A DNA stretch of 59,837 nucleotides, counting the filler. It is 2 parts of 2 records of this genome, joined end to end, with 100 filler letters (N's around TTAATTAATTAA, not from the genome) between each part and the next. Parts side by side here need not be neighbours in the genome. Positions count along the whole stretch, not along the records: positions 1 to 31,933 come from SRR20825019_328; 1 more part is not named here. One strand, given 5' to 3'. A model generated the notes under the pieces. The model was not told the DNA's origin. It did no database searches and was given only the letters and a program-made list of their open reading frames with translations. This document shows, piece after piece, positions 1-59,837 of the stretch. The position numbers were made by a program, and so were the translations under genes. Within the stretch, counting starts at the first letter, position 1, and the number at the start of each line of letters is the position of its first letter.

Positions 1-199
1 CCCCCCCCCCCCCCCCCCGGGCCCCCGGCTCGCGGCGCGGCTCAGTGTGGGCCGTGGCCGCTGTCGTCCCGGTGCTGCAACAAATGACTGCCTGTCATCA
101 GCGGAACGTTGCAAAGAACCCTCATACCTCATAGGGGAGTCATAAACCATCTTGACAGAACAAATTCTATCGACATGCAGTCAAAATGGAAAACATGCA

Positions 200-858
200 T
201 CAATGCTGCTCGGTACTGTCGCCACCAACACCAAACTCTTCTGGGAAGCATGCAGCGTTTCCTGTCCTCCATCTTGCATTTAACTTCTCTTCTGAACAAT
301 CAAACTCATCCTTTCCTAGAGCCTTATTCACCGAGTTATGCATGTTGCACATCCACAGACTGAGTTCTCTTTGAGAGCCCACTTGGACGGGATGCTTCTT
401 TAAATATTCACGCAAGTGCGAAGAGCAGTCACCACAAGGGTATAAATGGGACAAAAGATTCATAAAGCTCTTTGTTCTCTCGGCGCGTAACTCGGATGGC
501 TTCTCAGGGTACCATGCCGCCATGGTGTGTAGAAGGACCCATGAAGCAGCTCCGAGTGACTCTCGGCCCGCAGGACACTCTATTACCAACGTGATGTCAG
601 AACTCAACTATCATCAAGTCATAACAGCAAGTGATAACTGCAAATCGAAAAAATTGAAACACCCTTACCTTGCTCGGAGTCAACTTGAGGGCCACCTGAT
701 GACGACTCAGAACCTGAAGATGATGTCTTCTCTTTTTTATCACTAGGAGGGGCCATTTTGCCCATCAGCATGGCACGAAACGCTTTTGAGTTATTTTCAT
801 TTCGCTTGCATACTTGGCAGTCTTCCTCTTCCTCAACTCTGTTGTTGTCTTGTGCCAT
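200..858 (-). CDS. ERV1: ERV1/ALR family FAD-linked sulfhydryl oxidase (2 exons: 858-669, 579-200)
   Basis: The 89-nt intron 580-668 (GTAAGG..TAG) joins MAQD..CQVC.. in frame to ECPAGRESLGAASWVLLHT..YPCGDC..WMCNMHNSVN..FDC..RW. This gives an N-terminal CxxC, the redox CxxC and the structural Cx16C. Confidence 0.93.
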
Positions 859-999
859 TTACGGTCAATAGAGATTTTAAACAAGAAGACATCTGAGCCA
901 AGTACCGTATTTATGATGGGTGTAAGCCCTCGTGACACACACAACTGAATGGAGCGTCATGAGTAACTTGCCAAACCAGAAAGACGGATTGTGCGGGTT

Positions 1000-1780
1000 T
1001 GGACGAATTCGCTTCGTCGGGCCGGGGAGCCCGTCCGGTCCGGTCATTCAGTCCGGTCGCCCGGCCTGAGCCGGAACCGGGGCGCCTCGACGCCGCGCGC
1101 TCAGGGGCGCCGCCGGGCCGGGCCCGGCCAACCAGTGGCCTGGGGGGGCCCGGCCCGGCCGGCCGCGCCGGGCCCAGTTCCGCCGCGCCGCCCGCGGGCC
1201 GCCGGGCCGCGGGCCCGCGGGCCGGGCGCCGTTCCAGTTCCGCAAGTTCCGGTTCCGACCCACACTCAACTTGACCGAGCTTAGTTGGACTGATAGTGAG
1301 TAATTCAATTAAATGTAAGTAGATCTATTGAACCATCGGTTCGCCCGATGTAATTCCCGCCCTGATGAGGATGACCCGGCGCCGGACTTTCACCCTCAGT
1401 GGCGGTCCGCGGGCCGCGGCGGCGGGCCGGTCGCCGTCCTCCCGGTCCAGCGTGGCAGTGCTGGGCACTGCCCGGCGGCGGCCGGGCCGGCCCGCCGCCG
1501 GTCCCGCCGCGCCGGCCCGTCCCGCCGCGGGCGAGGGCGTGCGGCCGGTCCGGTGCGCCCGCCCCCTGGCCGGCGCCGGCGCCGGGCGAAACAGATGGGG
1601 CGGGTCCAGGGATCCGGCCTCGTACCTGACTACTGGAGACTGGGCGGCGGCGGTGCCGGCCTCGGCGCCTTGTGATCACTGCCCGCGAGCACTGAGGCCG
1701 GGTGAGCCGAGTCGGGACCGGATGCACTCATCGCCGCCGGCCGGCCGCCGGCACTCATACTATCACTCCTCGACCGATTA
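1000..1780. promoter_or_regulatory. GC/CpG-rich island in the divergent ERV1/AKR promoter region, with a short AT-rich centre near 1285-1335
   Basis: Bases 1141-1200 contain only 4 A/T in 60, dense in GGCC/CCGG. Lies between two divergent start codons. Promoter role is inferred. Confidence 0.6.
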
Positions 1781-1874
1781 CCTACCGAACAGAGTCTGAC
1801 CATGCTTGGCAGAGCCCAGCTTTATAAAATTTGGTTTGGGCTCTTCTTGAAGTTACTAGTATTCAGTTTTCAAA

Positions 1875-3163
1875 ATGAAAAAGATGGACAAGCGAAAGTT
1901 TGGAAACACTGACCTTATGGTTACTCCAGTCTGCTTTGGGACATGGCAGTTTGCCCAAGATGCTACTTGGGGCACATACGAGGAAGAAGCCGCCATCAAG
2001 ACTGTGCATGCCGCTCTGGATTCTGGGATAAACTTCTTCGACACTGCTGAGGCTTATGGTGCTGACAATATAGCTGAAAGAATATTGGGGAAAGCGCTTG
2101 CAGTTCGTGATTGCCGTAAGGATGTTGTCATTGCAACGAAGTTTGGAAAGCACGTCGGTGAGGACCAAATAAAGTACTCTGCGGAAGATATCGAGGCTGC
2201 CCTCGAGAAGTCACTCACGGCTTTGCAAACCGACTATGTTGATTTGTATCAGGTGCACTGGTCTGGCAACATGAAAGACTCAAAGGAGACTGTGCAATGC
2301 TTGGTATGACTAGAGCTTTCACATGTGTCGAATTCTCACTTCGTCTTCAGGAGAAACTGGTGAAGAGTGGAAAGATCAAGTACTATGGAGTTTCCAACTT
2401 TGGTGTTGAACAGATGAAGGAGGTAAATGAAAAGAGAGTTTATTTGCTCGCCATTGCTCAACTTGTACCCCGCAGTTCTTGGCTGCTGGTGGCAAACCTT
2501 GTAGCCAACAACTACCATACAACCTGCTCTGGAGGGCTATTGAATATGACACCCTTCCCCAGTGCATTGAACACAACATTACCATTATGGCATACTCTCC
2601 TCTTATGCAGGTAAGTTCATTGTGTTGTCCTTGGACATGTGTTGTGTGGATCTGAATGGGATGTATCAGGGACTGCTCACTGGAAAGTTTTCTAAGGTGG
2701 AGGATGTTCCTGAAGGTCGTGCAAGATCTCGCCACTTCCATCATGTAAGCACTGGTGACTTGTTGTAGGAGTATATCTTAGTGTACTTTCGCAGTCACGC
2801 TCACCAATTTGCCGACATGGCGAGGAAGGTGCTGAGAGGGAAACGTTCGATGCCATCAAGGAGCTGAAGGCCATCGCTGCTGAATCTAGTGTTCCCATGG
2901 GTGCCATGTCACTGGCCTGGCTATTTCAACAACCCCTGGTGTCTTCTGGTATGGTGCGTGTTGAACCTGGCTTCATCCGCCTAAATCTTTTCGTAGTTAT
3001 TACTGGTGCTTCAAATGATGCCCAAATTCGTGAGAACGCCATGGCTGGCAACACTGTTCTGACTGACGATGTTGTGAAGAAATGCACCATTGCAACAGAC
3101 GTGCTGAAGGAAAAACTCGGCCCTAACCCCGATATGTGGGCCAAGAACAGCAGATATGCTTAG
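1875..3163 (+). CDS. Aldo-keto reductase (6 exons: 1875-2303, 2351-2422, 2476-2610, 2670-2744, 2795-2948, 2997-3163)
   Basis: Motifs FGTWQF, GINFFDTAEAYG, IATKFG, DYVDLYQVHW, GKIKYYGVSNF, QLPYNLL, AYSPLMQGLLTGK. Five 47-59 nt GT-AG introns restore frame. Confidence 0.95.
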
Positions 3164-3313
3164 GTGGCCCAGGACGACAAATTAAAAGTATTTCAATGAT
3201 AGGTGTAGTTTACAGTGGCCCTCGTGCCCTGTTCGAGGCAGTCCAAAATGCAATTCGAAAGGAAGGCGGACAGCAAGCATACTTCCTCTCTCCAAAGATG
3301 TCCAAAGGTTTTC

Positions 3314-3831
3314 CTAGAGACGATATCCAATTCTTGCTGCAGTGGAGGACCTGGGAGTCAAGGCGTCTGAAGAGAAGGATATGAAAAAACACTCTCAGGC
3401 AAAAAAAGACTACCTACTGGAATGATGTCCCGTTGGATCCTTCTTGGTTGAGGAGAAAGGTGAGGCCCCAGAAGACGACTTTTCTTCCTTCTAAAAGGAT
3501 AAACGAAAATTATGAGTTCAAAAGTAAACATATAGAAGAAATAACTAAAAGATATTCAGCATGTCGCGAGCGCCGTAAACCTAGACCCGACTACAATAAC
3601 GGGATAGCTGAATTACACTCGCATTTTGTATCGCCACGGAAATATCCAAGTACACCACATGAATGGATCTCATTGATGTACGCGTATAGGCGAAAGATAA
3701 AGAGATAGAAAAAAGAGCTTCAAACGAAGGCTAACTGTTACCTGTTTGGATGCGGCCAACTTGCGGGCCTCTTCGTATTCCTCTAAGTCTTCCTCCTTCA
3801 ACTCTAGTCGTGTTGGCTTACGACGAAGCAT
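3314..3831 (-). CDS. CDC26: Anaphase-promoting complex subunit CDC26/APC12, about 71 aa (exons 3831-3742, 3490-3418, 3366-3314)
   Basis: N-terminus [20 protein letters not shown] matches the CDC26 signature (human [20 protein letters not shown]). The spliced C-terminus ARIGYRL resembles human DRIGYKP. Confidence 0.9.
3559..3693 (-). ncRNA. Candidate intronic box H/ACA snoRNA (about 135 nt) in CDC26 intron 1
   Basis: Hairpin 1 (TCGCC/GGCGA base, GTACATCA/TGGTGTAC upper stem), H box ATACAA (3631-3626), hairpin 2 (GCGAGTG/CGCTCGC base, CCCG/CGGG upper stem), ACA (3564-3562). Lies in the only 251-nt intron, and both pockets are complementary to conserved rRNA segments. Confidence 0.75.
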
Positions 3832-3889
3832 ACTTGTTGCACATGGATTATGAAAGCAATTTTTTCTCCCTATTACAAGAATAGGTTGG

Positions 3890-4500
3890 AAAGCGCGCGG
3901 CCCGGGGCGTGACCAGCATGAACGGACCGGCGACCGGACGGCGCCGGTCACGGTAGGTGCTCTCGGACCGGGGAGCCGGGCACCGCGGCGGGCGGCTGCC
4001 AGGGTCCGCGCCAGCACATTCGAAATCGGGCGACGTCAAATGATGACTCCAAGATGATATGCGTAACTTCCAGACAAATCATAAAATCGATTGTGTAGGC
4101 ATTGAATACTATCAACGAATCCCGATCCCGCAGACGAGGGCAAGCAGGTCAGTCGGCCCACACGGTCCGGAGTCCAGTCATCAGCCAAGCGCATGAGTGG
4201 CACCGACTTGGCCCCGACCGCCCCACTGCCGGTCACTTCCGCCGGGATGGGGGCGCTGCGTGGTGCCGTGGCCGGCCGGCAGCCGTGTCAAGCAACCATC
4301 CACCATCTCCGGAAAACTGGGCTCTGTGCATCCGGTCAACTCGCAAGCTGACATGGTTTGTGATGTTTGCTTAGGGACTTGACCTTGACAACAGTGAGCC
4401 AGGATGCCGACCGCACGCGCTGGCTGGAGGGGTGTGGGCTTGGGGGGCTGGTGGACGGAGGGTTGCCCGAGTTTGCCGGCCCCAAAACCGCTCAACGACA
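3890..4500. promoter_or_regulatory. GC-rich island(s) in the divergent CDC26 / phosphatase promoter region
   Basis: GC-rich blocks at about 3890-4035 and 4130-4500, separated by an AT-richer spacer, between divergent starts. Confidence 0.55.
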
Positions 4501-4626
4501 CCACAGGAGCAAGCAGTGTCATTGTTATTCTTGAGAGATGTCAACGAGACAAGTCCAATGCCTCTAAGCAAGGACTGCAATAAGTTTAAGTGTGGTGTTA
4601 GGATAGTTTGATTGTAGCGAGTTAGC

Positions 4627-7003
4627 ATGAGGGTTGCCGCCTGGACTGGCTTCTGCGTGTGTATAGCCATCGCATGGACGGGCGCCACGGCCATGTTTGA
4701 GGCTCAGCCCATCGCGCGTAGGGTACAATGGAGCCCTTGCGAAATGAAGGGCTGCCTTTGGGGCGGTACGGGAATAAGCTGTGGCAGAAAAATTCCTTCC
4801 CATCACAAGAAAATGTTTCAGGATAATCTTGAAAATTACTTCAACCTTGCCGAGCTAAGTGCGGGTGATAATTTTCACAAGTCGTGCTTATGCACGATGC
4901 CCCGTATGTTCGGGTTGGGTGGAACGAGTGGCGCTAAATATAACGTAGAGACAGTGGCCCCAGTGTACTCGTTCGATAATATGCCGGCGCCCAGTGTTTA
5001 CTGTTTGGCAGCTACTAAGTTGGGTGATGCTCCCAAAGTGTGTCGTGATCCCTTTATTGAAGATGGCAAGGACAAGAAGTTCTGTCAATGCTTTGAAGTT
5101 GACCATGACAACGAGACAGACCGGCCATTTACTCGGTTACAAACTGAAATGGTCAACGACTACCTAGATCTGGGGTGTACTCACTTTGTTGGACACCAAG
5201 TTGCTGCTGAACCGAAGCATGAGATTGATGAAGTGTTAGATGTTACGGGGAAGGATGTAAGGGTTGCCATTTTGGGTGACCTCCACGGAGACTATGAGCG
5301 GACTGTGATGGCTCTGCAAATGGGAGGACTTCTTGACAAAGATGAACAGTGGAATGAAAACGAAAAGGAAACTATTCTCATTCAAACTGGGGATATCTTT
5401 GATAGAGGTGTGGATGACATGAAGTTGTTTTTGTTTTTCAATCACCTTCAGGCTGGCGGTGCGAAGATTGTAAGATTGAATGGCAACCATGAATACAATC
5501 TTCTTTCAGGAAACTGGAACTACAAAAATTTGTGGAGATGCAAGAACACGCCACCAGATTCGAGGAAACGTGCGAATTGCATCGGTGCAATTTCTCTTTC
5601 TAGCTGTAATGGAATGGCATTCAAGCAACTGATCAAGCAACCGTTTGTGAAACTTGTGAGATATGGCAAGGACAATGATTTTAAGTACATTGTTGTGGCC
5701 CATGGAGGAATTCCTCCTAAGCTGGCAGATTTTACGTTCTTTGCTGGTGTCTCGTCGATGAGATCAAAGCAGGATCGACCTGCAGTCATGGCAACTTTGA
5801 TGAATAAGTACTTCCGGGATTTATTGTTGGAGCAATGTGAAATCAATGCAGAGTACATTCGTGACTTCAACCCAAGGGTTAGCACTGATCAATTCGACAT
5901 TTCCGTGCTAAAAGGGAGGGGTAGAGTTGACATCCTTCCATCAGGGGAAAATCGGCACAAAGTGACTGACGTAAGCGAAAGTCCATTCACTTTCCGTGGT
6001 TATTTTGCGAATCAAGCAATACCTACTGAGGTGATAGATGAGGATAGACCTGGGTGCAATGAAGTCTTGAAAGCATGGACCGCATTGGGTATGATTGGTA
6101 ATACTGTGGATGAATCGATAACTTACAATGTGACTGTAGGGCTGGACGATAGTGACCTAATGGTAGTTGGACACACGGTCCTTGAGTATGGACGAGGGCA
6201 AACGTTGAGCTGCAGAGGCCGACTCCTCAGTGTGGACACTGGGTTGTCTAGGTGGATGGCCCTCCCAGCTGAGTTGGGAGGTGACAGGCTTATGCAGTAT
6301 CACAATCGCCCAGCCATTGCGTTTGTTCACCCTAGCGGTGAAATCGAGAAGAGAGTGGCATATTTTTTCAACGGGTTGGAGGAAGCTTTGGAATCATCCG
6401 TGCGAGCGAACAAGTATCAGACAATCGCGAGCAAGTTTTACTATCCAACGAATACATATGAGCCTTCCGCGGACACCGAGATTTGCTTCTATCTATCCAG
6501 TAAGTTTCTTTCTTGATTGGACTTTATTCGTACTGACTTTAAGATCAGACCGTGACGGCGGTGAGGAAGCTAATCCGCATTATTGGGCTTTCCAGGAATG
6601 TAAGGAGGCCCTCGATTCCGAAATGATGGTGGTTGGTACTGTTGAAGGAAAGGAGGCGTGGCTTAGTGAGCCCCTGTCAAAGGCATTGGAGAGTGATGAT
6701 GAACTTAGAAGGTCCGATGAACGCAAGGACAGGCTGGTATCCGATATTTTGGCAAGCATGGAGGATAAAGAAAGAAAGGGTACAGAAAAAGTGGATACTG
6801 ATAAGGACAGGATGGAGTTGATATCGGATGTTTTGAGCGACATTGACCAAGAGAATGCCAAGAAAGACAAGCTGGTAAGGGAACTTTTTGGTGACGACGA
6901 AGAAGGAAGCGACAAACGGGGAGTCGATGAAGGAGGAGTCGACGATGGAGAAGACGATAGAGGAAATGGTGCAAAGGAAGAAACAATGCTATCCGGCCAT
7001 TGA
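4627..7003 (+). CDS. Secreted Shewanella-like (Shelph/SLP) PPP metallophosphatase with Cys-rich N-terminal region and acidic C-terminal tail (exons 4627-6499, 6549-7003)
   Basis: Hydrophobic N-terminus (MRVAAWTGFCVCIAIAWTGATA). Motifs GDLHG, GDIFDRG, GNHE, HGG, GHT and the Shelph-type VDTG. A 49-nt intron (6500-6548, branch TACTGAC) joins the acidic ORF in frame. Confidence 0.85.
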
Positions 7004-7379
7004 TTCAAGATGGCGTTCCACGGAGAGATGCGAACTTTCTTATCACGACTGCTAGAATTGAAGATTATGGTCGCTTCGGGAGTATGGATGCCTTGGGAGA
7101 AGGTCAATGGTGCACCTTCTAGTCTTTCACGACAGTGTGGCTATTGAGAGCTTGGATGGTCGTGGGTAGCTTAGATGATCCTAGGCTGCTTTGGCCCGGC
7201 TGCCGGTAATCATCGTGAATGGCGACGAGCCCTGCGAACTTACTTAAAGCGGAATCTGCATTTCCATGAACTTTGAAACCAATCACTGGCTTGACCTTGA
7301 CTAATTATGATAATTATTTTTAGAAACTATTGCTAGAGTAGTTAGCCGTTCACTGCTACTAGCTAGTCACTGATGAGAG

Positions 7380-7650
7380 TTCACGCCCGGCCCTACGGCC
7401 CTTCGGCGACCGGACGACACTTGATGGATCACCGTGCGCCGGGAGACCGCCGGCACGTGTCGACCGGCCCACCCCCCGTGGCACGTGCCCGCCGCGCGCG
7501 GGGCGGGGCCAGCGCGCGGCGGGGCCCGCGGCGCACCTCGGTGGCCTGAGTGACCCCGGCGCCATTGACCTGCCCGGGGCCGGGACCCCCCCGGTTGGGC
7601 CGGCGCGGCGTACGGCTGGACCGGCGTCATCCGTCGGGTCGCACCAGGGT
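7380..7650. promoter_or_regulatory. GC-rich island upstream of the 7718 gene
   Basis: GC-rich block ending about 70 nt before ATG 7718. Confidence 0.55.
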
Positions 7651-7717
7651 CGTTTGGTGTACTCTAGTGTATATATGCGAGTCAAGACTCTTTTCAAACT
7701 ATTTTAACAGACTTAAA

Positions 7718-9550
7718 ATGGACGAGGAGGCGCTGAAAATCCTTAAAGAGGCAGGAATTCGTCAAGAAGACTTGGTTGATTTCACAATATTTAACTCGGA
7801 GCATGATGAGAATATCATCACACTTAGTGAGAAGAAGGTATATGCAAGACAAGAGACGAGCCCTAACGATTGACACGTTTTGCTGAAGGTAGAGAGTCTC
7901 ATCAATGAACTAATCGCCAAGGATGACAAGGTTGTGGATGACTTCATCAACAATAACGACTACCTAGGCTATGAGGAAAACTTGAAGTATGGGCAATTTA
8001 TCAACAAGACCGACAAAAGGCCAACTTACAAGGTTGAAACGAAGGTTCACCAACCGAGAAAGGTGTCTATTGTAAACAACCCCTTCGCACCGGAAGCTGA
8101 AGGTTTGCTGTACAGGTTGAGCGCAAAATATGGGAAATACCTCCTTCCCACCTTAGCGAAAATCGGAAAAATCTTCGAGAGTACAAGGAGTGGGTTGATT
8201 ATTGGTAGGGTTCTGGGGGTCCTGAAACTTATGTGTGGAATACAGAAAGTCTCATGTCGGTCATGACAAGGAATGGTCTGAAGCTCTCGGTAGGTGTTCA
8301 GGTTTCACGATAACGAAGAACAAAAATAACCCTTGGATAGCGAAACGGATGCAAGAGGAGGCTGAGAATGGCATTCCAAAGCTTCAGCAAATCTTCGAAA
8401 AGGCGTTTTCCGATATGAAATATGACGCGCACGAAATAATTGACGAAATCATTAATATCACTGATGAGAATCCGGACGGGTACAGCATTCAAATGTTCCA
8501 GGAGGTAAGCAGAACTGTAGTCAAGTGGTGCGACACCAACCATTGCAATTGCCAGAATGCGCAATCTTGGGCCGATATCGGAGAGGCGATCAAGCATCGG
8601 GAGGATCTTAAAAGAGAGTTAAAACAACTCCGCCATGAACTAAAGCATGTTAAGGAGCTCTTGCAGATGAAAATTGAGTATGAACGACTCTGGGCTCCAC
8701 GAATATCGAAGAAGAAAGGGTATGTAAGATTGGTTCAAGATGCTGTAATTCTGATGTGGGTGTAGTGTCATGATGTTGAAAGATGCCGATGACAAGGTTC
8801 CATTAAATGACGCCATGAAGTTTGCTGACGCAATGCTGGGTGATGACTGGGACAACCTCCGAGGTAACAGGAAATTTACTTTCGCATGTCCATGCTTACT
8901 CTGTATGAATAGGGGCCCCTATTGTAGATATGGAAGCGGAAAGGCGCAGAATAATGGAATTGAAAGAGGAAGAGGCACTGCAGAAACAAGCTCAGCTCAA
9001 TAAGAGCAAAATAGGAATGCCGAGGAGACATGGACGGCTAGCATTACAATCAAGCCACCAAGAAGAGCCAGCTGAAGAAGAAACGTGAGCTGGCTGATAC
9101 TGATATTAACACCATCATCTGACGATGTCTTTACTAGAGTTTCAGTGATATCCATTCCTGAAATGCAATTAGAAGTTGACGATATGGAAAAGCGAGAAGC
9201 AGCTCTCGTGCAAGAGTTGTCAACTCAAACCAAAGTTGTGAAGAAGCTAATCGACGTACATCCACGGAAAGAGATCATTTGCTATGAAGGTAGAAAACAT
9301 GCGATGAATTTATTGTTCTCTTCTGAGGGGTAACGCAGGCAAGCCTTACCACAAGGTAATTGAGAGAGAATGGGCAATATCCACTCAAGTTCCGCTGCCC
9401 AATATTGATCCTTCGACGGTTCCACCCGTGAAATTGGTATTCAAAGATGCAGATACTTATCCCGAAGCACCGCCAGCGATCCCAGAAGGCAGCACTGACA
9501 CTCAGAACGCGACAGAAATTGAGAATGTCGATGTCGAGCAATCAGCTTAA
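7718..9550 (+). CDS. Multi-exon hypothetical protein with charged/coiled-coil segments
   Basis: A chain of ORF pieces (MDEEALKILKEAG.., VESLINELIAK.., AKRMQEEAENG.., ..ENVDVEQSA*) linked by roughly 50-nt GT-AG introns, e.g. 7838-7888 and 8290-8340. Some junctions are uncertain and no family is recognised. Confidence 0.65.
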
Positions 9551-9573
9551 GCATCTACTCGAGCTGTATCTCT

Positions 9574-12500
9574 CTATTTTGCAGACCAAATCCTTTCCAT
9601 CTCCGCATCATCGGACAAGCGGCCAGCCTCATCTTCATCACAGCAATGCATGATATCAGGTCCGCATAGAATCGCGATGCGTGCCTCATGGTCTCCAGGT
9701 GTCTGGCCACGCTGTTGCAACTTTCGAATTAACACTTTTGACCTTAATATCCCACTTGCATTTGCATCTTGACTCGTTGAAACACGGTACACGACAGATG
9801 CCATACCTGCACAAACTATACCTTTGCTCATATATCTACCAACATCACATCGTCGTTTCTCAAATTCATTCCTTCCTTGTCTCATGAACTGGGATACCTC
9901 ATACATATGTGCCAGTGCTTTGGGAGATAATGAGACTGCGTCCGCGTACTTTTCACACCGGACTGACAAATCCCCAGGTCCAAGCATGATCATTTCCTTG
10001 CAATACTTGCATGTATCAGATGATGTCCTCACCATTGGACTGAGTATTCTCACGGCATCCGAAGTCTTGCAACTATCAGGCAAAAGGCCATCTTTTGGTA
10101 TATGATTACTGCTGATAGGACATATGGGATTCACACCTTTAAGTCCAACAAGACCCCTTGGAGGTGCCTGTACTCTCTCAAACGCCGAGCGTGTCATACT
10201 CTGAGATCCCCATAAATTCAACAGCGTATCGCCAATAACTCGTTCGTTTCCGTTACAATATACCCGTGGCCCAACCAATGCCGCTTTTTCTCTTGCGCTA
10301 GGCACCATAGAACTTAATTGCTCATATATTCCATCTCGAATTCTGTTGCATCGCAGCACAGTAGGTCTCATGTCACCATACGCAGCAGCAGGATACGTAG
10401 CGAACTCTTGAGAACAAAGTGCACCACGATCAAGCTCAAGACGTGACTTCGTTAATGAGAGAAGAATCTGCTGCTGAAAATACGAATATACGTGAACGCA
10501 TGCCCACTTATTGGCGATTTTTTGGACACCTCCACGCAACCTTTCAGAAACACGATGACCTTCCTCGCTACTGTCATGAATGTAACTATTGCTGACATAA
10601 GGACTTGATAGAGTGGAAAAATAACCCAGGCCATCATCTGCTGCTTTAGCAGTCTCCTGACATGTGAACTGCTGATCAACAAGGTCGACGAGGAATACTC
10701 GCACGACCATTGCCCCTGTCGTAACTTTCTTGAGGCGGATTCCCGGGAACTCTAGTCGGCTAGATGTCATCGAGTTGTCCGTATCTTCAATCGCAAGGTC
10801 TGCATATTCTGCCATTTTTGAGCGCGGGAGTTCCATGTGAACTATACCTCCTTCGAAAAGGGAAGACATAAACAAAGACGTTCGGCTGATCATTTCACCC
10901 ATGTCATCATAAATCACAGCAAAGGCTGCGTGCCTTGCCAAGAAACGCTTCGTCCCAAAAACTTTGAATGATATATCTACCCTTGCCCCTTGTTCTGTCG
11001 CAGTAACCACAAAGTTTGGTGTTCCTGATGGCAAGAGTAAGGTGTTTGTAGTCTCTTTGGGCGTTGGTTCCCATGCCGAGTCAGAGAATATGCCGCTTGT
11101 GAGCGTGGTCTCCTTTGGCCCAAACAACACCGGGAAGAAATCGTTATTGCAAGGATGCCAGCCACCAACATGACGGCGAATCTGCGGTCCATAGTTGGAT
11201 GTGCTGATACTCCTGTCTACATTCATGAAGTTGAAGTATTCGTGATATACAAGGAACATTGGCAACCCCCTTGTGCCCTTTCGCTTCGCCAGTAGACGCC
11301 CCATCAAGTTTGCCAATTGGTTCACCGTCTCGCCATCAAACAACTCGCGAGATAGTGACTGCCCCACAACTCTTGAAAATGTATCAGATGGCAGTGCAGA
11401 ATGAGCAGATGAGAACAGGTTTAGGACTACCACGAGGTTGCATTCTCCAGTGAACATCTCTTCTCCTTCTCTAAGCATCTTATTTAAGTCACAGTTTTCC
11501 GGATTTGGCTCCCTCTTTGTCTCACGAAACATGTCCCTCCCAAGATTGTACATCCAATAGTAGTCACCAGTAACGAGCTGTCCGATGATTACACCAACTG
11601 ACCATGCATCCCACGCAATGACAGAGCTCCCCTTCTTGCGTCTCTTCGTAGTTTTCTGACTCGGAGTACCAGAGAACTTGTCCATGATAAGGGAATAGAA
11701 GTCATCTATTGCAATATCCCCAGAGTCAATCATTTTTGAGATACTGCCGCTTGGAAGCATTGCTGCTGCTGCCTCTGGGGGAGATATTTCAATGCTAGTC
11801 ATCATATTCATATGTATTGGTGCATCAGCACAACGGTCCCAGTCTCCAAGCTTCACGACTAAATCTCCTACCTCAGGATCGCTGGCCTCAGCCCCATCCT
11901 TGACGGATACAAATACGTTGTCCAACTTCAGGTCCAGGTGATATAACTTCGCTCTATTCAGACGGCCCACTGATCCCACTAACTCATGCAAAACTTGCTT
12001 CAGTAATTCGGGCTTGTTGCGAATCCCTTTCCCCTCCGTGTAACCTTTTGAATCCGTGGGAAGCAAAAAGTCGTGCAGCGTCTGAGGAATGAACTCGAAC
12101 ACCATTGTTACTACACTCTGGACCATACTGTCATCATCCCACATAAGAAGCTCTGGGTACCATCCAAGCATTTTCACGGAATGTTTTCCAAGGACCTTAT
12201 TGGCCTTAACATTGCATGTGACCTCGTTCTGCGACCGCAAGACCATGTCCTCGTAGCTCATCAAGACCTTTTGTCGCTTCAAGATATATATCTTCCCATC
12301 TACTCCGACCATCTTCTCGACCATGGCTGCTTTTCCATTGCTGAGCAGCACATATTTTCTTTCCAAAGTCTCCTGAAGTGTTCGTATCGTGCTAGAGCTC
12401 TCTGCAATGAACTTGGAAAGAAGTTTTAAAGCTTCTGACCACATCAGCACTGGATCACCAAAATCATGAGACTTGACTATATCATCGCCCAAAAGATCGC

Positions 12501-13487
12501 TCAGCCTGTCCATTGTCTCCCTGTGTTGACTTTCAGAGAAAGACTCGCTAGTTGTGTCTGACCCTTCCACAAGAGAAGTGACATGATCTCTCAATTGATT
12601 AGCCTCGACTTCTTTCCTTGTCATTTCTTGTATTTTCTCTTGAAGGCCCAAAACTAGAGTCCTTTCAACTCGGAGTTTTTCGCCCAAAGCGTCATCAAAA
12701 GGAGCCATTTCATCAAGATCCATCACGCGCCTCCACTTCAGAAGCATGTCGAACTCTGGATTGGACTGTTCGGCGTCGTTGTCAAGAAATTCTGCATACT
12801 TTTCAACATAATAACTCCTTATTTCGGTGTTGCCAACATATTTCAAGAGCATATCTCTGTCCTCTGCGAGGAGATGACACCTTTTTGGACATTGTTCTCT
12901 AGAAATAAACATATTTGACACAGAAAATCCGCTCTCGACACTTGATGGACTTCCGGAACCCACAGAGGAAGGACTTCCACCCGGTGAAATCGGCGATCCT
13001 CCATCTAAGTCTACGAGTCTTTCATGACGTTGATGGGCTGGTTTGCCACTACAAACTAAATAATCACAAGAGGAACACAAGTGATCAGACCCAAAGTAAT
13101 TGTTAAAGAGCTGAGTCCGACTGTATGACATGAAATCAATAGTTGGATTATGAGGAGTCGCGTGCACACATACCAGATTTCTCTCTCAGAGCGGTCTAGC
13201 CTCGAACGGCGACGTAGGCTGGTTCCAAAAAGACGCGGATACGCACTGTACAAATCAGCTTCGCCCTCGGAGTCGTCACTTGACGGTGATCGTGAACTGA
13301 CATCACTATCATACGTTTCCTTTTCATATGGCTCTGCGCTAGATGGCTCTGCGCTAGATGGCATCTTGCCTGTGTCCACCCATCTAGGAACTATTTGTGG
13401 TGGAGCTCCCAGAAGGTCAAGATCGGCTGCAAAAGTGGTGGCTCCTAAGAGTATGAGAAACACGGAAGCTCTCAATATTGTCAGCAT
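9574..13487 (-). CDS. Large secreted atypical Ser/Thr protein kinase-like protein, about 1290 aa (exons 13487-13174, 13120-9574)
   Basis: Signal peptide MLTILRASVFLILLGATTFA. The 53-nt intron 13121-13173 joins in frame to the 1197-aa ORF. Kinase motifs YILK, NEV, HLDLKLDN, KLGDWD, SPPE, DAWSVG. Confidence 0.82.
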
Positions 13488-13599
13488 CAGCGAGCCACTG
13501 CCTGCATTATAACATTACGTATATTCCGATACATCAACAGCAAAAGAATTGCGCAGTATGAAATCACCAAGCGGCGGGTTGTCTGCACTGTACGACCTC

Positions 13600-14100
13600 A
13601 TGGACGAGGCCCGGCTACCGCTCGCCCAGCCCACTCGCGTAGAGCCTCTCGGTGACCAGAACCACAAATGACGATCTGGCCCGTTCAGTGCCGATGCCGG
13701 GACGGTGCGCCCGCGTCATTGGCTTGCCGCGCCGGGCCGGGGGGGCCGCCGGCCGGGCGCCGGGCAGCGTCCGTGGAGTGGCGCCAGTCGTGTCGCCGCC
13801 GGCGCCGGCGCGCCAGCACTGATCAGTCCGCCGGTACCGGCGAACTGGGCGTAGGATGTACGTTCGATTGACATGAATCAATGGGTCATCTGAAAGTTTT
13901 TTGGAGATGACAGTCCGGTCATCACCGCCCCCTCACCCGACCCACAGGACGCGGGGCCGACTGATGACCACCCTCAGAAGGGTGAGGGGCGGACGAGGCC
14001 CCCTCATCACTCTCATCTGACAGGGTCGGTTTTAGCATCGATCAGCCTGGGCCACCCGGCGGGCCAATTGCCGCTGCTGTCAACACGAACTTTCCGGCGT
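13600..14100. promoter_or_regulatory. GC-rich island in the divergent kinase / EF-hand gene promoter region
   Basis: GC-rich blocks between divergent ATGs 13487 and 14246. Confidence 0.55.
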
Positions 14101-14245
14101 GGCTATAGCACGAACAGCATTATGGCGCTGGTCATCACCTCAGTGACTGGTCGGTTGTCACTACCCAACCACCTTGCTACTTACTCAGTATGAGTATGAA
14201 GTAATTGCCTCTACTCTTGGAGAAATCAAGTACACCTTAATAACC

Positions 14246-15460
14246 ATGGCTGACACCCCTAGACGCAAACTCTCTTCCAGTATGTCAAGCAGACCACCAG
14301 TTGATCCTTCAACAATCAATGAGTTTGGAGACCTGAGCGACAAGCTCAACTGTATGTGTGTTTCATGGAAACGCCATGCTGGTATCTTACTATGACTTGC
14401 AGACAAGCAGCAGGCAGTCTGGTTCATGAATGGATTCTGGCCTGAGATCTACAAGTTGAACCACATGGAACTGATATATACTTATGTTGCTAAGTTCGTC
14501 GAACTCGATCTCCTTCAGCTTCCTCCTGCGGGAGTTGATGGTCATGACTTGGACGCTCTACAGAGCGCCAAGTTTATTGAACAAATGGATGAGGTGAGCT
14601 TTCTACAATAGTGGCTATCATGTCATTAAGTTCATGTTCTGTGCTCAGGATGCAATGACTGCGACTGAGAGGAAGGAAGCTCTCCGCACAATTGATCTTA
14701 ACCACAATAACCGTATGGCCTGCATTGGTATGTGTGCTTTCTGTATCTGTAGATTTAGACTGTTACCGACTAGAGTTTAGAGTACTTGACTTGGAAGTAC
14801 AAGAAGTCTGTGGAGCAGGTTGTGAAGGCTCCCCAGGGTGACAACACCGAACTGTTGGAGAAGGCACAGGCCAAGATGGATGCTGTGGCTAAGGCCATTG
14901 AGGAACTTACCCCAAAGCTTGAGGCTGCCCAGAATGCCGCGGCAGAGGCCAAAGCTGCCGAGAATGCAGTCAAGAAAGCTGAGGCCGATCTCCAGCAAGC
15001 GGTTGAGGACTTAAACGCTCAGGAAACCGCCTTCAACAACAAGATCTCTGAGCTGGAGAAGCTTGCCGGCGATATGTCCCTTGGTGTTGTGAAGCGTGGC
15101 CGCGCTGCTAACGAGATGGAGCAGCTTAAGAGCGAGGATCCCCTCCCGCTGCGCACTGCAAAAATCACCCAAGAGGCGGCCCTTCGCAGAGTCACTAAGG
15201 AACGTAAGGCTGCTGAGGAGGCTACTGCCGTTGCTGAGAAGGCACAGAAGGAGTTGGAGGATGCGTACGCCGATCTGGAAGTCAAGATGAAGGAAACCCA
15301 GGCGGAGCTTGAGGAGGTGAAGAAGGGCGGTGGACCTGCTCATGGTGCGATGTGGTGGATGGAAAGAGAGCTTTATGAGGCCGACAGGTCTCTCCCGAAG
15401 GCAAAGCAGCGCTACGACCATACCAAGCCCTTGGAATATGCCTGGGAACCTACTCAGTAA
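14246..15460 (+). CDS. EF-hand plus coiled-coil protein of the protist 'TolA-like' family (exons 14246-14351, 14403-14593, 14649-14727, 14781-15460)
   Basis: Spliced protein has WFMNGFW, an EF-hand-like loop IDLNHNNRMACIEYL, PQGDN, an Ala/Glu/Lys coiled coil, EDPLPLRTAKIT and AMWWMERELYEA. I recall these motifs from amoebozoan proteins annotated 'TolA-like'. Confidence 0.7.
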
Positions 15461-15501
15461 ATTTGTATACGTTTCAACTTATGCAAAGAAAAGCTTTCGT
15501 T

Positions 15502-17606
15502 TTACTTTTTTGAACCGCTCACGGACACAGCGCCAGTCAGGTATTGTCTCGTGGGATCCACAGACTTTCGGACCGTTGCTGCAGATTTCACCCTTTTCAT
15601 GTTATTGGTAGCCTTGTTGCACGTACCCACTGCATTTTCAAGATCCTCCATCTGCTTGTTGATTTCGTCGTGGAGAGAGCTGTTTGATGACCACGCTGTC
15701 CATTGCAGACCTGCCGATGCAAAATAAGGAAAGGTCGCAAATCAGATCGATAACATGCCATACCGTTGCCCTTTTCTCCCTTCCTCACGACTGGCTTATT
15801 TATCACTCCCAATGGTACATCTATCTAGGCATCAGTACTGGAAAAATAGAATTCTTCGCCTTTGTTACCAGAAAGCCGCCGCTCTTTCAGGGCGTTCTCC
15901 TTACGCATAGTTTGATTCCCTCCATGCCCCATCGGAGCACTAGCCGATGTCGCATATGACCGGGGCGTAGTGGAAGCGCTATCCAATGACGTTGTAACCC
16001 CGCTACCCAACAATTCTTCGTATCTACTTCTACATTTGGATTCCATGCTCTGTAACAAAGTTATCTTAGCGTCATAATGGCTTCAACATGCAATGAAACA
16101 TTGTACCATTAATTTCTTCTCTTGGTTATGAAGTTTGTCTTCAAGTACCAAGACATCATTCTCATTTTGCCGGATCGATCGCAGTTTCGATGACATCTCC
16201 TGCAAATCCTTTTGACAGCTTTCTGTCACACCTTCCAAACGACTCCACAATGATTTGACCGCCTGATCTGCATTGGAAGAACTTCTCTGCAGAGTCTCAA
16301 TATCACCTTTGAGAGCCATTTCGCCCAACTCCCAATCTTTCCTAAATCCCTTCACCAAACCTGCAACCTGCTTAGACACCATTCTCTCTACTTCCACATC
16401 ATTCACCGAGACGTCGCTGCTTCCTGAAACTTGGCTTAACTTCATCCTTTCCAATTCCAAGGACATGTTTTTCAATTGGCCTTGAAGTCCGGCACTCTCC
16501 ACTTCAAGAGATTTCATTTTTTTTATAACCGTAGTCAATGTACCTTCGAACGCCCTCTTGTCAGCATCCTCGGATACAGTTGTCTTATCCGTGGCCTTCT
16601 CATCCCATGAAATCATTGCCTCCATTGCAGCAAGCTTCTCCCGATCTGCAGCCATTTTTTCATCTATGTCCTGGAAGCGCGCCGTGATTCCAGGGAGGGC
16701 TGACGAAAAGTCAAATCCAGACTCTTTAGGACGAGTGAGATTCTGTTCAGCATTGGAAAGTCTTTCCTCCAAGTCCTTAATAGCGGCTTCTGCCCTTGAA
16801 AGAGCCTTGCTGTTCTGGCTAGAATCTTCGTTTTTCGAAATTGGGCCAATGGCTTCTAAGCTCGACAGGCGCTCCTGCAAAAGCTTGATGCTCTCACTGC
16901 ACATGGTGACAAGGGCCTTAACGTCACCAACACCTCTCACAGTCTCCTTCAGTTCTTGCAGACTCTCCACCTTCGACGACAATTCTTCGTGATCGTTTAG
17001 CCTAACTTGCTTCTCCTTGATGAAATCCTCCGCCAGTCTTTGCACCGAGGCCTCGCCATTGTCTCGCACGTTACTAATATCCCGAGTAAGAGTAGCTTCC
17101 GCACTTTCAATCTTACTTTTCATGTCAACAAAGAGCTGCTGGAATCTCTTTTCTGCTGCTTCCGCCATCTCATCAAGACGATCATCCACACCTCTCAGTT
17201 TGTGCTGCAAGTTGTTTGTTGCACGGACTTGATCTTCCAGCTTACCCAGTTTACCCAGCAGGCTCGTCTCGAGCTCATCATACTTTCTCTCAAGTCGCTC
17301 TAGATTGGCCGCCTTTCCTTCCACTACATGCAACCTATTGTAGAACGCCTCGGACACCTCGCACAAACGGTCTGCTAGTTTGGCATCCGAGTGCTGAACA
17401 ATGTCAGATCTGAACTTATCTAGTGATGGCATATTCTGGGTAAAACTGCCTGCCCAAGAATACAAGGACTCAATCTTTTCTACAAGGGTATCTATGGTGG
17501 AAGGAACAATTGGTGCGACATTTACCCACTCGTCACTGTTAAACTCATAGTTAAAGGGCTGCGGCCCAGGAGGATAGGAGTAGGCATCCATTCTCTCCAT
17601 CGGCAC
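15502..17606 (-). CDS. Coiled-coil hypothetical protein (long first exon plus short 3' exons)
   Basis: A 507-aa ORF rich in heptad-like L/E/K/S. Downstream ORF pieces are joined by short introns and end ..SVSGSKK*. The 3' exon boundaries are approximate. Confidence 0.7.
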
Positions 17607-17679
17607 TGCATCTGATACCGTGCTTTACATGTTGAGGGATTTATACGACACAGGAACTGTACGCCTCCTCAGCACTGAA

Positions 17680-17900
17680 TGTGTGGCCGGCCAACGGCTG
17701 ACTTGGAGAAGCAAGTGAGTCAAGCACCGGCCGGCCGGCCAACATATCTCCAGCAGGCCATTGATTCAGCTCTCTCAGGCGTGGTGGTACATGCCAGTTT
17801 CGAAAGCATGCTCTAGTACTCGTTAGCCCGTCAACCGTGGCCGGCCCCCCGGTGGCCGCGGCGGAGCCGCGGCCGGCCGCACTACTCCGGGTCGGTCCCA
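17680..17900. promoter_or_regulatory. GC-rich island upstream of the 17606 gene
   Basis: GGCCGG-rich block just 5' of ATG 17606. Confidence 0.5.
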
Positions 17901-18525
17901 CCGGAATTCAAAGACCGGCAACATTCCAACTTGCTATGGTAATTTGTACTGTAAATAGCGGTTTTCATTTTATATCCAAAGTTTTGAGTTAATTATGAAA
18001 TGTTTGCATTTTGATTAAGGAAAGTTTCGTGTAAGGTATTACAATACCAAAACATTTCATACATGCCTTCGACCCCATTGTTTCGTAGACATCTTGACAG
18101 GATTAGCTACTTGATTGGTTAAAAATAGATCACCTCCTAGTTATTGATAAATGTTATCTCTGAGCAACGTTAGGGCTTGCTCGAGAAGGTGGTTGATGGA
18201 CTCGGGAGTAGCAGCGTCGGCCTGCGTATCCGCAGGCGGGGGCGTGGTCATGGCTGGTGCATCATCTGTGTCGCGAGCTGACACTGTTCTTTCTGCTGCG
18301 TAGGTCCGAGTGATTCCACCACATCAGGGATAACACTGCGAGTAGTGTGTAGGTCGTGAATGCTTATCTCCCTGCCGGCCTGCTTGCTGGTAGGGGTGGG
18401 CAGATCCAAACTGCTCCTCCTCCCGCATACTCCTCCCTTCCACACAACCCGACGATACCGACTTCGTGTCCCTTGCTTTTATATATGAAGGTATAACACA
18501 TTACAATATCCATAACCCGGGAATC

Positions 18526-19238
18526 ATGAAGGTTACGGCTCTTATCTTGCTTGGCCTTGTTGCTTACAGCACTGCTCTTAATATCCGTCAGGCCGACGGT
18601 GCTGCCCCTGCCGCCGGTAAGGATGCCACCGAGCCCAACGATGTCGATGACAACACCCCCCCCGAGCTTGGTAGGTTTATCGGCTTGAACTTTCTTAGCT
18701 GAGCTTATAACGGTATGCTTCTCTGCAGTCACCCTGAAGTGCTACGCTAATGTTGAGATTTCCGCTGGCTCCAAGCCTAACGTTGGTTCCTCCACCTGGT
18801 GGACCGCCCAGTACCCCACCATGCAGGACCTCGTGAAGATGTGCTCTACTGATGAGACCAAGGTTGACCTCGAGCTCTCCGAGCAGTACAAGAAGCTTAT
18901 GATGGCTGCTGGCGTTACCTCCTACCCCATCCCCCGCGGCAAGACCCTCACCTTCGTCCAGGGTGACAAGGATGGACCTTCCTTCTCCATTCCTTTCTTC
19001 AAGTCTGAGGTCCAGAACCTTCCGGGAACTAAGGTATGTGGCTCTCTTATTGTGATGGTTACTATGGAGTCTGACTAGGTTTTTTTTTCAGTTTGATGGT
19101 ATTCTTCACTGCGCCAAGACCTGGGCGGATACCCACCTTCAGCTCAAGTACTGCCACGCCACCAACGAGCCCGTTGCCGCCGGTGCTGCTGCCCCCGCTG
19201 CCGCCCCTGGTGGTGCCAAGGCCCCCGTCAACCCGTAA
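18526..19238 (+). CDS. Small secreted protein, about 198 aa, 4 Cys, Ala/Pro-rich ends (exons 18526-18670, 18729-19033, 19092-19238)
   Basis: Signal peptide MKVTALILLGLVAYSTA. Two 58-nt introns restore frame. Marked codon bias (AAG, GAG, C/T-ending codons). TATATA at about 18478-18486. Confidence 0.85.
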
Positions 19239-19382
19239 TTGGTTGGATGTGTACAATCATAAACATCTTTAGAATCATGTTCTTTCGTATGCATGCTTTT
19301 TCATCAGTGGTCTTGTTGCTGCGTTACTGTGGCGCTCATTTCGTCTCACTATTCAAAGTGAAAGTCGGAGCGTCTTCTGTGG

Positions 19383-22153
19383 TTATTGACTTGGTAGTGG
19401 TTTACTGAAGCGCTGGCCCGGGGCGGTCTCATGATTGGATCCCGGAGACACTGTTCAAGCTTCAGTGGTCAAACGAAACTAGGGTAGTCCAAGTTACATT
19501 TCTGAGGAGAGACGCCGTAGTTTCTTGCCGGAGAGTTCCAACAGCGCTGCTGTTAGGTATCAAGGAGTAGATAATCGACTACAAATGGCAACAACTACAG
19601 GAAGTCGACGATAACCCAGGCCTCCATCGATGAAGATGACATCATGGTTGTGGTTGCCTCTGTCGTCCTTGGGCAAGGACAGACCCGAGAACAATGGAGT
19701 CGAAAGGGCCATGGACGTACCCAGTATCCTGTCGAGCTCTTGATGACTCATCCAACGAATGAGATTCACTTTATTTGATGAATAATACAGAATCGTTCAC
19801 AACTTGCAGTGAAAAGTGAAAATCTCAGCAGTCACAGTGATCTGAGGATTTCGGGAAGAGAAGATGAGATATGGTATCTCGATCCCTACTCGACAATTTT
19901 TCAGATTTTGTTCCCTTCTCATTCATTCAGCTTTGCGTGGCTCTACGCCGACCTGCTCCTCGCCGCGCCATGTCTATCTTCTCCTCTGCGGCTGCTTTCA
20001 AGGTTTCAATAATGTACTTTGGATCCGTAGAATTGTCCTCCATTTCAGGCACCAAGCCAGTGTGCTTCACAAATTTGTTGACGTCATTGACCTGTGCGCC
20101 ATGCCACAAGCAACATCAGAAGTCATATACATGCACTCATGTGATGCTACTTACCACACTTCTTGCCTTTTCAAGAGCCTTTCGAGCAAGATCCCCAATA
20201 TGCGTTCCCTGAAAAAAGATGAGGGGGACAACTAGAATGTATACTAATCACCTACTCCATTAATAGCCTTTTCCGTTTCACTGAAGGAAAGCTCTTCTCC
20301 AGGACGATGGGGCATAGGAAATCCGGAACTCTTTCCATCAAAGACTGGTGGTAGATCTCGATGTGTGGGCTGAACAGAACTTGGAGATGATGTCGTTATC
20401 AGCTGGATTGGAAAGTAAGAATTGAACTAAAGATAGGAGCGAGTAGAACGGATCATCACATACTTCCACGCGCATATTGAAAGGGGAAGGAGACTGGTGG
20501 CTTCTTTCAAGCGTAACAGGGAACATATGTGGCGATGGAGTCCTTCCCTTTGGCAAAGAAACTCGGGACAAGTTTTGCGATGAAGATTGAAGCTTGACAG
20601 ATCTGTTGAAGTGTTCGTTGATGAGCAATCTGATTTTCCGGAGGCGAGGAAGCATACCTGTCTTTCACTTTAAGCCAATCCTCATCAAACACCATTCGAA
20701 AGCACACGGACTCTGCGCCACTATCTCGTCGTGTTTCTTCGAGAAACCATGAATCCGACCGAATGGCCCTGCCATTTCCTAAGCCTACCCCTCCCATTAT
20801 TGAATGCTCGCCAACAGGAAGCTTTGGCAAGGACAGCTGCATCAAGGTTAGTCAAAATATTGCACATGATTCATATCATTACCGGAATTCGAGGCTTATC
20901 CCCAAAACGAGGAGTTGACGAGTTGAAAAGACTGTCCGTAGATCCCATCATCCCGAGGTTTTTCAGAGCATTGGGAGTGTAGGTGTTGGAATTAGAGAGT
21001 TTCGATGACCCTGGTGTTCCAGCTTGAAAACCCTGATTTTGGCTGTTTTGTCGCTTCATGGATCGTGTGATCATCCGAGAAACCTTCTTGTCCATAACTA
21101 GAGCGTATCTTATTCAGCACCCAAAGCCACTCGAACCACAGCGTGCACACCTGTCTTGGACCTAGCAAGGATATCTTCGGATATGACTTTCTCACGATCG
21201 CCTTCTTTCAATTCAAGGAAGGTTGGTCGTTTTACTGCGGCGGATACTCTCAACAACGCGACAACCGATTGGATCGACAAGATACTCACGCCTGCCTGGA
21301 TTCACAAAGTGCCCATCATATCTTTCGCCCTCATGAAAGTAGGCTCCAAGCCCACTGATCTCATCTCTACAAAACCCCCCTATATAGCAAGAGTCTGGTC
21401 CCCACACATATCGACCTAGACCGTGCTTCATGTTGGATTGGATTTGACCTTCGAAAAAGTTCTGGTTGGCAAATACTATGGTAGCATGACCATGGCGCCG
21501 ATCTAAAATAGTTGCTGTTAGTCATTTCGCCACTAGTTCACTCAAAACTGATACCATATGTCCATGATCCCATATACACGGTTCCATCAGGCCATTTGTA
21601 GACACCCACACCCTCCCTGCTATCATTCTCCCATTGACCCATGTAAACAGCCCCACTGGGATACAGGCACCGGCCATAGCCGTGTCTTAAACCTTCCTTC
21701 CACATCCCGTCGTACATCATCCTGAAAACTGAAGTTTAGCACAAGGCCTAGCTAGACTGTGGCGACCCGTACCCGTCATGGTATATGCATACTCCTTTGC
21801 CTTCACGCAAGTCTCGATCATGCTGCCCAAGATACATGTCGCCAGTGTTCCAGATGCAGAGACCAGACCCGTGGCGAACCTAGTTACGGAGGGGTTACAT
21901 AACTCACCTCAAATGCACCATACAGTGACTTGTATACCTGAATTTTTTCATACATCGTTCCCCAGGTGTGCACTTCACCCCAATACTGCGCACTGCCATC
22001 ATCAAACGACGCCCCGTCACGCCATTTGCCCTCTCCCCAGAACTTTTCCTTGGTGCTGCTCTTCGATAGACTTCCAAGAATGTGGTCTACTGGAGAAAAG
22101 GTCTCATCCCTATAACCGGGATAAACACCCAAGTCTACTTCAACAACTGGCAT
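19383..22153 (-). CDS. Multi-exon MORN-repeat protein (both ends approximate)
   Basis: MORN repeats YDGMWKEGLRHGYGRCLYPSGAVYMGQWENDSREGVGVYKWPDGTVYMGSW and MKHGLG. Further minus-strand ORF pieces are separated by short introns. Confidence 0.7.
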
Positions 22154-22329
22154 TTCCGCGCTGAGTAGGACTGAAGCTACTATCACCAGACTTGACTATA
22201 CACCTTAAACACTTAGTCGGAAGCCCAGTTATGTAGCACACTCAGCCTTAAAGCTGTGCTCATGGTGTGATGGCGAATGCACATCACTCAAGCTACCAAA
22301 CCCAAAAGATTGTCGCGAGTATCACTGCA

Positions 22330-23060
22330 CCGGCGGACACTCACCGTGTCAGGCGGTGAGTGCTCCCCAATGGACGGGCGACGGTGTTCACGCCGTGATA
22401 CCTCCTTCGCGCCGGCGCCGGAGCGATGGCTCGGTCGCCGGCGCTGTGGCATTGACCGGGGCAGCCAGCCCGCCGTGAACGGTCGTCCCTCCCCGCGCCC
22501 GGCCGGTGTCTTGAGTGGGAGGAGAGCATTCAGGGCTCCATCAGTGCCGGCGGCCGCCCGGCAGGCCCGCGGGATGGCCGTGTTGACTTAAGTTGACAGC
22601 AATCTCGCGTAATCTCAAATAGGACGGGAGTATCGCGGGTTTCTAATTTCCGAGTTCGGCCACGAGCCGGCGGCCGGGCTTCGTGGCCAGTAGGCCGGCG
22701 AGGCGGGGCGGCCCGCGGCGGCCGGGGCACGGACCCGGGCCGGCCCCGCGGGCCGGCGGCGGCGGGCCGGCGCGGCTCCACTACGCCCACGGCGGGCCTC
22801 AGAGCGGGTCCCGCAGGGGCACCGGCCGGGCCGGGGCCGAGGCCGCCGCTCGCGGGCCGCCCGCGGCCCGGCCGCGGCGCCCGCCGCGTGGAGCGGTCGG
22901 AGGCCGAGTTGGGACCCGTCCAGGCACCTCACTGATGGCTACGGGTGGCGAGCGGCGTGGTCTGGACCGGACGTCTGGCCGGTCTTGGGGCCACCGCGGC
23001 CTCCGCCCGCGAGGCCGCGGCGCTCGAGGGACCGCGCGTTCAGTTCGCCAGTCCTGTTCG
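22330..23060. promoter_or_regulatory. GC-rich island in the divergent MORN / calcineurin B promoter region
   Basis: Very GC-rich blocks with a short AT-richer centre near 22585-22650. Confidence 0.6.
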
Positions 23061-23156
23061 GGCCGCATCTTTGCCAGCTCACCACAAATAACGCACCCGT
23101 GCGAGTAGAAGGATTTGACTAGAGAAACCTACACCTACCCGCAAAGTCACAGCACC

Positions 23157-23864
23157 ATGGGCAACGAAACCAGTAGCCTGAGCCCAGCTGAAACTGAAGA
23201 GCTCTGCAGCAACACCCACTGTGAGTGATGTCCTCGTTGCGGCGAAAGTTCGTGCTAAGTGGAACCAAAACCCTTACTTCTGCAGTCAGCGCAAAGGAGT
23301 TGAAGCGGCTTTACAAGAGATTTTGTAAACTAGATACCCACAAAAATGGTGGGATAACGGTGGACGATTTTCGAAAAATCCCCGAGGTATAGGGCATACA
23401 GGGCCTTTATATATAGGTTTTCGTTGACCTTTTCCCAGCTTACCCTCAATCCACTGATGGCCCGCGTGGTTTCCATGTTTGATACGGATAAGACGCATCG
23501 AGTTGACTTCAAGGAGTTTGTCATGGCTTTATCCTCCTTCAGCCCGAGGGCACCTAAGGAGGAAAAACTGCGTTTTGCTTTTCGTGTTTTTGATATTAAT
23601 GAGGATAACTTTGTGTCAAACGAGGAACTTTTCCTGGTATGTTACTTTGAATATTTATGTATGAGAGCAACCATATAAGTTTCTTTTGTACAGATTTTGA
23701 AGATGATGGTGCGTTCCACCCTGAGTGATGTTCAAGTTCAGCAAATTGTTGATCAAACCATGCAAGAGGTAGTTGGTGAAAAAGATGGTAGGCTTTCATT
23801 CGATGACTTTTGCGAGGCTCTTGCGGGAAGCGACTTGGAAGCAAGAATGACCATTCGGTTTTAG
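23157..23864 (+). CDS. Calcineurin B-like EF-hand protein (exons 23157-23220, 23286-23386, 23439-23636, 23694-23864)
   Basis: MGNETS N-myristoylation motif, FSAKELKRLYKRFCKLD, NPLMARVVSMFDTD, EEKLRFAFRVFDINEDNFVSNEELF, ILKMMV, QQIVDQTM, C-terminal MTIRF. Confidence 0.92.
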
Positions 23865-23991
23865 CTGGCAAGCGTCTCAAATTCTCGTGGAAGCTTAGAG
23901 GCATTCATCGTAGCATGGTTGTTGTCGCGAAACGGCTTGTTGTCATGCACCGACAATATCCTGTCAGGAATATAGTGACATTTTTCGTTCT

Positions 23992-25390
23992 TCATGCTTT
24001 TGCTCGAGCAGCAGTAATTTTTGCATCGAAAGCGTCAAGTTCCTTCATCATGTCCTGTATTTCGGATGTATTGTATGGACTCGGTGAATTGGGTTTTCTC
24101 AATCTTGCCGAGGCCGCTTGAGACTTGGTGCTGGCAAGTCCACCCATAGTGCTGCTATTCTCATGGTTCTTGGAGGAATAGCGGAGTGATTCAGTTGCCA
24201 TAGTTGTTGCAGTCATGTGCCTGCTTCTCCGAAAGTGGTCGTTGGCAACATTTCCAACCATGCTATCCTCCATCGCTGAGTTTGCGCCCGGCATTGTCGT
24301 AGTCTTTGCAGCAATGGGAACTTCGACCTGCAATAATCGAAGGTCGTCTCAGTAACTGTTACAGAGTTGACACCACATCTTTCTTACCATTGGGGGTACA
24401 TGGCTAACTGCATGGCTGTACTTCATCTTCCGCTCATTCCACTCACGCTCGGTGAGCTCATTCTTGAACTTATATCGCTTTTGCTCCCTTTTCTGCAGTA
24501 GAGTTGTCTTTCGAACTTGCCGGCTTTCTAGCAGGTCACCAACTCTAGCAGTCTCCAGTCTTGATCTCACATCTTTTTCCAGTTGCCTTGCCTCCCGATT
24601 TTTCATTTCGATTTCCGCAAAAGTTTTGTCCTTTGTTAATGCCAAGGAGTAGTCTTGGGTGTGTGATACTGTGCGGGGCTGTAACATCGTGACATCTCTA
24701 TAGAATACTGGCTCGATTCTGGTCATGCTGCCCGACAGACGATAAGCACATATTTCGAAGCGATTGTACCGATAACTTACGCTGAGGATGGGCGGCCTAG
24801 CTTTTTCGTCTGTACCTGTCCATGAGCAGTCTTTGTCCTGAGCGTTGCAGACTGTGGTCTTTTGCGGGTGGTTTTCACTTCAACTCCTTGAAGTGAAGTT
24901 TCCGTGTCTCCTTCCTTCTTCAGTATCCCCCCTTGAGTGCCAAGCATTTGCGAACTTGCCGTTGCACCGTCTACTCGATTGGTTACACCATGCCTGGTGC
25001 TGCTTTGGCTGTAGTCGTAAAAGAACTCGTCCTCTGAACGCTTTGGTGGTTGGTACGCTCGCAAACCCATCTTAACGTATTCCTCGTCATCTCCCACAAC
25101 TCTTCCGAGGTATTTCTCGGGTCTTTCCCTATCTCTATAGAAGTCGAACCTTAATCCCCAGTCATGCTCAAACTCTGCGATATCGGCCATAACTTGGTGG
25201 CTGGAGAGAGACGACATCAGCAACACAAGCCTCTGCGGTTCTTCCATACGTACTGCTCAAGTTCTCTCTGAAACACTTGCTTCTTCTTCTTCATCAATTT
25301 ATCTAACTGGCGGGCTTCCTTGTGCGTCCTCAGTCCACCTCTTAGAGTATACTCAGGAGGAATCATGTCCAAACTAAACTCCTCGGCCAT
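23992..25390 (-). CDS. Multi-exon hypothetical protein (basic/coiled-coil), with a 46-nt 5'UTR intron at 25397-25442
   Basis: MAEEFSLDMIPPEY.. joined by short introns to ORFs 24777-25247, 24349-24726 and 23992-24333. No family recognised. Confidence 0.65.
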
Positions 25391-25469
25391 ACTTTTCTGT
25401 GTGAGCAGTGTTTCGGATGTGTAGTGATGTCCGGTGACTTACCTTTATGGGAAGAAAATGGAAGAGGAG

Positions 25470-26540
25470 TCACCGGACTGCCAGGGCGGCTGGGTTCGGC
25501 AGGCCCCTGTAAGTGTGACCCACAGTGAACGACCGCACGACAGTCGTGTCCGGCGGAAAATCACTCACTGACGACAACCCCGGCCCTGCCGTAGCGGGGG
25601 GACGTGACGGCCCGGCGGCCGGCGGCCCAGTGTCCCTGAGGGGTTTCCGCCGAGCCCGGCGGCCGCCGCGGGAGTCTGCCGTCTGACTCACCACTCGCCC
25701 CGCCGGCCCGGCCGGGGGCCCAGGTCGGCGCAGGCCAGCATCTGTCGCGGGCCCCTGTCGCGGGCCCCTATGCCGGCCGCCTGAGCCCGCGCCGGCCGGC
25801 GGCCCCCAGGCGAGTCGCCGCTCACTGCCGGCTGGCCGGCCGCCGCCGGCCTGCGCGGCCGGCTTGGGGGGGAGTGACTCTGATGAGCGGCCACTGACCG
25901 GCACCCCATGCCGGAGGCTGGCCGTGTCCGGCGGGCTGCGCGGACGGGAACCGCTGGTTGGCGCCCGGGCGCCGGCCAACTCGGAAGGCGGCCTTTGGGG
26001 ACCACCCGGAGCGGGCGTCCCCGGCGGATTTCAAACCTGACTGCCTTGCTGACCAAACGTTTGGCCCCCAAGCCTGAACCGGGGACCGATGGAAGCGCCT
26101 TGGCACCCCGGCCCGGCGTTTGATTTGTTCTCCGTTGTCTCGTTGTTGGACATGTGTAAATCAGGCCGAGGAGGCCTCTCATGACCAAACGCCCTCACCG
26201 AAAGCCCGCGTGTGTGCCGAGGGCCGCAGTGGCAGCCGTCGGATGCGGCCTATCTATCCAATGCACGCCCGGTCAACTCATCATCCCGGAGCGACCCCCG
26301 CCGCCCGGCGAGCGGCAGCGGAGCCCGCGGCCGGGGGCGGCACACCAGGTCCCATCGTCTCAGTCTGAACGTCCTCGGCCGCCGGCGGAGCCTCGCGGCG
26401 CTCTAGTCAGTCACCGGTGTCCCCAAGCGAGCGCTAAACCGGGACCGCTGTGGGTCGCTCGGTCCCCCTTCCGCCGCATACTGCGGCCCTGCCGTGGGCT
26501 GTCACCACGTGTCGGCCCTGAGACCTTGGTGCGGCGACCA
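25470..26540. promoter_or_regulatory. Longest GC-rich island, in the divergent hypothetical / SK channel promoter region
   Basis: About 1 kb of GGCC/CCGG-rich sequence between divergent ATGs. Confidence 0.6.
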
Positions 26541-26624
26541 CCGGCTAACCCACTATTAACACATACTATTTAAGACTGTTTAGGCGGACAGTCCAAGCAG
26601 AGTGGCTGAGCGGCTTCGTGGAAG

Positions 26625-28930
26625 ATGGGTTTCTTTGACCGGCGTCGCAGTCGGTCGAGTACTAGAGGGAACCGACTGGATGACGACGACGACGACGATA
26701 GTACTCACGATATGGAGATGAACAATGTGTTTAGCTCCATGAACAAGTCAAAACCTCTGCTTACTTTTGACATGCTTGGTGGAAACACATCGCAACCGTA
26801 CTGTAGCAATATTGTCCTGTTGTAGCTAACGTCTTATGGTTCCGTTAGTGATTCTCCAACTTTAGCGTCAGATGGCGAGGGTGGCACGGTCCCTCATATG
26901 CGTAAGTCCTATCTAACTCGCTGCTACGCACTGCTATTCACATGCGTCTAGTGCAAAAGAAGCAGCGTTCAGTGCGCACGCTCGACGTGTATGATGTTAA
27001 AGGTCGAAGACAAAGCAGAATGGATGCAGGAAACGCCGCTGAAGCGCAGGCTGCACAAGCTTTTATACAAGCACTGCAAGGCGAAACAACAGTTTCAAAA
27101 CGAGAAATCAGGTCGGCGCTCATTTCTGGCTAGTGGTTCCATCCTCATCTTTATTGCAGAATGATGGTGCCGGAGTTTGACAAGATGGTTAGGACGCGGA
27201 GCTGGACGTCTTTCATTCTGGCTTTGATAACTATCTTCATTCAGTGCATCGAGGTAACTTACCGAGTTCTTCCATTGCTTATCGTTAATGGTTTTATATA
27301 GCTACTTGTCCTGTGGAACGGGAAGATTGAGAAGCCCTCCATTTACACTCAAATGCTCAAGTTATTGAACATAGTTGTATCTATTCTGCTTGTTCTTTCA
27401 TTAATTAGATACTATCGCATTCAAGCTCGTATCGAAGAGAGGAAGTTCTACATTAAGGGTACGTATGACTTCCCACATGGATGCCATGTCAAGTAACAAG
27501 TTGATTTCAGGGTACTCCTTTTCCCTGCTGCGCGCATCTTCTATGAAATGGAGACTCATGGGTGAAATCTTAATATGTTGCATTCAGCCTTGGCCATATC
27601 TGGATGTGCTCACCTCCCCTAAGGGTGGGTTTACCTTCTTGTTCACCTGGCCAATCTAACAATCTGAGGAACAGATCAATACAAACCGTTCCCGTTGTTT
27701 GACGATAAGCTCGGATTGTTTATGTTTATTCGTCTCTATTTGGTGTTCCGTGTCCTTCGAGATACCAGTCCCATTTACAGACGAAGGAAGGAACTCATGG
27801 AGGACCCCAGATATGATGGCCCGAGACTTACGTATGTGACTACTGCCGCTGTCCACCATTACGCCCTGACACAGATCCAGATGGAAGATGTCTGTTAAGA
27901 CTCGGTTGTATCAGAATGCTTTCTATGTTTGCTTTTTCTTTATTACCTTGTGCTTTGTTGTGTGTTCATTCTCCCTGTACATTGCTGAAAGGTACGTGAT
28001 TTCCTCGTCCATGCATGCCCCATCATGCTGAAGTTGTGCCTCAGAGCTGACGATGATGATACAAAGTGGGATGACTACCTCACAAGCTTTTGGGTATGGC
28101 ATATGTTGTTGTACAACTTGCATTGAGTTCACATGAACATTTGCAGTTCATGGCATATACAATGACATCGGGCGAAGCGGTTCCCGAGACCCCTAAGACA
28201 CATCTAGGCTTGTTGTTTGGAGTGGTGGGTGTTTGATACCGTCTGTTGAACTTCCTAACAACCAGACAGGTTGGTGCCATCGTTGGTATTACAGTGACAG
28301 CGATTGTCACTTCTGTCCTAACAAATAAGATGAGCTTGTCGCACCATGAGAACTTTGCTGTAGAATGGGTTCAAGTAGAGAATCTTGGGATTAGGGAAAG
28401 GGATCTTGGGGCTAGATTGATTCAGATGGCCTGGAGGCGCTACGCGAGGCGTAAGCGTCGGGGTGAGAATCCTTCGAAAAGCGTGCGCCGTCAGGAGGTC
28501 AGGGAGGACATTACCTTCCAACTTCTACTGCGCCGTATGATCAAGAAACTCACCAAAACAAGGGCGTAAGTATTGAAAGTGCATTGTCAGCTGTTGTCTA
28601 ATCGCTACATTTAGGAAACTGAGCAATGCTGTGAAATTGAATTCGGATCCTGTAATGATGCATATTCTGGCAGTGGAGTCTGATCTTGATGTATTACAGA
28701 ATTCTGTTAACAAGATCAGGAGCATGTAAGCAGGGTTGATGATGTGGCTTTTTTGATTTGGCTGATGAGTTTCTACTAGGCTCGATGAGGTTGTTGAGGC
28801 TCAAAACAATATGAGAAAGGAGAATGATCGGCGGCATGAGGAGATCTTGGATGCATTATATGAAATCAAGGTGGGCATGAACGGGAAATCGTCAGGAAAA
28901 GCCCGGCGAAGCACAGTCGCAGAGCATTAA
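26625..28930 (+). CDS. SK/IK (KCNN)-like Ca2+/calmodulin-gated channel subunit with non-canonical pore (many short introns)
   Basis: GEILICCIQPWP (S3), LFMFIRLYLVFRVLRD (S4), YIAER (end of S5), YLTSFWFMAYT (pore helix), S6 GITVTAIVTSVLTNKMSL, CaM-binding ARLIQMAWRRY and a C-terminal coiled coil. The 5' exons are approximate. Confidence 0.85.
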
Positions 28931-28977
28931 AATACAGACTTTTGGGACATCTTGAGTTTACAAAATCAAAATGTGCT

Positions 28978-30859
28978 TTAGATCCCGCCAAGGATAGCGG
29001 CAAAGAGCTTGACCAAACGCCAGGACGACGGGTGAGTCATGAATGCAGTAAGCCTGCGGTTGGTCTTAAGGTGGAGAGCACCGTTGGGAGGGAGCCGCTG
29101 CGAGGCAAGATACTCAAATGGAGCCGTCAGAACTTGACGCTCAGGAGAGGAAATCATCATTGCGTTGTGAACCTTGCCAAGCCCCGACTGGATGTCCTCA
29201 AGCGAATGGCCAGGGAATGCTCCCCAAGGCGCACAAGAGTATATCGCACCGAAGCCCCCCCAAATATTGATACCAAGGCTTCCAACCTTGAAAGACTGGG
29301 CGATTTTCTCGAATTCTTCAGCATTGTCCTTCTTTGTCTTGTCATCAATGATGATGGTACCAGTCAGTGTCCCCTGGATTAACGACGATTAATGAAATGC
29401 AAATACAAAAAATTACACTTCATACCCAAATCTTATCATTGGCGACTTCAACGGCCTTCTTCAAAAAGTCCATGGGCCCAGATCCTTCGGGAAGAGTCAG
29501 GGGCATCTCAGTCAGAACACTGCAGAAAGCCTCGTTTTGGGTTGCGTAGTGAGTCTCGTCAATTCCAATCTTGAAAATGCGATCAAACTGATCATTCAGT
29601 TTGCTGTCAATCTTTGGGGCTTCCACGACATCTCCATCATCAACATGCTCGCGGTGGGCCTTCCACATACGCTCTGAGTTGGGGTAGTACGTGCGGACAG
29701 CAGGATACTTGCCCAAGAAATACCTCACACGCTCCAAGAAGCGCTCACGCTAACCATGTCAAAGAATGTTAGGTACAGTGCGCACAATTCACAAGAATGG
29801 ACACATACTTGCGGCCAGGACGCATCGGTAATAATGACCTGAGGAGAGGCACAGATGTGTCCAGCATTGGCCATCTTGCAACACACTAAGTTCTCGGCTT
29901 GCTGGTCGAGCTGCTTATCGGTCCACTTGGCGGGGGTTATCAAGAAGGTGTTGACAGATCCAAGCTCAGCTTCCACCTCCTTGCTGTACTTCTTGCAGCA
30001 AGTCTCCATGTTATTCTTCTGCTCCTTGGGATCGCCCCACACAATACGGTTCACTGAGTGGTGTGATCCAGTGAGAAGCAACCCGTTGGATTCTTCAACC
30101 TTGAGGAGAGCCTGACCTACAGACACGTCTCCGGTAAAGCTAGCCACATAACCTGCAATGACACTTAGGACTCAGCAGTCGAAGAGGAGAGTTCTTGTTT
30201 ACCTCCTTCAACAAGAGGACCCAAAACCTTCTCGATGATGGGAAGGGTCTTCTCGTTGACAGGATTGGCCTTCATGAGGCAAACCTGGTTCTCCACAAAG
30301 AGCGTGGTGAGAACGTCACCAGCCGACTCAAAGTTTCCTAAAAATAGAATCAATACGAATCAAACAGGGAACTCTGAACCACAACACCCATACCAGCAGA
30401 GAGGATAGTCTTCACACCGGCTTCCTTCTTAGTGGGATCAAAGGTTTCGACGTCCTTACCGGGCTCAACCCAAGTCTCAACTTCAAGACCACCAGAAAAA
30501 GCCTTAAAAAGACCAGTATAAGGAAACACCTTAGCGGCTTTTTGATCACCAATAGAGCGAGTGGCCGGCTGCATTGCCTTGCCAGTTTTCACAAAGGACT
30601 CATATGTGTCAATGAGGAAGGTGACAAAAAGTCCCATCATCACTGGACCAAGGAGAAGAGCTTCCGCCTGGAGGTGAGGAATCTCAGGACCGTACGAACG
30701 CTGTTCGCACATGGCTTCACGCCACTCTTCCCCATGCTTCTCAAGGTTCGTCCTAATGGTCTTGAGAATATCAAGGCGTTCGCCATAGCTTTTAGCGGCC
30801 CACTCCTCCTTCTTGGCAACAGTGAGTCTAGCTTTTTCTTCCACACTAAGAGATGGCAT
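28978..30859 (-). CDS. Aldehyde dehydrogenase family protein (multi-exon)
   Basis: Motifs SAGNF (across intron 30338-30393), MKANPVN, LLTGS, catalytic Glu EAELGSVN, catalytic Cys NAGHICASPQ, EAFCSVL. Confidence 0.88.
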
Positions 30860-30959
30860 TGTCGGGTGTTATTTCATCGTTTGATGACCTTGTCATATCT
30901 AACTATAACAGCAGTGAAAGGCACAATGCCGGTCAACTCGAAGAAATTGATAACTAGAC

Positions 30960-31300
30960 CAACGGAGCCTGGAAAAGGCTGCGGCGAAACAAAGGACGAA
31001 CCGCCGTGACGGTGTTGCCGGGACACGGTTCATTGGCCGGTATCACCCTAGCGGGCCCGGCTGACGCATCCGAATCACTGAAGGATCCCTTGCCACCGGA
31101 TCCCTCCAGAAAGGTCGGCCGTGCCGACCCGGGGGCCGGGTGCCGACCCAGCCCGGCGGCCCGTAACTTCCAAGTTCCGCGAGGCCCATCACGACTCCGC
31201 CGGCTCAAAGTGTCAAGAGTCGCAGGCGGGTGACGACACGGGCCCGACCGGACCTCCGGGCTGATCAAGCTCGGGTCGACCCAGTCTACAACCCGAACTC
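30960..31300. promoter_or_regulatory. GC-rich island upstream of the ALDH gene
   Basis: GC-rich block just 5' of ATG 30859. Confidence 0.5.
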
Positions 31301-31314
31301 ACTCTAATAGTAGA

Positions 31315-31933
31315 CTAAAATACCCCAAATGGGAAGATTGTCATGGGACTTATAATTAGAAGCTCATCCGGCATTCCAAGATGTCGTATGATTGTTAAGG
31401 CATATTTAGTTGCTGCAAAACTCGTAGTGGGGAATATCAGGTTCCGGTGGTTCAGGAGGACGCTGGTGAGGAATTCGGCGCTGGTGGTGTCGTTCTGGTT
31501 TTTATTCTTGCGTCCTTCTGTGTTGTTGGACTGCATGGATTGCTCCACGAGCTCGGCGTAGCGCTCATACGCCACGCGAGCCTGGGATTCGTTGTTTTCG
31601 GGCCTCTGCGGCGGGATCGAGCATCCCGGAGGGAAGGTCGCCATCAAAACAAGCCGGCTCAAACTGGGGATGTGGTTTCTTCATGATTCCCGTTGTCGTT
31701 GTCATCATCCCCGCCCGCGCCCATTCCTTTTCTGGCTCGGTCAAGAAAGGACTTGGCAGTGGCGCCGTCGATCTTGGCGAAATTTCCGTACGTATACCGA
31801 GCTGGGGGTGGTGGGACTGCGCATACCGCAGCGCGGACTCGAGTACTCACTGCACCTCGTGCTCTGTCAACCAGCACCGATGTCACTATGGCCCCCCTAT
31901 GGTCACGGGGTGGGCTTCCAGTGGCACAGCTCT
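31315..31933 (-). CDS. Possible 5'-truncated hypothetical gene at the contig end
   Basis: Two minus-strand ORFs (31659-31886, 31315-31662) can be joined by a possible 59-nt GTTTGA..CGCAG intron. No recognisable family. Confidence 0.3.
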
Positions 31934-32033
31934 NNNNNNNNNNNNNNNNNNNNNNNNNNNNNNNNNNNNNNNNNNNNTTAATTAATTAANNNNNNNNNNN
32001 NNNNNNNNNNNNNNNNNNNNNNNNNNNNNNNNN
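31934..32033. other. Artificial contig-concatenation linker (44 N + TTAATTAATTAA + 44 N)
   Basis: Symmetric N runs flank a 12-mer with stops in all six frames. Genome style changes abruptly across it. Confidence 0.98.
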
Positions 32034-33303
32034 GCCGGGAGGCTGTTTTGCAGATACTTATCACTGGAAGGACGGTGTTGGTCCACAAGAAGATCGGCCT
32101 ACCATTGTAAACCGTTGGTGGGGCGGGACCACAGAGGATAACAGCTTTGGGACCCATAACTTTTTAAATCTTTGTGAAGTGCTTGAAGCAGAGCCCTATC
32201 TCTCAGCCAACGTGGGCAGTGGAACCGTGCAGGAGCTTATCGACTGGGTACAGTATACCAATCATGACGGAATTAGTCCAATGGCCGACTGGCGACGTGA
32301 AAATGGAAGGGAAGAACCCTGGAAAGTCAAATATTGGGGTGTGGGCAACGAAACATGGGGTTGTGGCGGAAATATGACCGCGGAGTATTACGCGGACATT
32401 TACCGTCAATATGCCACTTTTATGCCCGGTTGGTCCGGAGAGACCGAAGTGTACAGGATTGCATCAGGAGCGTCTGAAGACGATTATCATTGGACGGAAA
32501 CCTTAATGAAAAATGTACCTCACGAATTGATGGAGGCCGTTGCGCTGCACGATTATGCTGTGTTTGATTGGTCCGATAAAGGTCCATCGGTCAATTTTGA
32601 TGAAGAGATCTATTTTAAAACGATGGAACAGGCACTGAACATGGAAGAATATGTGACCAAGCATATCGAAATAATGGATAAGTACGATCCTGATGGTAAG
32701 GTAGACCTTTTTGTCGACGAATGGGGAGGGTGGTACGATGCCGAACCAGAAGTAGCAAACGGGGTACTTTTTCAACAGAATACCATCCGTGATGTGATGA
32801 TTGCAGGTACGGTGCTCAATACATTTAATAATCATGCCCGAAGGGTCAAAATGGCCAACTTGGCACAAATGGTCAATGTGCTACAGGCAGTGATACTCAC
32901 CGATGAAGAGAAAATGATCAAAACGCCTACATACCATGTCATGCACATGTACAAAGTGCACCATGATGCAAAACTGTTGCCATCCAAAGTTGAAGATAAT
33001 ATAGAGTATAGAGGACTTCCGGTGGTATCCGTATCTGCGTCAAAGGATGAAGCAGGGAAAGTTCATATTTCTTTGGTCAACATTGACCCGGAAAAGGATG
33101 TTGAGGTAGAGGTGGACATTTCCACATTGGAAATTAAAAAGATTGAAGGAAATATTTTGACATCGGAAAAGCTTCAAGATCATAACTCCTTCGACAACCC
33201 AGAAAAGGTGACACCGAAGGAATTTAAGGATGTCAAATTGAAAAAAGGGAAAATCTCCCTCACCATCCCCGCACACTCACTTATAGTCTTACAGGGAAGT
33301 TAA
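32034..33303 (+). CDS. Alpha-L-arabinofuranosidase GH51, 5'-truncated
   Basis: PGGCFAD, FGTHNF, WGVGNETWGCGG (acid/base Glu), VDEWGGW (nucleophile), MANLAQMVNVLQA. The frame is open from the contig start. Confidence 0.95.
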
Positions 33304-33309
33304 GAGAAC

Positions 33310-35286
33310 ATGAAAAAAAATTTATTTACGTTGGCAGGTCTTTTTTTGTTGACCATATCCTGCCAGGAAGAATCCAAAAATCAGGCAGGTGATCAAAGTA
33401 TGGCCGGTAAGTCACCGGACTATCCCATTGAGTCCGTGAACATACAGAATGTAAAGCTTAATGATGAGTTTTGGTTGCCGATCATACAACGTGTTCAGGA
33501 AAAAACCATTGAATATGCGTTGGCCAAATGCCAGCAAGAAGGTCGTTTTGACAATTTTTTGATTGCAGGGGGAGAAATGGAAGGCGAGGTAAAAGGTGCC
33601 ATGCCGTTTGATGATACCGATGTTTACAAAATAATTGAGGGAGCTTCCAACTCACTCATCAGTGCTCCCAATCCCAAATTGGAAAAATTGGTCGATTCGT
33701 TGGTTTCCATTATCAAGATAGGGCAGGAAGCGGATGGTTATTTGACCACATGGCGAACCATTGACCCTGCCAAACCTCCTGCCAACTGGGTAAATGTTGA
33801 CAAAGGGGAACGTTGGGAATCCTTGGCAGCGAGCCACGAGCTGTATAACGCAGGACATTTGTACGAAGCGGCAGCCGTACACTACGAAGCAACCGGGAAG
33901 CGAAATTTTTTGGACATTGCCATCAAAAATGCTGATTTAATGGTAAAGACCTTTGGCGATGGAGAAGGAAAGATCGCTGCTGTCCCCGGACACCAGATCA
34001 TAGAAACGGGGCTCATCAAACTGTATCAGATTACAGGAAAAGAGGATTATCTAAAACTTTCCAAATACTTTTTGGATAACAGGGGAAATCCTGATAACCA
34101 CGACCTTTTTGGAGCTTATTCGCAAGATCACTTGCCCGTTGTGGCACAGGACGAAGTGGTAGGGCATGCCGTAAGAGCGGTTTATATGTACGCTGCCATG
34201 ACGGATATTGCCGCTATTCAAAAAGATACCGCCTACTTGGATGCAGTAAATACGCTTTGGGAGAACATGGTCAACAAAAAAATGTACATCACGGGAGGCA
34301 TTGGTGCCAAACATGATGGCGAGGCATTTGGTGAAAATTATGAGCTGCCCAACCTAACGGCCTACAACGAAACATGTGCATCTATCGGTGATGTCTACTG
34401 GAACCATAGGTTGCACAACCTCACGGGGGATGTAAAATATTTTGATGTTATTGAAAGAACATTGTACAACGGGTTGATTTCCGGACTGTCCCTGGATGGT
34501 CAACAGTTCTTTTATCCCAACGCTCTGGAATCCGACGGTGTTTACAAATTCAACCAAGGAGCATGCACCCGAAAGGATTGGTTCGACTGCTCTTGCTGTC
34601 CTACCAATGTAATCCGTTTTATTCCCGCCATGCCAGGGCTTATCTATTCCAAAACGGGCAATACCCTGTATACGAACTTATATGCGAGCAATGAGGCAAA
34701 GGTGGAATTGCAGAATCAAGACATAATAGTCACTCAAGACACATCGTACCCATGGGACGGGAAAGTTAAATTCACTGTAGAACCAGAGATGGAAGGAGAA
34801 TTTACCGTAAAGTTCAGGATACCTGGCTGGTCCAGGAATGCCGTTTTGCCTGGAGATTTGTATCAATATGTTTCCAAAGATGAAGCAAGCAATAAGCTTA
34901 GCTTAAATGAGGAGGAGATCGATGTGGTTGCTGATAATGGCTATTTCACGCTGACCAGAACATGGAAATCTGGGGATCAGGTGGAATTGGAGTTCCCAAT
35001 GTCCGTAAGAAAAGTGAAGGCCAATCCAGAAGTCGAAGAAGACCTGGGGAAAATGTCCCTTGAGTACGGTCCTATCGTTTATGCGGTAGAGGAAATTGAT
35101 AATAAAAGCACTTTTGATAATATCCGGCTCACTGCCAATGAAGAATTCAAGGTGGAGATGCAGCCCGAATTATTGGGAGGTGTCAAAACCATATCAAATG
35201 AGAAGTTAACCGCCATACCCTATTACGCATGGTCCAATCGTGGTATTGGTAAAATGAAGGTGTGGTTACCTACAGAGGAAAATTAA
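33310..35286 (+). CDS. Beta-L-arabinofuranosidase GH127 (HypBA1-like) lipoprotein
   Basis: Lipobox TISC. Motifs HELYNAGH, GHAVRA, GEAFG, YNETCA, CSCCP (Zn/Cys active site), AIPYYAWSNRG. Confidence 0.93.
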   Translation: MKKNLFTLAGLFLLTISCQEESKNQAGDQSMAGKSPDYPIESVNIQNVKLNDEFWLPIIQRVQEKTIEYALAKCQQEGRFDNFLIAGGEMEGEVKGAMPFDDTDVYKIIEGASNSLISAPNPKLEKLVDSLVSIIKIGQEADGYLTTWRTIDPAKPPANWVNVDKGERWESLAASHELYNAGHLYEAAAVHYEATGKRNFLDIAIKNADLMVKTFGDGEGKIAAVPGHQIIETGLIKLYQITGKEDYLKLSKYFLDNRGNPDNHDLFGAYSQDHLPVVAQDEVVGHAVRAVYMYAAMTDIAAIQKDTAYLDAVNTLWENMVNKKMYITGGIGAKHDGEAFGENYELPNLTAYNETCASIGDVYWNHRLHNLTGDVKYFDVIERTLYNGLISGLSLDGQQFFYPNALESDGVYKFNQGACTRKDWFDCSCCPTNVIRFIPAMPGLIYSKTGNTLYTNLYASNEAKVELQNQDIIVTQDTSYPWDGKVKFTVEPEMEGEFTVKFRIPGWSRNAVLPGDLYQYVSKDEASNKLSLNEEEIDVVADNGYFTLTRTWKSGDQVELEFPMSVRKVKANPEVEEDLGKMSLEYGPIVYAVEEIDNKSTFDNIRLTANEEFKVEMQPELLGGVKTISNEKLTAIPYYAWSNRGIGKMKVWLPTEEN

Positions 35287-35310
35287 TGCATTGAAGATAG
35301 AAAAGAACCA

Positions 35311-36987
35311 ATGAAGAAATATGTAATAGGACTCGATTATGGTTCCGACTCGGTAAGAGCGGTAATGATCGATTCCCAAAACGGAGCGGAACTGGCCTCC
35401 GAAGTATTCTGGTATCCTAGATGGAAAGCACAAAAATACTGTGACCCCGCCATCAACCAGTTTCGACAACACCCCTTAGATCATATAGAGGGATTGGAGC
35501 ATACCATAGCCTCCGTGATGAAGCAAAGCGAGGTGTCCCCAGAAACCGTAAAAGGAATCTGTATCGATACCACAGGTTCCTCGCCAATGCCAGTGACCCA
35601 AGACGGCACTCCATTGGCCTGCAAGGATGGTTTTGAGGAAAATCCGAACGCCATGATGGTGCTTTGGAAAGACCACACCGCTGTAAAAGAAGCAAACGAA
35701 ATCAACGAACTGGCCAGAAGCTGGGGCGGAGAAGATTACACCAAATATGAAGGTGGCATTTATTCTTCCGAGTGGTTCTGGGCCAAAATTCTTCATGTGG
35801 CCAGAGAAGATAAAAGCGTAGTTGATGCTACCCATACATGGATGGAACACTGTGACTTTATCACTTATCTTTTGGCGGATGAAAAAGATTTAAAGGCATT
35901 TAAAAGAAGTAGATGCGCAGCAGGACACAAAGCCATGTGGCACGAAAGCTGGGGCGGACTTCCCGATTCAGCTTTTTTATCAAAACTGGATCCGTACTTG
36001 GCATCACTTCGTGATAATCTGTATCAAGATACATTTACATCGAACGAAGTTGCGGGCCATCTGAACAAAGAGTGGGCGGACAAATTAGGTCTTACTACCG
36101 ATACCGTAATCGCTGTGGGTACTTTTGATGCCCATGCAGGTGCCGTTGGCGCCAAAGTAGACCACCACGCACTGGTCCGAGTCATGGGAACCTCCACTTG
36201 TGACATCATGGTCTCATCCAACCAAGCAGTGGGCGACAAAACGGTTAAAGGCATATGTGGACAGGTCGATGGTTCCGTAATCCCTGGCATGGTCGGTCTA
36301 GAAGCAGGTCAATCCGCTTTTGGTGATGTATTGGCATGGTTCAAGGACGTATTGCAATGGCCAATAGATAACTTGGTTTTAAACTCCGAGGTGTTGTCGG
36401 AGGAACAAAAAGCCGAGCTCAAAGATGAAATAGAATCAAAATTTATTCGGTCTTTGGCGGAACAGGCGGAGGCAATTGCTTTGTCCGAAGTCGTCCCGGT
36501 CGCATTGGACTGGGTAAATGGCAGGAGAACTCCCGACGCCAATCAAGAATTGAAAAGTGCCATTTCTGGAATATCGCTGGGTACGAAGGCCCCCCATATT
36601 TTTAAATCCTTGGTCAATGCCATTTGCTTTGGCGCCAAAATGATCGTGGATCGTTTTGAGGACGAAGGTGTCAAAATCGAGACCGTCATCGGTATCGGTG
36701 GCGTGGCCAGAAAATCACCTTTCATTATGCAGACTTTGGCGAATGTATTGAACATGCCCATTAAAGTTGCAGAATCGGATCAAGCTCCGGCTTTGGGTGC
36801 GGCGATATACGCAGCAGTGGCCGCAGGGATTTATGGAAATGTAATTGAGGCCAGTAAGGTAATGGGAAGTGACTTTGAAGCAGAATATTTTCCGCAAGCG
36901 TCCCAAGTGGAGGTATATGCCCAGTTGTTGGAAGCGTATAAACAGCTTGGAAACTTTGTGGAAGAACAAACGAACAAAAACACATAA
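35311..36987 (+). CDS. araB: L-ribulokinase
   Basis: IGLDYGSDSVRA, LWKDHTA, YSSEWFWAK, CAAGHKAMW, GLEAGQSAFGD, DWVNGRRTP. Confidence 0.96.
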   Translation: MKKYVIGLDYGSDSVRAVMIDSQNGAELASEVFWYPRWKAQKYCDPAINQFRQHPLDHIEGLEHTIASVMKQSEVSPETVKGICIDTTGSSPMPVTQDGTPLACKDGFEENPNAMMVLWKDHTAVKEANEINELARSWGGEDYTKYEGGIYSSEWFWAKILHVAREDKSVVDATHTWMEHCDFITYLLADEKDLKAFKRSRCAAGHKAMWHESWGGLPDSAFLSKLDPYLASLRDNLYQDTFTSNEVAGHLNKEWADKLGLTTDTVIAVGTFDAHAGAVGAKVDHHALVRVMGTSTCDIMVSSNQAVGDKTVKGICGQVDGSVIPGMVGLEAGQSAFGDVLAWFKDVLQWPIDNLVLNSEVLSEEQKAELKDEIESKFIRSLAEQAEAIALSEVVPVALDWVNGRRTPDANQELKSAISGISLGTKAPHIFKSLVNAICFGAKMIVDRFEDEGVKIETVIGIGGVARKSPFIMQTLANVLNMPIKVAESDQAPALGAAIYAAVAAGIYGNVIEASKVMGSDFEAEYFPQASQVEVYAQLLEAYKQLGNFVEEQTNKNT

Positions 36988-36988
36988 G

Positions 36989-37690
36989 ATGAGCTCTACA
37001 TACAAATCGCTTAAAGAAGAATGTTACGAAGCGAACATGGAACTCAATGCCTTGGGTTTGGTCATATATACCTTTGGTAATGTGAGTGCTGTGGACAGGG
37101 AAAACGCTGTTTTCGCGATAAAACCAAGTGGTGTGCCCTATGAGACCTTGAAGCCTGAGGATATCGTCATCATGGATTACGATAACAATGTGGTCGAGGG
37201 CAGTTTAAGACCGTCATCCGATACCAAAACACATAGCTATCTCTATAAAAATTGGGAGAATATCGGTGGAGTAGCGCATACGCATGCCATGTATTCCGTT
37301 TCGTGGGCACAGGCACAAAGGGACATCCCGATTTTCGGCACCACACATGCCGATCATCTTACGCAAGATATTCCCTGTGCACCGCCAATGGCCGACGAAC
37401 TGATCGAAGGAAACTATGAGCACAACACGGGAATCCAGATTTTGGATTGTTTCAAGGATAGAAATTTGGACTATAACGAGGTCGAGATGGTACTGATTGG
37501 AAACCATGGGCCGTTTGCTTGGGGCAAAAATGCGGCCAAAGCCGTTTACAATACCAAAGTGTTGGAAACGGTTGCCCAAATGGCGTATTTGACTTTGCAG
37601 ATAAATCCGCAAGCTCCAAGATTAAAAGATTCATTAATAAAAAAACATTACGAGCGTAAACACGGTAAAAATGCCTACTACGGTCAATAA
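36989..37690 (+). CDS. araD: L-ribulose-5-phosphate 4-epimerase
   Basis: TFGNVS, IKPSGV, PSSDTKTH, HTH, GTTHADH, NHGPF, KHGKNAYYGQ. ATG at 36989. Confidence 0.96.
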   Translation: MSSTYKSLKEECYEANMELNALGLVIYTFGNVSAVDRENAVFAIKPSGVPYETLKPEDIVIMDYDNNVVEGSLRPSSDTKTHSYLYKNWENIGGVAHTHAMYSVSWAQAQRDIPIFGTTHADHLTQDIPCAPPMADELIEGNYEHNTGIQILDCFKDRNLDYNEVEMVLIGNHGPFAWGKNAAKAVYNTKVLETVAQMAYLTLQINPQAPRLKDSLIKKHYERKHGKNAYYGQ

Positions 37691-37704
37691 ATAAATCAAA
37701 ATAA

Positions 37705-39210
37705 ATGAAAATAGCTAAAAAGGAAATCTGGTTTGTAACAGGAAGTCAACATTTGTACGGGCCGGAGACCTTAAAACAAGTCGCGAGCAATTCAAAAAAT
37801 ATTGTTGATGGATTGAATGCAGCTGGAAAATTGCCCGTCACCTTGGTTTTTAAACCCATTGTAACCACACCGCAAGAAATTACCGCTCTCTGTCGTGAAG
37901 CAAGTAACTCCACCTCTTGTATAGGGGTCGTTACCTGGATGCATACTTTTTCCCCAGCTAAAATGTGGATTGCAGGACTCAAGATATTGAGCAAGCCTTT
38001 GTGCCACCTGCACACCCAATTCAATGCAGAGATTCCTTGGGACAGCATTGATATGGATTTTATGAATCTGAATCAATCCGCACATGGTGACCGAGAGTTT
38101 GGATTTATGATGTCCAGAATGCGCAAGAATCGCAAAGTGGTTGTAGGTCATTGGAAAGATGAGCGAGTTCAAAAAAAATTGGCCATTTGGTCGCGAGTTG
38201 CTTTGGGAGTTGATGAATTACAACATATGAAAGTGGCCAGAATTGGCGACAATATGCGAGAAGTCGCTGTTACCGAAGGCGATAAAGTCGCAGCTCAATT
38301 ACGTTTTGGTGTAGCTGTGAACGGTTATGATTCATCCGATATTACCAATATTATCAATGGATTGGAACAAAAAGCCGTTGATCAACTGATCGAGGAATAC
38401 GAAGCCAGCTATAATCTGTCAGAATCGCTTCAAAAGAATGGAGCACAAAGACAGTCTTTGATAGATTCAGCCAGAATAGAATTGGGACTTAGAACCTTCT
38501 TGGACGATGGTGGCTTTAAGGCATTCACGGATACTTTCGAGAATCTTGGAACCCTTAAACAGTTGCCAGGTCTCGCAGTACAGCGTTTGATGGCCGACGG
38601 ATATGGCTTTGGTGGCGAAGGTGATTGGAAAACCGCCGCCTTGACCCGTACCATGAAAGTAATGGCCGAAGGGTTGGAAGGTGGCACTTCCTTTATGGAA
38701 GATTATACCTACCACTTTACACCTCAAAAAGATTATGTTTTGGGCTCGCACATGTTGGAGATTTGTCCTTCCATTGCAAGTGCAAAACCCTCTTGTGAAG
38801 TGCATCCGTTGGGTATTGGTGGCAAGGAAGACCCTGTTAGGTTGGTCTTCGACTCTCCCGCAGGTGATGCATTGAATGCTTCATTGATAGATATGGGCAA
38901 CAGGTTCCGTTTGATCGTGAACGAAGTGGAAGCAGTAGCTCCCATGGCCGATTTGCCAAAATTACCAGTGGCACGGGTACTTTGGGACCCTAAGCCCAAC
39001 TTGGATATTGCCGCAACCGCTTGGATTCATGCGGGAGGAGCGCACCATACGGTATATACCCAAGCGTTGACCACTGAATATATGGAAGATTTTGCCGATA
39101 TTTTCGGAATAGAACTTTTAGTCATAGATTCGGACACGAAACTTAGAGCATTTAAAGATCAACTCCACGCCAATGAAGCATACTATCATTTGTTTCAGCA
39201 TGGAATGTAA
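37705..39210 (+). CDS. araA: L-arabinose isomerase
   Basis: [51 protein letters not shown]. Confidence 0.97.
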
Positions 39211-39230
39211 TCAACTAACTTAAAATTATA

Positions 39231-40418
39231 ATGATGAGGATAACCAAACCTTCTATATTTTACGGGGTTTTACTTTTGGTCTTTACAATTATCAGCTGTA
39301 AGGAAAACAAAAAAGAAAGCCAGTCAGAAATGGAAACTGCAAAAACTGAAAGTACACAAAACCCCATTGAGGAGACCATCTTTGGAGAAATGCCAGATGG
39401 CACAAAAGTGAAAAAATTCACGCTGAAAAATGAAGCGGGAACAGAAGTGGATGTCATTACCTACGGGGGTATCATCACCCGCTGGACAGCTCCAGATAGC
39501 AATGGGGCCTATGAGGACATTGTTTTAGGTTTTGATGATCTGGACCAATATCTTGATGGAAACCCGTTTTTTGGGGCACTTATTGGCCGGTATGGAAACC
39601 GTATAGCCAACGGGAAGTTTTCTTTGGACGGAGAAACCTATACGCTGGCCACAAACGATGGCGATAACCATTTGCATGGAGGAGAGAAAGGATTCGATAA
39701 AGTGGTATGGGATGGAGTTGCCAAAACTACTGAGGAAGGCGCTACCGTTGAGCTTACCTACACCAGTGAAGATGGAGAGGAAGGATACCCCGGAAAATTG
39801 GATGTAAAGGTCACCTATACGCTTACGGATGACAATGCATTGGATATTCAGTATGAAGCTGTGACGGACAAACCAACAGTTGTCAACTTAACGCAGCACA
39901 GTTATTTTAATCTTTCAGGACAACTTTCCAAACCAGTTTTGGACCATAAGATTTATTTGAATGCCGATACCTACTTGCCCGTTGATGGAGGTTTGATTCC
40001 GACTGGAGAATTAAGGAAAGTAGCGGGAACGCCTTTCGATTTCAAGGAGCCGAAACTAATAGGTAAGGAGATAGAGGCCGAAAACGAGCAATTGGGACTT
40101 GGTGGCGGTTATGATCATTGTTGGGTGCTTAATGAGGGTAAGGACAACTTTCGTTTGGCCGCCTCGGCATATCACGAAAAAACGGGACGTTTTATGGAAG
40201 TATACACCAACGAGCCCGCGATTCAGTTTTATAGCGGAAACTTTTTGGATGGAACCTTGCCTGCAAAAGCAGGGGGTACCTATGTCAAGCGTTCAGGCTT
40301 CTGTTTGGAAACCCAACACTATCCAGATAGTCCCAACCAGTCAGATTTTCCATCGGTTAGGCTGAATCCTGGTGAAAAATATACTTCGAGGACCATGTAT
40401 AAATTATCAACCAAATAA
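39231..40418 (+). CDS. galM: Aldose 1-epimerase (mutarotase) lipoprotein
   Basis: Lipobox IISC. Motifs GRYGNRIANG, NHLHGG, NLTQHSYFNL, GYDHC, CLETQHYPDSPN. Confidence 0.93.
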   Translation: MMRITKPSIFYGVLLLVFTIISCKENKKESQSEMETAKTESTQNPIEETIFGEMPDGTKVKKFTLKNEAGTEVDVITYGGIITRWTAPDSNGAYEDIVLGFDDLDQYLDGNPFFGALIGRYGNRIANGKFSLDGETYTLATNDGDNHLHGGEKGFDKVVWDGVAKTTEEGATVELTYTSEDGEEGYPGKLDVKVTYTLTDDNALDIQYEAVTDKPTVVNLTQHSYFNLSGQLSKPVLDHKIYLNADTYLPVDGGLIPTGELRKVAGTPFDFKEPKLIGKEIEAENEQLGLGGGYDHCWVLNEGKDNFRLAASAYHEKTGRFMEVYTNEPAIQFYSGNFLDGTLPAKAGGTYVKRSGFCLETQHYPDSPNQSDFPSVRLNPGEKYTSRTMYKLSTK

Positions 40419-40428
40419 AATAACTGCC

Positions 40429-42048
40429 ATGCAGACATTGGATACGTTTGATTGGGTAGCCATATCCATATACTTTTTGATTCTTCTGGGAATTGCACTA
40501 TGGGTAATCCGTAAAAAGGAGAACAATACCGAAGACTATTTTTTGGCTGGTAGGAATGTAGGATGGTTCGTTGTAGGAGCGTCTATTTTTGCCTCAAATA
40601 TAGGGTCGGAACACGTTGTGGGATTGGCAGGAGCTGGTGCCGGGGACCGTTTGCCCATGTTGATTTACGAAATACAAGCTTGGGTAGTTTTGATTCTGGG
40701 ATGGGTATTCCTGCCCTTTTATGCAAGAGCTGGAGTTTTCACCATGCCCGAGTTCCTGGAAAAACGTTTTGACGCTAGGGCGAGGTGGATACTGTCCGTA
40801 TTCTCCATCGTGGCCTACGTGCTCACCAAAATTTCCGTGACCATTTATGCAGGCGGAATTGTGGTTTCCGCACTCTTGGGCATCGATTTTTGGACAGGTG
40901 CCATTGCAACAGTCGTACTGACTGGAATCTACACAGTGCTGGGAGGTATGAGGGCGGTTGTTTATACCGAGACCCTGCAAGCCGTTATTTTGGTGATCGG
41001 GGCCGCTGCACTTACCTTTATTGGTCTTGATCATGTCGGAGGATGGGAAAGTATGAAGGAAACCGTAACCCCAGAATATTTGAATATGTGGAGAGCAGCC
41101 TCGGATCCCGATTTTCCATGGCCGCCACTTTTGATTGCCAGTACCATTACGGGTATCTGGTATTGGTGTACCGATCAATATATCGTGCAACGTGCATTGA
41201 CGGCAAAGAACATAAAAGAGGGTAGGAGAGGAACCATTTTCGGAGCCCTGTTAAAACTGTTACCCGTATTCTTGTTTTTGATTCCGGGTGTTATCGCCTT
41301 AACACTTAAAATGCGTGGAGAATTACAATGGGACAGTCCTGATCAAGCTTTTCCTGTATTGATGAGCAACTTATTGCCATCGGGGCTTCGAGGACTGGTG
41401 GCTGCAGGTCTGTTGGCCGCTTTGATGAGTTCTTTGGCTTCGGTTTTTAATTCTTGCTCCACCTTGTTTACGGTTGATATTTATAAGAAATTAAGACCCA
41501 ATGCACCGGAAAAGAAATTGGTGCGGACCGGTCAGATTGCCACAGTGATTGTGGTAATCATCGGTATTATTTGGATTCCCATCATGGCCAATATCTCAGG
41601 AGTGCTTTATGAGTACCTGCAAAGTGTACAGTCCTATATAGCACCTCCGATTACAGCTGTGTTCCTATTGGGTATTTTTCATAAGCGAATCAATGCGCAA
41701 GGGGCGTTCGTGACCATGGTGGTCGGATTTATTGTGGGAGCCGTCCGAATTGTACTGGAATTGGTAAAAGATTCATTGAATCCCGATAGTTTCTGGTTCT
41801 TGTTGGGCGATATGAACTTCCTATCGTTTGCATCATGGTTCTTCTTATTCTGTATTATCCTGATTTTGGTCGTGAGCTACGCTACCGCGCCACCATCAGA
41901 AGAGAAACTGAAAAACCTGACCTATGCCACGATTTCCGAAGAGGAAAGAAAGGACAATAAAAATAGCTACAATTGGAAGGATATCGTCATTTCCACCATC
42001 ATCATAGCCATTGTGGTGTATGTAATGATTTGGTTCAACGGAAAATAA
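40429..42048 (+). CDS. Sodium:solute symporter (SGLT-like sugar transporter)
   Basis: YFLAGR, ASNIGSEH, TMPEFLEKRF, WYWCTDQYIVQR, AALMSSLAS. ATG at 40429. Confidence 0.94.
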   Translation: MQTLDTFDWVAISIYFLILLGIALWVIRKKENNTEDYFLAGRNVGWFVVGASIFASNIGSEHVVGLAGAGAGDRLPMLIYEIQAWVVLILGWVFLPFYARAGVFTMPEFLEKRFDARARWILSVFSIVAYVLTKISVTIYAGGIVVSALLGIDFWTGAIATVVLTGIYTVLGGMRAVVYTETLQAVILVIGAAALTFIGLDHVGGWESMKETVTPEYLNMWRAASDPDFPWPPLLIASTITGIWYWCTDQYIVQRALTAKNIKEGRRGTIFGALLKLLPVFLFLIPGVIALTLKMRGELQWDSPDQAFPVLMSNLLPSGLRGLVAAGLLAALMSSLASVFNSCSTLFTVDIYKKLRPNAPEKKLVRTGQIATVIVVIIGIIWIPIMANISGVLYEYLQSVQSYIAPPITAVFLLGIFHKRINAQGAFVTMVVGFIVGAVRIVLELVKDSLNPDSFWFLLGDMNFLSFASWFFLFCIILILVVSYATAPPSEEKLKNLTYATISEEERKDNKNSYNWKDIVISTIIIAIVVYVMIWFNGK

Positions 42049-42079
42049 AAACTTGATATTGGTTGGATTCTTGAATAAT

Positions 42080-42108
42080 AAATGGGCGCTTTTAAAGTGC
42101 CCATTTTT
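42080..42108. terminator. Intrinsic terminator between the convergent symporter and TolC genes
   Basis: AAATGGGCGCTT-TTA-AAGTGCCCATTT stem-loop followed by a T run. Confidence 0.8.
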
Positions 42109-43414
42109 ATATCTGAAGGTTTCCGGCCAATTGTTTTAGGATAATCTCCGAAACCTTTGCCTGGTACTTTGCGTTACTATTTCTAACCTTGGCATTGATA
42201 TAGTTTAATTGGGCTGTGCGGAATTCGATAGTGGGAATGATTCCGATTCTATACTTTTCCACCGTGATATCAAGATTTTCCTTGGCAATGGACTCGTTTT
42301 TTTCCTCCAGTTCCATCAAACTGATATTGGTCAAGTAGGTTTGATAGGTGCTGTTTACCATGGAAGTTAAGCTCTGTTCCTGTTCGGCAATCGCTATTTC
42401 GGCATTCTCCAAGGCAATTTTCCCGATTTTTTCGTTCCTGTTTTGATTGAAACCATCAAATAAGTTGAGGGATGCCCCAAATCCGTAGTTGAAACCATTG
42501 GATTGTGAACGCGTGCTAAAGCCAAGCTCCGAGGTGGAATTTCCGATGTTATAGCCAGTGGTCACATATATTGAAGGATAACGCGAAGCCTTAATTTGTT
42601 TAAGTTGCAATTCACTTATCCGTTTACTTATTTTTTCCGCCTGTAACTGAGGGTTCTCTTCAACCACCTGATTTTCCAATTCTTCAAGGTTCAGCTGTTG
42701 GTCAACAAAAATTTCTGGAATTACCTTAAAATCGATTTTTAAATCGCGGGCCAATTGTTCGTTCAGCAAGATTTTTGTGTTTTTGTGCAGCTCTTGCTGA
42801 CGTTGCATTTGGGTTTTATCCGTGTTCAAGTCAACCTGGGCGTTCAGCACCTCTAATTTTGATGCTTTACCTATGGTAAAACGGTTTTGGGCCAATTCCA
42901 CCCGTTGTTCGGATATCAATAGGGTACTGTCCAAAGCGGAAAGTTGCTGTTGCTGTTGCACCAAATCATAATACGTGGTCATTACATCGCCCACTTTTCC
43001 CAAAATCGCTTGTTTCAGCTCAGCTTCGCCCAGTTTTTCGGTTTCCTTTAGCTGTTCGTAGTTGGCAAACATTCGTAATCCGTCGAAAATGGTCCATTCC
43101 AGGGCAACCCCGTAACTGAGGTTGCTGTTCTTGGCATTATCCCGCTCTACTTCCGTTCCATCTACCCGTGTTTGCGATAGGTTTTGAACACTGTTGTTGT
43201 CCACAATACTGGCAGTGACCTGTGGCAACATGCCTGCCTGACCTGGGGTTACTGCCGTTTCATCCATTCGTAGGTCGTTCTTGGCGGTCTTTATTTGATA
43301 GTTGTTCTCTAGCGCAATCTTTACGGCTTCTTCAACGGTAAGCACTTCTTGAGCATTAGAGTAAAGAGCTGTGGCTAATATTAGTAAGAACAGTAGGTAA
43401 TTTTTAAAATCCAT
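42107..43414 (-). CDS. TolC-family outer membrane efflux protein
   Basis: Signal peptide, LTVEEAVKIALENN, helical repeats. Last gene of an MFP-RND-OMF operon. Confidence 0.92.
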   Translation of the reverse strand: MDFKNYLLFLLILATALYSNAQEVLTVEEAVKIALENNYQIKTAKNDLRMDETAVTPGQAGMLPQVTASIVDNNSVQNLSQTRVDGTEVERDNAKNSNLSYGVALEWTIFDGLRMFANYEQLKETEKLGEAELKQAILGKVGDVMTTYYDLVQQQQQLSALDSTLLISEQRVELAQNRFTIGKASKLEVLNAQVDLNTDKTQMQRQQELHKNTKILLNEQLARDLKIDFKVIPEIFVDQQLNLEELENQVVEENPQLQAEKISKRISELQLKQIKASRYPSIYVTTGYNIGNSTSELGFSTRSQSNGFNYGFGASLNLFDGFNQNRNEKIGKIALENAEIAIAEQEQSLTSMVNSTYQTYLTNISLMELEEKNESIAKENLDITVEKYRIGIIPTIEFRTAQLNYINAKVRNSNAKYQAKVSEIILKQLAGNLQI

Positions 43415-43417
43415 AAG

Positions 43418-46400
43418 TTATGTTAGCTCGAGGGTTTTAAATTCTGGTCTTTGGACTTTTTTTCTAGACCACATGACATACAATGCTGGAATAATGAACA
43501 AGGTAAGTGCAAGAGAGAACATGGTTCCCCCAATGATTACCACGCCCATTCCGGTTCTACTTTGTGATGCCGCACCAAGGGACATTGCAATCGGCAAAGC
43601 ACCAAGGGCAACGGTCAAACTTGTCATTAAAATAGGTCTTAGCCTTGAGACCGAAGCTTGCATTATAGCCTGATATTTGGAAATATGTTCGTTTTCCTCT
43701 TGTAACTGATTGGCAAATTCCACAATAAGGATTCCGTTTTTGGTCACCAGACCAATCAACATAATAGTTCCGATCTGACTGAAAATATTCCATGATTCGC
43801 CGAACAGCCACAAAGAGAACATGGCCCCGGCGACTGCCATCGGTACAGTTAAAATAATTATGAAAGGATCTATAAAGCTTTCAAACTGAGCAGCCAAGAT
43901 TAAAAAAATCAATACAAATGCCAAACCAAATGCAAATGCCGTGTTGGAACTACTTTCCACAAAATCTCTAGACTCACCGCCAAGGTCAGTGGTAAAGGTA
44001 TCGTCAAGAACCCTATCCTTTATCCGTTCCATGGCTTCGATACCATCTCCCATGCTCATACCTGGAGCAAGAGTCGCCGAAACAGTGGCGGACATATATC
44101 TGTTATTGTGATACAACTGTGGTGGACTGCTATGTTCTTCGGTATTCACCAAATTATCCAATTGGATCATTTGTCCATCGTTGTTCTTAACAAATATCGA
44201 GGTCAAATCCATAGGTTCGTTTCTATCCTGTTTATCGAACTGGCCAATCACCTGATATTGTTTTCCGTTCATTAGGAAGTACCCAAAGCGTTGTCCACTT
44301 AAGGATAACTGCAAGGTCTGTGCAACATCCAATACGGATACACCAAGACTCTCGGCCTTTTCTCTATCGATGGTTACATAAAGTTCGGGCTTGTTGAATT
44401 TTAGGTTTACATCAACAAAAGAAAAGGCAGGGTCTTTTTCCGCCTCAGCCATAAATTCAGGTACTTTCTCCTCCAGCTTTTCAAAGTTTTTTGCCTGTAT
44501 GATAAATTGTAGCGGTGCACCACCACGTTTGTTTACAGAAATGGTGGGTCTTTGAAAAACACTTGATCTACCGCCAACGTAAGATTTTGCCCACTTACTG
44601 AACTCATCTGCAATCTCGGCCTGTGAGCGATCACGTTCGCCCGGTTCGGACAATATGATACTGGCCCTTCCGCTATTTACAGAAGAAGCGCCAAAGCCCG
44701 GAGAGGTCATGATCAAGCCGACCTGTGCTTCCGGAATGGAATCCAATACCAACTGGGTAATGCCATCCATGTATTTTTCCATATACTCATAGGAAGATCC
44801 TTCTGGCGCATTCACCACCAAACGGACGTAGCTTCGATCATCATAAGGAGCCGTTTCTTTTTGCAATAGGTTGTAAAACAATATGATGACGCCAATACAG
44901 GCGAACAATAACGGAAAGCTCAACCATTTCCTTGCCATAAATCCTTTCAAAGCCCTTTCATAGGATTCGTTCATCTGAATAAAGAACTTTTCGGTAGTCT
45001 TGTAGAATTTGGATTGACCTTGTTTGCCCGGCTTTATCAAGTAGGCGTTCAACATAGGGGTCAATGTCAACGAAACAAATGCTGACACTAGAACGGCTGC
45101 ACTTAGGACTACCCCAAACTCCCTAAAAAGCCTTCCGACGAATCCTTCCAAAAATATTACTGGAAGAAAAACGGCCGCAAGGGTCACGGAGATGGATATA
45201 ACCGCAAAAAATATCTCTTTGGAACCTTTTACGGCGGCCTCAATGGGCGTCATACCTTCCTCTACTTTTTTATATATGTTCTCCGTCACCACAATACCAT
45301 CATCTACTACAAGGCCCGTAGCAAGAACAATGGCCAATAGCGTGAGTACATTGATAGAAAACCCGAACATCCACATAATAAAGAAGGTAGCAATCAAGGA
45401 AACAGGGATATCTATCAATGGTCTTATTGCCATGGACCAGTTCCTAAAGAAAAGATAGATGACGAGGATTACCAATATTATGGAAATCAACAAGGTTTCG
45501 GCTACTTCGGTCACCGCTCTTCTTACAAATACGGTATCATCAACAACGATGTTCAACGATATATCGTCAGGTAAATCCTTTTTTAACTGCTCATATTCTT
45601 CGTAAAAAGCATCGGCAATTTCCAGATAGTTGGTGCCGGGTTGCGGAATTATAGCAGTTGCGACCATGGGCTGGCCCAAATTCGTCATTTTGGTCTCCAT
45701 GTTCTCTCCCTCCAAAGAAGCTTTTCCGATGTCGCTCAAATGAACCAGTCTTGCTCCATCCGACTTGATTACAATATTGTTGAAGCCATCTTCGGTATTA
45801 AGGTTGCCAATGGTCTTTACCGTCAGTTCGGTATTATCACCAGTCAATTTACCCGATGGAAGTTCTACATTTTGAGCCAAAAGTGCAGCCCTTACATCGG
45901 CCACGGTTAAACCATAGGCAGCAAGTTTTACCGGGTCTATCCATAATCGCATGGCGTACCTTCGTTGCCCCCAGATTTGAATGCTGCTCACTCCTGGAAT
46001 GGTCTCCAATCGCTGCGCAATAACATTCTCGGCAAAATCGGAGAGCTCTAGGATGTTCTTGTTATCACTTTGGATGGTCATGGAGAGAATCCTTTCGGCA
46101 TTGGAATCTGCCTTGGATACCACGGGGGGCGCATCCAGATCCTCGGGTAGGCTCCTGACCGCTTGTGAAACTTTATCACGGACGTCGTTGGCCGCTTCCT
46201 CTAAATTTTTATCAAGATTGAACTCTATACTAATGGAACTGGAACCTTGTACACTTGAAGAAGTTATATTTCGAATTCCATCAATGGAGTTGATGGCCTT
46301 TTCCAAAGGTTCCGTTATCTGCGATTCTATAATATCCGCGTTCGCACCGGAATAATTGGTTCTGACCGAAACAATTGCCGGGTCGATGGAGGGGTACTCC

Positions 46401-46504
46401 CTGATTCCTAAAAAGGTATAGCCAATGGCTCCGAAGAGTACAATGGCTATGTTCATAACTATCGCAAGTACAGGCCTTTTTATGCTTAAGGTTGATAAAT
46501 TCAT
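43418..46504 (-). CDS. RND efflux permease (AcrB/MdtB-like)
   Basis: SIKRPV, GLVVDDGIVVTENI, GLVTKNGILIVEFAN, RLRPILMT; 1028 aa. Confidence 0.95.
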   Translation of the reverse strand: MNLSTLSIKRPVLAIVMNIAIVLFGAIGYTFLGIREYPSIDPAIVSVRTNYSGANADIIESQITEPLEKAINSIDGIRNITSSSVQGSSSISIEFNLDKNLEEAANDVRDKVSQAVRSLPEDLDAPPVVSKADSNAERILSMTIQSDNKNILELSDFAENVIAQRLETIPGVSSIQIWGQRRYAMRLWIDPVKLAAYGLTVADVRAALLAQNVELPSGKLTGDNTELTVKTIGNLNTEDGFNNIVIKSDGARLVHLSDIGKASLEGENMETKMTNLGQPMVATAIIPQPGTNYLEIADAFYEEYEQLKKDLPDDISLNIVVDDTVFVRRAVTEVAETLLISIILVILVIYLFFRNWSMAIRPLIDIPVSLIATFFIMWMFGFSINVLTLLAIVLATGLVVDDGIVVTENIYKKVEEGMTPIEAAVKGSKEIFFAVISISVTLAAVFLPVIFLEGFVGRLFREFGVVLSAAVLVSAFVSLTLTPMLNAYLIKPGKQGQSKFYKTTEKFFIQMNESYERALKGFMARKWLSFPLLFACIGVIILFYNLLQKETAPYDDRSYVRLVVNAPEGSSYEYMEKYMDGITQLVLDSIPEAQVGLIMTSPGFGASSVNSGRASIILSEPGERDRSQAEIADEFSKWAKSYVGGRSSVFQRPTISVNKRGGAPLQFIIQAKNFEKLEEKVPEFMAEAEKDPAFSFVDVNLKFNKPELYVTIDREKAESLGVSVLDVAQTLQLSLSGQRFGYFLMNGKQYQVIGQFDKQDRNEPMDLTSIFVKNNDGQMIQLDNLVNTEEHSSPPQLYHNNRYMSATVSATLAPGMSMGDGIEAMERIKDRVLDDTFTTDLGGESRDFVESSSNTAFAFGLAFVLIFLILAAQFESFIDPFIIILTVPMAVAGAMFSLWLFGESWNIFSQIGTIMLIGLVTKNGILIVEFANQLQEENEHISKYQAIMQASVSRLRPILMTSLTVALGALPIAMSLGAASQSRTGMGVVIIGGTMFSLALTLFIIPALYVMWSRKKVQRPEFKTLELT

Positions 46505-46521
46505 AGCTCAGCGTTTACGAT

Positions 46522-47571
46522 TTATTCTAAGTTTACTCTTATGGGCATTCCATTTTGAAGCGCCATAACCCCATAGGTGATGATAGTATCTCCCGGTTTT
46601 AGTCCGGAAATTACCCGTACAGACGATCCCGTTCTTGAACCTATTTCCACGTCTATTTCTTTGGCCTTGCCATTTTCAACTATATATATTCTTTTTCCGT
46701 TTTGTACAGGGATCAAAGATTCGGTTGGTACAAGAATTGCATCCTCTGCAGTTTCCAGCGGCAGGTTTACATTGGTGTAGGCCCCGGGATATAACCTATG
46801 GTCCTTGTTGTCTGTAATGGCCCTTACCCTTAGCGTTCTCGTGGCAATATCCACTTCAGGGTCTATGGCGTAAATCGTTGCTTTATGATTTTCCTTTGAA
46901 TCCGATGTAGTAAATGTCATTTCCGTGCCCACCTGAATTTGGGAGGCGTATTTTTCCGGAACGGAGAAGGTGATTTTTAAATTATCGGTATTTACCAATT
47001 TGGCAACTACGGTAGTAGGCGTCACATAAGTTCCTTTTGAAATGGACCGCAATCCTATTGTGCCTGAAAACGGCGCCCTAACATTGGTTTTGGACAATTG
47101 TGCGGATATAAGTTCGGACTCTGCATTGGCTGATTGATAATCGGCGCTGGCAATATCATATTCCTCTTGGCTAATGGCCTGTTTTTCCAATAAAAGTTTT
47201 GCCCGTCTTTCGTTTTCAGAGGCCAGTTTTTTTGCGGTAAGTGCCTTGGATAACTGGGCCTGTAGTTCGATGTCGTTTACCTTGAAGAGAATCTGTCCTT
47301 CCGACACCTGGGAACCTTCTTTAAAATTGATACTTTCCACGATCCCGGAAACCTCGCTTCTAATATCTATCTGTTCATTGGCTTCCAAAGTACCGGAGAT
47401 TGAAATGTTGTCCTCGAATTTTGAAGGCTTCAATATGGTTCCGGAAACCGTAGAGATGTTTGGTCCGGAGTTTCCGGATTTCCCGATTTCGGCGTTGGAC
47501 TTTATTCTATAGGCAATAAGAACACCTACTCCAACAACTAATAAGCTGTAGACTATGTATTTTACTTTCAT
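46522..47571 (-). CDS. RND periplasmic adaptor (membrane fusion protein)
   Basis: N-terminal anchor, SEVSG..INFKEG, RAPFSG, VPE, IDPEVD..TRT, GLKPGD. Confidence 0.93.
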   Translation of the reverse strand: MKVKYIVYSLLVVGVGVLIAYRIKSNAEIGKSGNSGPNISTVSGTILKPSKFEDNISISGTLEANEQIDIRSEVSGIVESINFKEGSQVSEGQILFKVNDIELQAQLSKALTAKKLASENERRAKLLLEKQAISQEEYDIASADYQSANAESELISAQLSKTNVRAPFSGTIGLRSISKGTYVTPTTVVAKLVNTDNLKITFSVPEKYASQIQVGTEMTFTTSDSKENHKATIYAIDPEVDIATRTLRVRAITDNKDHRLYPGAYTNVNLPLETAEDAILVPTESLIPVQNGKRIYIVENGKAKEIDVEIGSRTGSSVRVISGLKPGDTIITYGVMALQNGMPIRVNLE

Positions 47572-47620
47572 TTTGGTTTGGTGGCGGTTACGCTGTTTTT
47601 ATATAAAAACAGACGGTTAA

Positions 47621-47628
47621 CAAAGATA
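47621..47628 (-). promoter_or_regulatory. Bacteroidetes -7 promoter box (TAnnTTTG) for the efflux operon
   Basis: The minus strand reads TATCTTTG, 50 nt upstream of the MFP ATG. Confidence 0.6.
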
Positions 47629-47814
47629 GACCTAGTCCAATATTCAATGAAAGTCATCAATGTTATTTTAACATAGTAATCCTCTCAACAGCTATATAAT
47701 AGGGGTTAACGACATATTACTCCTTATAAAATGAAAAATTTAATTTGAGGTTTGTTAAAATTTAACGAAAATCATCGATTGACCGATGTCATTTTTTGTC
47801 ATATTTCTTCGATT

Positions 47815-47822
47815 TATCTTTG
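47815..47822 (+). promoter_or_regulatory. Bacteroidetes -7 promoter box for the USP genes
   Basis: TATCTTTG, 17 nt upstream of ATG 47840. Confidence 0.6.
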
Positions 47823-47839
47823 ATAAAAGCGAAATATCC

Positions 47840-48685
47840 ATGAAAACTATACTGGTTCCTACAGATTTTTCAAAGAATGCCCTACATGCATTGCAATATG
47901 CCCAAGAGCTGTTTAAATGTGAACGAGCCTGCTTTTTTGTGATACATGCGTACGGGGAAGAGGTATATGGAGCATATAAAACGGTGGCAAAGGAAAAAAT
48001 TGATGAATTGAAAGAAGAACGAAAGGCCCAAACCCAGAAAAAACTGGATCAAATGGTCAATTCCGTAATTGGTGAGCCATCAAATCCATTGCACAATTTT
48101 GAGACGGTGGCCAGTTTTGATTCACTTGTAGATGCGGTCAACGATTTTGTTGATGAAATGAACATTGATTTGGTGATTATGGGAACCAAGGGAGAGACCA
48201 GTGATCACAATACTACATTTGGCAGCTATACCATCGAGGTATTTAAGTATGTGAAATGCCCGGTATTGGCAATACCCGAAGATTTTGAATACAGACAGCC
48301 CAATGCCATTCTCTTTCCAACCGATTATTTGTTGCCCTATAAACGTCGTGAGCTCAAACTTTTGGGCGATTTGGCAGGCAAATTTAAATCCAAGGTGCAT
48401 TGTTTGTACATAACGGATTTTGATGAACTGAGCCCTCGCCAAGCGGATAATAGATTGTTTTTGGAGGGAACTTTGACCAGAGCCTATTTGCATTTTGAGA
48501 CCGCACCTGTTAAAAACAAGGTTGAAGTGATCTTGGAAGAAATTAAAAAGAGGGAAGCAGGAATGCTGGTGATGATAAATTCCCGCCATTCTTTCTTTGA
48601 GGATATGCTATATCGTTCCACGGTAGACCTGTTGGGGCTCAAGATTAAAATACCGTTCATGGTAATGCAAAATATAAAACGATAG
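47840..48685 (+). CDS. Universal stress protein
   Basis: MKTILVPTDFS, DLVIMGTKG..FGS, CPVLAIP. Confidence 0.92.
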   Translation: MKTILVPTDFSKNALHALQYAQELFKCERACFFVIHAYGEEVYGAYKTVAKEKIDELKEERKAQTQKKLDQMVNSVIGEPSNPLHNFETVASFDSLVDAVNDFVDEMNIDLVIMGTKGETSDHNTTFGSYTIEVFKYVKCPVLAIPEDFEYRQPNAILFPTDYLLPYKRRELKLLGDLAGKFKSKVHCLYITDFDELSPRQADNRLFLEGTLTRAYLHFETAPVKNKVEVILEEIKKREAGMLVMINSRHSFFEDMLYRSTVDLLGLKIKIPFMVMQNIKR

Positions 48686-48689
48686 GCAA

Positions 48690-49550
48690 GTGAAGAAGAA
48701 ACGAATTATATTGCCCACGGACTTTTCTGAAAATGCTTGGAATGCTGCGATATACGCCTTGGAATTATTCAAGCATGTTCCTTGTGATTTTTTTCTGCTA
48801 AACTCTTATCAAGTGGGAGCTTCTGGTCTTTCTACTAAAATGGCCGGTGCCAATGATACGCGATTGTACAATTTGATGAAAGAACAATCGGAACGTGATC
48901 TTCAACGAGAGTTGGAAAGAATCAAAAGGGTTGATAAGAATCCAGAACATACTTTTACATCCAAATCCATAATAGATACCTTGGTCAATGCTATTGGAAA
49001 AACGGTTTATCAGGAGGAAATCGACTATATCATCATGGGAACCAAAGGTGCATCAGGACTAAAGGAAGTTTTTATGGGGAGCAATACCTATACTATTATC
49101 AAGGAAATGGACTTTTGCCCGGTTATAGCGGTCCCGGAAGATTACCGACCGGATGGAAAACTGGATTCCATTTTGCTGGCTACGGGTTATGAGCATCTTT
49201 TTGAAAATTATGAGCTAAAACCACTGTTGAGCATCGTGGAAAGTTTTAATGCTAAACTATGGATTGCCCATGTAGGGGATGTAGAGGGGTTTACCTCTGA
49301 ACAAAAGAGCTCCAAAAATAAACTGGAAACACGGTTAAAATCCATCAACTATGAATTTGTTGAAGTGGAGAAAGATGTTTCGGTCAATAATACCATTCAA
49401 AGATTAATTAAAGAAGACAGCAACATTGACATGGTAGCTATGATCAATCAAGACCACTCATTTTTTGAGAGACTGACCAGGGAACCGGTAATCAAAAAAG
49501 TAACCTTCAATTCCACAGTTCCTTTCTTGGTCATTCACCTATTTGAATAG
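48690..49550 (+). CDS. Universal stress protein (GTG start)
   Basis: RIILPTDFSENA, YIIMGTKGASG..FMGSNT, CPVIAVP. Confidence 0.92.
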   Translation: MKKKRIILPTDFSENAWNAAIYALELFKHVPCDFFLLNSYQVGASGLSTKMAGANDTRLYNLMKEQSERDLQRELERIKRVDKNPEHTFTSKSIIDTLVNAIGKTVYQEEIDYIIMGTKGASGLKEVFMGSNTYTIIKEMDFCPVIAVPEDYRPDGKLDSILLATGYEHLFENYELKPLLSIVESFNAKLWIAHVGDVEGFTSEQKSSKNKLETRLKSINYEFVEVEKDVSVNNTIQRLIKEDSNIDMVAMINQDHSFFERLTREPVIKKVTFNSTVPFLVIHLFE

Positions 49551-49551
49551 G

Positions 49552-49851
49552 CTATAAAAATGATTTGGCCAATTGAACGATTTCCCCTTTTTGCAAAACA
49601 CCGGATTTTCTCCAGAGTTGTTTCCCGTTCTTGAAAAAAATCATTGTTGGTACGCCTTTTACCTGATATGTGTTTGCGAGACTTTGGTTCTTGTCCACAT
49701 CTATCTTTACAATTTTCAACGAATCGCCCATTTCATCCTTTACCTGTTTTAAAATAGGGGCCAACATTTTACAGGGGCCACACCATTCTGCGGAAAAATC
49801 GATGAGCGTCAATTGGTCGCTATTGATTAAATTGGCAAAGTTTCCTTTCAT
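49552..49851 (-). CDS. trxA: Thioredoxin
   Basis: DFSAEWCGPCK, KIDVD, GVPT. Start ATG at 49851. Confidence 0.93.
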   Translation of the reverse strand: MKGNFANLINSDQLTLIDFSAEWCGPCKMLAPILKQVKDEMGDSLKIVKIDVDKNQSLANTYQVKGVPTMIFFKNGKQLWRKSGVLQKGEIVQLAKSFL

Positions 49852-50011
49852 GATTATATACAATTAGCTTTTGCAATTTATAAAAACCGACTAAACCTCA
49901 AAGTGACCTAGGTCACATGGGCTAGCTGGAGTTATGAAAAAAAGGAATCGCTTCGGGTCGGATACTTTTTCTATCTTTAGTCGCTACATAACTAAACAAA
50001 CTAAACCTTAC

Positions 50012-50776
50012 ATGTACACAAAAACCACCATAAGTTTTCTTGCATTTTTATTATTGGTATCCTGTAAAAATGAAACGAAAAAAGAAGATGAAAATAATTG
50101 GCGAACCAAAAAAGTGGCTTTGGAGAACGCGGTTCAAAACCAGTTGCTAGAGGTAGAAAAGGAAGAAGGTTGGAAGCTACTTTTTGATGGGGAGACCTTG
50201 AGGGGATGGCACCTTTATAATGACCCGGATGCCGATTCAGTTTGGGAAGTAGTGGATGGGGAATTGCATAGCAACGCAAATGATGAATCCTTGACAGCGG
50301 GCGATTTGGTCACTAATGATGCTTATAAAAATTATGAGCTTACCCTGGAGTGGAAGATAGCAGGAAATGGTAACAGTGGTATTTTCATCAACGTTCAGGA
50401 ATTACCCGATGTACCTACGGCTTGGCAAAGCGGACCGGAGTATCAGATTTTAGGTGCGGACCATATGGATTATGATATACCCGAGAAGCGTCCCGGCTCC
50501 CTTTATGTATTCCTGCCCCAAAAAAACAAAGTAGAGGTTGAACAAGGAGGGTGGAACAAGACCAGGATAAAACAGGAGAATGGTAAAATAGAGTTCTACC
50601 TCAATGGGGTCCTCACGGCAGAGAAAGATTTTAGTTCACCCGAGTGGAAGGAAGAGATTGCCGGCACTCATTTCTCCAAATACCCCGAGTTCGGCAAGAC
50701 CACAGAAGGTAAAATCGCTTTGCAATATTGGTATTTTGAAACCTGGTTCCGAAATATCAAGATTAGGGAACTATAG
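50012..50776 (+). CDS. DUF1080 / 3-keto-disaccharide hydrolase family lipoprotein
   Basis: Lipobox LVSC. Motifs GWKLLFDG, GNSGIF, GPEYQI, GWN, LNG, GKIALQ, FRNIKIREL. Confidence 0.88.
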   Translation: MYTKTTISFLAFLLLVSCKNETKKEDENNWRTKKVALENAVQNQLLEVEKEEGWKLLFDGETLRGWHLYNDPDADSVWEVVDGELHSNANDESLTAGDLVTNDAYKNYELTLEWKIAGNGNSGIFINVQELPDVPTAWQSGPEYQILGADHMDYDIPEKRPGSLYVFLPQKNKVEVEQGGWNKTRIKQENGKIEFYLNGVLTAEKDFSSPEWKEEIAGTHFSKYPEFGKTTEGKIALQYWYFETWFRNIKIREL

Positions 50777-50943
50777 AAAAACGGTATCTTTAAAGGTTGC
50801 ATTGTGTTAGGGGCAACATTTTAAAATCAAATTAGCTGTTTAAGAAGTTTCTCCAAACTTTCATCTTTTCCGTGGAATATAATGGCCTATAAGGCAAGTA
50901 CAAAATGGCGGTTAAGTTAGGCTAATTTAAAGTTTTCAACTTT

Positions 50944-51945
50944 TTAATACTCCAGGCTTTTGCGACGGAGCAACACCTTGGCGTAGTCGCGGGCCATTTT
51001 ATCACCGAACTCTTGGTAGCCGCGTTGTGCCCACTCCAGTGCCATGTCCGTTTCCCCTTTGACCTCGAAGGCGACGGCCAGGTTATGGGCGGCCCTTCCT
51101 GCGGATTTACCTCTGTTGTTGGCAACATCGGTCCATATTCGAATGGCTTCGTCCCAGTTAGCCACTTCGCTGCTTCTCCAGCCGGCGGCAAATAGGTTTT
51201 TGTCCCTACCTTTTCCTTTTTTGTACATATCCCGTCTTACACGGTAATAGCTGGTAAAGAAACGGCTGGTGTAATCCATGCCGGCAGCATAGGCGGTTTC
51301 GGGCAGTGCTGATAAGGGTGCAGCACCACTTAACAGGTCAAAATCCATAAAATAGGTCTGTTGGTACTGATCCATAATGGTTTTGGAATGTGGATCATAG
51401 AGTCTCCAAAAGCTTCTTACATTTACCCTTGCTCGACGAGGAAACCGTGTATCGGTACGTCCGGTTTCCAAAACAGAGGTAACTTGATTGACCGCATTGG
51501 CAATTACAAAATCAGAATTGGAATCAAAGTTTTCCAGAACGAGTAGAACGTCCGCGTTGGCCGATTCACATATTTCGATTACTTCGTCCCAACCCAATAT
51601 CTCTGGAGTTTTTCTGGTGCCGGTACCGTATATCCTAACTTTTGGAGGTATCACAGCTTTTAAGTGATTACTGTTCCGTAGACCATCAAAAATACCTTTG
51701 ACGGCTTCATCTGAGGCTAGCTTGTCCGATCCTGCTATTTCGCCCGTGGCTATGGATTCCAAAGTTCTGTTTTTCTTGTCCTCTTCTTTGGTCAGTGAAC
51801 GGTTGACGACGGCTACACTTTCGATTTCTTGTGGCAAAATAAGTTCGGGTTCTTGAGGGTAGTTCAAATTCACAAACCCAGAACTGGCACAGGAAGCCAT
51901 ACTTAACATAACAAGGGAAAGCAGAATAAAGTTGAAGTTTTTCAT
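50944..51945 (-). CDS. Bacteroidetes lipoprotein with C-terminal TPR-like helices (DUF6340-like)
   Basis: Lipobox MASC; WDEAIRIW..AAHNLAVAFEVKG..ALEWA. Family name is from recall only. Confidence 0.7.
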   Translation of the reverse strand: MKNFNFILLSLVMLSMASCASSGFVNLNYPQEPELILPQEIESVAVVNRSLTKEEDKKNRTLESIATGEIAGSDKLASDEAVKGIFDGLRNSNHLKAVIPPKVRIYGTGTRKTPEILGWDEVIEICESANADVLLVLENFDSNSDFVIANAVNQVTSVLETGRTDTRFPRRARVNVRSFWRLYDPHSKTIMDQYQQTYFMDFDLLSGAAPLSALPETAYAAGMDYTSRFFTSYYRVRRDMYKKGKGRDKNLFAAGWRSSEVANWDEAIRIWTDVANNRGKSAGRAAHNLAVAFEVKGETDMALEWAQRGYQEFGDKMARDYAKVLLRRKSLEY

Positions 51946-52134
51946 GATTGTAAGATTTTGGTAATGCATGGATTACAACAAGTGTGCCATAGCTTTTTTC
52001 CTTGGGGCTGTAGGTTTTAAAACGAGAAAATAGATGCTTTATTTTTATAGGGGTTTGGAATGTTTTTTTACTTCTACAAACAACCATTTGTGTTCTTGTC
52101 CATCCTAATAGCGAACAATAAAATTTAATTGAAG

Positions 52135-52653
52135 ATGAAACGAATGTTTTTTAATGCTTTTTCCCTAATAAGTTTTTCGGCAATCCTTATGTCATGTAGT
52201 TCGGATGAAGGGCCCGAATGTGCCCCGGATTTTACTGGTGATCTAACCACAACCGAAGAAATATTGGTCGGGGAATGGATTCTTTCCGGCATTGAAGCTG
52301 CCAAGGAAGTGGATTTGACCGATGATGATACGGACAATGCATCAACAAATCTTTTTGAACAATACGAAGAGTGTGCTAGGGACGCTGCCTATACTTTTGA
52401 TTCCGATAGGACTTTTGCCTATGAAATAGGAAAATATGGGGAAGATTGTGACTATGTGGTTCCTTCTACAGGTACATGGGAATTGACTTCACAAAACCTT
52501 AGCTTGGTATCTTCATGCTCCATGCAAACCACTAATTTGGAGTTTAATGAAGATTTAACGGCATTTACATTCTCGGAAATATACAATGTGACCGAGGTGA
52601 CCGGTACAGTTGTGCAAACAAGGATTGATTTTACATACACCTTAACTCCATAA
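52135..52653 (+). CDS. Lipocalin-like domain lipoprotein
   Basis: Lipobox MSCSSD; LVGEW, YTFDSD..F, GTWEL. Confidence 0.7.
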   Translation: MKRMFFNAFSLISFSAILMSCSSDEGPECAPDFTGDLTTTEEILVGEWILSGIEAAKEVDLTDDDTDNASTNLFEQYEECARDAAYTFDSDRTFAYEIGKYGEDCDYVVPSTGTWELTSQNLSLVSSCSMQTTNLEFNEDLTAFTFSEIYNVTEVTGTVVQTRIDFTYTLTP

Positions 52654-52918
52654 GAGTTAAAAATAAAGATCATACGGAAAGTGCGGAGCAAGTTTTGGGC
52701 CTTTTTGGGCATGAACATGAGAATACCTTGGTCAACTAAACTCACTTTGTTGGGTGAATTACTTTTATGAGATAAAAAGATGGGCTGTAACCCGTCTGAA
52801 AATGTTATAACTACACTGTTGCTTCAATTTGGGCTATGCAAGTAAATAAAGAGATTAAAATTTGTCGTTAATCCGAAATTTGTAAATTGCAGGTGTAAAA
52901 TGTTTGCATTTACAAAAA

Positions 52919-53500
52919 ATGAAGCCAGAATATTTGCATAACCTCAAAATCGACCCCCTGTCGGAGAATACCGTGGAGGATGATTTTAGTATAATATATG
53001 AGTTCTACAGGCCTAAACTTGTTGTGATTGTAAACAGTTATATCCCTTCTCAAGAAGATGCCGAAGAAATCATCCATGATGTCTTTATCAAATTATGGGA
53101 AAAGTGGGATACATTACAGATTACCTCCAATTTTACAGGTTACATTTACAGTATGACCCGAAATGCCTGTTTGGATTATCTTCGCGCCAAAAAAAATAAG
53201 CTCACCAAAGAAATGTCTGTTGAACAGCAAGAGTTTTGGTTGAACCATGGTGCGTTGGCAGATGATATGGCTTCTTCGATTTTGGCAAACGAACTCCAAT
53301 CTTTGGTGGATAAGGCCATAGAGCAACTCCCAGAAAAATGTAAGAAAGTTTTTAAAAAAAGTAGGATGGAGGGATTGTGCCATAAAGAAATATCAGAGGA
53401 ACTGGAAATCTCTCCAAAAACCGTGGAAAACCATATGAGCAGGGCCTTAAGACAACTCCGAGTTGCCCTGAGCGAGTACCTACCTTCTTTGTTTTTATAA
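52919..53500 (+). CDS. ECF sigma-70 factor (PUL-associated)
   Basis: DAEEIIHDVFIKLW, RNACLDYLR, LPEKCKKVF..EGL..KEISEELEISPKTVENH. Confidence 0.95.
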   Translation: MKPEYLHNLKIDPLSENTVEDDFSIIYEFYRPKLVVIVNSYIPSQEDAEEIIHDVFIKLWEKWDTLQITSNFTGYIYSMTRNACLDYLRAKKNKLTKEMSVEQQEFWLNHGALADDMASSILANELQSLVDKAIEQLPEKCKKVFKKSRMEGLCHKEISEELEISPKTVENHMSRALRQLRVALSEYLPSLFL

Positions 53501-53570
53501 AATTTACTTTCCGACTAGGGGGTGACCCTGTTTTTTACGTCATGCTATTGAATACTGTTCCTAATTTAAG

Positions 53571-54515
53571 ATGAACAACAAGGATATAAATGCACTGGTA
53601 GAAGGTCGGCTATCGGATGAGAAAAAGGCTGAGGTTGTGAAGTGGTTGCTCAAAAACCCCAAGCAACAACAGCGTTACCATGTACTGAAAGCAAGGCATG
53701 TCGCCAAACTGCTAAAAGAGGGTGAAGGCAAAAACAAACTAGATACCAAAAGAAAATTTGCCGATTGGTATAAATATGTAGGATATGCAGCTTGCGTTTT
53801 GCTAATGGTTGCACTGGCATATACGTTGGTTTCTCCAAATGAACAATTGGAAGAAAAATACTCACAGACAATTTTGGCTTCTACCTCTATAGGTGAGAAC
53901 AAAACCATAACCTTGTCAGATGGGACAAAAGTTACACTGAATGCGAATACCACATTTTCCTACCCCGAAAAATTTTCGGAAGAATCAAGAGATGTCAGTC
54001 TTCAAGGAGAGGCATTTTTTGATGTGGCCCATAATCCAGAAAAACCCTTTAAGGTGGCTACCGGAAATGGCATGAATATTCAGGTGTTGGGAACGGTTTT
54101 CAATGTGAAATCTTATCCGGAAGACCAAAATGTGGAAACTACGTTGGTATCTGGAAAGGTAAAAGTGGTTGAAGAACAAAATCAAAAGACCGTAGTGTTG
54201 GCCCCATCCCAAAGGGCTACTTATGTCAAGGATGCCGATAAACTTATTGTTGACAACGTACAGACCACAAAATTCACTGCTTGGCGAGAAGGCAAACTTA
54301 TTTATGATGAAACGCCCATAAGACAGGTGATAAGCGATTTAAAAAGAAAATACAAGGTTGATATATCGGTGGAATCCCCTGGGATAATGGACTATAAATA
54401 TACTGGGGAGTTCGACAATCTTGGTATTGAACAGATTCTGGACCTTTTTGAGGTGTCGTCACCTATACTCTATAAAATGCACAATAACCAAATAACACTA
54501 TTTATGAAGCAATGA
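53571..54515 (+). CDS. FecR-family anti-sigma factor
   Basis: Single TM; LSDGTKVTLNA, GEAFFDV, VLGTVFNV, AWREG. Confidence 0.95.
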   Translation: MNNKDINALVEGRLSDEKKAEVVKWLLKNPKQQQRYHVLKARHVAKLLKEGEGKNKLDTKRKFADWYKYVGYAACVLLMVALAYTLVSPNEQLEEKYSQTILASTSIGENKTITLSDGTKVTLNANTTFSYPEKFSEESRDVSLQGEAFFDVAHNPEKPFKVATGNGMNIQVLGTVFNVKSYPEDQNVETTLVSGKVKVVEEQNQKTVVLAPSQRATYVKDADKLIVDNVQTTKFTAWREGKLIYDETPIRQVISDLKRKYKVDISVESPGIMDYKYTGEFDNLGIEQILDLFEVSSPILYKMHNNQITLFMKQ

Positions 54516-54610
54516 CCTTAAAAAAGAGAGGAAGGTGTTCCCGCACCCTCCTCTCAGAAACTATTTAACCACATAAAAATGTAATTAAACATCGTAAACT
54601 CATCAAAATT

Positions 54611-57600
54611 ATGGAAAAAAAGGAACTTTTTTTACCAAAGGTCCCAATTATCAGGATAATGAAAATCTATTTGATCTTAGTGGCGCTTACTTTGGCCAAA
54701 TTATTTGCTTCGGAAGCAAATGCCCAAAGCATTTCGTTGGAGGCAAACAATGTAAGATTGAAGCGGATATTGAACGAAATCGAACGTAAGAGCGATTATA
54801 GTTTTTTCTACAACAACAGCATTGTGGATGTCTATTCCAAAAAATCGCTGAAAGTTGAAAACAAAACATTGGACGCCGTATTGAACGAACTCTTCTCCGA
54901 GTCCGATATAGCCTTCAGTTTTGTTAGGAACCAGATTATTCTTTTTCCAAAGAACAATCCAGAGATAAAGGATAAAATTGAAAGTCTCTTAAGCAAGCAC
55001 AATATTGATAAAGTCCCCACAGCCTTGAGCCCGGACAGAATCAATGAGCTCATTAGAACAAATGTACAGTTTACCGTGAACGGAAAGGTCGTGGACAATG
55101 CCGGGACTCCAATTCCAGGTGTCTCCATATTGGTGCAAGGTACTTCCAAAGGAACTACAACCGATTTTGACGGAAACTACAGCATTATGGCAGATGCAGG
55201 TGATGTGCTTATGTTCAGTTATATAGGTTTTGTGACCCAGGAAATCGAGGTTACTGGAGAACAAACCATTGATGTAACCCTTAAAGAAAATGTTGCCGCA
55301 CTCGATGAGGTAGTTGTTGTGGGTTACGGTACCCAAAAGAAATCTGACCTAACAGGAGCTGTTGGGGCAGTGGACAGCGAAACACTTTTAAAAGCTCCGG
55401 TAAGCAACGCCTTGCAAGGAATGAGAGGTAAGGTAGCAGGTGTTAACGTATTCTTGAATTCGGGCTCGCCAACAGGTTCCCCAAGAATTGTGATTCGTGG
55501 TGTGGGAACCATAAATTCCTCAACAGACCCATTATATGTTGTGGATGGTGTGGTCATGGATGATATCCAGTTCATCAACCCTAACGATATCGAGCGTATG
55601 GAGGTGCTGAAAGATGCATCATCTGCTGCTATCTATGGTGCTAGGGGTGCCAATGGTGTTGTTTTGATTACGACCAAAAGAGGTTCAAAAGATGAAAAAA
55701 TATCCATTGGTTACGATGGTTTCTTGAGCGTGGGAAGCATCCGCAAAAAGATGGACTTGCTGAACGCAGAAGAATGGTTGGAAGTAGTTCGTACAGGTAT
55801 GGAGAACACTCCAAAGTACCGTCCAGACGATCCAGCACCGGTATTTACAACAAACGACCCCAATTTGTTCGATGCGCAAGGTAATCCACTGTACGATACT
55901 GATTGGCAAGATGAAGCCACTAGAACAGCTTACTCTAACAATCACCAATTATCCATTCAGCAAGGAAGTGAAAAATCATCTATCGGGGTGTTCTTGAATT
56001 ATTCCCACATAGAGGGGATAATGCTGAACAACGAGTTGGATAGGATAAGCGGTAAAATTGCATATGATGTTACTCCAAAGGATTGGTTGAAATTGGGGGT
56101 GAACCTTCTTGTAAACGACGTCAAGGACACCGAGTTCGAAGAAGGCGGTGGTGGCCAGACCCCAAGAAGGACCATGATTGAAATGCCTCCAATCTTCCCG
56201 GTAAAATTCCCTGATGGAACATGGAGCAATAGTCAAATGATCAGCGATGCCTACAACTTGGAGTCCATGTCCAATCCGGTACACGTATTGGAAACCCAGG
56301 AAAGATTCTGGGAGAGAAACCAGCTTTTCGGAAACTTCTACGCGAATTTCACCATTATGCCAGGGTTGGAGTTTAGGACACAATTTGGTTTTGATAAAAA
56401 TATCAGAAACAAGAAGGAATACTCCCCACGTGACTTGGTGAATATTTCAGCACCAAATGGTTTTGCCCGTATTTTTAATGAGAAGAGCACTTATTGGCAA
56501 CAAGAGAACTACCTAACATACAATAAGGAGTTTGGTGACCACAGAATCAATACCATGTTGGGTATTAGCTGGCAAGAGCGAACTTATGAGTCTTCCAACA
56601 TTTTTGCCAGAGGCTTTAGTGACGACTTTTTCCGTTACAACAACATTGGCTCCGCTAGTAATCCAAGTGCGCCGGAATCCACAACTAACGAGTGGGCTTT
56701 GAACTCCTACTTTTTACGTGCAGGGTATACATTTAAAGATAAATACCTGTTGACGTTGACAGGAAGGGTCGATGGTTCTTCAAGATTTGGTGAAGACAAT
56801 AAATACGGTTTCTTCCCTTCAATCGGAGCTGGTTGGAACATTAGTGAAGAAGCTTTTATGCAGGATGTAACCGCTATCAACAGACTTAAGCTGCGTGGAA
56901 GCTACGGTATCACTGGTAATACGGAGATTGCACCTTATAGTTCATTGGCAACAGTTTCTTCAGGAACAGTTTTGTTGAACGGTACCAGGGTAAGCTCCAG
57001 TTCCGTAAATCGCTTATCCAACCCAGGTTTGGAATGGGAAAAAACCAGCCAGTTTGATATAGGTTTAGACCTTGCTGCCTTTGACTACAGACTTCGTGTA
57101 GAGTTTGACTACTACGATAAGTTGACCAAAGATCTTTTATTGGACAGACCAGTTCCTTATACAACAGGATTTACATCGGTAAGGGATAATATCGGTTCGG
57201 TTTCCAACAAAGGTATCGAGGCCATGGTCACCGCTGAAATTATCCGCAAAGCGGATTTTGGTTGGGAGACATCCTTTAACATGAATTACAACAAGAACAG
57301 AATTGAAAGCTTGGGTGAGAATGATGAAGATATAGAACCAGGACCGTTTTGGGTTTCAGGAAGTCAAACTATTCTTAGAGTAGGAGAGTCGTTGAGTTCT
57401 TTCTGGGGTTACGAGCGTTTGGGAACTTGGGGAACCGACGAAGCCGCTGAGGCTGCCGAAGTTGGTGCTGTTCCTGGTGAGGCCAAACGATCTGCAGAAA
57501 AGAAAATCCTTGGAAAAGGTTTGCCGGATATTACAGGAAGTTTCATCAACACCTTCAGATATAAGAACTTCGATTTCACCGCCGATATTCAATTTGTTGC

Positions 57601-58036
57601 AGGTGTAGAGATTATGCAGCAGTTCTATCACTCAACCGAAGACCGTTCAGGTATTGCCAACGGACTTGCAACCATTCTTTATGATGGTTGGACCGAGAGC
57701 AATCAGAATACCCAGGTTCAGGAAATCAGGAACCAAGCCTATGCAGGGCAAAACAGTCAGGTAGATAGCCATTGGGTAGTTGATGGTTCCTACATCAGAG
57801 GTAACCTATTCTCTTTGGGTTATAACTTCAATCAGCAGTTTTTGGATATCATGGGCTTGAACCGTCTTAGGGTGTATGCCAGTTTGGAAAATGCTTTCGT
57901 GATTCATTCCAAAGACTTTCAAGGGTACGACCCAGAAGCTACTTCATGGGGCGGGAACCAATGGGGACAGAACATTTTCTTCTTCCAGTATCCCAAGCCA
58001 AGAACATTTACCATTGGATGTAGCCTGAAATTTTAA
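54611..58036 (+). CDS. susC: SusC/RagA TonB-dependent transducer with N-terminal STN domain
   Basis: STN-like N-terminus, LDEVVVVGYG, LKDASSAAIYGARGANGVVLITTK, NPGLEWEKT, C-terminal Phe. Confidence 0.96.
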   Translation: MEKKELFLPKVPIIRIMKIYLILVALTLAKLFASEANAQSISLEANNVRLKRILNEIERKSDYSFFYNNSIVDVYSKKSLKVENKTLDAVLNELFSESDIAFSFVRNQIILFPKNNPEIKDKIESLLSKHNIDKVPTALSPDRINELIRTNVQFTVNGKVVDNAGTPIPGVSILVQGTSKGTTTDFDGNYSIMADAGDVLMFSYIGFVTQEIEVTGEQTIDVTLKENVAALDEVVVVGYGTQKKSDLTGAVGAVDSETLLKAPVSNALQGMRGKVAGVNVFLNSGSPTGSPRIVIRGVGTINSSTDPLYVVDGVVMDDIQFINPNDIERMEVLKDASSAAIYGARGANGVVLITTKRGSKDEKISIGYDGFLSVGSIRKKMDLLNAEEWLEVVRTGMENTPKYRPDDPAPVFTTNDPNLFDAQGNPLYDTDWQDEATRTAYSNNHQLSIQQGSEKSSIGVFLNYSHIEGIMLNNELDRISGKIAYDVTPKDWLKLGVNLLVNDVKDTEFEEGGGGQTPRRTMIEMPPIFPVKFPDGTWSNSQMISDAYNLESMSNPVHVLETQERFWERNQLFGNFYANFTIMPGLEFRTQFGFDKNIRNKKEYSPRDLVNISAPNGFARIFNEKSTYWQQENYLTYNKEFGDHRINTMLGISWQERTYESSNIFARGFSDDFFRYNNIGSASNPSAPESTTNEWALNSYFLRAGYTFKDKYLLTLTGRVDGSSRFGEDNKYGFFPSIGAGWNISEEAFMQDVTAINRLKLRGSYGITGNTEIAPYSSLATVSSGTVLLNGTRVSSSSVNRLSNPGLEWEKTSQFDIGLDLAAFDYRLRVEFDYYDKLTKDLLLDRPVPYTTGFTSVRDNIGSVSNKGIEAMVTAEIIRKADFGWETSFNMNYNKNRIESLGENDEDIEPGPFWVSGSQTILRVGESLSSFWGYERLGTWGTDEAAEAAEVGAVPGEAKRSAEKKILGKGLPDITGSFINTFRYKNFDFTADIQFVAGVEIMQQFYHSTEDRSGIANGLATILYDGWTESNQNTQVQEIRNQAYAGQNSQVDSHWVVDGSYIRGNLFSLGYNFNQQFLDIMGLNRLRVYASLENAFVIHSKDFQGYDPEATSWGGNQWGQNIFFFQYPKPRTFTIGCSLKF

Positions 58037-58053
58037 TACATAAAAAAGATATC

Positions 58054-59628
58054 ATGAAAATTAAATATATAGTTTTTCTAATCGGAATAATTGTATTGGG
58101 TTCCTGTTCTGACTTTTTAGAGGAGAAACCCTTGAGCGAACTGGATTCCAATCAGTTCTTCTCAGAACCAGACCAGGCCTACAGTGCGGTAAATTCACTG
58201 TACAGGACCGGTGCTCCCAGCATGACGGATGGTGGAGTGTATAGTGGAACCCCAATGATGCTGGGAGGATACATGTCCGGGTATTTCGTTAACGAATACG
58301 CAGGTCAGGAACTCCATGTGAGCAATTCACAAGAGCTTACCCTTAACGGGGATAACATTGGGGGTTACCTTCAAGATAGATGGAGGGAACTTTATTTGGG
58401 AATCTCCAGGGCAAACAATGCTATCAAGTATATTCCCGAAACACCAGGATTGAGCGATTCTGAAAGATCACAACTATTGGCCGAAGCCAAATTCTTTAGA
58501 GCCTTTGCATACTATTTCTTAGTAAGATGGTTCGGTCCCGTACCATTGACCACAGAACCCTATGAATCTTTGGAAAATCTGTATTTGGAAAGAAGCCCTG
58601 TGGCCGATATCTATACGCTGATAGAACAAGATTTGACCGATGCTCTAAGTGGTGGTTTGCCAACAGTAAGCATGGTGGACAACGGTAAGCGCGTAACTGC
58701 AGGAGCGGTTGCGACCCTATTGGCCGATGTTTACCTGACCATGAGCGGAAACCCATTGAATGCGGACCGATACAGTGATGCAGCCAGCTTGGCACAGGAT
58801 ATTATCAACGGAACATACGGTTCCTATGATTTGGTGCAGCACGATGAACTGTCACCGGGAGTTGTGGATTTGGAAAACTCCGCTTATAATAAGATAAGAA
58901 AGTCAGATGCATCTGCCGTAGAGCATATTTACATCAAAGAATATGACCCAGAGATAGGGACTTCCGTTTATCCAAGGTATTCTTACCCTGTAGCACTTGC
59001 TTCAGAAGTACTTTATGATATTACTAACGGAGGGTACCTACCTTCAGACGGATTTATGGATTTATATGATCCGGCAACTGATTTAAGAATTCAGGAAAAG
59101 CAATATTTTCATTCCACCTTTCAAGATTCAGGACAGACCTTTGCAACAGCACCATACGTCTGGCATGATGATACCGCTATTTTTGAAACAGCAAACTCAG
59201 GAAAAGATTTTGCAGTATACGGTTATGCCGATGTATTGTTGATTGCGGCCGAAGCCATTGCAAGATCTAGCGGAGTCACCCCGGATGCCATTAACTATTT
59301 GGCCCAAGTGCGTGCCAGAGCTTACTGGGAATCCGACATTGCCACAGTTGAAGCGGATTTATCCGGTTTGGGAACAGAGGCCTTTGTACAGGAAGTTTGG
59401 AAAGAAAGACACAGGGAATTAGTTTTTGAATTTAAAACTTGGTTCGATATTGTTCGTACAGGTCAGTTCCCAGTAGCGGATACACCTGGTTCCATATCCT
59501 TTGTGAATGCAGTTGGGCATACCACAGAAAGAGGTAAGCAGATTGAAGAAAAGCATATGTTATTGCCTTTGCCAGGGCCGGAACTTCAGCGTAACCCAAG
59601 TTTGGGTACTGATAACAACGGTTATTAA
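58054..59628 (+). CDS. susD: SusD/RagB glycan-binding lipoprotein
   Basis: Lipobox GSC; EAKFFRAFAYYFLVRWFGPVP, YADVLLIAAEA, ERHRELVFE..WFDIVR, C-terminal NNGY. Confidence 0.95.
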   Translation: MKIKYIVFLIGIIVLGSCSDFLEEKPLSELDSNQFFSEPDQAYSAVNSLYRTGAPSMTDGGVYSGTPMMLGGYMSGYFVNEYAGQELHVSNSQELTLNGDNIGGYLQDRWRELYLGISRANNAIKYIPETPGLSDSERSQLLAEAKFFRAFAYYFLVRWFGPVPLTTEPYESLENLYLERSPVADIYTLIEQDLTDALSGGLPTVSMVDNGKRVTAGAVATLLADVYLTMSGNPLNADRYSDAASLAQDIINGTYGSYDLVQHDELSPGVVDLENSAYNKIRKSDASAVEHIYIKEYDPEIGTSVYPRYSYPVALASEVLYDITNGGYLPSDGFMDLYDPATDLRIQEKQYFHSTFQDSGQTFATAPYVWHDDTAIFETANSGKDFAVYGYADVLLIAAEAIARSSGVTPDAINYLAQVRARAYWESDIATVEADLSGLGTEAFVQEVWKERHRELVFEFKTWFDIVRTGQFPVADTPGSISFVNAVGHTTERGKQIEEKHMLLPLPGPELQRNPSLGTDNNGY

Positions 59629-59636
59629 TACACAGT

Positions 59637-59690
59637 ATTAAATTATGAGGCCCATCATCCATAAAGGAAATGATGGGCCTTAATTTTAAT
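59637..59690 (+). terminator. Stem-loop / intrinsic terminator after susD
   Basis: AGGCCCATCAT..ATGATGGGCCT inverted repeat followed by TAATTTTAAT. Confidence 0.75.
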
Positions 59691-59837
59691 ATATAAGATA
59701 CTCATAGGAATCAAGAGCATGGAACATACGTTTTGTGCAAGCGTTGATAGTGATTCCCTTTAGATTGATTCATATTTTACTCATTTATAATTAAACCAAA
59801 CTAACAGATGCAGATAATAGAGAATTCTACGGTGTAC

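Follow-up and report, generated by a model that had tools for sequence, protein, structure and literature searches.

GC-rich, CCGG-dense islands upstream of genes in a compact protist contig: possible counterparts of CpG islands that lie outside the mapped transcript starts

Extremely GC-rich blocks interrupt an otherwise very compact protist contig, and the question is whether they form a promoter system of the CpG-island kind. The window, i.e., the whole stretch of DNA analysed (59,837 nucleotides), consists of two joined contigs: a eukaryotic contig from a protist (~32 kb) and a Bacteroidota contig at bases 32034-59837. The joint between them is artificial (31934..32033, N44-TTAATTAATTAA-N44). 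A composition scan of the window found no GC blocks of the island kind in the Bacteroidota contig; the islands end at 31.3 kb because this contig starts past the N joint. The sample is one 31.9-kb contig of the protist, with eight internal islands and four mapped starts. The gene map was built from coding potential, Pfam matches, and splice joints in the cDNA-like contigs of runs X1 and X2, in which 15 listed introns (GT..AG or CT..AC) are spliced out. Introns are 47-59 nt long and 3' ends abut; 21.6% of the compact contig is taken by gaps upstream of genes.

The islands are distinct in composition. The initial annotation had listed nine GGCC/CCGG-dense islands, and their existence was confirmed: as delimited there, they have 63.3-87.1% GC, versus 47.0% in the rest of the eukaryotic contig (27,335 bp). 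The claimed 56/60 G+C at 1141-1200 is correct, and the same islands were found again by an independent threshold scan (100-bp GC of at least 0.65). The eight internal islands measure 221-1071 bp, with 63.3-79.0% GC and a CpG observed/expected ratio (o/e) of 0.90-1.11; the 70-bp island at the contig start has a CpG o/e of 0.73. Within islands, 60-bp GC peaks exceed 90% (peaking at 90-97%), and the CCGG plus GGCC density is 3.3-8.6 per 100 bp, versus 0.49 elsewhere. The 7.2 kb of 5' gaps contain 161 of the 203 CCGG sites of the contig. Outside the islands, 200-bp windows have a mean GC of 0.471 ± 0.041 (maximum 0.60), and the cDNA-confirmed introns have 39% GC overall. The boundaries are step-like, with the GC change completed within 40-80 bp, and the island DNA is strand-symmetric and of low complexity. 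CpG o/e is 1.04 in islands, whereas exons have 0.72 and introns 0.73; GpC is 1.0 in all of them. The compositional CpG-island definition of Gardiner-Garden and Frommer reportedly asks for at least 200 bp, G+C of at least 50%, and CpG o/e of at least 0.6; all eight internal islands qualify under it.

The contig opens within an island (1..124), with a C18 run and then 87% GC over 1-70, located 3' of gene A, whose stop codon is at 200-202. Between the divergent genes A (Erv1, - strand) and B (aldo-keto reductase, + strand), the GC scan and Pfam placed an island at 967..1798, with GC blocks at 1000-1255 and 1375-1780 and an AT-richer spacer at 1256-1374 (45% GC). One low-depth X1 contig overlaps part of this first island up to 1508, and then continues into unlike sequence. 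Three further divergent pairs have the same arrangement: C (CDC26, -) and D (metallophosphoesterase, +), island 3865..4522, spacer 4018-4130 (42% GC); F (kinase-like, -) and G (ABP34-like actin bundler, +), island 13560..14081, spacer 13849-13911 (41% GC); and J (MORN, -) and K (EF-hand, +), island 22312..23112, spacer 22584-22650 (43% GC), where 60-bp lines reach 93% GC. The GC scan found a weak and short island between H (-) and I (+) (17660..17946), and the largest island, between the divergent L (-) and M (+) (25457..26564), dips only weakly, to 56% GC, at 26030-26160. The tandem gap from D to E contains a single-block island (7353..7686), ~80 bp past the last base of the D cDNA contig (7271). 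The last island (30962..31300) is located 5' of gene N (ALDH-like, -; ATG 30859), with neighbour sequence at 31318-31933. The idea that divergent pairs often have two blocks split by an AT-richer spacer, counted over the six divergent pairs with known partners, is clear in four (central spacers of 63-119 bp, 41-45% GC) and weak in two, where the dips have 53% and 56% GC.

The placement of the islands follows gene 5' ends. An island is present in all eight gaps that border one or more gene 5' ends, whereas none is present in the six convergent gaps (Fisher p = 3.3e-4). The eight gaps comprise six divergent pairs, one tandem gap (D to E), and the N/O gap, which was counted via the 5' end of gene N. 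The claim that internal islands lie 5' of genes was thus upheld. The claim that they avoid tail-to-tail junctions agrees with the 0/6 count, but the convergent gaps measure 0, 23, 41, 104, 127, and 688 bp. Because five of the six are 127 bp or shorter, the avoidance is nearly uninformative; it is mostly absence of room, and depends on one junction. This only long junction, between I and J (19239..19926; 688 bp), has 45.3% GC, a maximum 100-bp GC of 0.56, and no island. The placement also bears on a possible assembly artefact, for instance chimeric joins caused by GC-rich reads from a different organism, which might be suspected from the contig start within an island at the C18 run, and from the window itself, a concatenation of unrelated contigs. 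Such joins would not match 8/8 gene 5' sides and 0/6 3' junctions, nor would they halt 31-137 bp short of cDNA ends that were assembled independently, and blocks of this kind are missing from the neighbouring bacterial contig. The likelihood of an artefact is almost negligible.

The islands are not copies of one repeat. In the all-vs-all island alignment, which the initial annotation had set as a refuting check, they did not behave as one TE family: the best inter-island match was 30 nt at 90% (295 non-self HSPs, nine islands), and a TE or repeat family was rejected. The inter-island alignments have no shared termini or alignable core, and the AT-richer spacers have at most 11 nt in common. 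A micro- or minisatellite array was also rejected, with only weak short arrays (scores 30-59, up to 67 bp, 1.9-12.6 copies) within islands of 220-1100 bp. Preferential insertion of a GC-rich mobile element, satellite, or minisatellite upstream of genes would fit the low complexity of the islands, their weak tandem repeats (period 5-16), and their many short palindromes. However, such palindromes are expected in a two-letter alphabet, and the missing alignable core largely refutes this explanation, which is highly improbable. A coding reading was rejected from the 3-base periodicity, which is 0.3-2.1x in islands versus 9-30x in exons. Pfam matches were found for none of 17 island and contig-end ORFs, and the islands gave no Rfam or tRNA match.

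Four starts were mapped by cDNA contigs that end in the template-switch oligo, recognised from the primer table in PMC8579666. They are gene B at 1858 (+; both runs; ATG 1875; lying 80 bp outside its island), gene C at 3844 (-; ATG 3831; 31 bp outside), gene D at 4614 (+; ATG 4627; 100 bp outside), and gene G at 14228 (+; both runs; ATG 14246; 137 bp outside). None of the four is inside an island; all lie 31-137 bp outside, in AT-richer sequence, with 5' UTRs of 13-18 nt to the first ATG. The cDNA contigs of two more genes, F (~13504, without a shown oligo tag) and H (17609), end 67 bp and 50 bp outside, respectively. Canonical TATA boxes are suitably placed at four genes, of which only B has a mapped start: TATAAA at 1823..1828 (+), 35 nt upstream of the start of B; TATATA at 7670, at the end of the D to E island, for gene E (ATG 7718); TATAAA at 17640-17645 (-), upstream of H; and TATATA at 18480, upstream of the ATG of gene I at 18526. 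The oligo letters also occur at four internal places (5720, 6985, 12210, and 16050; one run each), so an oligo-tagged end alone is not proof of a start; the assignment relies on tagged ends that agree with the ATG and TATA geometry. The ATG of gene K (23157) is only ~45 bp from its island edge, and its start may be at or inside the island.

The cDNA contigs of X1 and X2 leave the islands uncovered, bar one low-depth X1 contig on part of an island, and searches turned up no relative. The islands are untranscribed DNA upstream of genes, located between divergent starts or between a gene 3' end and the next core promoter. The suggestion of a CpG-island-like promoter system therefore stands in part: the islands are promoter-side, non-repetitive, undepleted in CpG, and within the compositional definition, but with 0/4 starts inside they are not TSS-containing CpG-island promoters of the vertebrate kind. 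The new point is that the starts lie outside, so that the islands appear as upstream spacers. Bidirectional promoters are defined by TSS pairs less than 1 kb apart. The C and D starts (3844 and 4614, both oligo-tagged) are 770 bp apart and qualify; the F and G ends (~13504 and 14228) are ~724 bp apart, the F end being a cDNA contig end. The spacing of the other divergent pairs was judged from ATGs only.

In the islands, CCGG-core words are over-represented in comparison with 30-bp block shuffles, such as CCGGC (159 versus 67.7) and ACCGGAC (10 versus 0.8; present in 7/8 islands). All eight copies of GTCCGGTC in the contig are inside islands, in six of the eight. Three of them form one local cluster (1033..1058), which leaves the motif statistics thin; the other copies are at 3932, 7408, 13913, 22965, and 31246, and the copies have no fixed distance to starts. 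The A/T bases are clustered into short patches, with 17 S-only runs of at least 20 nt versus 7.9 ± 1.9, the longest being up to 52 nt.

These features might arise as a by-product, with no function of their own, of GC-biased gene conversion, or of break repair with the same bias, in open chromatin upstream of promoters, if meiotic or other breaks gather at the promoter side, as in organisms without PRDM9. The promoter-side placement in 8/8 gaps, the extreme W->S end state seen in the longest S-only runs, the strand symmetry, and the lack of sequence conservation among islands are all in line with this explanation. Also in its favour, the abstracts of PMC11703093 and PMC10369914 describe hotspots at promoter-like features that are stable in many lineages, and the title of a yeast preprint (10.1101/119768) ties divergently transcribed intergenic regions to GC-richness. 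The step-like edges (40-80 bp) and the excess of CCGG-core words over local-composition shuffles speak against it. Conversion tracts span hundreds of bp, and tracts of such length should blur edges. Counted in steps of 50 codons from the ATG, pooled GC3 stays flat (0.52, 0.51, 0.53, and 0.50), which speaks against an ordinary spill-over from gene conversion; of the three genes checked by cDNA (B, D, and H), D alone has a 5' GC3 excess. The 15 confirmed introns have 33-48% GC, including those located 270-550 bp from island edges. The proposal of gene conversion at promoters thus lacks support as stated, as the predicted spill-over of GC into genes is absent. As a by-product explanation, it is possible but on balance unlikely.

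The islands might also be a passive refuge: CpG decay linked to methylation and C->T mutation associated with transcription would lower the G+C of transcription units, and only untranscribed spacer would keep, or drift to, a high-GC neutral state. On both sides, island edges do follow the ends of transcripts: four to six genes at their 5' ends, and D at its 3' end. Exons and introns alike combine CpG o/e of 0.72-0.73 with TpG/CpA of 1.20-1.21, versus ~1.0 in islands, and the confirmed introns have a sense-strand skew (G>C, +0.11; T>A, -0.26), although part of the T excess is the splice-signal pyrimidine. The CpG depletion is mild; from the sequence it would be compatible with gene-body methylation, but not diagnostic of it, and CpG o/e near 0.72 is also known in genomes without cytosine methylation. 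By estimate, a fall in CpG o/e from 1.0 to 0.73 costs a percent or two of G+C, not 25-40 points. An unusual neutral equilibrium of 75-90% GC would also be required, and mutation is AT-biased in most organisms. Moreover, the central spacers and the 50-130 bp between island and start are untranscribed, yet AT-richer. A passive refuge is quite improbable.

The preferred reading, with a probability of roughly 0.45, is that the islands are a displaced-upstream counterpart of vertebrate CpG islands, i.e., a shared upstream platform, probably unmethylated, that would serve one core promoter or two. Putative binding factors might read CCGG-core words such as GTCCGGTC; alternatively, the sharp GC/AT contrast might fix nucleosome seats and keep the AT-richer core promoter of ~50-130 bp open. 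The composition would be maintained because constraint acts on the base content and the density of motifs, not on exact sequence, which would account for both the non-aligning islands and their short local duplications. Against this reading, a compositional domain is explicable without any function. It is unlikely, though conceivable, that these are independent, non-vertebrate CpG-island-like domains, in which all untranscribed upstream DNA of this protist lineage has been driven to 75-95% GC as CCGG-dense filler flanking the starts, hard-wiring promoter chromatin as an unmethylated platform or nucleosome barrier with a fixed AT-richer core promoter of 50-130 bp open. If so, the surviving A/T-containing patches (GTCCGGTC, CACTGA, and CTGATGA) would mark true transcription-factor sites, a built-in footprint of the regulatory code.

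In comparison with known systems, the islands resemble vertebrate CpG (HpaII-tiny-fragment) islands in size (0.2-1.1 kb), GC content (63-79%), CpG o/e of ~1 amid CpG-depleted surroundings, CCGG density, and location at gene 5' sides, often between divergent genes. In vertebrates, the TSS is inside the CpG island, and most islands lack a TATA box, whereas the protist starts lie outside the island in AT-richer sequence, with a TATA box at gene B. The protist islands are also lower in complexity, and its bulk CpG depletion is mild (0.72-0.74), unlike the vertebrate bulk o/e of ~0.2. With 5' cDNA ends under 1 kb from each other, the divergent pairs C/D and F/G recall bidirectional promoters; however, each protist gene appears to own an AT-richer core promoter at the outer edge, and the interval is a long GC block, often with a central AT-richer spacer, instead of one compact promoter. 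The GC peaks at promoter-like hotspots of recombination in species lacking PRDM9 (birds, canids, and yeast), as described in the abstracts and title cited above, share the stable promoter position and raised GC, whereas in the protist the contrast is much stronger, has step-like edges, and is not accompanied by a GC3 or intron gradient into genes. In ctenophores, according to PMC12221973, the methylation-sensitive zinc-finger proteins CTEP1/2 occupy GC-rich motif sites that are free of methylation, at promoters and loop anchors. These sites are discrete motifs, unlike the kilobase-scale compositional blocks of the protist. By analogy, such CpG-containing, GC-rich words at promoters, read only in the unmethylated state, may serve as a model for the CCGG-core words of the protist islands.

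The analyzed stretch is two molecules rather than one, and treating it as a single molecule would mislead. Positions 31934-32033 (N44, TTAATTAATTAA, N44) are an artificial joint between a eukaryotic contig (1-31933), whose genes have about 47% GC and short GT-AG introns, and a Bacteroidota contig (32034-59837). Pfam analysis of the latter identified arabinofuranosidases, araA, an FGGY kinase, an RND efflux pump, ECF sigma/FecR, and SusC/SusD. Its arabinan/arabinose cluster comprises GH51-like and GH127 arabinofuranosidases, the FGGY kinase, a class II aldolase/epimerase, AraA, an aldose epimerase, and an SSF transporter; the efflux pump genes form an operon, and two Usp genes and one ECF sigma/FecR/SusC/SusD set are also present. 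This contig could come from a bacterium that is prey or companion of the eukaryote, or could have been mis-binned. The GC-rich islands of the eukaryotic contig stop at 31.3 kb because the DNA beyond the joint is bacterial. The nearest genome, G001, had no matches to 200-20000; thus, the 43% of words it shares fit the bacterial contig, which is about 46% of the window.

The eukaryotic genes were mapped using coding potential, Pfam, and the splice joints of cDNA-like contigs. The dynamic-programming model of gene B was wrong in detail, and cDNA joints were substituted wherever present; the models of E, J, K, L, M, and N are approximate. The map contains 14 genes, A to N, with alternating strands (D and E are both on the plus strand). 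The plus-strand genes are B (1875-3163, aldo-keto reductase), D (4627-7003, metallophosphoesterase), E (7718 to about 9550), G (14246-15460, ABP34-like), I (18526-19238, secreted), K (23157 to about 23864, EF-hand), and M (26625 to about 29382). The minus-strand genes are A (200-858, Erv1), C (3314-3831, CDC26), F (9574-13487, kinase-like), H (15502-17600), J (about 19927-22153, MORN), L (about 23992-25390), and N (about 28978-30859, ALDH-like). The last gene of the contig (31318-31933) carries no strand assignment. Convergent M and N, both with approximate models only, show an apparent 3' overlap at 28978-29382. Another apparent overlap (9301-9573) lies between E and F, where the F cDNA contig extends to 9301 and the E coding sequence, known from its model only, ends near 9550. 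The protein of gene I is small and looks secreted, its N-terminus resembling a signal peptide; the GC3 of this gene (0.6-0.8) is much above that of its neighbours, and it has a canonical TATATA box. On its side the island is weak, and the upstream 17920-18160 is AT-rich.

Islands were found in all eight 5' gaps, the intergenic gaps with at least one gene 5' end (458-1234 bp, median 860), and in none of the six convergent gaps between two 3' ends (Fisher p = 3.3e-4). The initial annotation described this as avoidance of tail-to-tail junctions. The count is true, but it is nearly uninformative, because the convergent gaps span 0-688 bp (median 72) and only I-J (688 bp, 45.3% GC) is roomy enough for an island. 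A fairer wording is that free DNA is scarce at 3' ends, where there is almost none, and that 21.6% of the contig lies in 5' gaps, which are GC-rich.

A blind threshold scan recovered the islands listed in the initial annotation, and a recount gave its 56/60 G+C at 1141-1200. The nine islands (eight internal and one at the contig start) have 63.3-87.1% GC and 3.3-8.6 CCGG+GGCC per 100 bp, versus 47.0% and 0.49 in the 27,335 bp of the eukaryotic contig outside them. The 200-bp windows outside the islands have a GC of 0.471 +- 0.041, and none is above 0.60. Of the 203 CCGG sites of the contig, 161 fall within the 5' gaps, which total 7,166 bp. The CpG o/e is 0.90-1.11 in the internal islands and 0.73 in the 70-bp contig-start island; pooled, the internal islands reach 1.04, versus 0.74 outside. 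They are also strand-symmetric (C = 0.349, G = 0.347). On the values measured here, all eight have the composition of CpG islands in the classical definition. The first bases of the eukaryotic contig (1-26) already belong to an island and include 18 consecutive C. This suggests that the most GC-rich tracts cause breaks in the assembly, where islands may thus be cut short or under-represented.

Other identities were considered. The islands do not align to each other as one transposable element family; the best inter-island HSP is 30 nt at 90%, and the remainder of the 295 non-self HSPs are short palindromes and low-complexity words. A repeat reading is nearly excluded, and so is an artefact, which is slightly less probable still. 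Satellite arrays were rejected, as Tandem Repeats Finder showed only weak arrays (period 5-16). A coding role was rejected too: 3-base periodicity is 0.3-2.1x the median in islands versus 9-30x in exons. None of the 17 open frames of the islands and contig end had a Pfam match, and no Rfam families or tRNAs were found anywhere in the eukaryotic contig.

Contigs of two public sequencing runs, whose kind is unrecorded, were aligned to 1-20000. Of the 15 listed joints in these contigs, 14 omit 47-59 nt and one omits 251 nt, with GT..AG or CT..AC ends, so that the contigs of both runs behave as cDNA. The introns they support (2303-16106) are tiny and uniform, 14 of 15 being 47-59 nt; the exception is the 251-nt intron of the CDC26 gene (3491-3741). 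Over the covered part of these 20 kb, the cDNA contigs and the window differ at 21 single bases between 1910 and 17342, mostly by transitions, which indicates that the strain or allele behind the cDNA contigs differs from the assembled one. Gene E and almost all of the island sequence lie outside the cover, and uncovered stretches were not counted as evidence. One low-depth contig covers island 1 (967..1798, between A and B) up to 1508, and then diverges.

Several contig ends continue into the letters of the SMART template-switch oligo, as given in the primer table of PMC8579666; this oligo is added at the RNA 5' end. Tagged ends were located for gene B at 1858 (plus strand, both runs), 17 nt ahead of the first ATG and 80 bp outside the nearest island edge; for C at 3844 (minus strand), 13 nt upstream and 31 bp outside; for D at 4614 (plus strand), 13 nt upstream and 100 bp outside; and for G at 14228 (plus strand, both runs), 18 nt upstream and 137 bp outside. 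Untagged contig ends of F (about 13504) and H (17609) lie 67 and 50 bp outside. Four internal sites (5720, 6985, 12210, and 16050) likewise show the oligo letters, in one run each, so the tag alone does not prove a start. The start sites are inferred because the tagged ends agree with the ATG and TATA geometry. A TATAAA lies 35 nt upstream of the gene B start, and in E, H, and I a TATAAA or TATATA precedes the ATG by 45-50 nt; on our reading of the sequence, the AT-rich matches at the TATA position of C, D, and G are all weaker. The gene D cDNA contig reaches 7271, and the next island, in the D-E gap, starts at 7353. Since cDNA ends lie outside the islands on both sides, the islands coincide with the untranscribed interval; they are therefore upstream of the core promoters, not across them. 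A CpG-island promoter with its start inside the island was not borne out (0/4 tagged starts).

Within the islands, 40-bp windows peak at 90-97% GC. The proposed two-block structure of divergent islands holds in part: a central AT-richer spacer (63-119 bp, 41-45% GC) is clear in four of six, and the other two have only weak dips (53% and 56%). The longest match common to the spacers is 11 nt, and TTGAC is not significantly enriched in them (4 vs 1.7). The tandem island (D-E gap, 7353..7686) is undivided. Clustering of the A/T bases leaves 17 S-only runs of at least 20 nt (longest 52 nt) versus 7.9 +- 1.9 in block shuffles. Against local-composition shuffles, words with a CCGG core are over-represented (CCGGC 159 vs 67.7; CCGGCC 75 vs 26.3; ACCGGAC 10 vs 0.8, in seven of eight islands), as are the A/T-bearing words CACTGA (11 vs 1.3) and TCATCA (9 vs 0.8). 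All eight contig copies of GTCCGGTC lie within islands, six of the eight carrying it, with three copies in one local cluster; no fixed distance from these copies to starts was found. G-quadruplex motifs are not enriched in islands (1 vs 3.2 expected). The hammerhead-like word CTGATGAG has three of six copies in 5' gaps, without support from the Rfam search. The 12-mer CTTGACCTTGAC has two copies, both in 5' gaps but not in the GC core: one (4378-4389) separates the C/D island from the start of D, and the other (7290-7301) lies just ahead of the D-E island.

The 15 cDNA-supported introns have 39.4% GC (33-48% each), with sense-strand skews of G over C (+0.11) and T over A (-0.26). Two non-coding classes only a few hundred bp apart, introns and islands, thus differ by 25-40 points of GC. 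Exons and modelled introns are alike in CpG o/e (0.72-0.73), TpG/CpA (1.20-1.21), and GpC (about 1.0). From the ATG onward, pooled GC3 stays level (0.52, 0.51, 0.53, 0.50, ...); among cDNA-checked genes, a 5' excess occurs only in D (0.68 to 0.44), and none in B or H. These data bear on two alternatives. The main one invokes promoter-side hotspots of GC-biased conversion or repair, a process documented for species without PRDM9 (PMC11703093, PMC10369914). In its ordinary form it is at odds with the step-like island edges, the flat GC3, and the AT-rich introns nearby; very short tracts could still fit, and we regard it as rather unlikely. The other alternative is that untranscribed spacers passively keep a high GC. 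The match of island edges to transcript ends agrees with such a refuge, but the size of the GC gap is unaccounted for, and core promoters and central spacers are untranscribed yet AT-richer; this explanation is improbable.

Database hits for the encoded proteins are scattered among amoebozoans, choanoflagellates, and a cnidarian. The best matches are 54% (Salpingoeca macrocollata) and 49% (a sea anemone) for Erv1, 40% (Squamamoeba japonica, with Diaphanoeca, Mastigella, and Clydonella also matched) for the gene G exon, and 25% identity for gene D. A protein atlas search returned weak coiled-coil look-alikes only, and no related locus was found in genome or metagenome contigs, so there is no orthologous island to compare. 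In the collections searched, the eukaryote lacks a close relative, and it is placed no closer than an amorphean-like protist. Narrow keyword searches of the literature did not find islands of this kind described in a protist; they may still be published, and this absence is weak evidence of novelty.

On this one 31.9-kb contig, the islands are real, non-repetitive, non-coding, strand-symmetric, and CpG-undepleted domains, which fill the untranscribed DNA 5' of the core promoters; the latter are AT-richer, and several of them have canonical TATA boxes. Our tentative reading (probability about 0.45) is that they might be counterparts of CpG (HpaII-tiny-fragment) islands, shifted upstream. They would probably form an unmethylated platform, where CCGG-reading factors may bind or nucleosomes may be organised around the core promoter; constraint would act on composition and motif density, not on the exact sequence. 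Because genes, introns, and 3' ends are extremely compact, spending 22% on spacers calls for explanation, either by function or by a strong process of biased conversion or repair. Cis-regulatory words would be readable from the islands with unusual clarity, provided that the A/T patches are binding sites. A protist in which every gene is preceded by CpG-undepleted blocks of 65-80% GC on the kilobase scale, with start sites just beyond them, would be a natural experiment, in which the effects of extreme GC/CpG density on chromatin, methylation, and recombination might be separated from start-site needs. Protist promoters are usually described as AT-rich, and CpG islands are usually seen as a vertebrate solution linked to global methylation. 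The islands described here are alike in composition to the vertebrate type; however, none of the four tagged transcription starts lies within an island.

Follow-up and report, generated by a model that had tools for sequence, protein, structure and literature searches.

Does intron 1 of a CDC26 gene from a poorly sampled eukaryote encode a box H/ACA guide RNA, and if so, which rRNA uridines would it serve? The question arises from a window of 59,837 nucleotides (the whole stretch of DNA that was analysed, filler included), for which the initial annotation had proposed an intronic dual guide at 3559-3693 with one target in 18S and one in 5.8S rRNA. The explanation that fits our results best is an H/ACA RNA of ~135 nt, encoded on the host strand, that would guide rRNA pseudouridylation, and we place the probability of this whole reading at roughly 0.7. 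Judged from its fold and sequence elements, the RNA itself is very probably a genuine box H/ACA snoRNA encoded by CDC26 intron 1. In H/ACA RNAs, 14-16 nt separate the target U from the H or ACA box downstream of it. Because the 5' pocket breaks this rule, the predicted function as a dual guide is only half secure.

The host contig and the CDC26 gene

The window consists of two contigs that were joined artificially, with runs of N at 31934-31977 and 31990-32033 around a 12-nt linker that has stops in all frames. The first contig (1-31933) is eukaryotic. From 32034 onward the genes are of Bacteroidota type (GH127, AcrB, SusC-type), and over the stretch compared (32034-46000) the sequence matches contig C2 of the 4.4-Mb prokaryotic genome G001 with 100% identity; G001 is the nearest genome in the collection and matches the bacterial contig only. 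The ORF at 14774-15460 (+) of the eukaryotic contig belongs to the ABP34 F-actin bundling family (Pfam PF18060), and among named sequences it comes nearest to a Physarum transcript (56% identity) and Stygamoeba transcripts (44-46%). These relatives suggest that the host organism is amoebozoan-like, without a close relative in the protein collection, and we therefore treat it as an undersampled amoebozoan and not as a fungus.

The host gene lies on the minus strand. Exon 1 occupies 3742-3844, with the CDC26 start codon at 3831, and is followed by intron 1 (3491-3741, 251 nt, GT..AG), exon 2 (3490-3418), intron 2 (3417-3367, 51 nt, GT..AG) and the coding part of exon 3 (3366-3314). Translated, exon 1 (3742-3831) matches Pfam PF10471 (ANAPC_CDC26) with 42.2 bits where the cut-off is 24.5 (E 1.5e-10), which bears out the host gene named in the initial annotation, and the spliced frame gives a protein of 71 residues that ends at 3314. 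The borders of the introns come from a single 298-nt spliced cDNA contig, assembled from one public sequencing run that is unlabelled as to kind and contains a quarter of the sampled words. Exactly the stretch 3491-3741 is absent from this contig, so that the intron itself lies outside it, and the 251-nt intron proposed earlier is thereby confirmed to the base; intron 2 is spliced out as well, and the earlier statement that there is a single long intron holds as far as these two introns go. The spliced contig means that the host gene is transcribed and spliced. None of the papers in the literature library that we searched combined CDC26, a snoRNA and an intron.

The cDNA contig stops at 3844 with loose adaptor-like letters. 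It starts exactly at an ATG, which opens an upstream frame of eight codons (3844-3818, minus strand) that runs out of frame over the CDC26 start at 3831 and may be a regulatory uORF. Upstream of the gene, the island 3860-4529 lies between divergent genes, namely CDC26 (cDNA start 3844) and an ORF that starts at 4627. It is one of the GC-rich islands (61-73% GC, 350-1100 bp) in the eukaryotic contig, which otherwise has 44-48% GC; the islands are at 963-1821, 3860-4529, 7343-7692, 13546-14091, 22296-23116, 25449-26571 and 30956-31317. Such GC richness in intergenic or promoter regions is unusual, and BLAST at E 1e-8 found no sequence similarity of the islands to each other. The divergent ORF (4627-6516, +) encodes 629 aa and contains a calcineurin-like phosphoesterase domain. 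A search of 5.8 billion protein clusters gave only six weak relatives (best E 1.5e-7), which suggests either restriction to this lineage or rapid evolution.

Fold and boxes of the predicted intronic RNA

Within intron 1, the predicted box H/ACA snoRNA occupies 3559-3693 on the minus strand and consists of a hairpin, a hinge, a second hairpin and a tail. Its ends are predicted from the sequence, as the one spliced cDNA contig skips the intron. The locus was found again by a scan of our own, and reading the minus-strand sequence showed that the coordinates given earlier for all elements are correct.

The 5' hairpin starts with a lower stem of 5 bp, in which UCGCC (3693-3689) pairs with 3635-3631 in the minimum-energy folds. 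Then follow the 5' guide strand UAUACGC (3682-3688), the upper stem-loop (3650-3681, 13 bp with one bulge and a 5-nt loop) and the 3' guide strand UUGGA (3645-3649). The folded upper stem-loop contains G-U pairs and is hence strand specific. The 3' strand of this pocket also contains nine surplus unpaired bases (3636-3644), part of which makes a 3-bp mini-hairpin with the guide bases GGA in the minimum-energy fold. The H box AUACAA (consensus ANANNA) is read in the hinge at 3626-3631. It adjoins the 5' hairpin so closely that its first A can still take part in the lower stem as the final paired base, and ACAAAA at 3629-3624 is an alternative fit to the consensus.

In the folded 3' hairpin, GCGAG (3618-3622) forms the 5' strand of the lower stem with 3570-3566. 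The 5' guide strand of its pocket is UGUAAUUCA (3609-3617), with GTAATTCA located at 3616-3609 on the minus strand. It is followed by the upper stem-loop (3581-3607, -5.3 kcal/mol alone in our own scan) and the 3' guide strand UUACG (3574-3578). The ACA box (3562-3564) stands one base after the 3' hairpin, and the predicted 3' end is 3 nt further on, at 3559. Between the first paired guide base and the box, the spacing is 14 nt in the 3' pocket (ACA) and 18 nt in the 5' pocket (H box).

RNAfold gives two hairpins for 3693-3559 (minus strand) in both the minimum-energy and the centroid structure, which agrees with the hairpin-H box-hairpin-ACA order on the host strand described in the initial annotation. 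The whole RNA folds with -42.6 kcal/mol, and 11 of 200 shuffled sequences fold equally well; its z-score of -1.73 is modest. Folded singly, the hairpins have z-scores of -2.57 (hairpin 1) and -1.86 (hairpin 2). The antisense strand folds worse (-32.9 kcal/mol, z -0.91, against z -1.73 for the sense strand), which is the difference expected if G-U pairs matter on the host strand.

Complementarity of the two pockets to rRNA

Both pocket pairings were read on rRNA genes of other eukaryotes; as the host looks amoebozoan, these are proxies and not its own rRNAs. The proxies are eukaryotic rDNA contigs that contaminate prokaryotic assemblies, and their genes were delimited by Rfam and BLAST. Many assemblies filed as bacteria or archaea carry such short eukaryotic rDNA contigs (plant-, fungus- or protist-like) as contamination, and the contaminant loci used here include L043, L070, L104, L125, L156, L158 and L222.

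The best match of the 3' pocket is the 5.8S segment CGUAA-UG-UGAAUUGCA, with 14 bp (9+5, one G-U) on L104 and L043, where we thus recovered the 5.8S pairing proposed earlier at 14 nt from the ACA box and with a single G-U. The nine pairs, including the G-U, are formed by the 5' guide strand, which pairs with UGAAUUGCA in L043, L104, L125 and L222, and the other five by UUACG with the CGUAA of fungal-type 5.8S. On L125 the pocket makes 9+4 pairs, and on L222, whose 5.8S reads UGUAG, 9+5 pairs of which three are G-U. The 5' half of the 5.8S segment is more variable, with CUUGG in plants and CGCAA in one protist. The 5.8S site ranks first on every rDNA unit that has a fungal-type 5.8S, and none of the rDNA units scanned contained an LSU site that outscored 5.8S for this pocket. 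The summed duplex energy is -10.1 kcal/mol. A register of the 3' pocket on the U equivalent to human Psi69 was rejected by hand, the 3' strand being unable to pair. From this complementarity, the U in CGUAA-U-G-UGAAUUGCA of 5.8S rRNA is probably the target of the 3' pocket.

For the 5' pocket the best structurally compatible match is always the 18S segment UCCAA-UA-GCGUAUA, with 12 Watson-Crick bp (7 between UAUACGC and GCGUAUA, 5 between UUGGA and UCCAA) that leave no guide base unpaired at the top of the pocket. The perfect pairing that the initial annotation had derived for UAUACGC (3688-3682) and UUGGA (3649-3645) thus holds on the proxy rDNAs, as does the spacing of 18 nt to the H box, beyond the usual range. 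The site has the top score on five of the six SSUs that bear the motif (L104, L125, L156, L151, L222, L196); on L104 it ties with a G-U-rich 7+3 match (3 G-U) in the ITS/5' LSU part. Its summed duplex energy is -10.7 kcal/mol, and among 50 eukaryotic SSU matches, 37 have the motif after the primer site. The 18S of L158 departs from the motif and reads GCUUUGU. The LSU of the same locus gave the sole higher score for the 5' hairpin (11+4 bp, 3 G-U), which we rejected because lower-stem bases would be needed as guide, so that the stem is melted, and because this protist LSU is divergent. Across four rDNA units of other eukaryotes, neither pocket had a structurally compatible target better than the 5.8S and 18S sites.

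The 18-nt spacing exists because the nine surplus bases 3644-3636 part the guide from the lower stem, and our own scan of the proxy rDNAs found no target for the 5' pocket at the canonical 14-16 nt. We therefore propose the 18S U in UCCAA-U-A-GCGUAUA only tentatively as the target of the 5' pocket, since perfect pairing is combined with an off-rule spacing; on the pairing evidence the odds are a little short of even. The initial annotation recognised neither uridine as a standard yeast or human site. The predicted 18S U is not known to us as a pseudouridine site in human or yeast, and a literature search on the neighbouring human sites was unproductive.

The same observations could mean that the RNA is a genuine H/ACA RNA of which the 3' hairpin alone is a working guide, the 5' hairpin serving assembly and the 18S match being a relic or chaperone-like. 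The surplus bases that produce the 18-nt spacing, the missing target at 14-16 nt in our scan and the guide bases GGA tied up in the minimum-energy fold all speak for it, and some predicted sites may have roles in folding or processing instead of modification, as noted in the review PMC8351944. On the other side stand the 12 perfect Watson-Crick pairs that reach up to the upper stem and are rare by chance (4 of 3000 shuffles; 10 of 400 decoys, see below), and guide strands that are no longer used decay fast. We regard a single working guide as a serious contender, though it remains the less favoured possibility.

How often such complementarity arises by chance was assessed with shuffled and with real sequences. 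When only the pocket strands were shuffled, the observed score was reached in 61 of 1000 cases for the 5' pocket and 11 of 1000 for the 3' pocket. This is less impressive than expected since the score tolerates G-U pairs, and the weight of the argument is therefore placed on tests of the combined architecture. Against shuffled rRNA decoys the observed scores were reached in 10 of 400 (5' pocket) and 4 of 400 (3' pocket), and never by both together (0/400). Dinucleotide shuffles of the intron yielded a whole 3' hairpin with stems, ACA box and a target scoring as high as the observed one 3 times in 1500. With the 3' hairpin given, 4 of 3000 shuffles also had an H box in the hinge and a 5' hairpin with a target of at least 12, where spacings between 14 and 20 were all allowed. 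The product of the two rates (3/1500 x 4/3000) sets the chance that this intron would contain both hairpins, complete with boxes and targets, at the order of 1e-6 to 1e-5.

In real sequence, lax thresholds gave 2 double loci among 30 ACA-hairpin loci of the eukaryotic contig, one of which is the CDC26 intron locus, and 0 among 14 in the bacterial contig that served as control. The other double hit, at ~25400-25525 (+), in a GC island, was judged a false positive; its rRNA matches carry 3-4 G-U pairs. At the observed scores the CDC26 intron is the sole double locus in ~120 kb of real sequence, both strands counted. Single ACA hairpins of equal score, with more G-U pairs, occur at two other places in the eukaryotic contig and at two in the bacterial contig. 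The complementarity of the two pockets to the proxy rRNAs is thus jointly above chance, and this part of the proposed dual guide stands; at canonical spacing the scan found no target for the 5' pocket.

These controls bear on the possibility that the fold is due to chance and that the intron is long for another reason, without a stable small RNA. The whole-RNA z-score of only -1.73, the look-alikes of single hairpins in bacterial DNA and the cDNA contig of the lone run, which skips the intron, would all fit such an explanation, and so would the searches for relatives. At gathering thresholds, an Rfam search of the whole window gave no match, so that membership of a named Rfam family is not supported; at E up to 10, the region 3400-3850 yielded two chance miRNA matches only. 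Rfam misses are common for fast-evolving H/ACA RNAs. A pattern consisting of both 5' guide strands at similar spacing was also searched, and none of its 23 metagenome hits and 25 hits in the genome collection carries the 3' guide strand and ACA, so that these two scans gave no homologue. Against a chance fold stand the low joint probability of the complete architecture, the failure of any other locus in the ~120 kb to reach both scores and the strand specificity of the signal, and we consider it improbable.

A further possibility is a genuine RNA of the H/ACA class whose targets are snRNAs or mRNAs, or which is an orphan; the rRNA matches would then be fortuitous. The rRNA of the host may differ from the proxies, as some protist rDNAs do in the target segments. 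Yet on several rDNA units that are independent of each other, both pockets find their top compatible matches in conserved rRNA segments, and inspection of the two terminal loops by eye showed no UGAG (CAB-box) motif. Such other targets seem quite improbable to us.

Relation to known guides and meaning of the locus

The favoured reading, an intronic H/ACA guide for rRNA, implies the following sequence of events. Splicing of the CDC26 pre-mRNA would release the intron. In H/ACA RNPs, dyskerin/Cbf5, Nop10, Nhp2 and Gar1 bind the hairpins and boxes, and by analogy they would assemble on the same elements of this RNA (both hairpins, the H box and the ACA box), after which exonucleases would cut the intron back to the stable, protein-protected RNA. 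The 3' pocket would pair with 5.8S rRNA on both sides of the unpaired U-G, and the U at 14 nt from the ACA box would be presented for isomerisation to pseudouridine. The 5' pocket would pair with 18S rRNA around the U of UCCAA-U-A-GCGUAUA. With this U at 18 nt from the H box, the outcome may be inefficient modification or a mere holding of the rRNA, or the pocket may be a decaying guide.

The 5.8S region concerned is modified across species according to the available text of both PMC8351944 and PMC4605285. Human 5.8S carries Psi55 and Psi69 and contains the fragment 71-AAUUGmCA-78, and S. pombe has a single Psi76 in AA-Psi-UG (PMC4605285); in yeast Psi73 is guided by snR43, and Arabidopsis has Psi22 and Psi78 (PMC8351944), all as given in the portions of these papers that we used. 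For Entamoeba histolytica, ACA-Eh-5.8S80a/b were predicted as equivalents of human U69, the guide for 5.8S Psi69; the Entamoeba H/ACA set is computational, with some members checked by RT-PCR or northern blot (PMC3542256, in the text at hand). Human U69 and ACA-Eh-5.8S80a/b resemble the CDC26-intron RNA as two-hairpin guides on the same 5.8S segment, just 5' of AAUUGCA, and Entamoeba is an amoebozoan, as the CDC26 host seems to be. They differ in that the CDC26-intron target U sits two bases 5' of the U aligned with Psi69, where offsets are counted back from the published fragment 71-AAUUGmCA-78 and the RNAs are compared by target site and not by alignment.

The likeness to snR43 (yeast Psi73, with Psi76 in S. 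pombe and Psi78 in Arabidopsis) is that this 5.8S region is served by an H/ACA guide, and the CDC26-intron guide covers the AAUUG. However, counted in the same way on the excerpted sequences, the site of yeast and S. pombe falls on the first U of AAUUG, at a distance of six bases in the 3' direction from the CDC26-intron target, and in the predicted duplex this U is base-paired to the guide and not presented for modification. The predicted 5.8S U therefore belongs to a known hot spot of modification, yet it coincides with none of the reported sites cited here, which agrees, for human, S. pombe, yeast and Arabidopsis as covered by these texts, with the earlier view of a non-standard 5.8S site. 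Supplementary tables of PMC8351944, PMC3542256 and PMC5824354 (the last with predicted targets in fungi) may list one of the two predicted positions.

Intron-encoded H/ACA snoRNAs are typical of vertebrates (PMC3542256, in the passage cited). The CDC26 locus shares with them the arrangement of a single snoRNA in an intron, encoded in the same direction as a spliced protein-coding host gene, and differs in its host, the APC/C subunit CDC26, and in its organism, an amoebozoan-like protist from a group with few described H/ACA RNAs.

That both pockets are active, giving two pseudouridines unreported in the model-organism data that we consulted, seems to us unlikely on present evidence. If it were so, the 5.8S site would lie in the hot spot, two bases from the position of human Psi69, and the 18S site would lie in a conserved segment just 3' of the helix-18 GGUAAUUCC stretch and would show, with its 18 nt, that the 14-16 nt ruler of H/ACA RNPs has a naturally occurring exception. 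Otherwise the finding is a routine annotation of a non-coding gene of the kind that protein-centred pipelines miss: it is a probable member of a well-known snoRNA class in a poorly sampled lineage, worth annotating and not surprising. Catalogues of H/ACA guides are poor for eukaryotes other than animals, fungi and plants, and for Amoebozoa the sections consulted of the papers cited here offer one cloned H/ACA snoRNA from Dictyostelium (PMC8817022) and the Entamoeba predictions. For this lineage the CDC26 intron locus provides a concrete candidate guide that can be tested, and both of its predicted targets lie in conserved rRNA segments; its 5' pocket offers a natural test of how strictly the spacing between box and target is kept.

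Follow-up and report, generated by a model that had tools for sequence, protein, structure and literature searches.

The locus at 26625..28930 is, judged by its sequence, a microbial-eukaryote gene for a divergent SK/IK-type (KCa2/KCa3-like) channel subunit with six transmembrane (TM) segments, and in its pore the K+ signature T-[LV]-G-[YF]-G-D is exchanged for S-G-E-A-V-P. The gene is expressed and spliced as modelled, and GYG is restored by no splice. The channel probably conducts other cations or serves as a modifying subunit. We prefer the reading, to which we give a little less than an even chance, that the protein is a Ca2+/calmodulin (CaM)-gated cation pore without K+ selectivity.

Gene model and transcript

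The window is the whole stretch of DNA that was analysed (59,837 nt), and all features given here lie on its + strand. We modelled the coding region manually as 13 exons, with an unbroken reading frame of 567 codons that ends in a TAA stop, and 12 introns of 45-54 nt, all with GT..AG borders (12/12). S1, S2, S5 and S6 were seen by hydropathy, and S3, S4 and the S4-S5 linker by alignment to relatives. Exons 1-5 lie at 26625-26797, 26849-26901, 26952-27111, 27160-27253 and 27302-27458, with exons 4 and 5 (27160..27458) encoding S1 and S2 as hydropathy segments at residues ~143-200. Exons 6-8 (27511-27624, 27675-27831 and 27881-27991; block 27511..27991) encode S3 to S5, with a weakly charged S4 (FMFIRLYLVFRVLRD) that a long linker joins to S5, a layout that follows the alignment to relatives.

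In exon 9 (28045-28093) an acidic turret, ADDDDTKWDD, is followed by the first part of the pore helix (..YLTSFW). The helix is completed in exon 10, the pore exon (28147-28224; 26 codons, translation FMAYTMTSGEAVPETPKTHLGLLFGV), which runs on through the filter replacement into S6. Exon 11 (28270-28565) continues with S6 and post-S6 helices that match HA/HB of SK channels in profile and phmmer searches; one of these is an IQ-like helix, ARLIQMAWRRYARRKRR, at 28411..28461, which alignment and profile mark as a likely calmodulin-binding site. Exons 12 and 13 (28615-28725 and 28780-28930; together 28615..28930) encode a charged C-terminal tail of coiled-coil type.

The pore exon is flanked by intron 9 (28094..28146, 53 nt, GTATGG..TTGCAG) and intron 10 (28225..28269, 45 nt, GTGGGT..AGACAG), the latter in frame but with a TGA stop. 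An earlier note on this DNA had proposed both introns, and they are real: each is phase 0, has GT..AG borders and is skipped in the transcript contig described below. The same note had ended exon 10 after HLG, which is wrong, as the border falls after LLFGV and exon 11 begins VGAIVG.

Transcript evidence comes from X1, a public sequencing run of unrecorded kind that contains 0.47 of the words searched. A 1,702-nt contig from this run spans 26590-28867, which includes codons 1 to ~546, and skips all 12 predicted introns at the modelled borders, including 28094-28146 and 28225-28269. It has only two differences from the window, both synonymous (with just two sites, little can be read into this), and its pore exon is identical to that of the window. 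The spliced message has a k-mer depth of 28 in the run. The gene is therefore expressed, its message is spliced exactly as the earlier note had proposed, and no splice restores GYG; this answers the note's own refutation test of alternative splicing or lack of expression.

The missing GYG might be an artefact of incorrect splicing in the model or of faulty assembly, with AFGYGI, at the intron 9 donor, as its trace, a suggestion we find barely credible. Of the 64,062 codon positions in the six frames of 1-32033, only 16 hold G[YF]G, so the odds that one falls within 10 codons of the pore by chance are about 1 in 100. However, the independent X1 contig agrees in exon sequence and in its joints, and using the out-of-frame GYG takes two further, unobserved splice shifts that run into stops. 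Moreover, the introns are all <=54 nt, so a hidden alternative pore exon is impossible, and an artefact is already largely refuted. As a hidden filter, AFGYGI (28085-28102) was rejected: it is out of frame and unused, overlaps the donor and the Trp codon with which the pore helix begins, and comes ~10 residues too early. We also rejected a frameshift as the source of the new filter, since exon 10 shows no GYG when read by eye in its two other frames.

Family assignment and the region after S6

To place the protein, we ran a profile of the window exons and relatives (A2) against the PDB. The top 11 matches are all SK4/SK2 (E 2.1e-25 to 2.6e-23), and the next class is KCNQ5 (E 6.7e-15). The match to SK chains extends from S3/S4 through S6 to HB, with the S3-S5 stretch aligned to MFLRLYLIARV of the SK2/SK4 chains. 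In phmmer searches of the PDB with single exons, 9 of the 10 matches of exon 11 are SK4 chains, in register over S6-to-HA, with weak E-values of 0.07-0.17. Exons 7, 8 and 10, searched singly, have no match, and the sole match of exon 5, a GPCR at E 3, was judged irrelevant.

Pfam SK_channel (PF03530, gathering score 31.8 bits) matched one of ten single-exon translations, that of exon 5, below the cut-off (14.4 bits, E 0.038), and no single exon of the window reached the cut-off of any Pfam family. Among the relatives, P0006 passes it (34.4 bits), P0002 scores 31.2 and P0015 23.8, and the other 12 of the 15 have no match. For the spliced product, alignments of 309-374 residues were obtained to P0002 (129 bits), P0008 (110 bits) and P0006 (96 bits). 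The six-TM subunit of SK/IK type that had been proposed is thus supported by the family profile and by P0006; the window's own link to SK channels consists of the weak single-exon matches to Pfam (exon 5) and to SK4 chains (exon 11) plus transitive homology.

The CaM-binding region had been called intact, and this stands in part. At the family level, the profile aligns through SK4 residues ~286-354, i.e., HA and HB, and places the IQ-like helix on AARVLQEAWMFYKH of SK4. The helix (ARLIQMAWRRY) is conserved, and all 9 aligned rows share A48, I51 and Q52 of exon 11. The Pfam CaMBD family (PF02888), on the other side, was found in 0/15 relatives and in 0/3 exon translations downstream of S6 (exons 11-13), and Pfam IQ matches in relatives are weak and below cut-offs. 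No Pfam family of cyclic-nucleotide-binding domains matched exons 11-13 at E<=1.

The replaced filter and its relatives

In alignments to relatives, TMTSGEAVPE (residues 361-370, codons at 28159..28188) occupies the columns of TMTT[LV]G[YF]GD[IY] in the GYG-keeping relatives, which read TMTTLGYGD or TMTTVGFGD. The pore helix FWFMAYTMT and S6 are retained, and the outer loop is strongly acidic, with 9 acidic versus 3 basic residues between S5 and S6. The absence of GYG was confirmed: a six-frame search of the window for T..[TS].G[YF]G came up empty, and the spliced transcript has the same filter sequence. A second copy of the gene was sought in the window with tblastn, and none was found. The window loop has the length of a GYG loop and aligns without gaps to its own relatives, whereas an HMM of GYG pores gives a 3-residue deletion and a 3-residue insertion instead; the residue-by-residue register of the filter is therefore ambiguous.

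An HMMER search with exon 11 found six channel relatives. A homologue search of longer proteins with the same exon gave 383 candidates, 0 at E<=0.001, and scans of metagenome and genome contigs with it found no relative. The bacterium of the second contig (G001), which is no relative of the eukaryote, gave no match when compared with 26500-29000. P0001 has the best E-value, is a tandem-repeat protein matching 39 residues, and was judged spurious and dropped from all alignments. Two candidates from a scan with alignment A4 were also rejected, L003 as a coiled-coil protein that carries an IQ motif but is unrelated, and L004 as spurious. P0003 is without the pore region, and P0007, which starts inside the pore (MFCSGD..) with first residues that may be intron read-through, was counted as neither GYG nor non-GYG.

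The relatives fall into GYG/GFG forms (P0004, P0005 and P0006) and a separate conserved clade without GYG (P0002, P0008, P0009, P0010 and P0015-P0020; 10 proteins), and the window protein is a third state. Members of the non-GYG clade are its best full-length matches over the core (27-29% identity), with the same architecture, the same ERDLAARLIQxxWRNY helix, acidic pore loops and the same lack of GYG. However, their conserved pore motif, W-x-x-D-V-[YW]-[DEN]-x-[YHF]-x-P-[IV]-T, is absent from the window protein. We built a tree from 100 columns, pore helix to IQ helix, with the filter columns removed. On it a branch with 99/97 support separates the non-GYG clade as a whole from the window protein, which groups with P0004, P0005 and P0006, so the two departures from GYG look separate. 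The mean pairwise identity in the clade is 0.54 for the pore versus 0.53-0.62 for the TM segments; its pore is therefore as conserved as the TM segments, which shows that non-GYG pores are maintained in the SK-like family.

No orthologue with the exact TMTSGEAVPE filter was found in the ~15 billion proteins or the contig collections searched. That null result, together with the lack of a PDB match for the pore exon, would suit a non-conducting protein, one whose channel function is lost and which is either drifting or kept for Ca2+/CaM sensing or scaffolding. Against such a loss are the intact 567-codon frame, the 12 canonical introns and the message spliced at a k-mer depth of 28, and the protein retains the family-invariant G6, A48, I51 and Q52 of exon 11. 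Both transcript differences are synonymous, which points the same way with the caveat on two sites given above, and in the separate non-GYG clade the conservation of the pore matches that of the TM segments. We therefore regard a non-conducting protein as improbable.

The main rival to a conducting pore is a silent or modulatory subunit, which would not conduct as a homotetramer but would co-assemble with GYG-keeping SK-like paralogues and alter their selectivity, conductance or trafficking. GYG/GFG-keeping relatives exist, and it is with these that the window protein groups on the filter-free tree. There are also protist precedents: in the excerpts available, kinetoplastid KCa2/3-like GYX paralogues are judged "likely non-selective or non-functional" (PMC3283738), and TbK1 and TbK2 are reported as heteromeric K+ channels (PMC9799330). 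The partner is hypothetical, however, as the available 32 kb of eukaryotic sequence holds no paralogue, and the loop keeps its length, a Gly and two Glu (Glu366 and Glu370) and lies beside an acidic turret, which looks more like a permeation path remodelled than one relaxed. We consider a silent heteromeric subunit rather unlikely, although it is the alternative that we take most seriously.

Proposed mechanism and comparison with known channels

In the preferred reading, four subunits would form a pore gated by Ca2+ via bound calmodulin, as in SK channels. The Thr-Ser-Gly-Glu filter would be unable to build four K+ sites, and the pore would let through both Na+ and K+, discriminating little between them, as the CNG (TIGET) and NaK (TVGDG) filters do. 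A ring of glutamates would also bind or pass Ca2+. Activation by Ca2+ would then give a conductance that depolarises or lets Ca2+ in, not a hyperpolarising K+ conductance. We suggest a non-selective, Ca2+-binding pore because the Thr-x-Gly-acidic pattern resembles CNG and NaK channels, whose filters have two or three sites and are non-selective, and whose acidic residue mediates Ca2+ binding and block, according to the consulted portion of PMC3082925. A Tsukamurella channel with a K-channel fold and an unusual filter, NaKTs, is described in part of PMC5052707 as a non-selective, Ca2+-dependent cation channel.

A departure from the signature could also leave a K+-preferring channel with a non-canonical filter. 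TbIRK is without the signature and has a PK/PNa above 7 in the passages seen of PMC5429665 and PMC9799330. However, it keeps a glycine-rich GGYVG, whereas the window filter retains only one Gly and, in the gapless alignment, has Glu, Ala, Val and Pro at the G-Y-G-D positions. Four contiguous sites are, moreover, held necessary for high K+ selectivity (PMC3082925, same portion). For these reasons a K+ preference seems to us quite improbable.

A fuller version of the preferred reading is possible but doubtful. In it, an SK scaffold in an amoeboid protist would have been turned, via a CNG-like Thr-Ser-Gly-Glu, into a Ca2+/calmodulin-gated, Ca2+-permeable non-selective channel that provides positive-feedback Ca2+/Na+ entry, and K+ selectivity would have been lost, with the result maintained, at least twice separately in the protist SK-like family, the second instance being the conserved non-GYG clade of 10 proteins (WxxDVY..PITW).

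In the textbook view, SK channels terminate Ca2+ signals through a K+ efflux that calmodulin gates. A glutamate-bearing, non-GYG subunit of this type, if true, would reverse the sign of the Ca2+ feedback. It would also be a natural experiment in how few changes make a K+ pore non-selective or Ca2+-permeable, with parallels to the split between K+ and CNG channels. The GYG forms, the conserved non-GYG clade and the singleton offer comparison sets for electrophysiology and structure work. We found no description of such a channel in open-access literature text.

Compared with SK/IK channels, the window protein has the same six TM segments, weakly charged S4, long S4-S5 linker and an aligning MFLRLYL-type motif, followed by S6 and then helices that align with HA/HB of SK4. 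Unlike KCa2.1-2.3 and KCa3.1, it is without the T-x-G-Y/F-G-D signature, Pfam CaMBD is undetected with an IQ-like ARLIQxxWRxY helix in its stead, and its N-terminal 130 residues are unrelated.

With CNG and NaK channels it shares the Thr-x-Gly-acidic pattern (Thr-Ser-Gly-Glu), which comes after a pore helix of the K-channel type and is closely followed by prolines. Where CNG channels have T-[IV]-G-E-T-P-P, the window has Thr-Ser-Gly-Glu and then A-V-P-E-T-P, in an ambiguous register, and there is one residue fewer between the pore-helix TMT and the Gly (Thr-Ser-Gly vs TTIG). The window protein is also, unlike CNG channels, without a cyclic-nucleotide-binding domain. A phmmer search of the PDB with just exon 10 gave nothing at E<=10, and the CNG likeness is therefore a 4-residue pattern, which would be convergent and not a matter of descent.

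The kinetoplastid KCa2/3-like channels are likewise protist and SK-like, with IQ motifs directly after the last TM segment, and include both GYG forms and paralogues with altered filters (GYRD, GYSD and GYSE), as set out in the available part of PMC3283738. These paralogues keep G-Y, whereas in the window the whole six-residue signature is replaced, a comparison made with that partial description only. TbIRK (Kir-like) and NaKTs (a 2-TM bacterial channel) have other architectures and other filters and are functional precedents only, but, like the window protein, they have a K-channel fold without the signature and, as far as the excerpts of their papers go, both still conduct cations.

Gene model and spliced message

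When 26500-29000 is read in three frames and its open stretches are linked at GT..AG sites, a single clean model of the channel gene emerges on the + strand, with 13 exons and 567 codons between an ATG at 26625 and a TAA at 28928-28930. Its 12 introns are 45-54 nt long and all have GT..AG ends. The pore exon, exon 10 (28147-28224, +), translates as FMAYTMTSGEAVPETPKTHLGLLFGV and includes the filter stretch TMTSGEAVPE (28159-28188, +); it sits between intron 9 (28094-28146, +, 53 nt) and intron 10 (28225-28269, +, 45 nt), the latter being in frame and containing a TGA. Because the longest intron is 54 nt, no alternative pore exon can hide in the gene. In the product, S1, S2, S5 and S6 were found by hydropathy, and S3 and S4 are visible through alignment. 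Searching the window with the product (tblastn) found no second copy of the gene, and the motif T..[TS].G[YF]G is absent from every frame of the window.

X1, a public sequencing run whose kind is not on record, contained 0.47 of the sampled words and provided a single contig for this gene (1,702 nt, k-mer depth 28) that spans 26590-28867. This contig lacks 12 of 12 predicted introns, with joints at the predicted borders, and it shows 0 indels and 2 base differences from the window (26633 and 27010), both of them third-position synonymous (Phe3 and Arg95). The 23 loose letters at its end are presumably Nextera adapter. Derivation from RNA best explains a contig without any intron, and a processed DNA copy is formally possible, the run kind being unrecorded. 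The earlier note had placed introns at 28094-28146 and 28225-28269, and both are spliced out of the contig; its claim that the filter has no GYG holds for the dominant spliced message. It had also named other splicing that restores GYG, or a lack of expression, as grounds for rejection, and what the contig shows is the predicted splicing and a filter without GYG. The channel gene is real and expressed, and the observation is confirmed. Decay of the gene is unlikely because the frame is intact, the splice sites are canonical and the message is spliced.

One GYG does occur nearby in another frame: the reading AFGYGI (28085-28102) crosses the donor beside the pore, from the end of exon 9 into the start of intron 9. 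Of the 64,062 six-frame positions in 1-32033, 16 read G[YF]G, so the chance of one so near the pore is about 1%. AFGYGI overlaps the codon of the Trp with which the pore helix begins (about 10 residues too early for a filter), splicing could reach it only by shifting twice in ways that were not observed and that lead into stop codons, and it is missing from the X1 contig. We therefore treat it as chance.

A convergent neighbour gene with short introns (28978-30868, -) ends about 50 nt from the channel stop, and a second X1 contig (depth 81) begins at 28936. Just upstream of the channel, 22200-23130 and 25470-26200 are GC-rich (56-57% in 2-kb windows), have several open frames on each strand and look like low-complexity or repeat DNA. 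Long open frames elsewhere on the eukaryotic contig (4627-6516, +, and 9574-13167, -) give a Metallophos match (E 1.4e-10) and a weak protein-kinase match (30.7 bits, slightly short of the cut-off).

The window is an artificial join of two contigs and does not represent one molecule; at 31934-32033, a run of N encloses TTAATTAATTAA, a spacer that has stops in all frames. The second contig (32034-59837) is bacterial and encodes an arabinan/arabinose utilisation cluster (Alpha-L-AF_C, GH127, FGGY kinase, AraA), an AcrB-type pump and a SusC/SusD pair. The part compared (32034-52000) is 100% identical to contig C2 of G001 (4.4 Mb), the nearest genome, with which the window shares 43% of sampled words. 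The assembly thus contains DNA of both a eukaryote and a Bacteroidota-like bacterium.

Placement among SK/IK channels

Single channel exons are weak queries. Of 10 exon translations searched against Pfam, exon 5 alone matched SK_channel (E 0.038, 14.4 bits vs a 31.8-bit cut-off), 2 others had unrelated weak matches and 7 had none. In the PDB, exon 11 (28270-28565), which covers S6 and the tail, matched 10 sequences at E<=10, of which 9 are SK4 or SK4/SK2 constructs (E 0.07-0.17), and its alignment to them, weak at these values, stays in register as it passes from S6 to helix HA; exons 5, 7, 8 and 10 alone had no SK matches there. HMMER found 7 proteins for exon 11 at E<=0.001 among 1.84 billion representatives (0 at E<=1e-10). 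One of these, P0001, was dropped as a repeat protein, and the remaining 6 are channels, present as fragments or at full length.

These 6 proteins and window exons 6, 7 (trimmed to 27677-27778) and 11 were combined into a profile, A2, which found 9 further relatives in a 5.8-billion set. Against the PDB, its places 1-11 are all SK4/SK2 chains (E 2.1e-25 to 2.6e-23), with KCNQ5 next (6.7e-15), and the SK match begins in S3/S4 (MFLRLYL..), crosses the pore and S6 and reaches into HA/HB (..AARVLQEAWMFYKH..). Among the 15 relatives, Pfam SK_channel passes in P0006 (34.4 bits), falls just under in P0002 (31.2), scores 23.8 in P0015 and is lacking in 12; CaMBD (PF02888) matched 0 of 15, and IQ models matched weakly, all below their cut-offs. 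The spliced product aligns locally with P0002 (27% over 325 residues, 129 bits), P0008 (29% over 309, 110 bits) and P0006 (22% over 374, 96 bits). Together, the PDB profile match, Pfam on the relatives and the local alignments place the protein in a divergent and sparsely populated protist branch of SK/IK-type channels. P0005 bears the EukProt label of an amoebozoan, and no orthologue or paralogue of the window protein appeared in any collection searched.

By sequence, the helix after S6 appears homologous to the SK calmodulin-binding region. Its core, ARLIQMAWRRY, is IQ-like by the IQ consensus, and A48, I51 and Q52 (numbered within exon 11) are invariant in 9/9 aligned rows; we infer that this helix binds calmodulin. 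In SK2 and SK4, the S4-S5 linker contacts the calmodulin N-lobe. In P0019 (residues ~407-863) and P0009 (C-terminal part), S6 and the IQ helix are separated by an insert that starts with CLAEGTLV and, in P0019, closes with VVHNC; it matches Pfam Intein_splicing (E 5.8e-5, 23.4 bits, under the 35.8-bit cut-off), so that these channel genes may contain an intein.

The filter and its relatives

Three relatives keep a GYG or GFG filter: TMTTLGYGD in P0004, TMTTVGFGD in P0006 and ATVGYGE in P0005. At the columns where GYG/GFG relatives have T-L-G-Y-G-D-I, the window protein has S-G-E-A-V-P-E, and it retains the pore helix (FWFMAYTMT vs VWFTIVTMT) and the spacing to S6. The register is ambiguous because an HMM of 7 GYG pores prefers another alignment (TMTS, 3 deleted positions, G-E-A-V, then a 3-residue insert), but in either alignment GYG is clearly absent and the Gly-Glu pair clearly present. 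Of the residues in the S5-S6 loop, 9 are acidic and 3 basic.

Ten other relatives lack GYG (P0002, P0008, P0009, P0010 and P0015-P0020) and have in common W-x-x-D-V-[YW]-[DEN]-x-[YHF]-x-P-[IV]-T, which is unlike the window filter. Across 8 proteins of this P0002-like clade (P0002, P0008, P0015-P0020), the pore shows the same level of conservation as the TM segments (mean pairwise identity 0.54 vs 0.53-0.62). Clade proteins appear unnamed in their sources, and 6/8 of those scanned have no Pfam family at E<=0.01. In a tree of 100 columns, from pore helix to IQ helix with the filter columns taken out, a 99/97 branch sets the clade apart; the window protein lies outside the clade, with the GYG forms and fragments P0003 and P0007, in a tree that is otherwise poorly resolved inside (10 of 12 inner branches open) and has long branches. 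By these comparisons, the family shows at least two different states without GYG, the window state being a singleton.

Predicted pore and known systems

K-channel-family proteins without GYG are already known in protists, but none of the papers found describes an SK-type subunit whose filter is wholly replaced in CNG-like fashion. The most plausible reading of the window protein is a Ca2+/calmodulin-gated cation pore that is not K+-selective: the SK-type gate, driven by Ca2+/calmodulin, would open the pore, and the opened pore would conduct cations without K+ selectivity and might let Ca2+ through or bind it.

The chief alternative is that the protein assembles with GYG-keeping paralogues as a silent or modifying subunit; the Kv family includes "silent" subunits. 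Kinetoplastids lend it support, with KCa2/3-like genes that comprise GYG and GYX forms and have IQ motifs after the last TM segment, as outlined in PMC3283738, and with TbK1 and TbK2 reported as heteromers in PMC9799330. Another rival is that some K+ preference survives, as in TbIRK, which conducts without the signature at a PK/PNa still above 7 (PMC5429665). NaKTs also conducts without the signature, and is described in PMC5052707 as non-selective and Ca2+-dependent.

For the preferred reading, a calmodulin-gated non-selective pore, the relevant systems are NaK and CNG channels. The filter account in PMC3082925 holds that high K+ selectivity needs four contiguous sites built by T-x-G-Y-G, that NaK (TVGDG) and CNG channels (TIGET, then prolines) have inner sites only and are non-selective, and that their acidic filter residue serves Ca2+ binding and block. 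The window sequence Thr-Ser-Gly-Glu, then A-V-P-E-T-P, repeats their pattern, although its filter is one residue shorter before the Gly.
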